NCBI RefSeq assembly: GCF_002113885.1
Contig: NW_018479907.1
Span: 1 to 64,000, forward strand
Source: Mizuhopecten yessoensis
Lineage: Eukaryota
Reading direction: 5' to 3'
DNA: 64,000 nucleotides
Part shown: in pieces, positions 1 to 64,000 of the stretch
Position numbering within the stretch: the stretch's first letter is position 1
How the letters are laid out: the number at the start of each line of letters is the position of its first letter
The notes under the pieces: generated by a model
Database searches by the model: none
Told to the model about the DNA's origin: nothing
The model's input: the letters and a program-made list of their open reading frames with translations, nothing else
Made by a program: the position numbers and the translations under genes

Positions 1-1237
1 TATCATGTTTATCTAACGGGGACTTGATGTTAAATTTTCCGATTTTTTTCACTTGTCGTTCTGACATGGGGTTTGCTAAATCGATATGGCTCCCAGGGAT
101 GCATCGTGGTTGTTTTCCGACGACAATCTTTCCCATCGCGTTATCACCAATGATATCATGTCCGGAAACAATTTGATGCTCGATGCTGACGGATGTGAAT
201 GACTTGCTCAACTCATCGACAAGGGTCTTACACGACTCCACTTCTGTCTGTCCTCTCTGATACAACACTATCGTCTCAATGTTGTCCTTTTCCTCTACGG
301 CTTTAATGGACGACTTTAGTGTATTTTTCATTCCATTAAAAAGACGTTTGAAATGCCGTGATGATGCCTCCATGTCTCTTTTCTCTTTTTTGAACAATGT
401 AATCATTTCGTCGGTAATGTTCTTCTGAAGTGTGTCCAGTCGTTTATCTACCTTTCGACGCAGGTCGGAGATGCTTTGCAGTGCGATTTCCTGGTTCTGT
501 ATCATGGTTTGGAGTTGCTCATCAAAGTCCTTCACTAGTGAGTTCATACTATCTGTTCCTTTCTTCAACGCCGCCTGCATGTCTTCTATCTGCGATCCTG
601 CTTTTATCTTCTTGCAATATTCCGTCACCTTTGGTACCTTTCCACAACTCATATGGTCTTCGATCACGCATTCGTTACAGCACAGAAGTTGGTGGTCCTC
701 ACAATACCGAACAATTTTCTCGCCGTGTTGATAACATCGAGGGGCAGACGTTTCCCTATTTAGTCGTTTGTTATGGTGTCCGGTGATATTCAGTATATCA
801 CAGTCAGTATGTATGATATCATGAAGTTTTACCTTACAATTGTCGCAGAAGTTCTCGTTCATCGTCTTGCACCAAAAACTGGCTGGGTTGTTCCGGTTAC
901 CTTTTGTCTGGCAGGGTTTGCAGTACAATGGTTCAGACGAACGTTCCCTAAGCTGGATAAGATCATGGATCAAACTATTGGTCGATAATTGCTCTGCCCA
1001 TTTAGCCTTTGATTCTGCTTGATTCACAGGAGAGGTCGTCCTCCTACAGATCGGACAAGGGAAGGATGTTGTCGACGCCATCTTCCCGGACAGCTCCTTT
1101 GTAATATATGTCCCGAGACAATCCTGACAGAAGGAGTGTAGGCACGGTAAGGATTTTGGTAGTTGAAGTTGCTCAAGGCATATTGGACACTCCAACAAAT
1201 GTGAGTCCAGTTCTGAAGGGAGGCTTCCTGAAGCCAT
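1..1237 (-). CDS. TRIM RING-Bbox-coiled-coil-NHL protein, copy 1 (3' part runs off the left edge)
   Basis: ATG at 1237 reads MASGSLPSELDSHLLECPICLEQLQLPKSLPCLHSFCQDC...CPICR (C3HC4 RING), then both B-boxes and the coiled coil. By manual translation it stays open to position 1 (...GKFNIKSPLDKHD). It is absent from the ORF track because there is no stop in the window. Closest to copy 5. Confidence 0.9.
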   Translation of the reverse strand, partial: MASGSLPSELDSHLLECPICLEQLQLPKSLPCLHSFCQDCLGTYITKELSGKMASTTSFPCPICRRTTSPVNQAESKAKWAEQLSTNSLIHDLIQLRERSSEPLYCKPCQTKGNRNNPASFWCKTMNENFCDNCKVKLHDIIHTDCDILNITGHHNKRLNRETSAPRCYQHGEKIVRYCEDHQLLCCNECVIEDHMSCGKVPKVTEYCKKIKAGSQIEDMQAALKKGTDSMNSLVKDFDEQLQTMIQNQEIALQSISDLRRKVDKRLDTLQKNITDEMITLFKKEKRDMEASSRHFKRLFNGMKNTLKSSIKAVEEKDNIETIVLYQRGQTEVESCKTLVDELSKSFTSVSIEHQIVSGHDIIGDNAMGKIVVGKQPRCIPGSHIDLANPMSERQVKKIGKFNIKSPLDKHD

Positions 1238-1265
1238 TGTAAAAGTCAGAAGAGTCAACACAGAT

Positions 1266-2209
1266 CTGAAATAGAAAAAAATAAAACTGTGATCATAGTC
1301 CAATACTAAGAGATAGACAGCTATCGAGGCCGGTTAGTAAGACATGTATTCTTTAAATGATTACTTCATAGCTAACAGTATAATGTAATCATCATATGAG
1401 GTCGTTGATGTAATCAAATAAAGCTTGTTTTTTTTTTTTTCATTAATTCTGACTTTAAACGAATTGTTTAAAGACATAGACGTGTCTTTTATGATATATG
1501 GTGCGTAATGGTGGAAGTTTCCTTTTTACAAGTTGTACCATAGTTTAAGGCTTGGAATTTTTCGAGTCAGATTTTGGCAAAAAAAAATCACTGTTATCGT
1601 TTATACAACGCGTTTTACTTATTATTTTTTTCTGAATTTTGCCTGGTGAATAATTACGTTAAAGCGGTATTCTTTATAGCTTGGGTCGATCGTCACTGAT
1701 AAGTGTTATTGTGTTATGTCTGTTTATATTCATACCTTTTCCATTCAAGAAATAGTGATACAGTTGTAACATCATTTAATCAGAGGCTTACATGTGTTTT
1801 CTTATACATAATTCTGTGATATATTAATATCATATATAAGCATACTGCCCAATTGTTTGTGAGTCGAGGTGTTGTAGAAGGGGAGGCGACTCTTACATTT
1901 CCTTGTGACTCATATACCGTAAACATGAATGCACAGGCCAGCTTTCGTATGATTCCAACGATACATACTTATATGTTTTAAACGATGTTTACTCGCAGTT
2001 ATATACAGTTAATCGATTCTGGACAGGCCACAGAAAACAAACGTTACCGGAGTTTTGGTTTGTATATGTCTGCCAAATCCAATGTGTGAATTCCTTGTAG
2101 TACATGGTGAACTGTAACATACACGGGTCATCATAGTTTGTTTGTATCATTGACATAGCCTGTACGTTATATTGAAGTAGTTATGCTACTCTTTGCCCGT
2201 TATACTCAC
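1266..2209 (-). other. Predicted 5'UTR intron of copy 1
   Basis: Acceptor TTTTTCTATTTCAG| lies 28 nt before the ATG, and donor TTG|GTGAGT is at 2209. Both sites are positionally conserved in the paralogs. Confidence 0.7.
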
Positions 2210-2279
2210 CAAGGGAACTCTTATCTACACAGATAGGAAGCACAGACTCCTACAGACCAGACATTTGTTTACACCTTGA

Positions 2280-2453
2280 GTCCGTATATAAAACAGGAAA
2301 TATGTCAAGCATTGTATAAATATCGAATGGAGAAGGTGGTATCACAATTCCGGATACTCGACGATTTTCTATGAGTTTTTATTTTATACTTTACTAAATA
2401 AAATTACATACAAGTTTCATGAACAATGCTATATCTTTAATGAAATAGAAACT
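2280..2453 (-). promoter_or_regulatory. Putative promoter of copy 1 with TATA-like, ETS-like and ISRE/IRF motifs
   Basis: Lies just upstream of the predicted exon 1: TATATAAAA/ACAGGAAAT at about 2285-2301, a conserved AATTCCGGATA, and AATGAAATAGAAACT at 2439-2453, which matches the GAAANNGAAACT consensus. Confidence 0.45.
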
Positions 2454-5400
2454 TTCGACAACGAGCTATATTATTTATAGAACAAATACAAGTCTGAAGG
2501 CTCCACGATTTGTTGTTAAAAATAGATATCACATGGCGTATTGCCACGTGACATTGTTTATTGATGACATTCTGATTACTGGAGCATGCGGTGAATTCAT
2601 ACTGGAAAATTAAGCTCATCATGATTTGTATTTTTTGGCACTAACATAATCAACACCGTGCAAACAAATTCCATTATACGAATTGTCCAGTAGGCAATAG
2701 AGTATTGTTATAGACTTTACAAATACAATCAAATAAGAACTTTTAGATCTTAATGTATTTAGGCAAGAGTGGGAAAACTGAAGCAGTCATTTCTATATAA
2801 GAGTATGTGCGGAGGAAGTTGGGTGCGGGTAGTATAACTTTTGTATTTATTATCGGTAATTAATAATATGGATTCCTGTCTTTTAACTAACACGTGCCGA
2901 TCGATATGCAAGTGTGATATGACTTGTTTTTTATCAGCTGCAGCGTTGAGAAATTGTGCCAGCCTATATCTGAATGTATTTTTTATAATTTGTCAAACTA
3001 AGTTGACCGTACTGTTTTTGAATAGGCAAAAGTATAGGAAAACTGACAATACTTTTATTATGGCGCCCCTTTAAATCTATATCAATTGAGTCATATTTCC
3101 AGCTTATTTACCTGGTCTCCACCCACTTGTTTCCAGCTCGGTTACCGGTGTTATATTGCATTCTCTACAAGTTTTGTATAAAATTGTATACGTTGTTCAG
3201 ACAGGAATTTAAAGTGTAACCTGAATGGTTTGCTTTTTTACAATAAAAAAATTCTGCATATTATACAAGTAAAGGCTAAACAGGTGCAATCGTTATAATG
3301 GCCGTCGTTTCCGAGATATTTTTTGTTTTGAAACATACATCGACTCAGCGGCGATCGCCTCGATATGGGTACATGAAGCTCACATCTGTGACATCACAAG
3401 TTAAACGCTGCCTTATTAGAATATACTTGGTGGCTGCGATCGTGAGCTTTTTAGCTCGGTATATGACATATTCCGTCGTCATTTACTTGTGGAGGTACTA
3501 TTTTAAGTGATACATACATATGAAGACTTTTTTTAACATTTTAATAATGGAATTTTGAGGAGGTAAATGATGTGTTGTATACATGTGTCCGAACACACAT
3601 GCGGATGCTATCTAAATGAATGTGTGTATGTACATAATTCGTTAATCTAGTGCGTGTAAATATTGCACTTTTTATGATTCATTTGATCTCTAGAAAATAT
3701 AATGAACCCCTATAATTAAGTCAAATTAATGTAAGCGCACCTCTTTGTTTACAATATGCGGGAGATATACGATTGAAATTGACAAAACAAAAAACAAAAC
3801 AAAAACAGTACAAAAAGGTATACTCAAGATGAACAGCAACCCGTGTATTTTACCCCCAGTTTTAATACAATGTTAATAATCATGCACTATTTGATACATA
3901 AGTTGTCTTGTATAATGGCATTAAATATATAGGTATTAGGAAGGGAATACATGTCCGTTCAAGTCTCACCAATATCAGTAATTTATCAATAAACCACCTG
4001 ATCAGATGTACAATGTGCATAGCATGGTCCAGCATTATTTACTTTGTTCCTGACTTTCAACTGTCGGGCGATGCAGTTGCACTGTGAATGGTGAACATTT
4101 GTAAATCGTAAACTTTGCATGTTAAAATCTTGGTATTGGACTAACCAATTTTTATTCGATTTTCGACAGTTTTGATATTGGATTATATAGAATAATAACG
4201 TATTCATTTTTACTTTTGTTCAGGGTACACGGTAAGAAAGAAAAAATGCAAACAAACCAACAAATACACATAAAATAGTTGTCAACGATGTAAATTGTGT
4301 ATGGTATTATCTAAATAACAACACATGATTAAGATACATGTATATTATATTGATAAAACAGAACTATATCTATTAACAATTGGTGAAATGCAGTCGAGGA
4401 AACAGAAAATGTGAAACTGACGCAGATGATGGTGACTTTTTCTTCTGTACCTTTTCTGTAACAATTTTGTTTGTTTTAACACAGCCTGGACGTTATAATG
4501 GTTGCCGATTTTTTTTTTTTTTACCCATTTCATTATATTACTGTTAACAGGTTGTTTGATTTACTCGTTCGTCATCGGGATACAGGTATTCAAAATTTCT
4601 TGAATGATTATGACAATAACATAAAATATAATGCCTCTTATAACGCAAAACCAGAAAATGCCAAAAGATAATTTGACTCATCAATTTCATTTTTTGTAAT
4701 TTGAATACAAATCTTTGACAAATAAAATCGAACTTTTCATAGGCAGATAAATTGATTCATCGATTAGGGGTTTTGTCCTCTATACAAGTATTATTGCCTG
4801 ACATACGTTATGGGAGTGTGAGTTCTGTCTGAAACCAAAATAATTTAGATTTTCTAGTAGAGTAATCACTGCTGCATTACGGTTTCTGACGAAAGGGACC
4901 CAGGTTGCTTTTTTAATATTGAATTTGAGATTTAGGTATTGTGATCTGATTCAAAACATTTGTGCTCAAAATTATAACGGATTTTACGGGTTCTGGATTT
5001 GAATGAAACTAGGTTGCTTTTTGTTTTCCGTTTAGTTGCCAATATGGAGTTGCATTAACGATGCTGAGTATAATGCCTTGAGGAGTTTATGTTGAAAACA
5101 CTGAAGTTGTCCATTGTCATTCATATTTACGTGTATGTAACCACCACGCCTACTCTGAGTGTGTGGTAGATAAGCCGGATATACTATTAGTGTGATGACA
5201 CTTGTAACGCTCATTTCGTGTGTCGTGACTATAGAATAACTGGATCTGGATTATATAATATGTTATGAATCATTGAAAAGGCTAAACACGGGATTGGGTA
5301 ACAATAGAAAAACGAATTATAAAACATTAACACGAAAAAACGCTGTGTATTTGTATTTTGTTTTTGTGGTACATTGTAAAACACCTACAATTTATCACAA

Positions 5401-6304
5401 GTGGCGGTAACGACATTTAAACATACAGACGTATCTTACATTTGTAGGTGTCCCCGATCGACAACCAGAGGCGTCCGGTACGAGCACTTGATGTTGGGTT
5501 TTCGTTTAAACTCTGTTTCCTGATAACCGACAAATACTGAAAACATCACTAGATAGATGACAAGAGACGCGTGCAACAAATATCTTACCCCGCCGACGTT
5601 TTACTATATGTGTATTGAACATGTCAGACTGGTATCGTTACATTATCAGTTTTTGAAATATTATTCATATATCTTTCTCGGCATTAAATTAGTATGAGCT
5701 CAATTAAACTTTGTCAGCTTTGACGTTAGTACATCATTTATGTGTCTTGTCGAAAAAATTGTACAGAAAGTGTTTTAGATACTGTATATCGGATTTGTGT
5801 CCATTGGAATACTATGTTCACAAATGATATTGGTATTTAAATAAAGGATAGCTTGTGTACACTCATTCCCCTGCTTAGCGGCACAGTGAGAAGAACTATC
5901 ACAGGTATTGTTAAAACACGTGATGGACAATTATAATCTATAATTGATGTATGTAGCATGGTACGCTGAAATTTGGTATTTGATGCTGGCCACTGATAAT
6001 TCATGACCTAACCCCAATAGTTTAAATAACTGTTTGAGGACTATTTACAAAAAACAGCATGTCTCATAGTCACGTTATTTCTGTATTGCAATGTATAAAT
6101 TATATATTATATTACTGCGACATATCAGCCGAAACCGACAAAACATGTATAGTCTGTTTTAATTCCAAAAAGACAACGGCATTGGTACTGTAGTTATACG
6201 ATCCAAAAACCTTGGATTGATAGCAGAGGTCAGTCGTGTATGTTGGGTTAGTACACGATGTACTGATAATTAAAGCCGATAGTTTGTCTGTTTTCTGACT
6301 ATGG

Positions 6305-6490
6305 CGATAGATCGACTGTTTGTACGGTGCATTTTCACTAACTACTGACGTCAGTCCTCTGTCTGTACGGTATATACACTTAGTATTGACTACTGACGTC
6401 AGACCTCTGTCTGTACGGTACATACACCTTGTAATGACTACGGAGGGCGGTCGTCTGTCTGTACGGTACATACACATTGTTCTGACAATA
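6305..6490. repeat. 48-bp satellite, short array (about 4 units)
   Basis: Unit approximately CGGTCGTCTGTCTGTACGGTACATACACCTTGTACTGACTACGGAGGT; it produces the 16-aa periodic ORFs. Confidence 0.85.
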
Positions 6491-7329
6491 TCTACACAAT
6501 ATCATTATGATTATTTCCATCATTCACTGCATGTCAAGAAAAGTAAGCACGAGGAATCAAATCACTGTTCCGATGGACTTAATTTGTCCACAGCAAAGTT
6601 GCATCATCCTTGTCATCCTCATTGTTGTATTATCATGCGTATTATAATAAAATATTGCTATATTATTTTAGTAGGGGAACCTGATTATTTGTTGCCTTAA
6701 GAGCGAAATGGTAACGAGTGCTGATCAATGATCCTCTCATGTCTTGTCCTTAATAGCATGCTTATAGTATCTAGTGCTTGATACCAATCCATTTCGAGAT
6801 AATGTCGACTTTAATTAAAGATTCTCCGTATTCAAATTGGCGAAATGCAGTGCAAGGCTATTTTAACAAACTTGAAATGTATTTTAATCCAACGATCCCT
6901 TATAATGTTATGCTCAGACAAACACATTGTTAAAATAGGTAATAAATGTTGTGTACGTGTTTATTTTTAGCATAGTGCATTGCTCAAAAGCGATGGGAAA
7001 AGCAATCTGTTAACATATAAAAGACGTTATGTCTCAATAAAGTATGTTCGCTTATTGTCATGATTTGCCAATCACGGTGAAATGAGCATACCCGTATATA
7101 GAATCATCTGCACAAGCGTCTTTATTAAACATCCGCTGACATCACACATTTCCCAAAATCAGAGATCACGACTTGTAACGTTTTCTTACATTTCCGTGTG
7201 TGTAAGATAGAGTTGTCTAGGGTAAGTAGGGGGTGTATGAAATGTCTATCCATTTCACGTGACGTGACGTCAAAATGGCTGAGCAATGACGTGACGTCAA
7301 TAATTATGATGCCGCAATGCGGAAAAGGC

Positions 7330-7570
7330 TGTATGATTCGTTTTCATCTAAAAGCATTAGGGGGAAAAAACATGTTCAAATTGGTAGCCAGTTCAAACAC
7401 ATTTTCTTGGTTTCTGAACGTTTTCTGGTAGTTGGAATGAGATAAAAATATTCTTTTATGCCCAGGAGTGACAGATCGGCAAAGCTTCGTGTTTTACTAA
7501 ATTTGAAAATCCCTCGGGTTGAATTTCTCTTTTCTACGCCCCTCGGAATAAAATGGTCTTATATATAAAT
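7330..7570. mobile_element. Interspersed repeat, probable non-autonomous DNA element end (second copy at about 30070-30280)
   Basis: TGTATGATTCG...TTGGTAGCCAGTTCAAAC...CCCAGGAGTGAC...GTCTTATATAT occurs at both sites with different flanks. It is not seen in the paralogous 3' flank of copy 6. Confidence 0.55.
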
Positions 7571-7916
7571 CATATTTTTTTTTTATAAATTAAGCAGCTA
7601 GAATAACTAATTGTTTTTTCTTAATCATACATAATAACCACCAATGCATTTTAAAGAAAATCCTCCAATTTCATAATTCTTATATGGATACAACAAACAC
7701 AAGGCAGTTTTAACGTTTTGTAATTTTATTTTTTGTGTTGTAAAGCGAAAGGTTTTAGACAATCACATCAAAACATTGGTGATCGTTTGAGAAACTGATA
7801 CTTTTGGTGTTGAAACGAAGTCTTAATTATTCTCTAATTAAGTGTTTATTCTATCGTTAAGATATAGGCATACTTTTCAAGTGTTCAGCACATATTTGTT
7901 TTCATTTTTACTTCAT

Positions 7917-8626
7917 TTAGTACAGCTGAAAGACACGGATATAGTTCTTCTCGTCTTTACTACTATTATTAGTTACTACAAATTTGTCACCACAAACAGC
8001 TATTGCCCGTGGAGTGTCAATTCCATCTGATGAAGTCAGAAGTTCCCTGACGTGTGTTCCATCCCCAGACATCTGTACAATGTTGTTTGTTTCCCCACCA
8101 CACACGTAGATGTTACCCTCCCTGTCCACGCCTATTCCCCTAGCATACCTCACGACACCGACCTTCATCACATCTGTACGACGTTTGGCAGGCGACAGCC
8201 TAGACACCGCCACGTCCCCCGTGGTGTTATTACCTACACTGACAAGTGTGTCTACCTTTATTGGATCAGGAGTGAGGATCCAACATGTGCTGTTATAGTT
8301 ATATAAAAACTCGGCTGCTCCGTTCTGTGTCACAATGTATACTTCTCCTCCACTTGTAACTACGACAAACAGCTCGTCTGTATGTGTTATACCATAACAG
8401 TTGTTCACCAGACACATATCCCAGAGATTTTACCGAACAGTCAACTCGTCCAGGTACTGTCCTTTGTCTGTAAACAACTTCAGCTTTTGGTTGTTATAAT
8501 CACTTACTACTATTTGTGCACAGGGTAGGTACAGGGAAAGGACTTGGGTTGTTGAAGTCGCTCCAGGCAGATTGGACACTCGAGTAAGTGTAAGTCCAGT
8601 TCCGGAGGGAGGCCAACGGCAGCCAT
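7917..8626 (-). pseudogene. TRIM copy 2, internally deleted
   Basis: ATG at 8626 gives MAAVGLPPELDLHLLECPICLERLQQPKSFPC, joined out of frame to the NHL start (about 1162 nt missing relative to copy 3). A second, in-frame 108-nt deletion gives MCLVNN|CYG. The C-terminal NHL ORF 7917..8417 remains open. Confidence 0.92.
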
Positions 8627-10990
8627 TGTAAAAGTCAGACAGGGTCAACAAAGACCTGAAATAGACAATACAGTAGTTATAATTTAACACCAATAAGAAA
8701 GACAGCTATAGAAGCCGATAAATAACACCTCGAATATTATTAACGTGATTATTTTGTAAATGCCGATATTGTCCAAGTATTTCAATTGAGGTTTAGTCAT
8801 GTTTCCTGGTTTTATCTTATCGTTAATTCTGAAATAAAACAGACTGTCTAAGGACGACAGTGTGTCTAATATGACATATGGTCCGCAATGGCTAGCATTT
8901 CTATAGTACAAGTGATACCATTTGTTTTAATTTTTGAAAGGTTCCAGTCAGTTTTTGATAAATAATTGTAATGCTGAAGTTTGTAAGTATTTATCACAAA
9001 GTGATATATCTGGTATGGCTTATATACCACGCATTTGACATTGTATGTGTAGCGTATAATTCATGCAGTGGCATTGTTTACATTTCATATCGACCATCGA
9101 TGAAAACACTGTGTGAACTCGAACTTGTACTTGAATGTTCATTCCCGTTTAAATATGTCTTTTATTTACTTATTCTGAATACTACTTATCTGTGATCACA
9201 TTTAATGCTTTTCATATATTTACACTATTTGTATGGGGGCCTTTGTAGGTAAGGGACTCCAATCACTTAGAAACCTGGGATATGTATACTTTCATTGTCT
9301 GTGATGATTATTACTGTTTTTTTTATTAATATATGTGAGTATCTCCCTTTAGTTGTAATATAATATGTTGTTGTTATTTTACATATGTTTGTCGCAATAA
9401 TAGCTCTCAAGAGCTAATGTTCCTTGTTTACCTATAGGCGATGTTAAATTAAGTTTCTTGCATCTTGTATCTTGTAACACTGTTTGAACTCGAACTTTTA
9501 CTTAACTGTATATTTATGTCTGTGTATATGTAGAAGTGATAACATCATTTAATCAGAGACATACACAGATTGTTATCATACACATAAGTCCGTGTTTTTA
9601 TCCCCTCAAATTTAAACAAATATTTTGAAACCTATATCCTAAAATGGCCTCAACTGTTGATAGGACACTAAACCCTGTACAACCAAGCATTGTTGAGAGC
9701 TGATACTATGCTAGTGTTGAAGTCCTCTGACATAGCAGGAGCGGTAACTCTTGTTTATTCATGTCTCTAACACACTGTGTGCATGGATGTACATGAGAGT
9801 TTTCGTTTGATACTCATATAATAATATGCGTACGTTCTTACATGTAACGATGCTAACTAGTTATTTGCTATCAATACAAAGAAAGAAATTAAGAAGTATC
9901 TGTATTGTAGTACATACACAACTCTAATATACACAGAATATCATAGACTGTTTGAAAATACACAGAATATCATAGACTGTTTGTAAAATAAACATCACAT
10001 GTTAGGGTACAATATCACCTCTGTCCATTATACGCACCCAGTGAACACTTATTTAAACGGAAAACACAAACTCCCCTCCTAATCACCTTGAATCCGCCTC
10101 TCTAGACAATGAAGTAAGTAGTATAACTATCGAATGGGAAAGGCGGAGTCAAAATTCCGGATACTGCACGCTTCGTATTACTTAACGTTGTTTTTTTACA
10201 ACATTTTGTGTATCATTATTCACGATGTTATTAGCACGTGCTGGGTTTTTTTATGAAATAAAAAGAGGCTACATAAGTGTTCTGTTGTTGTTTGTGTTAT
10301 TAACGTTGAGTAAAAAATATAGAGTTCTTTAGTATAGTATAGACTTGCTTTAGTTGTTTTCTTTAGATTAGGAAGTATGGGAAGTTTTGATTAGTCAATC
10401 GTAGTATAACAGAAGACATTTCATTAGAAAAGGATAATGTGCTTTGGTTAGATGGATATGAGTATCAATATAGGTTCCATCACAGGAAAAGCCATGAGCA
10501 ATCTGATTATTTCCTAAGAAAATTAGGGGTGATAACGCCGACCAAAAGGTTAGAGTTGGGGTTATTTCGGCAGGTAGAAGGAAACTCTCTTAGACATACT
10601 TAAACAAGTAACGATATTACAGATACAATAGGTTAGCCTGGAGCTGGTGTGATTGATGGCGACTCTGTATCCCTCTTCCGGTCAAGTCGGGTCAAAATAA
10701 GGATAAGGCAACATTAGCCTAGGAGTAGTCTTTCATAAAACCATAATCTTCAATCAGTACATGTAGAATAGACGGCTCCTTCTCTCCTCTATCATCCCAA
10801 TCTGTCCCTTCATTACATACTTAATCCCCCTACTCATTTTATTGTTTTTTCTTTGTGTGTTGGGTATCCAAACTAATCGGTAGTGAATTGACCACTCAAA
10901 ACATTTTGGCTGCAACGTGAGAGGAACACACCTAAACGGAGGAAACAGTCAAGAGGCTAGTAAGGGTTATATGATGTCCTGTGTAGTTAA

Positions 10991-13036
10991 AGGGGCATCA
11001 CGGTGAAGTAACTATTTTTTTTGTCTTTTTTTCAAATACTACATAAACATATCAAGTGAGACTCCTTATGGAAAATAACGATCGGATTTGGCTGAAATAG
11101 ATTCATAAAAAATGATTAAATCTAAGATAATCATCGGTATTTCTACCTGTCTGACCAACGTTTTGTTCAGGGATTTCCCTCTACTAGCGCATGCGCATTG
11201 CACACCATTTCTTTGTAAACAAAATGACTGACCGTATGAAGTAAGCCAAAGAAAAATGTTGTACCGTGTCAGCTACGAAGCGAAAAGTTGCCAAATTGTC
11301 AAAAGATAGCGCACGGAGTACGTTACGGAATCATTATTACAGGTGGGAGTATTCAAAGGAGAAAACAACTGCCCTAGCAGTTAGTACGGTGCATGTNNNN
11401 NNNNNNNNNNNNNNNNNNNNNNNNNNNNNNNNNNNNNNNNNNNNNNNNNNNNNNNNNNNNNNNNNNNNNNNNNNNNNNNNNNNNNNNNNNNNNNNNNNNN
11501 NNNNNNNNNNNNNNNNNNNNNNNNNNNNNNNNNNNNNNNNNNNNNNNNNNNNNNNNNNNNNNNNNNNNNNNNNNNNNNNNNNNNNNNNNNNNNNNNNNNN
11601 NNNNNNNNTTTGTTTTTACATACAAAATTTAAATTAGTACTAATATGAATACCCGGCTTCCTCTGGCGCAACGACGTAATATATATAAAAAAAAAATATC
11701 GTCGTCAGAAAGCTACATTATCGCAGCTATAGAGTAAAAATGTCAAAATGACAGGCCAGGATGAATAACTGAGGAAGGAGAACCTACTTCTAGTAAATAG
11801 GATCGCGTAACATTTTTTTTTTAAATCGTAATATTTCAACAATCATGTTTTCATATGTTGTTGACTCAGAATGTATGATCATGTAACAACCTTTTCTCTA
11901 TAAAGAATTAATCGACTTCAGATAGAATCGGAATATGTATTGAAAACAGGGGAAGAGACATTTGTTTACGTTGAAAAATGACGCGTGCTGCCGATAACTA
12001 CGGCTTCTGTTTCGGACAAAAATGAAATGATTAAAGAAAACTTGGCTCAACATAAAAAGGGTCCATTGACAAGAATACTTTAATCTATGAAAAGTATTGA
12101 AAAAATATAATTATCAAGTAGCCCATATCTGACACATATTCTACATGTACACGTAGTGGTTTTGCCATACAGTTTAGTGTGTGTGTGATTGCTAATATGA
12201 CTTACTAAGTGTTAGCGTATGGAGACGGTGAAAGTGGGAAAGAGAGTATACATATTTGTTTATGCATGGTATAGAAAAAAACATAGGCCAAAGATATTGA
12301 GTTGTACAATGTAATAAAACAAATCACAAACGTTTCTCTTTTTTTATACGCGTGTAGTTTTTCATTGGATATATGCACTTTATGAAACATTTGAAAAGGA
12401 ATATTCGTCTCGTGAATAATCCTTTTTACAGAAAGGTTTGTCCCATGGTTGAAGAAAGGTGTTTAGCCCCGTACAGATGTCACATTTCGGTACTAAATTC
12501 AATACATATTTATATATATATTCTTTATGTTTATGCCTATTATCATTGTTGAAATTTAATTGTAAATGTATGACGGGAGAAGCCCGTGATAAATTGTAAA
12601 AACGTGTGCCCCATCCCTTGTTCAATTTTATTGTCAAGAAATATGTTTAAAGCTAAATAAATTTAAATTCTGAATATTGGCAAGTGTGCAATTAACTTAT
12701 AATGATGAATAACTACTGTTCAATAAGTTTTAATACGGACTTAGAAATCATATTACTTGGTTTCATAGTGCGGTAGGAAGTTGCAGTTGCCTGACGCCCC
12801 TCTCTGGGGGCCCCTTTGGAAACCGTTTCATCTCGCCCAGACCGCTCGTGTTTACTGCCTAGTCAGGTGACGTGACCGGCGCTATTTTTAGCAGGGCTTT
12901 CCCGAACAATTCAAGTGGTCAAACTGGACATTTGGAACGGACTATGAATATGGGGATAGCGAGGTAACATAAGTGGAAGTGCATACAATACATACATTCA
13001 TTAAAAAAAAAATATGGCGTTTCGCGTGATGTCCCT
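10991..13036. mobile_element. Kolobok-like non-autonomous DNA transposon
   Basis: TTAA at 10987-10990 and 13037-13040; TIRs AGGGGCATCACG / CGTGATGTCCCT; paralogous empty site GTGTAG-TTTA-TAGTCAAG at 37381; second copy at 41496-42969. TTAA target duplication with purine-purine termini is the Kolobok signature. Confidence 0.85.
11397..11608. other. Assembly gap (212 N)
   Basis: Run of N inside the Kolobok-like element. The equivalent stretch in the second copy (about 41902-42303) is about 400 bp. Confidence 0.99.
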
Positions 13037-13094
13037 TTAATAGTCAAATTTAATTACATAATGTATATCGATTGATAGTGTCCATAGTCACATA

Positions 13095-14160
13095 CTATCG
13101 TAGACCAAGGCCAAGTACAGGAAATCATAGTCCAGGCCGACGCACTGGGTATCACGGAACATGACGATGTTCTTGGTAAAACAGTAAAAGGCGACGTATT
13201 AGGTATCACAGTAAATGGCGACGTATTGGTTATCAAAGTACAGAGCGACGTACTGGGAATCATAGAACATGGCAACATGCTGGGTTCCACAGTACAGGTC
13301 GAGGTACTGGTATCACAGTATATGGTGATGTGCTAGGTATCACGGTACAGGTCGACGCACTTGTACTCAGAGTACAGGGCGACGTACCGGATATCAGAGT
13401 ACAGGGCGACGTTCTTGGTACATGTGTATCACAGTATATGGTGACATACTGGGCATCACAGTATAGGACGACGTATTTGGTATCATAATATATGGTGACA
13501 TACTGTGTTTCACAGGAGAGGGTGACGTACTTGGTATATTACAGGTCGACGTTATGGGTATCACAGTATATGGTGACATACTGGGTATCACATAGCAGGG
13601 TGACGTACGGGTTATCACATTAAAGGGCGACACACTCGGAATCGCAGTACAAGGTGACATTCTGGGTATCAAGTTACATGGGAACGCGAACTGCTGATTT
13701 CAATACAGGGCGACAAACGGGTACCATATGACAGGGCGACATACTGGGACTGGGTTTTACAGTACAGAGAGACGTCCTAGGTATCATAGTTCGGGTTGAC
13801 TTCCTGGATATCACAGTACATGCCGATGTAATGCATATCACGGTACAGGGCGACCCATTACTTGGGACGCACTAGGTATCACGTCAAAGGGCGACGTGCT
13901 GGGTAACACAATTGATGGTGATGTACTGGTTATTACAGTACATGGCGACGTACAAGGTATCACAGAACATTACACGTACTGGGTATCACAGTACAGGGTA
14001 AAGTCATAGGTATCACATCGCTTGGGATGTGCTAGATATCACATTACAGGGTGACGTGCTTGGGAGCACAGTCCATTGTGACGTACTGGGTAGCACAGTA
14101 CAGGCAGACGTACTGGGTATTGCAGTGCAGTGTGACGACATGATTTCAAAGTACAGAGCA
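13095..14160 (+). repeat. 27-bp satellite array
   Basis: Degenerate units of GTACTGGGTATCACAGTACAGGGCGAC; it produces the 9-aa periodic ORFs (TSPCTVIPS). Confidence 0.92.
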
Positions 14161-14180
14161 GTAGGAGGATAATACCGGTA

Positions 14181-14250
14181 TCAGATCCTCCCAGATCCTA
14201 CCAGATCCTCCCTGTGCAAAGGGAATGCCTGAAATGCATAGGGAGGATCT
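14181..14250. repeat. 10-bp triple repeat plus 16-bp-stem hairpin
   Basis: (CCAGATCCTC)-like unit x3. AGATCCTCCCTGTGCA (14203-14218) pairs with TGCATAGGGAGGATCT (14235-14250) at 15/16 positions around a 16-nt loop. Confidence 0.8.
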
Positions 14251-14408
14251 TGGAAAGTATGTTTCAGGTTAAAAGGTAATTATAGCTACACGAGTCCGTT
14301 CTTAAAATAAACAAGTCACAACAGGTAATATTTTTGCAAGACCAAACATGTCCACGGTGAGGGCGACAGTGTGTATATATACCAGGCAGACATGTAAAGT
14401 CACCCCTA

Positions 14409-14643
14409 ATAGCTCAAGAGATCATCAATCAGATAGTCACGGATGACCTCACACTGACAAGTATATCACACAGTAGACTGTCGTATCGGAATTACGCAAG
14501 AAATCATCGTGAAAAAAGTCAAAGATAAGCTGAAGATATGTTTCAAAGAAGACGGGAAGAGTATACAATTAACTGGAGACTATTTTAAAAAGATACTGTT
14601 TCTATCGGAAAGTTTACAGTGTAAATGCGATTTTATACATTGA
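14409..14643 (+). pseudogene. Small uncharacterised virus-like ORF (relic), homologous to 29174..29428
   Basis: Reads (I)AQEIINQIVTDDLTL / frameshift / TVDCRIGITQEIIVKKVKDKLKICFKEDGKSIQLTGDYFKKILFLSESLQCKCDFIH*. TATATATA lies at about 14374. Confidence 0.7.
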
Positions 14644-14644
14644 C

Positions 14645-14949
14645 ATGTCAGGTATTACAACAGATTGTATCCGTCATACTTCATATCACATACGACCAGT
14701 ACATCAGTCTATGATGAAATGTTAGGATCGATTACAAACATTCCAAAACTGGCCAAAACAAATACATCAGGTTCCAAACGAACTCGCCCGTAACGGATTG
14801 TCTATTCAGGACATAGCGAAAAAGTCACCTGTTTCATGTGTGGAGAACATTTAGGCTCCTGGACATCCCACGATTCCGTGGAAATCGAGCATAAAAAGTG
14901 GTCGACAGATTTTGTGTATTTACAAATGGTCACACCCCTATACCTCTAA
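14645..14949 (+). pseudogene. Single-BIR (IAP-like) gene relic
   Basis: RLQTFQNWP...ELARNG / frameshift / YSGHSEKVTCFMCGEHLGSWTSHDSVEIEHKKWSTDFVYL is a BIR motif. It has one internal TAG and a 1-nt frameshift, and the last Cys reads Phe. Confidence 0.85.
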
Positions 14950-14976
14950 GGTTACATATTATCATACTAGTTGATA

Positions 14977-15264
14977 ATGGAAATATTTGAGGAGAGACTT
15001 TATTCCTACATGAGAAATCGTATCAAGGAAAACGCTTATAAGAGGATTGTGAAAAACTTGTTATGTTTAGCTTACGCAATGAGCGTGAAAGACGTCATAT
15101 CGAAATTGTTTGTATATGCAGGATGTGCAGAGGGTCAAGCTAACCAGCAAGGACATGTCTGTGTCATGCTTAATAGTGAAGACATAGTAAATGGATATTT
15201 CGAAGAAGCCCTGTCAACCGTCAACCATTTAGAAGATGTAGGTGTGCACAGTATCTCCTATTGA
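14977..15264 (+). CDS. Small Cys/His ORF, probable Maverick/adintovirus accessory gene fragment
   Basis: Intronless ORF starting 27 nt after the BIR stop. The motif GCAEGQANQQGHVCVM..EDIVNGYFEEAL resembles small Maverick-associated ORFs (recalled, not verified). Confidence 0.4.
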   Translation: MEIFEERLYSYMRNRIKENAYKRIVKNLLCLAYAMSVKDVISKLFVYAGCAEGQANQQGHVCVMLNSEDIVNGYFEEALSTVNHLEDVGVHSISY

Positions 15265-15464
15265 GTTTGTATGTATGCATTACACATGGTAATACATATA
15301 AATTATATCAATGAGTAAACCATAGGATTCTTTAATTAAATCAATTTAATTCAAATGTTTCTGAGGAAGATTAGTCTAGCTCCAGTGTGATGACAGGGTA
15401 TAAAATTGGGAATTGAATGTAAACTGTTTTGCTATTAATTTGAAGCTGATGCCAGGGCCAGAGT

Positions 15465-17545
15465 ATGACAAGGTGCAGAGTCCCACGTCAACAGAGGGAA
15501 GAGCAGACTCAGATGGTACAGGAGAGTCAGTTAGAACAGGTGGAGCAGCAGGCTCAGACAGTCAAAGTTGAGGTTCAATCCCAGGCAGATCAATCCTTTA
15601 TAGACATTGTCGAAACTATGATTGAAAAATCACACCCACGGAAATGGAACAAATTCAGAATACCCACGGTATGAACATGGGTAACAAAAGTAACACCTGT
15701 AGTGTAAGTGTAAGTCATCTCAGGCATGAAGGGCAAGTGCTCAGTTATACTGAAGGTTTAGAGGCAGGAGTAGATGGGGCAGTGAAAGCCAAAGCAAGTA
15801 AAGGTGAATATTTGGAGTTGGGTGAGCTGCTTAAAAAACCTGGGGTTCCCCATAATGAGGATAAGCAGGTATGTACAAATGATTGGGCACTTGTGTTGAG
15901 GGAGAAAACGAAAAAGGTTAAAATTACAGATCTGGACATGTGAAATACCTAGCTTTCTATGTATTGGCCAATCCCCAGAAAACACAGGAAATTGTGAAGT
16001 ATATGCATTTTGTGCGTTTGGGTGGAAAAAGAGTGAGTGATTTATCATGGTTTGAATATGATATTCAGCTCAGGATAAAAAAACCCAGTAAATCCTAGTG
16101 TTGTTACGGGTATAGTGGACCAGGTCTTATGGTTAATGTACATGTATGCAGGAACTAGGGTTCAACAAACATGATTTAACACACAGAGAATGGTTACATA
16201 CATTTGGTCCCAATTGTTATGAGTACAACAACACTGGGAATAGTAGAAAGCCGAGCTGTAAATTTGGGCATATTTGCATTACGTATTTGAGTAATCATTT
16301 AAAGAGCAGGTGCAACTGAGTGTCATAATTTGAAAATTAATAGAGGGAAATGGAAATGGAAATGGGCCATGAAACTGGTGTTGAAATAGGTTGTGTTAGA
16401 GAGGATGGCTTGTCCATTTGTTATACCTCCAATGGCCTTAAGGCTTTGCCCAGAAGGTTAATGTCCCAAAAAGGATGGATGTATGCGTCTGATTCAGCAT
16501 TTGCCATATCCATGTAAGACTAACGTTGATGATTATGTTGCAGATGAATTTTGTACAGTTCATTATACTTCATTTGATAACATTCTTAAGAGTATTGCAA
16601 AGATAGTTGAAGGGTGCCTTGTATGAAAAGATGGATAGTAAATCAGCCATCCGTCTTCCTCCCATTCAGCAATCTGATTTTCACTTGTAGGGTTTAAGAA
16701 TAGCGGTTGCGTCATTCTAGTATAAGACATTACCTGTGAGGTGCTTTTTATCCTGTACTCTGTTTGAAAACACATCTACTGAACTTCAGTGTACAAATAC
16801 AAATCAAACTGGTATGGAGTCAGTGGATCACTATCTAGAAGTACAAATGACTGTTTATTTCTCATACCAGCATTTCAGTAAATTTGTAAGGTTCTTGGTG
16901 TACCCCTTGCAGATGAAAAAAACCAGTTTGGCCTACAACAGTGTTATACTTATCTTTATATCAATTGGTACTGATAGCATGGTAGTTAGAATCCCTCGTG
17001 GTAAACTGTGTGATTTGAAGGAAAAATCATTGGCGGGAAAAATGTTTTTTTTTTGTATGCAAGAGCCATTCCGTCTGCGAGGGCTTTAATTACCGTTTGT
17101 ATGATGTCATGACTGGGATTAAGAAGTGATTTTATCTAATTCGGGTAACTCAGGAAATAAGGGAAGACTAAAATGTGTGGTTAATATTTTTAGATTTGTT
17201 TAATGGTCAGTGTCGTTTTGGTGAAGTTGACTGGAAAGAATCCCCTGATTTATTTTTGTATACAAACAGTACAGGTACGAACGGTTCAAAAGGGAAAGCA
17301 GCCTACCTTCAACCTCACTGGACATTTCTTCAATGGCCAAAATCATGGATATCACATTTTTAGAGGTAGTACCCATAGTTTAAGCGTTGTATTTATAGGC
17401 TGGAGTATTGCAAAACAAGAGAATAGTGTTTGTTTACAGACAGTGCTGCCTTAGTGTCGATACTAAATAAAAAGAAATCCAAATCTCAACGAATCATGTG
17501 TTTAGTCTTGCATGCAATGCTACATAATATCAAGTTTAAGGTATA
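15465..17545 (+). mobile_element. Degenerate DIRS/Ngaro-type retroelement (gag, RT, RNase H; no YR seen)
   Basis: Gag-like KGEYLELGELLK, WFEYDIQLR and CYEYNN..SCKFGHIC; RT motifs PKKDGCMRLIQHLPYP, KMDSKSAIRL, VDHYLE and LGVPLADEK; RNase H LFLYTNSTG, LEVVPIV and VSILNKKKSKS. Many stops and frameshifts; it ends at the 48-bp satellite. Confidence 0.85.
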
Positions 17546-17547
17546 TA

Positions 17548-20500
17548 TCTGTCGTCTGTCTTTACGGTACATACACATTGGACTGCCTATATAGGTCAGT
17601 CGTCTGTCTGTACGGTACATACATCTTGTACTGACTATACAGTATATATCGATTGTCTGTCGGTACGGTACATACGCCGTGTACTGACCTCAGAGTTCGC
17701 TCGTCTGTCATTACGGTACATACACCGTGTACTGACTACGGAGATCGGTCGTCTGTTTTTACGATACATTCACCTTGTAACCGCTATACATGTCGGTCAT
17801 CTTTCTATCTTTAACAAGATAATGGAATATTTCCATGATAAAACTAGACATAAAGTATATAATATAATAGGTAGTTTTACCACTTTAATAATTTGGAAAC
17901 AGACTTTGACCAAATTGAAAATGGATATGTATGCTTGGATAGACTAGGTATTTAAGAAATGTGTGCTAGAGGAGACTAAATCAATACAAACATGGACGTC
18001 TTGTTACTGACTACAGATGTCGGTTGTCTGTCGGTCCGGTACATACACTTTGTAATGTGTTTATAGATATTTCGTCTGTCTCTATGGTACGTACACATTC
18101 TTTTTAATTACATAGATCGGTACGTACACAATACTCTGATTATATAGATCGGTCGTCTGTCTATACAGTATATACACCTTGTACTGACTACAGATGCATG
18201 ACGTCTGACTGTACAGTACATACATCTTGTGCTGATTACGGATGTCGATCGTCTGCTTGTAAGCTACGTACACATTGTACTGACAATATAGATCGATCGT
18301 CTGTCTGCACGGTACATACATATTTTACTGATTATATAGATAGGTCGTTGGTATGTACGGTACGTACACATTGTACTGATTATATAGATCGTCTGTCTAT
18401 ACGGTACACACACCTTGTACTGGCTATACAGATCGGTCGTCTGATTATACGGTACATACACCGAGTTCTCATTACGGAGGTCGGACGTCTGTATGTACGA
18501 TACATACACCCTGTACTTACTATGTCTGTAAGGTACACTCATGTTTACTGACTACGGCGATCGGTCGTCAGTATCTACGATTCCTAATCTTGTACTGAGT
18601 ATGATGATCGATCGTCTGTCTGTACGGTATATACATATGCTACTGATTATATATATAAATCGTCGGTATGTATGGTACGTACATATTGTACTGATTATAT
18701 ATATTGATCGTCTGTCTGTACGGTACGTACACATTACTCTGAATATACAAATCGGTCGTCTGTCTATACGGTGCATACACCTTGTACTGGCTATATATAT
18801 CGGTCGTCTGACTGTACGGTACATACGCCTTGTACTGATTACGGAGGTCTGTCGTCTGATTATACGGTACCTACACCAAGTTCTGATTACGGAGGTCGGA
18901 CGTCTGCCTGTACAGTTCATACAGCTTGTACTAACAACAGATGTCTGATTTATGACTGTACGGTACATACACCTTGTACTAACAACAGAGGTCTAATTTA
19001 TGACTGTACGGTGCATACATATGTTACTGATTTTATGTAGAAGTCGTCGATATGTACGGTACGTACATATTGTACTGATTACATATATCGATCGTCTGTC
19101 TTTCCGATACATTCACCGTGTACTGCTATACATGTCGGTCATCTGTCTATCTTTACAAAGATAATGGAATATTTTCCTGATTAAAGTAGACATAAATTCT
19201 AACTTATAACAGGTATTTTACCTCCTTAATCATTTTGAAACAGACTATAACCAAACTGTTTAAGGTGTGAAAACATATATGTATGCTTGATTTAACTAGG
19301 TTTTTAAGAAATGCGTGCTAGGCGAGACTAAACCAATACATACACAAACGTCTTGTTACTGACTACGTACAGCAGACATCTGTCTGCACGGTACATTCAA
19401 AGTGCACTGAATTCGGAGGTCGGTCGTCTGTCTGTTCGGCACATTCACCTTGTTCTGACATCGTCTGTCAGTACGGTACATATACCTTATACTGATTATA
19501 CATATCGATTGTCTGTCTGTACGGTACATTCACATTGGTCTGACTGTAGAGGTCGGATGCATGTATACCGGTAGATACACCTTGTAACTAATTATATAGA
19601 TCGGTCGTCTGTCTGTACGCCCCATAGTCCTTGCATTGGATACGGAGGTTGGTCATCTGTCTGCACGGTACATATACCTTGTACTGATTATACAGACCAG
19701 TTGTCTGACTGTACGGTACATACACCGTGTATTGCTTTTGGAGGTCGGATGTATGTCTGTACGGTGCATACACCTGCACTGACTACAGAGGTTGGACGTC
19801 TGTCGGTACGGTATATACGCATTGTAATGAATATATAGATCGGTCGTCTGCTTTTCTGTACATACACAATGTACTGACTATAAAGATTGGTCGTCTGTCT
19901 ATAATACACATACATACTGTTCTAACTATAGATGTGGCTTTTCTGTCTGTACGGTACATATATCTTGTACTGATTACGGAGGTCTGACGTCTGTCTGTAC
20001 GTTACATAACCTTGCACTTATTACGGAGGTCGGTCGTCTGTCTGTACGGTACATACACATTGCACTGACTACAGAGGTAGGACGTCTGTATGTACGGTAC
20101 ATACACCTCGACTGACTAAGGAGGTCGGTCGTCTGTATGTAAGGTACGTACGCACTGTACTGGCTATATAGATCGATCGTTTGTCTGTACGGTACATACA
20201 TCTTGTACGAATTAGATAAATTGGTCGTCTGTATGTACGGTACATACACCTCGTACTGACTCTGTAGGTCGATCCTCTGTCATTACGACACATACACCTT
20301 GTACTTACTTTATAGGTCAGTCATCTGTCTGTACGATACGTACACCTTACACTGTCTATATGGATTGGTAGTGTGTATGTACGGTACGTACACCTTGTAC
20401 TTACTTTAGAGGTCAGTCGTCCATCTGTACTGTATATACACCTTGTAATGACTATATAGATCGGTCGTCTGTATATGAGACACATAATCCTTGTACTGAA

Positions 20501-20636
20501 CTCAGAGTTCGCTCGTCTGTCTATACGACACATACACAAGGTTTTGACTATAGAGGTCAATCGTCTGTCTGAACGGTACATATACCTTGTACTAATTTTA
20601 TAGATTAAGTGTCTGTCTGTACGGTACATACACATT
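17548..20636. repeat. 48-bp satellite, main array (about 3.1 kb) with a duplicated non-satellite insert
   Basis: Tandem degenerate 48-mers. A non-satellite block of about 190 bp recurs at about 17810-18000 and 19140-19350. Confidence 0.95.
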
Positions 20637-21073
20637 TCCCTGACCCAGACAATGAATTTGGACGATATCTAACAGTTTAAATAAGTTTTTTTCTCTATAA
20701 CAAGATCAGTTTTGACGAGATTTTACTGTTGAAAACTCTTTTTATTGGTTAGTTTATTAAACTACAAACAATTCTGTGTTTGCTTGCTTTATTTGAACAT
20801 TTATTCCAACACCGTTAAAGAATAGACTCTACACCGATTATAATGATTTCAACAGACCAATGTTTGTATTGGATAGGCAACTTGTTATTTATACTGATAA
20901 TACAACAAAGCATATGCAAACATTAGATAACAATGTTTGCATGTGTAACTAAAAATGATATTTAATATTGAAAAAAATAGTTGTATAAAGCATAGTGCAC
21001 AAAATCGTTTTTGATATGTTTGTCTACTAATTGTCCACTATGCTTATCATTGTAAATGTCCGTTTAAAAATTG

Positions 21074-21079
21074 TTTATT
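21074..21079 (-). terminator. Candidate poly(A) signal AATAAA of copy 3
   Basis: About 65 nt after the stop. The same spacing occurs at 7845, 44390, 53091, 58083 and 63369; in copy 4 it reads AATGCA. Confidence 0.55.
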
Positions 21080-21143
21080 TGAAAATAAGGGTAAACAAAC
21101 CACTAAAACTACCAGTTTTCACAGATGTCCATTCCCATACCCT

Positions 21144-23126
21144 TTACAGTAACTGAAAGAGACGGATATAGTTCCTCTCCTCGTGTGTACTACTAGTATT
21201 AGTTACTACAAATGTGTCACCACAAACAGCTATGGCTGTTGGATTGTCCATTCCATCTGATGACTTCAGCAGCTCTCTGACGTGTGTTCCGTCCACAGAC
21301 ATCTGTACGACGTTGTGTGATCCCCCACCACACACATAGATGTTACCCTCTCTGCCAACGTCTATCCCTCTAGCTTCCCTCACGACGCCGACTTTCGCCA
21401 CATCCGTACAACGTTTGTCAGCCGACAGTCTAGATAGCGCGAGGTCCCCCGGGATGGTGTTACTGACACTGACAAGTGTGTCTCCCTTTTTGATATCATG
21501 AGTGAGGAACCGGCATGTGCTGTTATATTTGTATACAAACCCGGCTGCTCCGTCCTGTCTCACACTGTATACTGCTCCCCCACCTGTACCCACGACCAAC
21601 TTCCCGTCTATATTTGCTATACCATAACAGTTTTTACCATTTAACACATTGATTGAAGATGTCAGGGATAGTTTTGAGGCCTTGACTTTCATGAGGTTAA
21701 CACATCCAGGACTGCTGACAGCAACCGCTACCGTGTAGTTGTTTACCAGACACATATCCCAGGGATTTCCTCGAACGGTCACCTCGTTCAGGTACTGTCC
21801 TTTGTCTGTAAATAACTTAACCTTTTTGTTGTAGAAATCACTCACTACTACATGTGCACTCGGCATATACACAACACCATGGGCATAGCTATTATGTTTA
21901 TCTGACGGGGACTTGATGTTAAATTTTCCGATTTCTTTTACACGTCGTTCTGACATGGGGTTTACTAAATCGCTATGGCAACCAGGAATGCATCGTGTTT
22001 GTTTCCCGACGACGATCTTTCCCATCGCGTTATCTCCAATGATATCATGTTCGAGGACAATGTGATGCTCGATGCTGACGAATGTAAATGACTTGTTTAT
22101 CTCCGTGACAAGGCTCTTACACGACTCCACTTCTGCCTGTCCTCTCTGATACAACACTATCATCTCAATGTTGTTGTTTTCCTCTACGGCTTTAATGGAC
22201 GATTTCAGGGTATTTTTCATTCCGTTCATCAGACGCTCGCACTGCCGTGATGATGCCTCCATGTCTCTTCTCTCTTTTTTGAACAATGTAATCAAATCGT
22301 CGGTGATGTCCTTCTGGAGTTTGTCAAGTCGTTTATCGACCTTTTCACGCAGGTCGGAGATGCTCTGCAGTGCGATTTCCTGGTTCTGTATCATGGTTTG
22401 GAGCTGTTGATCAAAGTCCTTCACTAATGAGTTCATACTCTCTGTTCCTTTCTTTAACGCCGCCTGCATGTCTTCTAGCTGCGATCCTGCTTTTACCTTC
22501 TGACAATATTCCGTCACCTTTGGTACTTTTACACAACTCCAATGGTCTTCGATCACGCATTCGTTGCAGCACAGAATTTGGTGATCCTCACAATACCGAA
22601 CCATTTTTTCGCCGTGTTGATAACACCGAGGGGCAGACGTTTCTTTATTTTGTCGTTTGCTGTTGTTCCCGGTGACATTAAGTATATCACAATCATTATG
22701 TATGATATCGTGAAGGTGAACCTTACACGTGTCACAAAAGTTCTCGTTCATCGTCTTGCACCAAAAACTGGCTGGGTTGTTCAGGTTACCTTTTGTCTGG
22801 CAGGGTTTGCAGTACAATGGTTCAGACGAACGTTCCTTTAGCTGGAGAAGTTCGTTTATCACAGTATTAGTCGGAAAATGTTTTGCCCATTTATCCTTTG
22901 TTTTAGTCTGATTAACCGGATGGGTCATCCTTCTACAAACTGGACAAGAAAATGATGTTGCCGACGCCATCTGCCCGGACATTTCCTTGGTGATACAAGT
23001 TCCTAGGCAATCCTGACAGAAGGAGTGGAGACAGGGTAAGGACTTGGGTTGTTGAAGTCGCTCAAGGCAGATTGGACATTCCAGTAGCTGTAAGTCAAGT
23101 TCCGCAGGGAGACCGCCTTCAGCCAT
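21144..23126 (-). CDS. TRIM RING-Bbox1-Bbox2-coiled-coil-NHL E3 ubiquitin ligase, copy 3 (660 aa, intact; TRIM2/3/56/71-type architecture)
   Basis: RING CPIC..LPCLHSFCQDC..CPVCR; B-box1 CKPC..WCKTM..CDTC..H..H; B-box2 CYQH..YCEDH..CCNEC..H; heptad region; NHL-type blades (PWDMCLV, RGIDV..GNIYVC, PTAIAV..FVVT). Confidence 0.95.
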   Translation of the reverse strand: MAEGGLPAELDLQLLECPICLERLQQPKSLPCLHSFCQDCLGTCITKEMSGQMASATSFSCPVCRRMTHPVNQTKTKDKWAKHFPTNTVINELLQLKERSSEPLYCKPCQTKGNLNNPASFWCKTMNENFCDTCKVHLHDIIHNDCDILNVTGNNSKRQNKETSAPRCYQHGEKMVRYCEDHQILCCNECVIEDHWSCVKVPKVTEYCQKVKAGSQLEDMQAALKKGTESMNSLVKDFDQQLQTMIQNQEIALQSISDLREKVDKRLDKLQKDITDDLITLFKKERRDMEASSRQCERLMNGMKNTLKSSIKAVEENNNIEMIVLYQRGQAEVESCKSLVTEINKSFTFVSIEHHIVLEHDIIGDNAMGKIVVGKQTRCIPGCHSDLVNPMSERRVKEIGKFNIKSPSDKHNSYAHGVVYMPSAHVVVSDFYNKKVKLFTDKGQYLNEVTVRGNPWDMCLVNNYTVAVAVSSPGCVNLMKVKASKLSLTSSINVLNGKNCYGIANIDGKLVVGTGGGAVYSVRQDGAAGFVYKYNSTCRFLTHDIKKGDTLVSVSNTIPGDLALSRLSADKRCTDVAKVGVVREARGIDVGREGNIYVCGGGSHNVVQMSVDGTHVRELLKSSDGMDNPTAIAVCGDTFVVTNTSSTHEERNYIRLFQLL

Positions 23127-23155
23127 TGTGAGGATCAGAAAGCGTCAGCACAAAC

Positions 23156-24409
23156 CTAGAATAGAAAATGACTGTGATTATAATTCAATACCAATAAGAT
23201 AGGCAGCTTTAGAGAAACAGAGGCCAATTCATAACACATGGAATAGTATATACATGATTAGTTAATCAATTCCGATGCAATTTAATCATACTGAAATATT
23301 GTCCTCATAGGTTTATTGAGGTTTAGTCATATATATGTTGCCTAATGTCTAGTGTTTCTATACAAAAATGGTACCACTTTAAGGTTTTGACAAATAATTT
23401 CAGTTTTACCTCTATGAAGCCTTATCAAATAGTAGTGTTTCCCGTATGACCAATATACAGCACATTTTCCATTTTTTGTAGTGTATAATTCATTTATCGG
23501 TATTGTTTATATTTCATATCGATCACCTATACTAATTTAATTTTGCCTATCTCCACCATAATATTAATTTTGGTATATATCGTATATACCTAAAAAGAAA
23601 AACAACTGATGACGGAACTACTTTTTACACTTCAGAATGCAAAATTACAACGCAATTGTATAGTTGACGTAAAAAATAAATAAATCTTTAACTGTGCATT
23701 TACAACGTGTTTGTTTACTTTTTTAAATTAAATCCGGTTCGCGGATTTATGCAAAGTGCACAATTTGTGTTCGGTATATACCGTATATACCAAAAAATAA
23801 CCTTGGTCATTCCTTAAATAACATCGTGTTTCAGTATTTAGGTCTGAGTAAAAGCGTACCGTTTCATTTTCATTAAATAGTGATAAAATCATTTAAGCAA
23901 AGCCATACATTTGTTATCTTACACATAATTTTGTGTCTAATCACTTTAAATTTAAACAAACATTCTGAGAACTTTGGGTGTGAAATGACCCTAGGTGTTG
24001 ATAGGATATTGAACCCTGTACAACCAATCATTAACTTTTTGAGAACCGATACTATGTTAGTTAACTGTTTAAGTCATTTTGACGTAACAGAGGGGGAGTG
24101 TGTGTGTGTGTGGGGGCGGGGGGGGGATAACTCTTCTATTTCCTAGTCGCCAACAACCTATGTATACATGGATGTACATGAGAGTTTTCGTTTGATACTC
24201 GTATATACATACGTACTAAAATGTTACCATATTTACTAGCTTTTTGCTATCAATATAAACAGTTCATGTTACAAATGTTTCTAACATATTAAAGGTGTGT
24301 CTGCATTGCAGTACAGGTAAAACTGTATAATAAACAGATTATCATGTATTGTTTGTAAAATAAACATCACATGCTAAGGTATAATATCACATTTGTCCAT
24401 TACACTCAC
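23156..24409 (-). other. Predicted 5'UTR intron of copy 3
   Basis: Acceptor TTTTCTATTCTAG| and donor TTG|GTGAGT, both conserved in paralogs. Confidence 0.7.
23530..23815. mobile_element. MITE-like insertion in the copy 3 intron
   Basis: Absent from the paralogous intron of copy 6 (about 55530). Carries the inverted repeat TTTTGGTATATATCGTATATACC / GGTATATACCGTATATACCAAAA (21/23 match). Confidence 0.6.
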
Positions 24410-25063
24410 CAAGGAAACAATTATTTACACGGAAGACACAAAGTCCTCTCCCACCAGCAACCGTCTCTCACCTAACGTGGGGTACATGTATTATCCGTAA
24501 TTGATCTATTTTTAAAGCATGCCTAGCAATACTAAAACAGGTTTCAACCGGATGTGTTGCTCTGGAACATTCTATAATCTTGAGCAAAATGAAAAAAAAA
24601 AGCCTAGAGCACGATAATTATATGCATTTAACATTCATAAACCAGTTCCAACTTGATAACAACGGCCCGACATGTCGAGACATGTTCAGACGTGTGTTGG
24701 ACATGATCGTCAGCCATATTGAAAACCTAACTAAAACACATGTACTCAATATACCATTGACAGGCATAACATTAATGATACAACACATATATTATATAAA
24801 ATAAAAGTTACCTTATCCAAGTAAAATGTCTGCGGAATGAATCCATGACACATGCAGTTTTAAACCCACTGAATTTACCTTAGAACATGTATATAATCTA
24901 ATATAGGTCATGACAGTATATATACGCATGTGTACATGTGTTTACTGAAGCGATACTAAGGTACTCTATGCACATACAAGTAAAGATCTACCGGACCCTT
25001 CAGCTTGAGCAGTAATATAGTTAAACGCTAGTGTTGTTCTGTAACTTTCTTTTCAAAAAAATA

Positions 25064-37500: not shown

Positions 37501-38425
37501 GGGTATAACAGTACAGGGCGACGTACTAGGTATCAAAGTACATGGCGATGTACTGGGTATATTAGTACAGGGTGACGTCCTGAGTATCACGTATATGTAG
37601 ATATAACATATATCACGGTAGAGGGCGACGTACTGGGAATTGCAATACAGGGTATCGAAGTACAGGGCAACATACTGGTAATCACAGTACAGGGCGACGC
37701 ACTGGGTACCACAGTACAAGGAGACGTACTGAGTATAACAGTATAGGGCGACGTACTAAGTATCACGGTATAGGGCGATGCACTACGTATCAAATTACAG
37801 GGCGACGCACTGGATATCACAGCACAGGGCAACGTACTGAATAAAACAGTATAGGGCGACATACTTAGTATCACGGTATAGGGCGACGCACTACGTGTCA
37901 AATTACAGGGCGACGCACTGGATATCACAGTACAAGGCGAGGTACTTGGTATCACAGTACAGGTCGACGTAATGGGTATCACAGTACATGGCGATGTACT
38001 GGGAAATCACAGTACAGCGTGACGTACTGGGTACCACAGTACAGGGCGACGCACTTGGAATCACAGTGCAGGGCGACCGACTTTGTATCAAGGTACAGGG
38101 ACACCTATTTGTGTATCACAGTTCATGACAACGTTCTCGGTATCACAATTTAGAATGCCGTACTGAGTAATATAGTATAGGGCAAAACTTCGGTAATACA
38201 GTACAGAGCGAGGCACTGGATATTACAGAACTCGTACACAGACTGGATATTGCAGCACAGCGCGACGTATGTAGTATCACACTATGTGATTATGTACTAG
38301 GTTAACAGTACAGAGCTTGGTAACGAGTACAGGACGTCGCACATGGTATCAGAGTACAGAGCGACGCACTTGGTATCACAGTGTAGGGCGTTGTCCTGTG
38401 TATCACAGTCCAGGGCAGCCTACTT
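37450..38425 (+). repeat. 27-bp satellite array
   Basis: Same unit and orientation as 13095-14160. Confidence 0.92.
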
Positions 38426-38494
38426 GGTATGGCATTATAGGAAGAAGTCTAGGTAAAATGTACTGGCTAAGGAGATATGTGTGGTAAATAATTC

Positions 38495-38865
38495 TTATAC
38501 TGACTACGAAGGTCGGCCGTCTGTCTTTACGGTACTTGGGCCTTGTACTGACTAATATATCGTTGGTCTGTCTGTACGGTACATATACCTTGTACTGACT
38601 ATGGAGGTTGAACGTCTGTCTGTCCGGAACATCAATATTGTACATACTTCAGAGTTATTTCGTCTGTCATACACATTGTACTGGCTGCTCAGGTCAGTCG
38701 TCTGTCTGTACGGTACATACACATTGTACTGGCTACTGAGGTCTACCGTCTGTCTGTACGGTACATACACATTGTACTGACTATGGATATCGTTTGTCAG
38801 TCTGTGCGGTATATACATCTTGTACTGACCCCGTCTGTCTTTACGATACATTCACCTTGCACTGA
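38495..38865. repeat. 48-bp satellite array (about 8 units)
   Basis: Same unit as 17548-20636. Confidence 0.9.
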
Positions 38866-41495
38866 CTTTAACAACACTCTCGGAAAACAATTGAATACTG
38901 AAGATAATTGCAGTGCTTGTAAAAAAGGCATTGTTGTGTACGGATAAAAAACTATTGTTTTCCTGTAAAAAGACGACATTAAATTTGTGATCAAACAAAA
39001 TGGCTGACACTCAGGCGAGATGTATTGCAAAATAATTGAGGGAATTTCCACAAAACATCACAAGATGTAAATATCTTTGTTAAAATCCCACGCAATATTT
39101 CGCGTCTTTCTCAAATCCTGTTTTTTTTATAAAGGCTCAAATTATACACTGTTTAGTTAATATCCAAATAAATTATCCCCGGTAGAGTGATTTTGAATAA
39201 AGCATTGATAAGTCATAGGATACCATTATATCAGGACAAGTCTGTAACAAGAGCTAGGTGCGTGTACATTTCATCTTCCCGGCATGAGTATTTGTCCAAC
39301 CGTAACGAGTATAGTCATTACCAAAAGAAAATATCAACTCAACAAAATTTGTTAAGTGTTTTAAACCTAGGGACTATGTACTATCTCTTAAAATATTGAT
39401 AGTATATTCATAAACTAGCAGCAGATATAGTTCCACTAACGTAGAGTAGCCGTAGAAAAGGAACTATTTTCACGCAGCTTTTACACATTTATTGTTTTGA
39501 GACGATGGTGTGACTGAGAGGTAGGGATGCTTGTGTATGGTACACACTAAGTGTACGCTTATGTTGACATTTATATATGTTCAGGGTATTTTGTACCGGT
39601 AGAGTAAAATATACACGGCGGTATGTTTCCATAGGCGGTAAATGGTCAAAGATATGTACGTGTATGTACGTGTAAAACGTTTAACAAGCAAATTGTGTAC
39701 TTTAAAAAATCACAAACTGATAACAATATTATGACTATTAATCTTATACACCACATATCTGACATAATATAGTTTGACTAGATATTATTCCCCCACAAAT
39801 TATGTAATTTTGATATTGTAGATGATATCTAAATCATACTAAAGTAGGGTAACACATTAGATGTTCTATCATCATTTGTCGATCAAACATTTAGCTTTAC
39901 GTCACAATTTCCAATTTTCTTTCTTTCTTAACATAGAACCCTGAAAAAACGCACCAATTAATTAATATAAACTAGCTATTCAAGTGATTTTATCTAGAAG
40001 AAAAAGTTTCACTCGCCTCCATCGGGTCAATACTAAAACTAGTATTGCAGTTTGGTGTACATTATCGATACAATATTAAGCGCTGATGATTAAAGAGGAA
40101 GCAGTAGTTGTAGGTACAAACAAGCAGTGTGGGCAATGGTGTTAATAAATAAAGAGCGAGTTATCAATGCGTTGACAAACCACAATTCGCGAGTCAGGTA
40201 GACAAGCCAAAGGTTAACATGATAGTCAACATGTTACCAACAAGCATTTCCCCAAAAGGCGGAAGTTTATGAAGATGTTGTACATACTGATAGTTTTGCA
40301 AAATAATATAGAACTTCCCCATTCAATTCATTTCCTTTGAGGTAAGTGCGATTAAACATTTTTTGTTTTGCTGAATAGATATGTTCTGCCACACCCTAAA
40401 CACGATCGTATCTACTTCAAAGAATACAACTGTGATGCTAATGACAAGATAATTATCCTTATTTGCTATAACTCACATACTAGTGCTTATTCATTGAACT
40501 GTGCTGATCAACTATACAGCTTACAGTTACAGGTGTTGTATACGGAGAGTGACATAACTTGCTCCTCAAACAATGACCAAGGCCACTGAAAATTATGGAA
40601 GAAAGATTCTAAACACAGGAATTTTGAAATCAAACACTCACACCCTTATCGTGTCTCTTTCTGTAAAAGTCCCTCTGACAAACCATAAAGTAATGTTCAT
40701 GGAGACAAGATGTGCTGATGCTAATGACAATCGAGCTACTAAATCGTACACAAGTAGCTTTGTATCTCCTCACAGTGTCATAATTAACCATTGTACTGGT
40801 TACCGAGTGTACTGTACATAATAGCATGAATACCTTTGAGGAGAAGCCATTTTTCTTGTGGAAAAAATGTCTTTGTATACGGTATAAATATTATGTCGTC
40901 AAAAATACGGCACCGAGTTTGAGTGCCAAAAAAAATGGATGCCGATCAGGCAAAAATATTGGACAATACTCGAGGAAATTTCCACAAAACTACAAGCGGT
41001 ATAATATATCTGTGAGAAATCCATAGCATTTCTGATGTCTTTTAATTATCTTGGTTTTTTATGGAGATTCAAATAATACACTGTTTAATCCTTATCCCAT
41101 TGTAATTATCCTCGGTTGAGTGGTTTGGAATGAAGCTTTGATAACAAACACGACACAGTTAAATAAGGACAACAGTGATCTCGGTTTAACGACGGTGTAT
41201 TGGTCAATTTGATATTATCTCTGAACTCAGATATCTATGTACACATATACAAGCTATTTACTTGCATTCCTATTGCATGTATTGCTACAAACATTAGGCA
41301 ATAACGACTTGGTAATTCAGCTTTATTAATCAGTAGTATTCAAACAGCGCAGTCTAAAATCCGTAACAGGAGAGCGTATGGCGTATACGGTGAACCGATC
41401 AGGCAAAAAACCTTGCCCCGCGTTAAGACAAAGACACAATTAAAACAGCAGAACTACCCTATCATATGTGTCATTGTTTATTTAGAGACGTTTAA

Positions 41496-42969
41496 CGGGG
41501 CATCAGGGTGAAGTAACTTTATTTTTTGCCTTTTTTTCAAATACTACATAAACATATCAAGTGAAACTCCTTATGGAAAATAACGATCGGATTTGGCTGA
41601 AATAGATTCATAAAAATGATTAAATCTAAGAAAATCATCGGTATTTCTACCTGTCTGACCAACGTTATGTTCAGGGATTTCCCTCTATTAGCGCATGCGC
41701 ATAGCACACCATTTCTTTGTAAACAAAATGACTGGCCGTGTGAAGTAAGCGAAAGAAAAGTGTTGTACCGTGTCAGCTACGAAACGAAAAGTTGCCAAAT
41801 GGTCAAAAGATAGCGCAAGGAGTACGTTACGGAATCATTATTGCAGGTGGGCAGTATTCAAAGGAGAAAATAACTGCCGTAGCAGTTAGTACGGTGCATG
41901 TATTCTTCCGGATAGCCGGTTAAGCTGAAATGGAATCGACAGAAATGCTAGCGCTGTTTATGTTATGAATAAATATCTAAAACTATTAAGCTCGCTAGTA
42001 TCTTTGTCTGAGTTTGAACACAGATGAACTTAGTTTAATATGTTAATGGGCATGTATTGGAGAGAGTTTACTTTGTGTTTCTATAATTATACAGTGGTTT
42101 ATGCGAAAGGAAGGGATAAGTGACTGGTTAGTTTGATTTTTCCATGAGGCCCTCCAAGGGATAACTGTTGTGATGGCCCACGGCGTATTTTCTGGGTCAC
42201 CGAGATACGTGTTATCGAAGTCCGTGGATTTACATAATTTATAATATTACCGGGTTCAATAAAATGGTATGATTTAATTATATTGCTGAATTAAACGATT
42301 ATTTTTGTTTTTACATGCAAGATTTAAATTAGTACTAATATGAATACCCGGCCTCCTCTGCCCCGGCAACATATAAAAAAAATCAGAAAGGTTTGTCCCT
42401 TGGTGTAGGGAAGGTGTTTAGCCCCGCACCATCTGTACCGGCCATATTCCGGTACTAAATTCAATACATATTTAAATATATCTACTTTATGTTTATGCCT
42501 ATTATCATTGTTGACATTTAATTGTAAATGTATAACGGGAGAAGGCTGTGATAAATTGTAAAAACTTGTGCCCCATCCCTTGTTTAATTTTATTGGCAAC
42601 ACATTTATGTTTAAAGCTAAATAAATTTAAATTCTGAATATTGGCAAGTGTGCAATTAACTTCTAATGATGAATAATACTGTTCAAAAAACTTGGTTTCT
42701 TAGTGCGGTAAGAAGTTGCAGTTGCATGACGGCCCCTCTCTGGGGGCCCCTTTGGAAACCGTTTCATCTCGCTCGCACCACTTGTGTTTACTGCCTAGTC
42801 AGGTGACGTTATCGGCGCTATTTTTAGCAGGGCTTTCCCGAACAATTCAAGTGGTCAAACTGGACATTTGGAACGGACTATGAATATGGGGATAGCGAGG
42901 TAACATAAGTGGAAGTGCATACAATACATATATTCATTTAAAAAAACCGCCTTTTCACCTGATGTCCCT
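41496..42969. mobile_element. Kolobok-like non-autonomous DNA transposon, second copy
   Basis: TTAA at 41492-41495 and 42970-42973; TIRs CGGGGCATCAGGGTGAA / TTCACCTGATGTCCCT. Collinear with 10991-13036 except for a 723-bp indel. Confidence 0.85.
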
Positions 42970-43539
42970 TTAAAGCATTATCTCTGTATGTTTACTTTTC
43001 TTTAAATTTCAGTTGCAGTTTCTTGACCAATTATCTCCTGCTCCCTATCTCACCAAAAGTAAAGATTCTCTTGAAAATCATGTTGTATTGATAGTCTGTC
43101 GTCGCTGATTTATATATCCTTCTTACGTAGGATAACATTTAGGATGTAATCTAACCACTCGGCGAATCTATAATTGGCACGTTACGATGTTCAACATATT
43201 TCCTTCTTGCACAAACATGTAGACCTGAATGACTAATTAGTTAGCTATACAAGTAATAAAAAAATAACCAAAAGCATCAATCGGGCAAATAATAACATTG
43301 CGGTATGGTGCATACTATTTAATACATGTTAAACGATAACGATTGTATATGACGGTATAGTTGCGAAGAAGCAGTGTTCAGAAAAAAAATAAGTAAGCAT
43401 GATCTACTTTTATTAAAAGTTGTCCAATTATCATTTAAATATTATGTAGCTGTTGCAAGGACGTTAAATAAATGATCTCTACCGTAAGTTGATCTCCGTG
43501 TATTAACTCATGTACTTATGTTGTAACCTTCCAATTAAT

Positions 43540-43790
43540 GTGGTTAACAAATTAGTCAAAAACCTGCAGACAAGCCAAATATACAACGTCATGATGTGGT
43601 ATCCGTAGCTCTGATTTTGACCGAAACCTTATGACCATGAATTTTGACGGACTTTAGTGATTGATGTCAGAACACTTGTTCGAAGTTTCATAATGAACTT
43701 GGTTCAACGCTTTTATCAGAAAGTTACAGACAAGTCAAATCTTAACAGACGGACAGACAGACAGCATGACACCAGCATACTCTCCTTTAC
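43540..43790. mobile_element. Possible Helentron/HINE-type repeat relic
   Basis: TGACC...TGACC.TGAA and AAGTTTCAT motifs followed by the microsatellite ACAGACGGACAGACAGACAG, an arrangement typical of mollusc HINE/pearl-like elements. Confidence 0.45.
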
Positions 43791-44458
43791 AACCTCAGTT
43801 GCTGTATAAATAGATGTTTTAGATAATACAAACGTTGGCGAAACATAGAACAGAACTTCCATGTACATTGATTTGCCTACAAGGTAATTGAGAAGGACAT
43901 GTTTGCCTTGACGATTACTTTTGTATTAAAGTTTTAATTTGCAATACCAACACATCGAATCCCATGGTGTGATTGACCGTTAAATATATGTGTACTAGCA
44001 AGGTAGCGTACTGTTAAAACAATATGAAGAAGGTTATGACAATATCAGTTTTGACGAGATTTTACTGTTACTAAATATTTGTATTGATTAGTTTATTTAA
44101 TTGAAAACATGTCTGTATTTGCTTGCTTTATTTAAACATTTAATTCAATACCGTTAAAGAGCAGACTCTACACCTATTCTGATGATTTTAATAGACCTTT
44201 TTTATTGGATAGATAACTTTGTATTTTGATTGATAATACAACAAAACAGATACAAAAAAATATAACAATTTTTGTATGTGGTATTGCAAAAATGAGTTGT
44301 ATAAAGCGCAGTTCACAGAAACGTTTCTGGTTTGTTTGTCCACTAATTGTACACTTTGTTGACTATTATAAATGTTCGTTTGAAAATTGTTTATTCTAAA
44401 ATAAGGGTAGATAAAACACTAAAATGACCAGTTTTCAAGATGATCACTCCCATACCTT

Positions 44459-46438
44459 TTACACTAACTGAAAGATACGGATATAGTCCCTCTCGTCGTC
44501 TGTAATACTAGTATTAGTTACTACAAATGTGTCACCACAAACAGCTATTGCCCGTGGATATGTTATTCCATCTGATGACGTCAGCAGCTCTCTGACGTGT
44601 GTTCCGTCTCCTGACATCTGTACGATGTTGTTTGATTCCCCACCACACACGTAGATGTTACCCTCTCTGTCCACGTCTATTCCTCTAGCTTCCCTCACGA
44701 CACCGACTTTCGCCACATCCGTACGACGTTTGTCAGCCGAAAGTCTAGATACCGCGACGTCCCCCGGGTTGGTGTTATTGACACTGACAAGTGTGTCTCC
44801 CTTTTTGATATCATGAGTGAGGGACCGACATGTGTTGTTATATCTGTATAACAAGTCGGCTGCTCCGTTCTGTGTCACACTGTATACTTCTCCCTCGCCT
44901 GTACCCACGACCAACCTCCCGTCTGTATGTGTTATACCATAACAGTTTTTACCATTTGACACATTGATCGCAGATGTCAGGGAGAGTTTTGAGGCCTTGA
45001 CTTTCATGAGATGAACACAGCCAGGACTGCTGACGGCAACCGCTATCGTGTTTTTGTTTACCAGACACATATCCAAGGGATTTCCACGAACAATCACCTC
45101 GTTCAGGTACTGTCCTTTGTCTGTAAATAACTTCAGTTTTTTGTTGTAGAAATCACTTACTACTATCTGTGCACTCGGCATACACATAACGCCACGGGCA
45201 TAGCTATTCTGTTTATCTGACGGGGACTTGATGTTAAATTTTCCGATTTCTTTCACACGTCGTTCTGACATGGGGTTTGCTAAATCGATATGGCTCCAAG
45301 GGATGCATCGTGGTTGTTTTCCGACGACGATCTTTCCCATCGCGTTATCACCAATGATATCATGTCCGGGAACAATTTGATGCTCGATGCTGAGGGATGT
45401 AAATGACTTACACAACATAGTGACCAGAGTCCTACACGACTCTACTTCTGACTGCCCTCTCTGATACAACACTATCGTCTCAATGTTGTCGTTTTGCTTT
45501 ACGGCGTTAATGGACGACTTCAGGGTATTTTTCATCCCGTTCATCAGGCGTTCGCACTGCCGTGATGATGCCTCCATGTCTCTTTTCTCTTTTTTGAACA
45601 ATGTAATCATCTCGTCGGTGATGTATTTCTGAAGTTTGTCAAGTCGTTTATCGACCTTTTGACGCAGGCCGGAGATGCTCTGCAGTGCAACTTCCTGGTT
45701 CTGTATCATGGTTTGGAGTTGATCATCAAAGTCCTTCACTCAGGAGTTCAAACGATCATTTCCTTTCTTCAACGCCGCCTGCATGTCTTCTAGTTGCGAT
45801 CCTGCTTTTACCTTATGGCAATATTCCTTCATCTTTGGTACTTTTCCACAACTCCTATGGTCTTCGATCACACATTCGTTGCAGCACAGACGTTGGTGAT
45901 CCTCACAATACCGAACCATTTTCTCGCCGTGTTGATAACACCGAGGGGCAGACGTTTCCCTATTTAGTCGTTTGCTATGGTTTCCGGTGACATCCAGTAT
46001 ATCACATTCAGTGTGTATGATATCATGAAGTTCTAACTTACAAATGTTGCAAAAGTTCTCGTTCATCGTCTTGCACCAATAACTGGCCGGGTTGTTCAGG
46101 TTACCTTTTGTCTGGCAGGGTTTGCAGTACAATGGTTCAGACGAACGTTCCTTAAGCTGGATAAGATCCTGGATCAAACTATTAGTCGGGAATTGCTCTG
46201 CCCATTTAGCCCTTGATTCTGCAAGCTGAACAGGAGAGGTCGTCATCCTACAGATCGGACAAGGGAAGGATGTTGTCGACATCATCTTCCCGGACAGTTC
46301 CTTTGTAATATATGTCCCGAGACAATCCTGACAGAAGGAGTGTAGGCACGGTAAGGACTTTGGCAGTTGAAGTTGCTCAAGGCATATTGGACACTCCAAC
46401 AAGTGTGAGTCCAGTTCTGAACTCACACTTGTAGCCAT
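44459..46438 (-). pseudogene. TRIM copy 5: full-length 659-codon frame interrupted only by one in-frame TGA (45740-45742)
   Basis: The ORFs 45740..46462 and 44459..45739 abut in the same frame. The true ATG is at 46438. The acceptor (46467), donor (47401) and AATAAA are intact. Confidence 0.85.
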
Positions 46439-49400
46439 TGTTAAAGTCAGAAGAGTCAACACAGACCTGAAATAGAAAAGAAAAAAAACTGTGAATATAA
46501 TATAATACCAAGTGATAGACAGCTATCGAGGCCGGTTAGTAAGACATGTATTCTTTAAATGATTACTGCATAGCTAACAGTATAATGTAATCATCATGTG
46601 AGGTCGTTGATGTAATCAAGTAAAGGCTAGTTTTTTTTCTTTACATTAATTCTGACTTTAAACGAATTGTTTAAAGACATAGATGTGTCTTTAATGATAT
46701 AGGGTGCGTAATGGTGAAAGTTTCCTTACTACAAGTAGTACCATAGTTTAAGGCTTGGAATTGTTCGAGTCGTAATTTTGGGAAATAATTTCACTGTTAT
46801 CGTTTATACAACGCGTTTTACTTTTTTATTTTTTATTTTGCCTGGTGAATAGTTATGTTTAAGCGGTATTTTTTTATAATTTATGTCGATCGTCACTGAT
46901 AAGTGTTATTGTGTTATGTCTGTTTATATGCATACCTTTTCCATTCAAGAAATAGTGATACAGTTGTAACATCATTTAAACAGTCATACATGTGTTTTCT
47001 TATACATTATTATGTGAAATAATAATCTCAGATATAAGCATACTACCTAATTGTTTGTGAGTCGAGATGTCGTAGAAGGGGATGCAACTCTTACATTTCC
47101 TTGTGGCAAATGTACCGTAAAAATGAATGCAGCTTTCGTTTGATACCAACGATATATACTTATACGCATTAAACGATGTTTACTCGCAGTTTTTTTTACA
47201 GTTAATCGATTTAGGACAGACAACAGAAAAAAACCTTTTACCGGAGTTTTGGTTTGTATACGTCTGACAAATCCAATGTTACAGTTCACCGTGTACTACA
47301 AGGAAATCACACATACATGGGTCATTATGGTTTGTTTGTATCATTGACATAGCCTGCATAAAATATAAGTGGTTATACCACTCTTTGACCGTTATACTCA
47401 CCAATGGAACTCTTATCTGCACAGCTAGGAAGCACAAACTCCTACATACCATACATCTGTTTATACCTTGAATCCGTATATAACACAGGAAGTATGTCAA
47501 GCATTGTATAAATATCGAATGGTCAAGGTGGTATCACAATTCCGGATACTAGACGATTTTCTATGAGTTGTTATATTATGCTTTACTGGAAAAAAATACA
47601 TACCAGTTTCATAAACAATGTTATATCTTTAATAGTATAGAAACTTTCAGAAACGACCTATACTATTTATAGAACAAATAAAAATATGAAGGCTCCACGA
47701 TGGCTTATTGCCATGCGGCATTGTGTATTTATGACATTCTGATTACTGGAGCATGCGCTGAATTCATACTGGAAATCTAAGCTCATCATGCTTTGTATTT
47801 TTTGCACTGAAATAATCAACACCGTGCAAACAAATAACATTGTACGTATTGTCCAGTAGGTAATAGAGTATAGACTTTGCAAATACAATCAAATGAGAAC
47901 ATTTGAATCTTAATGTTTTAGGGCAAGAATGTGCAAACTGAAGCAGACATTTATATATAAGAGTTCGTGCGAACAACAAAACTTTTGTATTTATTATCGG
48001 TAATTAATAATATGGATTCCTGTCATTTAACTAACACGTGCCGAAGCGGTGAGGAATTGTGCCAGCCTATATCTGAATGTATTTTGTATTTTTTTTGTAA
48101 AACTGAGTTGACCGTACTGTTTTCGAATAGGCAAACATATAGGAAAACTGACAATACTTTGATTATGGCGCCCCTTTAAATCTATATCAACGGAGTCATA
48201 TTTCCAGCTCATTTACCTGATCTTCACACACTTGTCCCCATCTCAGGTGCCGGTACCTTTCAATATTCGTGTTTAAATAGAGAACAGATCATATGTGTTA
48301 TATGTTATATTGCATTCTATGCTTCAGAGAACAACATCACTTATATACGAAGAACTAATTATATTATGTAATAGTCAACTACACAACTATTAACGAGTTA
48401 TCACCTTTGTGAATCTTTCTCTTATAGACATATTGTATGGCCTTATGTCACCGCTATACAATTGCAAAGTCACTCAAAGTGTTATGAATACTCAGAGAGT
48501 ATTGACAACGTGCTGATAATTTTTTAAACTCTACCTCAGAGCGACCAAAGCATATTTGTGACATAAATAGAAAGGTACCTTTGCGTCTATGTCATGTTAT
48601 TATGGTATGTGTAGACAACGTTTTCATTTGGTGATTTAACCAAAAAAAAAGGAAAGGTCATCAAGTGCAGCAGATGTATACGTTCTTTGTGTTTCTGCAT
48701 CAATCCTAATTGGTAAGTTGGTACTTCCTGACATTGTTTTCCAAGTAATATCCGTACACTCTAACAGTGTATATACATGTTAGTGTGGTTTTATATATCA
48801 TCTTTCAATTGTAAGCTCCATTCACCATTTATATAAGTTGTAGTTTTCCAACATAATGTATTTCTGCAAATATCACATTATGAATATAAACTTCAGCATT
48901 ACCAATTAAAATGTTCAATAGGTTTTTTTATCATTTGGAAATGCATAGCAATTTATATGCCTTGTATTGTTGAACAGTTTTACTATTTTGCTATATAAGA
49001 TAATACTGCATTTTATGCAGTTTAAGGCCAAACAAGTGCGAACGTTGTAATGACCTTCGTTTCCGAGATAATATATATTTTTAATATACCTCGACTCAGC
49101 GGCTATCGCCCCGATATGGGTACATGAAGCTCACATATGTGACGTCACAAGTTTAACGCTGCCTTATAGACTGTACTGGGGCTGCGATCGTGAACTTTTT
49201 AGTTATGTATATTATATATCCCGTCATCATTGACTTATGTAGGTAAAGTTTAAAGTGATACATACACTGTACATATAATGACTTTTTTTTACACAATTTA
49301 ATGATGGGATGCGTTCCTTTTGAGAAGGCAAACGATGTGCTGTATGCGAGTGTCCGAACACAAATGCAGATGATATACAAATGATTGTGTGTAGGTACAT

Positions 49401-49479
49401 AATTCGTTAATTTAGTGCTTGTAAATATTATACTTTTCATTATTCATTTGATCTCTAGAAACTATAATGAACCCCTATA

Positions 49480-49820
49480 TTCAACACAAATAATTTAATC
49501 TCGCTTGTAACAAACCTTTTCATTAGCCTAAACAATTATGTTATCAGTCCATACCATAAAAATGATGTCGCCGTGTGTAACGTCGCTTTTGATTGGCTGA
49601 TACAGCGGCGTAATAATTTCTAAGACAAAAGTGTCCATCAATAAAAGTTGATTTCCACAGGGATCGTGTATAGTAGATTAAATTATAAGGATTACAACAA
49701 AAATCCGGAGTGCACTCTCATCATTATTTAGAGTATACTCCGTTTTTTTGTGTTATAGATCCATAACATAAGAAATGTATTGAAGTTATTGCTTAAATAA
49801 ATGGATTAAAAATCGAAAAA
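49480..49820. mobile_element. Insertion of about 340 bp, probable non-autonomous DNA element
   Basis: Absent from the paralogous site at about 3715 (GAACCCCTATA|..AGTCAAATTAATGTAAGCGC). Contains GATTGGCTGA and has TTATTGCTTAAATA near its end. Confidence 0.5.
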
Positions 49821-52800
49821 TCGAGTCAAATTAATGTAAGCGCACCTCTTTGTTTACAATATGCGGGAGATATACGATTGAAATTGACAAAAATAACCAT
49901 AAAAAAACAGTACAATAAATTATACCCAAAATGAACAGCAACTCATGTATTTTACCCCTATTTATAAATACTTGAAATAATATTAATAAGCATGCACTAT
50001 ATGCGACATTAGTTGTCTTGTATAGTTACATTACACATAGAGGTATTAGGAAGGGGATACCTGTCCGTTCAGGTTTCACAAATATCAGTAATTTATCAAT
50101 AAACCACCTGATCAGATGACAATGTGCATAGCATGATCCAGCATTATCTGTTTTGTTCCTGATTTTCATCTGTCGGGTGATGTAGTTGTACTGTGAATAG
50201 CGAACAGGTGAAAATCGTACACTTTGCACGTTAAAATCTCGTTATTGGGCTGACCAATTTATGCGGTTTTCGACCGTTTTGATATTGGATCATATATAAT
50301 TATATTATGTGTGTTTCTCTGTTTGTTCAGGGTAGACGTTAAAAAAGAAATATTACACACAGACCAACAAATAAACATAAAATAGATGTCAACGCTGTAA
50401 AATGTGTATGGTATTGTTTAGATAACAACACATGATTAAGATTTATTCTATTGGTGTGTTACATACAAGATAAATAGGTATATTTACTATTGATAAAATG
50501 GTTGCGAGGAAATAGAAAATGTGAAAATGACGCAGATACCTTTTTCTTCTGTACCTTTTATATACCAACATTTTCTACACAACCTGAACGTTATAATGGT
50601 TGCGGTATGTGCTTTGTACCCATTTCATTATATAACTGTTAACAAGTTGTATGATTTAATCTTTCGTCCTCGAGATAAATGTATTCAACATTTCTTGAAG
50701 GAAAGATGCAATGGCATGAAATATATATGTTCAATTGTTAAATACAGAAGAACATTTTAAAAATAACAGATATTGATTAAATGCCTCTTATAATGCAAAA
50801 CCAGAAAATGCCAAAAGAGAATTTGACGCATAATTTCATATATATATATTTTATTTGAGGACAAATCTTTGACAAATAAAATCGAACTAATTGATAGGCA
50901 GATTAATTGATTCCCCTGCCCTTTCTTATCAATGCATCATCGATAAGGGTTATGTCCTCTATAAGTACTATTGCCTGACATACGTTATGGGAGTGTGAGG
51001 TTTGTCAGAAACCAAAACAATTCAGATTTTCTAGTAAAGCAATGACTCATGCATTACGGTTTCTTACAAAAAGGGACAAAACTATTAGGTTGTTATTTTG
51101 ATATTAAGTTTTAGATTAAAGTATTGCAGATAGTATTCAAAACATTTATGATCAAAAATATAATGGATTTTATGGATTCAGGTTTTGAATAAAAGTAGGT
51201 TGCTTTTTGTTTTCCGTTTAGTTGCCAATATAGAGTTGCATCGATGATGTTGGTTATAATGCCTTGAGGAGTTTATGATGAAAACACGGAACTTGTTCAT
51301 TGTCATTCATATTTACGTTTATGTAACCACCACGCCTACTCTGAGTGTATGGTAGATACGCCGGAGATACTTAGTGTGGTGGCACTTGCAACGTTTCATT
51401 TTGTGTGTGCAAGCAAGGTAAAATTACAGTGGGATATTATAATATGTTTGAACCTATTCATCACAGGATTGATTAAAAATAGAAAAAACAAAACTCACAA
51501 AAAAACAGTAACACCGACACAGTTGCGTATTTGTATTTTGTTTTTGTGGTACCCTATACAACACACATATCAATCACAAGTGTCGATAACGACCTTCAAA
51601 CATACTAACATATCTAAGATGTCCCAAATAAGCAACCAACAATGTTTTCGAAACGTTCACTAGACAGTTGTTGTGCTTTTACCCACTGTTGCTCGATAAC
51701 TGACAAATACTGATAACATCACTAGATAAATGGCAAGAGACGCGTGTAACAAATATTGTACCTCGTTAACGTGTTATCGTATGTTTATGGAACATAATAG
51801 TCATGACGTATTGGTAAAATATTTTTCTCAACATTAAATTAATCTGATCTCAACACAAAAGTGAATCTTTGGCGTTATAATCATCAATTCATCAGTAATA
51901 TACAGAACAGTTTGTATAAAAAAAAAATCGATATTGCCTATACAGGTATATAGAACAGAAAGTGTATGAACTGAATCTGACAACAGCGATGCTGCATAAC
52001 ACTTGGCATCCCTATTGCAGTGTTTGTATCCGTATTAAAAGCAAATGTGTATGGTGTTTTGGTAGAGGAACCTGATTATTTGTTTCCCTAATATTAAGCC
52101 TATATTACAGAGTCAATGGGCAGTAGGTACTAAGCTATTACCATATCCTGCCTTGTCTCTACATTTTCTAGTACTTGTTATCCATATTTTCGACCTTAAT
52201 TTAAGTATCTCTGTATTTATATTGACAAAATGCAGTAAAAGGCTATCATTCCAAGGTCCTTACTAATGCTAATGTAAACTTAAGTAGGACTCTATATCTC
52301 AATAAAGTAGTATACCTCAACAGGTGTAATCGATGTATGCCCAATGTCATATTTGTCCATCAAGGTGAAATTAGCATACCCATATATAAAACATATATAT
52401 AAGCACAACTGTCTTTATGAAACATTCGCTGATATCACACATTTCCCGATACAAAGTGCTAGGTACATCGCAAAATCAAAGTTCATGACATATAATTCTT
52501 CATATTGCCATAAATTTGCCTGTCGGATAAACGAAAGAACCTGTTGATACCTATCTCTCAGTGAAATATTAGACAGGTATAATCAATGTTCGCTCATTGT
52601 CATATTTTCCCTTCACAGTGAAATCATCCATTCACGTATATAGCATATTCTGCACAATTGCTTGTATAATTATTTCACAATACGTACACCAAAAGGTCAG
52701 AAGTAACGACAACCCAGTCTGTATATAGTTACATGTATTATATTTGCCTGACTAATAAACGCAATACCATTTTAATACCGACTTGGTTTCTTCTTGTTAT

Positions 52801-53159
52801 CATTATGAACTGAGTGTGTTGTATCTATCTCACGCTACGTTAACTACCCCTTTTCTATAAGTAACACAGCTCAAATCGATTGGCATTTTTTTTACACCGT
52901 ACGTAATTACCATCAATACAATCCACCAATTTCATATTTGACCTATGGATACAACAAAAACTATGCAATTTTAATGTTTTGTAATTGTATTAAGCTAAAG
53001 GTTTTAGACAATCACATCAAAGCATTGCGGATAGTTTGAGAAACTGATTCCGTTGGTGTTACCTCGAGCTCTTTATTCTCTAATTTACTGTTTATTATAT
53101 CGTTAATATATTGCATTCCTTTCAAGTGTACAGCACAATTTGTTTTATTTCTATTTTAT

Positions 53160-55090
53160 TTAGCACAGCTGAAAGAAACGAATATAGTTGTTCTCGTCTG
53201 TAGTACTATCATTAGTTACCACAAATGTGTCGCCACAAACAGCTATTGCCCATGGAGAGTTAATTCCATCTGATGACGTCAGAAGTTCCCCAGACATCTG
53301 CACGACGTTGTGTGATCCCCCACCACATACGTAGATGTTACCTTCCCTGTCAATGTATATTCCCCTAGGATCCCTCACGACACCGACCTTCATCACATCC
53401 GTGTGACGTGTATCTGCCGACAGTCTAGACACCGCGACCTCCCCTGTGGTGGTGATCCTGACACTTACGAGTGTGTCACCCTTTATTGGATCATGTGTTT
53501 AAGACCAACAGTAGTTATTATATTTGTATAACAACTCGGATGCTCCGTTCTGTGTCACACTGTGTACTGGTCCTCGACCTGTACCAAAGACAAACTTACC
53601 GTCTGTATGTGTTATACCATAACAGTTCTTACCATTTGACATGTTAATATCAGATACCAAGGTAAGTTTTGAGTCCTCGACCTTTACGACACGTACACCA
53701 CCAGGACTGTTGATTGCGACCGTCACTGTTTTGTCGTCCACCAGACACATATCCCAGGGATTCCCCCGAACCGTGAACTCATCCGGGAACTGTCCTTTGT
53801 CTGTAAACAATTTCAGCTTTTTGTTGCTGTAATCACTCAGAACTATATGTGCACATGGCAGGTACACAACTCCAACAGCAGAGCAATCATATCGATCTGG
53901 GGGTAGCTTGATGTTGAACTTTCTGATTTCTGTTACGCGTCGTTCTGACATGGGGGTTGCTAAATTGATATAGCCCCCAGGGATACATCGTGGTGTTTTC
54001 TCGAAGACAATCTGTCCCATCGCGTTATCGCTAATAATATCATGTCCGGGAACAATTTGATGATCGATGCTGACGGATGTGAAGGACTTGCTTATCTCCG
54101 TGACAAGGGTCTTACACGACTCCACTTCCGTCTGTCCTCTCTGATACAACACTATCGTCTCAATGTTGTCGTTTTCCTCTACGGCTTAAATGGACGACTT
54201 CAGGGTATTAAGCATACCATTCATCAGACGTTCACACTGCAGTAATGATGCCTCCATTTCTCTTTTCTCTTCTTTGAACACGATAATCAACTCGTCGGTG
54301 ATGTCTTTCTGAAGCTTGTCTAGTCGTGTATCGACCTTTTTACGCAGGTCGGAGATACTCTGCAGTGCGATTTCTATTTTTTTTATCATGGTTTGGAGTT
54401 GTTCATCCAGTCATTCACAAGTGAGTTCATATTCTCTGTTCCTTTCTTCAACGCCTGCATGTCTTGTAGTTGCGATCCTGCTTTTATTTTCTGAAAGTAT
54501 TCCGTCATTTTTTTTTTCTTTCTCCGCAATTCCTTTGGTCTTCGATCATGCATTCGTTACAGCACAGACGTTGGCGATCCTCACAATACCGAACCCTTTT
54601 CTCGTCGTGTGTGTGGTCGTTTCCTATGGCTTCTGGTGACATTCATTATATCACAGTCATTATGTATGATATCATGAAGTGTTACCTTACAAGTGTTGCA
54701 AAAAATATCGTTCATTGTCTTGCACCAGAAACTGGCTAGGTTGTTTGAGTTACCTTTTGTCTGGCAGGGTTTGCAATACAATGGTTCAGACGAACTTTCC
54801 CTTAGCTGGATAAGGTCCTTTGTCACCGAAATAGTCGGAAATTGTTCTGCCCATTTGTCCTTGGTTTGGGCCTGATTGACCAAAGGGGTCATCCTCCTAC
54901 AAACTGGACAGGTGAATGATGTTGACGACGCCATCTTCCCTGAGAGTTCTTTGGTGATATAGGTACCTAGGCAATCCTGACAGAAGGAGTGGAGACAGGG
55001 TAAGGACTTGGGCTGTTGAAGACGCTCCAGGCAGATTGGACATTCCAGTAAGTGTAAGCCCAGTTCCGGAGGAAGACCACATTCAGCCAT
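53160..55090 (-). pseudogene. TRIM copy 6
   Basis: Fragmented ORFs: frameshifting deletions at about 54600 and 54410, TAA at 54186 and 53499, and an 18-nt deletion at about 53290. The acceptor (AG to TG, 55120-55121) and donor (GT to CT, 56070) are both mutated. Confidence 0.93.
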
Positions 55091-58000
55091 TGTAAGGGTA
55101 AGAAAGAGTCAACACAAACCAGAAATAGAAAATGACTGTGATTATAAATAAATACCAATAAGACAGACAGCTATAGAGAAACAGAGGCCAGTTTATAGCA
55201 CATGGAATATTATATACACGATTATCTAATAAATACAGATGCAATTTAATCAGTATGAAATTTAGTATTTTTTCCTGTTTTTTTTCTCATAGTTAATTCC
55301 GATATAAAACAATCTGTCTTTAGGCGGCACGGTGTCTAAAATGATATATGGTACGTAATGGTTATCGTACAAATGGTACCATTTGAAGGTTTTGACAAAT
55401 GATTTCAGTTTTGCCATTTAGGAAGCTTCATCACATAGTGGTGTTTTCCGTATGTCCGATATACAGCACATTTTACATTTTGTGTAGTGTGTAATTCATT
55501 TAGCGGTATTGTTTATATTTCATATTGATGATCAATAGTATTATCGTGTTTGAGTATGTATGTCTATGTATATGCATAACCTTTCAATTTCATGAAACAG
55601 TGGTAACATCATTTAATCAAAGACATACATTTGTTATCTTACACATAAGTATGTGACTAATCACCTCAGATTTAAACAAATAGTTTAAGAACTTTGTCCT
55701 GCACAAACCCTAGGTGTTCATAAGACATTGAACCCTGAATAACCGATCACTTTTGAGAACCAATACTATGCTAGTATTGAAGTCCATTTGACGTAGCAGA
55801 GGAGTTATCTCTTATCTTTTTTTGTCGCGAACAAACTGTATACATGGATGCACATGAGAGCTTTCGTTTGATACTCCTATATGCGTACGTATTAAAATGT
55901 AACGATGTTTACTAGCCATAAGCTATCAATACAAACAGTATATGTATCGGCAAAGGTGTGCCAGCCTTGCAGTACAGGTAAAACTGTATTATACACAGAT
56001 TATCATAGATTGTTTGTAAAATAAACATCACATGATAGGGTACACTATCACAGTTGTCCATTACACTCAGCCAGGGAACAACTATTTACACGGAAGACAC
56101 AAACGCCTCTCCCAACAGCAACCGGATATATGGTCACACCTCGAATCTGTCTCTCCCCTAACGCGGGTTACATGTCTAATCCGTAATTGATCTATATTTA
56201 GATCATGCCTATAAATACTATAACATGTTTCAACCGGATGTGTGCTCTGGAACATTCTATAATCTTGAGCAAAATAAAAAAAACCTAGAACACGATAAAT
56301 ATATGTGTTTAATATTCAAAAACTAGACGCTAGTGTTGTTCTGGAGCCTTCTTCAAAAAGGATGGGGGATGAACCGGCAATATACTTAATTGTATGCGAC
56401 CTGTTCGGACTTGTCCTTTTATGTTAAAACGCTATATATGTCCGCCATATTTGTGTTACCGATATCTCATTTCTCTTATTGTATGATCAATATTTGGACA
56501 TCAATTCACCACTAAGTGAAGACATTTTATAATTTAGATATATTCTGATCATAATAACACCATGCCCTATGGCCTAATATCATCGTATATCCAAACAAAA
56601 TCGTGTATGTGTATCTCAACTGTATGCACACCTACACTACAAAGCAATAAATATCTGTGTTTTCTCAACCGGTAAGACACTTTGTATACATACTTCGTTT
56701 TTAGTAACCATGGATCTTAAATTATGTCGGCGTTTTGCTTGTAAACGCTTCAGTGATATAACTATGCATTAGTGGGAAAATATCGCGATGCCCGATTGTG
56801 AGTTTAATACAATTGTTGTTCTATTTTCTGACGTTCTTATGCTAATTAGTCCAATTGTAATTACCTAAATTGTGAATATTTACATGCTAAAAATAGCACA
56901 CCCGCCGATTCACATCATGCGTAACGTAGCTTGTAGCACCCACTACACCCGCTGTTACCTGAGGAAATCTATATTTTTATCATGTCATATGATAGTGTCG
57001 ATATAATCAAGCACTACTCTAAATATAATCCAGTAAAGCGATGTCTTAAGGTAAATGACAAATTGACTTTGCAATATTTATTTCATTTTTTATAATTGTT
57101 AATAGGGTGTATATCTCAATTGTTATGGTAACTTTACCAGGATTGTTATAATTATTTTATATTTAACAAGTGTTGTATCATTAGATGAAGAAAAAGAAAG
57201 AAAACAAATCAATGATTACTCATTTTCTCTATTTGTGTATATCTGTTATTCTTCGCGATATAAAGTTTACATGCATCAATATGAGACTGTCAAGACAAAT
57301 CCAATTACCGTTTGGACGTAATTGCTAAATGTTTGTTCCTGGTGCCTGTGGCACACAATTCACTTTAATATTAGACATGTTAAACTGATAGTCTAAAGAC
57401 ATGTCGTCAGAGACTAACATTTCATGCTCAGGGTTCATTTGTATCCACTTCTAATTGATAATTGACATGCATCTATTTCATTACTAGATAATTGACAGCT
57501 AGTCATTGTAAAAAAATACGTTTATTTCCAGTTGTTTAAGTGTCTGTATATTCAATAAATCAGATTAATATTGTAATATAATTATTGAATATAAGGAAAA
57601 GGGTGACAATTTAGAATAACAGCGACATTTTGTCTAGGTTCTTTAATTTTAAATTGAAACTGATGATTCCTGGCATATCTATGAAGACATACATTGTACT
57701 ACATTGGTTGGATTATTTTCAGCGTATGTATCTTTGAGCATTGCTTGTTTTCTATCATAAGGATGAACAAAAAAATATTGTCAAATTTAACTAACACGCA
57801 AAGTGTTCACTGTATACTATTTAAACTAGTTATATATACGAAAATAATTGTCTTCGTCTTTACCTGTAAAGTTTGTGATAACCACCACATCACCCCTATC
57901 TCATATTTAAAGAAAACGAATGCAATTTAAACATTTGTTAATTCAATCTGTTTTGTTGTAAAACTATAGGTTTACTACAGTCACACTAACACATTGCTGA

Positions 58001-58154
58001 TAGGTAAAGACACTGATTCCTCCAGCGTTTACACCAGCACTTACATGTTTGAAGTAAAGTTTGTATAGATGTATGCACGGTGTTTATTCTATCGTCAAGA
58101 TATAAGCATACATTTCAAGTGTCCAGCACACATCTACTTTTCTTTGTATTTCAT

Positions 58155-60134
58155 TTAGCACAGTTGAAAGACACGGATATAGTTGCTCTCGTTTGTAGTA
58201 CTGTTATTAGTGACCACAAATGTATTACCACGAACAGCTATTGCACATGGCTTGACCATTCCATCTGATGACGTCAGCAGTTCCCTGACGTGTGTCCCGT
58301 CCATAGAGATCTGAACGACGTTGTGGGAATCAAACCCACACACGTAGATGTTACCCTCCATGTCCACGTCTATTCCCATAGCTCCCTTCACGACTCCAAC
58401 ATTTAACACATCCGTACGACGTTTGTCAGCCGACAGTCTAGATACCGTGACGTCTCCCTGTGTGATGTTATTGACACTGACAAGTGTGTCTCTTCTTTTG
58501 ATATCATGAGTGAGGGACCGGCATGTGTTGCTATATTTGTATACCAACCCGGCTGCTCCGTCCTGTCTCAAACTGTATACTTCTCCTCCACCCGTACCAA
58601 CGACCAACTTCCCGTCTATATGTGCTATACCATAACAGTTTTTATCATTTAACACCTTGATTGTAGATGTCAGGGAGAGTTTTGAGGCCTTGACCTTTAT
58701 GAGGTTAACACATCCAGGACTGCTGAGAGCAACCGCTACCGTGTTGTTGTTTACCAGACACATATCCCAGGGATTTCCCCGAACATTCAACTCGTCCAGG
58801 TACTGTCCTTTGTCTGTAAATAACTTCAACTTTTTGTTGTAGAAATCACTTACTATTATCTGTGCACTCGGTACATACACAACACCACGGACATAGCTAT
58901 TCTGTTTATCTGACAGGGACTTGATGCTAAATTTTCCGATTTCTTTCACACGTCGTTCTGACATTGAATTTACTAAATCGCTATGGCTCTCAGGGATGCA
59001 TCGTGGTTGTTTCCCGACGACGATCTTTCCCATCGCGTTACCACTAATGATATCATGTCTGGGAACAATTTGATGCTCGATGCTGACGGATGTGAATGAT
59101 TTACTCAACTCAGTGACCAGGGTCCTACACGACTCCACTTCTGCCTGTCCTCTCTGATACAACACTATCATCTCAACGTTGTCGTTTTCATCTACGGCTT
59201 TAATGGACGATTTCAGGGTATTTTTCATTCCGTTCATCAGACGTTCGCACTGCCGTGATGATGCCTCCATGTCTCTTTTCTCATCTTTGAACAAGGTAAT
59301 TAACTCGTCGGTGATGTCTTTCTGAAGCTTGTCTAGTCGTATGTCGACCTTTTGACGCAGGTCGGAGATGCTCTGCAGTGCGATTTCCTGTTTCTGTATC
59401 ATGGTTTGGAGCTGTTCATCAAAGTCCTTCACTAATGAGCTCATACTCTCTGTTCCTTTCTTCAACGCCGCCTTCATGTCTTCTAGCTGCGATCCTGCTT
59501 TTACCTTCTGACAATATTCCGTCACCTTTGGTACTTTTACACAACTCCAATGGTCTTCGATCACGCATTCGTTGCAGCACAGAATTTGGTGATCCTCACA
59601 ATACCGAACCATTTGTTCGCCGTGTTGATAACACCGAGGGGCAGACGTTTCTTTTTTTTGTCGTTTGCTGTGGTTTCCGGTGACATTAAGTATATCACAA
59701 TCATTATGTATGATATCGTGAAGGTGAACCTTACAAGTGTCACAAAAGTTCTCGTCCATCGTCTTGCACCAAAAACTGGCTGGGTTGTTCATGTTACCTT
59801 TTGTCTGGCAGGGTTTGCAGTACAATGGTTCAGACGAACGTTCCTTTAGCTGGATAAGTTCGTTTATCACAGTATTAGTCGGAAAATGTTTTGCCCATTT
59901 ATCCTTGGTTTCTGTCTGATTAACCGGATGGGTTATCCTCCTACAAACTGGACAAGAAAATGATGTTGCCGACGCCATCTGCCCGGACATCTCCTTGGTG
60001 ATACAAGTTCCTAGACAATCCTGACAGAAGGAGTGAAGGCAGGGTAAGGACTTGGGTTGTTGAAGTCGCTCTAGGCAGATTGGACATTCCAGTAAGTGTA
60101 AGTCCAGTTCCGGAGGGAGACCGCCTTCAGCCAT
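58155..60134 (-). CDS. TRIM RING-Bbox1-Bbox2-coiled-coil-NHL E3 ubiquitin ligase, copy 7 (659 aa, intact)
   Basis: Same motifs as copy 3. Predicted 5'UTR intron 60164..60995 with canonical sites. Confidence 0.95.
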   Translation of the reverse strand: MAEGGLPPELDLHLLECPICLERLQQPKSLPCLHSFCQDCLGTCITKEMSGQMASATSFSCPVCRRITHPVNQTETKDKWAKHFPTNTVINELIQLKERSSEPLYCKPCQTKGNMNNPASFWCKTMDENFCDTCKVHLHDIIHNDCDILNVTGNHSKRQKKETSAPRCYQHGEQMVRYCEDHQILCCNECVIEDHWSCVKVPKVTEYCQKVKAGSQLEDMKAALKKGTESMSSLVKDFDEQLQTMIQKQEIALQSISDLRQKVDIRLDKLQKDITDELITLFKDEKRDMEASSRQCERLMNGMKNTLKSSIKAVDENDNVEMIVLYQRGQAEVESCRTLVTELSKSFTSVSIEHQIVPRHDIISGNAMGKIVVGKQPRCIPESHSDLVNSMSERRVKEIGKFSIKSLSDKQNSYVRGVVYVPSAQIIVSDFYNKKLKLFTDKGQYLDELNVRGNPWDMCLVNNNTVAVALSSPGCVNLIKVKASKLSLTSTIKVLNDKNCYGIAHIDGKLVVGTGGGEVYSLRQDGAAGLVYKYSNTCRSLTHDIKRRDTLVSVNNITQGDVTVSRLSADKRRTDVLNVGVVKGAMGIDVDMEGNIYVCGFDSHNVVQISMDGTHVRELLTSSDGMVKPCAIAVRGNTFVVTNNSTTNESNYIRVFQLC

Positions 60135-61019
60135 TGTACGGGTCAGAATGAGTCAACACAGACCTGAAATATAAAATGGCAGTAGTTATAATTTAATACC
60201 AATAAGAAAGACAGCTACAGAAGCCGATAAGTAACACGTGGACTATTATTTACGTGATTATGTAATAAATACCGATGCAATTTAGTCATCATTAATATTG
60301 TCCAAGTAATTTAATTTAGGTTAAGTTATGTTTCCCTCTTTCATCTCATAGTTAATTCTGATTTTAAAAAACTATCTATGGAAGACATTGTGTCTAATAT
60401 GATATATGGTGCGCAAAGGCTAGCGTTTCTATAGTACAAGTGGTACCATTTGTTTTAGTTTTTGAAAGCTTCCAGTCGGTTTTTGATAAATAATTGTAAT
60501 GTTGAATACATTAGTCTGTATTATAATCACCTCAAATTTAAACAAATATGTTGAAACCTATGTCCTGAAATGACCTTAAGTGTTGATAGGACATTTTACC
60601 CTGAACAACCAACCATTGTTGAGAACTGATACTATACTAGGGTTGAAGTCCTTAAACGTAGCAGGGGAGGTAACTCTTATTTATTCATGTCGCCAAAATA
60701 CTGCATACATGGATGCACATGAGAGCTTTCGTTTGATACGCATATAATAATATGCGTACGTTCCTACATTCGTACGTTCTTACATGTAACGATATTTACT
60801 AGCTATTTGCTAACAGTACAAACAATATATGCTAAAAAATAATTAATAAGTGTCGGTATGTATATGTCTAACACAGCAAAAGTGTGTCTGCATTGTAGTA
60901 CAGGTAAAATTGTATTATACACAGATAACATAGATTGTTTGTAAAATAAACACCACAGGCTAGGGTACAATATCACATTTGTCCATTACACTCACCCAGT
61001 GAACAATTATTTACACGGA

Positions 61020-64000
61020 AGACACAAACTCCTCTCCCAACAGCAACCGTGTTTTTTGTCACACCTCGAATCCGTCTCTCACCTAACGTGGGGTACATGT
61101 CTTATCCGTAATTCATCTATTTTTAAATCATGCCTATAAATACTAAAACAGGTTTCAACCGGATGTGTTGCTCAGGAACATTCAATAATCTTGAGCAAAA
61201 TAAGAAAAAGTAGAAGACGATAGATATATGTATTTCATATCCATAGACCAGTTCCTACTTGATTACAATGGCCCAGCAAGTCGAGACATGTTCAGGCGTG
61301 TGTTGGGCATTATCGTCAGCCATATTGAAAACCTATCTATTACGCATGTACTCAATCTATGTCTGTGCATAAAATTAATGATACAAAACATGTATTATAT
61401 CAAATAAAGGTTACCTTGTTCAAGCAAAATGTCTGCGGAATTAATCCATGACACATGTAGTTTTAAACCCACTAAATTTACCATAGAACATGTATATAAT
61501 CTATTATAGGTCATGACAGTATATTTACACATGTGTGCATACGGTACTGTATGCACACACCAGTAAAGACCTACCAGCCCCTTCAGCTTGAACAGTTACA
61601 TAATTAGACGCCAGTGTTGTTTTGGAACTTTCTTTAAAAACAATGGGGTGAGGGGGGAGACGAAAAGACAATAAACTTAATTGTATGCGACCTGTCTGGA
61701 CTTGTCCTTTCATGTTCAAACATTATGTATGTCCGACATAATTGTGTTATCGATATCTCATTATTCTTACTGTATGATCCATATTTGATATCAATTCACC
61801 ACTAAGTGAAGAAATATTATAATTTAAATATTCTTATCATAATAGCACCATGCCCTATGGTCTAAAATCGTATATGTGTATCTCAATTGTATGCACACCT
61901 ACACTACGAAGCAATAAATACCTGTGTGCTTTCAACCGGTAAGACACTGTGTATACATGCTTCGTTTTTATTAGCCATGTATCATAAATTCTGTCGGAGT
62001 TTTGCTTGTAATTGCATCAGTGATATCACTATGCATTTGTGTGAAAATGTTATGATGCCCGATTGTAAGTTTGATACAATGGTTGTTCTATTTTCTTGAG
62101 TTCTTGTGATAATTAGTGCTCTTGTAATAAACTAAAATATGAATTTTGACATGCTAAAAATAACACCAACGCCAATTCACAGCATGCGTAACATATCCCC
62201 TAGCACCCAGGACACCCGCTGTCACCTTGTATCATTGTGAAATTACTGTATTTTTATCAGGTCATCTGATAGTGTATATCTAATCAAGCACTACTCTAAA
62301 TATAATTCAGTAATGCGATGCTCTTTAGGTAAATGATCAGTTGATTTGCAATATTTGTTTATTTTTCATAATTGTCATTAGGGTGCATATTTCAATTATT
62401 ATGGTAACTTTATCGGGATTGTTATAATTGTTTTATATTTAACAAGTGTTGTATCATGAGATGAAGAAAAAGAAATAAAACAAATCAATGATTACTCCTT
62501 TTCTGTGATTGTGTATATCTGCTATTCTTCACGAAATAAAGATAACATGAATCAATATGGGATTGTAAAAAGTCAAATAAAAATGAGCCGTCTGGCCGTA
62601 ATTGCTGACTGTTTGTTCCTGGTGCCTGTGGTACATAATTCACATTGATATTAGACATGTAAAACTGATAGTCTAAAGACATGTCGTCAGAGACTAACAT
62701 TTAATGTTCAGGGTTCATTCCTATCCACTACTTATTGACAATTGACATATATCGATTACATCACTAGATAATTGACAGTTAGTAATTGCAAAAAATACGT
62801 TAATTCCCATTTGTTTAGGTGTTTGTATAGTTTATAGATCAGATGAATATTGTTACATAATTATTGAATATGATAAAAAGATGACACTCTAGAATAATAG
62901 CGACAGTGTGTATATGTTCTTTTATTTTAGTTGAAACTGATGATTCCTAGCGTATCTGTGAAGACATACTACATTGGTTAGATTATTTTCAGTGTATGCA
63001 TCTTAGAGCATTTTTTTTTTTTTTTTTTTCGATCATAAGGATAAACAAAAAGTGTGAAAATTGACTAACAAACCAAGTGTTCACTGTATACCATTTACAC
63101 GAGTTATACATACGGATTTACTTGTCTTCGTCTCTACCTGTATAGTTCGTGACAACCAGCACATCACACCTATCTCATATTTATGATATGGATACAAGAA
63201 AACGAATGTAATTTAAACATTTGGTTATTTAATGTGTTTCGTTGTAAAGCTATAGATTTACTACACTCACACTAAAACATTGCTGATAGGTAGAGAAACT
63301 GATTCCTCCAGCGTTTATACCAGCACTTATATGTTTAAAGTAAAGTTTGTATAGATATATGCACGGTGTTTATTCTATCGTCAAGATATAAGCATACATT
63401 TCAAGTGTCCAGCACACATCTACTTTTCTTTGTATTTCATTTAGCACAGTTGAAAGACACGGATATAGTTGCTCTCGTTTGTAGTACTGTTATTAGTGAC
63501 CACAAATGTGTTACCACGAACAGCTATTGCACATGGCTTGACCATTCCATCTGATGACGTCAGCAGTTCCCTGACGTGTGTCCCGTCCATAGAGATCTGA
63601 ACGACGTTGTGGGAATCAAACCCACACACGTAGATGTTACCCTCCATGTCCACGTCTATCCCCATAGCTCCTTTCACGACTCCAACATGTAACACATCCG
63701 TACGACGTGTGTCAGCCGACAGTCGAGATACCCCGACGTTTCCCTGTGTGATGTTATTGACACTGACAAGTGTGTCTCTTCTTTTGATATCATGAGTGAG
63801 GGACCGGCATGTGTTGCTATATTTGTATACCAACCCGGCTGCTCCGTCCTGTCTCAAACTGTATACTTCTCCTCCACCCGTACCAACGACCAACTTCCCG
63901 TCTTTATGTGCTATACCATAACAGTTTTTATCATTTAACACCTTGATTGTAGATGTCAGGGAGAGTTTTGAGGCCTTGACTTCTATGAGGTTAACACATC
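61020..64000. repeat. Recent tandem duplicate of about 56100-58715
   Basis: Collinear intergenic DNA plus near-identical 3'UTR and NHL exon of copies 7 and 8. Confidence 0.88.
63441..64000 (-). CDS. TRIM copy 8, NHL C-terminal part (5' part beyond the right edge)
   Basis: Open frame nearly identical to the copy 7 C-terminus. Confidence 0.9.
   Translation of the reverse strand, partial: CVNLIEVKASKLSLTSTIKVLNDKNCYGIAHKDGKLVVGTGGGEVYSLRQDGAAGLVYKYSNTCRSLTHDIKRRDTLVSVNNITQGNVGVSRLSADTRRTDVLHVGVVKGAMGIDVDMEGNIYVCGFDSHNVVQISMDGTHVRELLTSSDGMVKPCAIAVRGNTFVVTNNSTTNESNYIRVFQLC

What the first reader, a model, noticed from the sequence alone, without database searches (positions are those of the whole stretch)
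1..64000. Birth-and-death TRIM-NHL array: constant E3 module with a variable propeller, a candidate diversified innate-immune sensor locus
Seen: at least 8 same-strand copies, and the array continues past both edges. Copies 3 and 7 differ at about 11 of the first 232 residues but at about 43 of the last 168 (manual count). Changes cluster at equivalent blade positions across copies: NPTA/YPRA/KPCA/TPRA/SPWA, EARG/GAMG/EAKG/DPRG/YARG, CGGG/CGGE/CGFD/CGND, CRF/CRS/CWI/CWS, SYAHG/SYARG/SYVRG/CCPYG/CSAVG. Known: the equivalent positions form the ligand-binding top face of NHL propellers (Brat, LIN-41/TRIM71), and TRIM56 is antiviral. Inference: this is an NHL-based counterpart of the variable SPRY domain of TRIM5 and fish finTRIMs.
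Basis: partly seen in the sequence, partly recalled or inferred. Interest (0 to 1): 0.8.

Follow-up and report, generated by a model that had tools for sequence, protein, structure and literature searches.

The report
Diversifying TRIM-NHL gene array in scallop
This is a tandem cluster of scallop ubiquitin-ligase genes, half of them dead copies, whose target-binding propeller face evolves under diversifying selection much as vertebrate antiviral TRIM genes do; an immune role has not been tested.

Summary
The window is bases 1-64000 of a 111-kb Mizuhopecten yessoensis scaffold. It holds eight minus-strand copies of an intronless 660-codon RING / B-box / coiled-coil / six-bladed NHL-type propeller gene. 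Two are intact (C, G), two are cut by the window ends (A, H), and four are broken (B, D, E, F). Three more copies lie further along the scaffold. The assembly gap is intergenic and interrupts no copy.

So do its motif variants. Part of the C-G gradient is historical: dS also rises threefold along the gene. The copies are mosaics, with a 423-nt identical conversion tract and conflicting trees for the two halves. The recent pair G/H' shows the reverse gradient.

Even so, site models find ω≈2.5-3 at 12-16% of propeller codons (2ΔlnL 42-84) and no such class in the RBCC half. The selected sites lie on the d-a and b-c loops, the top face, and not on the bottom loops. A site class defined only from other scallop species gives ω=2.0 (p=6e-10).

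The immune function and the TRIM56 link remain untested inference.

The parts
2..1237 (-). Copy A: the N-terminal 412 codons (RING, B-boxes, coiled coil, start of propeller). It has no stops or frameshifts and is cut by the window start, which is the scaffold end.
7917..8626 (-). Copy B: a dead fragment. Codons 1-31 are joined to the propeller codons from about 420 onward, with further deletions and a stop at codon 453.
11397..11608 (.). Assembly gap (N) in intergenic sequence. It lies in no copy and was not filled.
21144..23126 (-). Copy C: intact single-exon gene of 660 codons. Layout: RING 17-64, B-box1 about 105-146, B-box2 166-198, coiled coil 216-346, six-bladed NHL-type propeller 396-660.
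30996..32864 (-). Copy D: pseudogene. It has a 5-nt deletion at nt 408, a 106-nt deletion at nt 1353, and in-frame stops at codons 326 and 364 when read in the reference frame.
44459..46438 (-). Copy E: full length, with a single nonsense codon (TGA at 45740-45742, where the other copies have TTA Leu). It is a mosaic: the N-terminal part is nearest to A and the propeller is nearest to C.
53160..55090 (-). Copy F: pseudogene with seven indels and two stops. The indels in its first ~1650 nt (five of the seven) are also present on the second contig (L011), which ends there, so they are not assembly errors.
58155..60134 (-). Copy G: intact single-exon gene of 659 codons.
63441..64000 (-). Copy H: the C-terminal 185 codons, cut by the window end. 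It is 95-99% identical to G, and its counterpart on the second contig (P0002) is an intact 659-codon gene.
21147..21938 (-). Propeller-coding part of copy C (codons 396-660). Codons with posterior >0.95 for ω>1: 411, 414, 416, 431, 456, 471, 499, 515, 537, 586, 601, 602, 627, 628, 630, 644, 651, 660.

Best explanation
This is a tandem array of scallop RBCC-NHL E3 ubiquitin-ligase genes. It grew by segmental duplication of units of 5-14 kb, each made of at least 2 kb of upstream sequence, a single-exon coding region and a short downstream flank. It turns over by birth and death: on the 111-kb scaffold at least 3 copies are intact and at least 4 are dead.

Shown here:
- Paralogues exchange sequence by gene conversion or unequal crossing-over. 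The detected tracts lie in the RING / B-box / coiled-coil half, which is under purifying selection (ω 0.35).
- The six-bladed NHL-type propeller carries a class of about 12-16% of codons with ω of about 2.5-3.
- Those codons sit at equivalent positions in each blade, on the d-a and b-c loops that form the top face. The bottom loops and the core stay constrained.

Inferred, not shown:
- The coiled coil dimerises the protein.
- The variable top face binds a variable ligand.
- The conserved RING ubiquitinates that ligand or starts a signal. Each paralogue would then be a different specificity of one recognition-plus-E3 device, functionally analogous to TRIM5α and fish finTRIMs.
- The selective agent is most plausibly a pathogen or another genetic-conflict partner.
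For: Architecture:
- Pfam finds RING, a weak B-box and NHL. PDB sequence hits are to TRIM28 RBCC and to TRIM2/3/71.
- The AlphaFold model has pLDDT >90 over the propeller, with 24 strands in a 6x4 arrangement.
- Foldseek's best single-domain matches are the NHL domains of Thin, TRIM2, TRIM3, Lin41, Brat and Mei-P26, with target TM-scores of 0.72-0.78.

Array:
- Copies are mapped. Flanks are homologous between units.

Recombination:
- Trees for the two halves conflict, AU p=6e-6 and 3e-14.
- Copies are mosaics by nearest-neighbour scan.
- I and J share a 423-nt identical tract at 87% overall identity, P about 2e-23.

Selection:
- My codon-model code reproduces IQ-TREE's M0 log-likelihood.
- Propeller: M1a/M2a 2ΔlnL=42 with 10 undisrupted sequences (9 intact genes plus the undisrupted part of H), 84 with 16 sequences. 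M8a/M8 gives 43.5 and 82.
- RBCC half: 0 and 0.2-1.7.
- The signal survives giving each third of the propeller its own tree: 2ΔlnL 18, 3 and 28.
- 21 of 26 selected sites lie on the top face, Fisher p=6e-5. Mean posterior is 0.28 on top, 0.065 on the bottom, 0.07 in the core.
- Tree-free pairwise ω: top 0.64, bottom 0.33, core 0.32, RBCC 0.23.
- The 32 columns most variable in Argopecten and Pecten paralogues (30 of 32 on the top face) give a median pairwise ω of 1.3-1.4 in the intact M. yessoensis genes. Their joint ML estimate is ω=2.0, against ω=1 p=6e-10.

Face definition: PMC4015489.
Against: - There is no expression, binding or infection data, so the function is inferred from an evolutionary signature alone.
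- The site models are my own implementation. Branch lengths were fixed up to a scale factor, there were 10-16 sequences, and posteriors are naive empirical Bayes.
- Recombination inside each propeller third is not excluded.
- Synonymous-rate variation among sites is not modelled.
- The top face as a whole has ω of about 1, which alone would fit relaxed constraint.
- The face assignment rests on strand topology from DSSP. I could not obtain 3D coordinates.
- Some apparent pseudogenes, such as E with its single nonsense codon, could be polymorphisms or sequencing errors.
Confidence: 0.7

Rival explanations
1. There is no adaptive diversification. The propeller is simply less constrained, and gene conversion keeps the 5' half similar, which creates the appearance of a constant module joined to a variable one.
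For: - For C against G, dS rises from 0.099 to 0.308 along the gene.
- Conversion tracts are concentrated in the RBCC half.
- G/H' shows the reverse gradient.
- Whole-propeller ω is 0.65, and the whole top face has ω of about 1.0.
- Half of the copies are pseudogenes.
Against: - A site class with ω of 2.5-3 is strongly preferred over ω=1: M8a/M8 2ΔlnL=43.5 using undisrupted sequences only.
- A site class defined in advance from other species has ω=2.0, p=6e-10, and tree-free ω>1 in 24-29 of 36 pairs.
- Bottom loops, equally loop-like, stay at ω of about 0.33-0.38.
- The recombining RBCC half gives no false signal.
Confidence: 0.12
2. The diversification is real, but the ligand is not a pathogen. 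The paralogues could be RNA-binding regulators like canonical TRIM-NHL proteins, with targets such as transposon or endogenous RNAs. Alternatively they could act in self/non-self or gamete recognition or in other intragenomic conflict.
For: - The nearest folds are the RNA-binding NHL domains of Brat, Lin41/TRIM71 and Mei-P26.
- The Brat top face is an RNA-binding platform (PMC4015489).
- No immune data exist for this family.
Against: - Net charge of the top-face residues varies from -4 to +5 among paralogues, not uniformly positive as reported for RNA-binding TRIM-NHL domains (PMC4015489).
- In oysters, TRIM2/3-like genes are repeatedly found among genes that respond to or associate with OsHV-1 and Perkinsus (PMC9892467, PMC9437489). 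That evidence comes from another bivalve family and from other genes.
Confidence: 0.25
3. The copy number is an assembly artefact, produced by uncollapsed haplotypes or mis-joins around the gap.
For: A second scaffold is 97-99% identical to window 38.5-64 kb, so this assembly does hold near-duplicate sequence. One gap lies inside the window.
Against: - Apart from the recent G/H pair (95-99% over their shared part), copies within the window differ by about 9-18% at the nucleotide level and in their flanks. That is far beyond allelic divergence.
- No two other window copies are near-identical.
- The gap is intergenic.
Confidence: 0.03

Closest known systems
Fish finTRIM / btr / hltr multigene families and primate TRIM5α/TRIM22
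   Same: - RBCC E3 module joined to a C-terminal recognition domain.
- Clustered multigene families with lineage-specific expansion.
- Positive selection concentrated in surface loops of the C-terminal domain, against a background of recombination (PMC3137616).
   Different: - The recognition domain here is a six-bladed NHL-type propeller, not B30.2/PRY-SPRY.
- The host is a protostome. SPRY 'group 2' TRIMs are reported as absent from invertebrates (PMC2533329).
- No antiviral activity or inducibility has been shown.
Canonical TRIM-NHL proteins (Brat, LIN-41/TRIM71, TRIM2, TRIM3, TRIM32/Thin, Mei-P26)
   Same: - RBCC plus six-bladed NHL propeller.
- Foldseek target TM-scores of 0.72-0.78.
- The top face, formed by the b-c and d-a loops, is the ligand-binding face (PMC4015489).
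   Different: - The canonical proteins are single-copy, slowly evolving 'group 1' genes (PMC2533329), and most have a filamin domain.
- This family has no filamin domain and both B-boxes.
- Sequence identity to solved NHL domains is only 13-18%. The Pfam NHL score is marginal: 27 bits in C and 17.5 in G, against a cut-off of 20.
- The family has at least 188 hits (E ≤ 0.001) across four scallop species, and its top face is under diversifying selection with no uniform positive charge.
Bivalve TRIM expansions (oyster TRIM2/3-like genes)
   Same: Large lineage-specific TRIM repertoires in bivalves. In oysters many members respond to OsHV-1 or Perkinsus, or associate with resistance to them (PMC9892467, PMC9437489).
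   Different: - Those reports concern expression or association in Ostreidae.
- Ten full-text searches found no paper describing tandem-array structure, gene conversion, or site-specific positive selection on the NHL top face. The library is open-access only.
Human TRIM56
   Same: - R-B1-B2-CC layout followed by a C-terminal region with NHL-like similarity (PMC2533329).
- The RING of copy C hits the TRIM56 RING at E=2e-10.
   Different: - TRIM2 and TRIM3 RINGs and TRIM28 RBCC score as well or better.
- Orthology was not tested.
- NCBI's names for the paralogues are inconsistent.

Membership tests
TRIM / RBCC family | N-terminal RING finger with a complete set of zinc ligands | tested here: met
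   PF00097 scores 33.5 bits (cut-off 21) and PF13445 scores 38 bits. C17, C20, C32, H34, C37 and C64 are invariant, and C40 and C61 are at least 90% conserved, across 98 homologues.
TRIM / RBCC family | One or two B-boxes following the RING | tested here: inconclusive
   PF00643 scores 21.2 bits, below its cut-off of 24.1, and the ANCHR-like B-box scores 16.8 bits. The Cys/His columns at 106-146 and 168-198 are invariant or nearly so, and TRIM28 RBCC aligns over residues 12-323 at E=5e-14.
TRIM / RBCC family | Long coiled coil following the B-boxes | tested here: met
   The AlphaFold model has helices at 216-315 and 319-346.
TRIM-NHL (class VII) | C-terminal six-bladed NHL β-propeller | tested here: met
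   The model has 24 strands in six blades with pLDDT >90. Foldseek matches the NHL domains of Thin, TRIM2/3/71 and Brat at target TM-scores of 0.72-0.78. The profile hits TRIM71, TRIM3 and TRIM2 NHL at E=1e-20 to 1e-17. Pfam NHL reaches 27 bits in C but only 17.5 in G, against a cut-off of 20.
TRIM-NHL (class VII) | Filamin/Ig domain between the coiled coil and the NHL domain (present in TRIM2/3/71, absent in TRIM32) | tested here: not met
   There is no filamin hit in Pfam. Only a short, low-confidence β-hairpin lies at 348-377. The layout is therefore like TRIM32/Thin or TRIM56.
TRIM56 orthologue | Reciprocal-best or phylogenetic orthology to vertebrate TRIM56 | not tested
   Only a RING-level hit to 5jw7. 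The paralogues carry many different NCBI names.
Diversified TRIM restriction-factor or sensor families (TRIM5, finTRIM type) | Clustered multigene family with turnover of copies | tested here: met
   Eleven copies lie on the 111-kb scaffold, both intact and dead.
Diversified TRIM restriction-factor or sensor families (TRIM5, finTRIM type) | Positive selection focused on ligand-binding loops of the C-terminal domain | tested here: met
   using my own ML implementation. It should be repeated with PAML or HyPhy.
Diversified TRIM restriction-factor or sensor families (TRIM5, finTRIM type) | B30.2/PRY-SPRY recognition domain | tested here: not met
   There is no SPRY hit, and the C-terminal domain is an NHL-type propeller. 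This family is an analogue, not a member.
Diversified TRIM restriction-factor or sensor families (TRIM5, finTRIM type) | Induction by infection, or direct antiviral or pathogen-binding activity | not testable with these tools
   No expression or functional data are available. Only indirect oyster literature exists.

The most novel reading that the evidence does not exclude
Scallops, and perhaps bivalves generally, have convergently built a TRIM5/finTRIM-like repertoire of intracellular recognition E3 ligases. The hypervariable recognition surface is the top face of an NHL propeller rather than a SPRY domain. The repertoire is diversified by tandem duplication, domain-level recombination and positive selection, possibly with haplotypes that differ in gene content.
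Probability: 0.4. Interest if true: 0.75.

Novelty: new variant of a known kind. Interest (0 to 1): 0.62.

Why it matters
TRIM families that diversify under pathogen pressure are known in vertebrates and use the SPRY domain. NHL-type TRIMs are regarded as the conserved, developmental, RNA-binding branch of the family (PMC2533329, PMC4015489).

An NHL propeller with two hot loops per blade on its ligand-binding face, in a family of at least 188 hits (E ≤ 0.001) across four scallop species, would be a second and independent structural route to a variable intracellular receptor joined to an E3 ligase. It would give bivalve immunology a concrete set of candidates. Bivalves have no adaptive immunity and suffer viral mass mortalities.

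The family is also a clean natural case of one module kept uniform by gene conversion and another diversified by selection, with predicted specificity-determining residues that can be swapped and tested.

Tried and rejected
- A first multi-process fit of the site models timed out, because the sandbox has one CPU. I refitted with L-BFGS.
- IQ-TREE does not print ω for codon models in the place I parsed. I used my own M0, whose log-likelihood equals IQ-TREE's.
- Treating the whole structurally defined top face as one class gives ω of only 0.64 pairwise and about 1.0 by ML. I therefore rejected the claim that the whole face is positively selected and kept the claim for a subset of sites.
- Ten intergenic ORFs had no Pfam hit. 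They lie in minisatellites. Rfam found nothing.
- Ten literature searches found no description of this family or of positive selection on an NHL domain in bivalves. The library is open-access only, so this absence is weak evidence.
Face assignment therefore used DSSP strand order, the N-terminal closing strand, and the WD40-like register of blade 1.
- I did not use the large representative-protein search, because the word search already placed the family.
- Nothing in the window or the fetched loci looked human.
- All the genes are single-exon ORFs, so no spliced model had to be joined.
- Broken copies were read in the reference frame, with codons at breaks and stops masked as gaps. No letters were supplied at breaks or in the N gap.


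Full report
**What is there.**
ORF listing and tblastn with the longest ORF show eight copies of one gene, all on the minus strand.
- Two are intact single-exon ORFs of 660 and 659 codons: C at 21144-23126 and G at 58155-60134.
- A (2-1237) and H (63441-64000) have no disruptions but are cut by the window ends.
- B is an internally deleted fragment.
- D has 5-nt and 106-nt deletions.
- E has a single TGA where the other copies have TTA.
- F has seven indels and two stops.

**Where it comes from.**
Homology search places the window in Mizuhopecten yessoensis (Yesso scallop). At least 188 hits (E ≤ 0.001) occur in four scallop species, under inconsistent NCBI names: TRIM25-, TRIM56-, TIF1β- and TRIM2-like. 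The window is bases 1-64000 of the 111,252-bp scaffold NEDP02076580.1. The left edge is therefore the scaffold end. To the right lie three more copies: I is intact, J carries a 1-nt and a 516-nt insertion, and K has a 114-nt in-frame deletion.

**The gap.**
N 11397-11608 lies in non-coding sequence between B and C. No TRIM similarity lies within 2.7 kb on either side. It interrupts no copy. The ORFs that span it are artefacts of translating N. Continuity across it cannot be checked, and I did not try to fill it.

In a codon alignment projected onto C's frame, C and G differ at 12 of the first 232 residues and 42 of the last 167. All the motif variants it quoted are present.

**Architecture.**
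- Pfam gives RING above threshold, B-box just below it, and NHL at 27 bits in C (cut-off 20) but 17.5 in G.
- PDB sequence hits are to TRIM28 RBCC and to parts of the TRIM2/3/71 NHL domains.
- An AlphaFold model built on 98 homologues has mean pLDDT 81.7, and above 90 across residues 400-660. It shows a RING, two B-boxes, a coiled coil of about 130 residues, and 24 strands forming six four-stranded blades. The N-terminal strand 396-403 closes blade 6.
- Foldseek's best single-domain matches are the NHL domains of Thin, TRIM2, TRIM3, Lin41/TRIM71, Brat and Mei-P26, with target TM-scores of 0.72-0.78 and rmsd of 3.2-3.9 Å.
- There is no filamin domain, so the layout resembles TRIM32/Thin or TRIM56.

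**How the array grew.**
Upstream flanks of at least 2 kb, and 0.25-0.7 kb downstream, are homologous between units at 65-87% identity, lower than the coding regions at 82-91%. The copies are therefore segmental tandem duplicates, not separate retro-insertions. Six more distant paralogues elsewhere in the genome are singletons within ±10 kb.

**Is the gradient selection or history?**
A threefold rise in synonymous divergence thus underlies the sixfold rise in non-synonymous divergence.
- The copies are mosaics. E is nearest to A in its first 150 codons and nearest to C in the propeller.
- I and J share a 423-nt perfectly identical tract (codons 168-308) at 87% overall identity, P about 2e-23. 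C and H' share a 230-nt identical tract. Every significant tract lies in the RBCC half.
- Trees for codons 1-395 and 396-660 reject each other, AU p=6e-6 and 3e-14.
- The recent pair G/H' has 22 of its 31 differences in the N-terminal half.

**Site models.**
PAML and HyPhy are not installed, so I wrote GY94-F3x4 site models. Branch lengths came from IQ-TREE's codon M0 and were fixed up to one scale factor. My M0 log-likelihoods equal IQ-TREE's exactly.

| Region | Sequences | M0 ω | M1a/M2a 2ΔlnL | M8a/M8 2ΔlnL |
|---|---|---|---|---|
| Propeller (396-660) | 10 undisrupted | 0.65 | 42 | 43.5 |
| Propeller (396-660) | 16 | 0.67 | 84 | 82 |
| RBCC half (1-395) | 10 undisrupted | 0.35 | 0 | 0.2 |
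| RBCC half (1-395) | 15 | 0.37 | 0 | 1.7 |

The 10 undisrupted sequences are the nine intact genes plus the undisrupted partial copy of each half (H for the propeller, A for the RBCC half). In the propeller, 12-16% of codons fall in a class with ω of 2.5-3.0. The RBCC half recombines visibly yet gives no signal, so it serves as an internal control against false positives caused by recombination. Giving each third of the propeller its own tree keeps the signal in blades 1-2 (2ΔlnL 18, p=1e-4) and blades 5-6 (28, p=8e-7), but not in blades 3-4 (3, not significant).

**Where the selected sites lie.**
Codons with posterior >0.95 (M8, 16 sequences) are 411, 414, 416, 431, 456, 471, 499, 515, 537, 586, 601, 602, 627, 628, 630, 644, 651 and 660. 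They recur about every 42 residues in two series:
- just before or at the start of strand a of each blade;
- in the b-c turn of each blade.

In NHL propellers the b-c and d-a loops form the top surface by definition. In Brat that surface is the RNA-binding platform (PMC4015489).

Using the DSSP strand order:
- 21 of 26 sites with posterior >0.9 are on the top face, Fisher p=6e-5.
- Mean posterior is 0.28 on top, 0.065 on the bottom and 0.07 in the core.

The strand register is supported by the closing N-terminal strand and by HMMER aligning blade 1 in register with WD40-type repeats.

**Checks that do not depend on one tree or on circular site choice.**
- Pairwise NG86 among nine intact genes gives median ω of 0.64 for the top face, 0.33 for the bottom, 0.32 for the core and 0.23 for the RBCC half. 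There is an asymmetry, but the top face as a whole is not above 1.
- I then defined a site class without using M. yessoensis data: the 32 propeller columns with the highest entropy among 53 Argopecten and Pecten paralogues. Thirty of the 32 are on the top face.
- In the intact M. yessoensis genes these columns have a median pairwise ω of 1.29, or 1.44 against whole-propeller dS. ω exceeds 1 in 24-29 of 36 pairs. The remaining columns have ω of 0.34.
- In a joint ML model with shared neutral branch lengths, ω for this class is 2.0 (undisrupted set, 2ΔlnL=38 against ω=1, p=6e-10) and 2.1 (all copies, p=1.5e-17). The whole top face gives ω of about 1.0 and the rest 0.41.

**Interpretation.**
Shown:
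- a birth-and-death tandem array;
- gene conversion and mosaicism;
- purifying selection on the RBCC module;
- diversifying selection on a subset of top-face loop positions of an NHL-type propeller.

Inferred:
- the top face binds a ligand that differs between paralogues;
- the conserved RING then ubiquitinates that ligand or signals, as in TRIM5α and finTRIMs, where B30.2 loops are the selected surface (PMC3137616).

The immune reading is plausible by analogy. In oysters, TRIM2/3-like genes recur among genes that respond to or associate with OsHV-1 and Perkinsus (PMC9892467, PMC9437489). It is untested for this family.

Net charge of the top-face residues ranges from -4 to +5 among paralogues, unlike the uniformly positive RNA-binding faces described for canonical TRIM-NHL proteins. 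This mildly favours varied, possibly protein, ligands, but it is weak evidence.

**Comparison and novelty.**
NHL TRIMs belong to the conserved 'group 1'. The fast-evolving, species-specific 'group 2' is SPRY-based and is reported as absent from invertebrates (PMC2533329). This family behaves like group 2 but uses an NHL-type domain in a protostome. The genes themselves are already annotated, and bivalve TRIM expansions are known. I found no report of top-face diversifying selection, or of the array's mosaic structure, in ten full-text searches of an open-access library. I therefore rate it a new variant of a known kind.

**Caveats.**
- The codon models are my own code, with fixed relative branch lengths, naive empirical Bayes posteriors, no synonymous-rate variation, and 10-16 sequences.
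- The source is a short-read assembly with uncollapsed near-duplicate scaffolds.
- E's single stop could be a sequencing error or a polymorphism.

No sequence looked human. No spliced model was needed. Nothing was filled in at gaps or breaks.

Noticed in passing
window 31500-64000 against loci L011 and L005 (scaffold NEDP02001248.1): A second 64.8-kb scaffold is collinear with this part of the array. Identity is 99.1% over F-G-H, with the G protein identical, and 97.9% in the E-D spacer. At D's position, however, it carries an intact 659-codon gene (P0005) that is only about 89% identical to pseudogene D. It is either an alternative haplotype with different gene content or a very recent segmental duplicate.
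   Followed up: partly
window 58155-60134 (G) against L011:10001-11980 (H', P0002): This recent tandem pair differs at 31 residues, 22 in codons 1-395 and only 9 in the propeller. It shows no differences after codon 578.
   Followed up: yes
scaffold copies I (75571-77538) and J (88490-90977), outside the window: I and J share a 423-nt perfectly identical tract (codons 168-308) although they are 87% identical overall. It is a recent gene-conversion tract in the B-box2 / coiled-coil region.
   Followed up: yes
window 13124-14116, 35915-36852, 37456-38147; 6341-6475, 17541-20633; 29559-30042: Minisatellites lie between the gene copies. A 27/54-nt unit occurs three times, with the 35.9-kb and 37.5-kb arrays in opposite orientation. 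A 48-nt unit lies downstream of several copies. There is also a GC-rich 30-nt unit. They account for the long intergenic ORFs, which have no Pfam hits.
   Followed up: partly
copy C residues 409-460 (window about 21750-21900): Blade 1 of the propeller scores better against cyanobacterial and designer WD40-type repeats (2ymu, WRAP-T) than against NHL repeats in HMMER, although the whole domain matches NHL propellers best by fold.
   Followed up: no
window 10987-11396: The 410 bases directly left of the assembly gap are a dispersed repeat. A copy with 94.6% identity lies on the second scaffold (L005:1074-1483). I did not use it to look across the gap.
   Followed up: no
locus L010:21332-21980 (scaffold NEDP02005557.1): One paralogue (P0014, 836 aa) is annotated as fused to RT_RNaseH domains of a retroelement. 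This is probably a gene-model artefact or a transposon insertion next to a family member.
   Followed up: no
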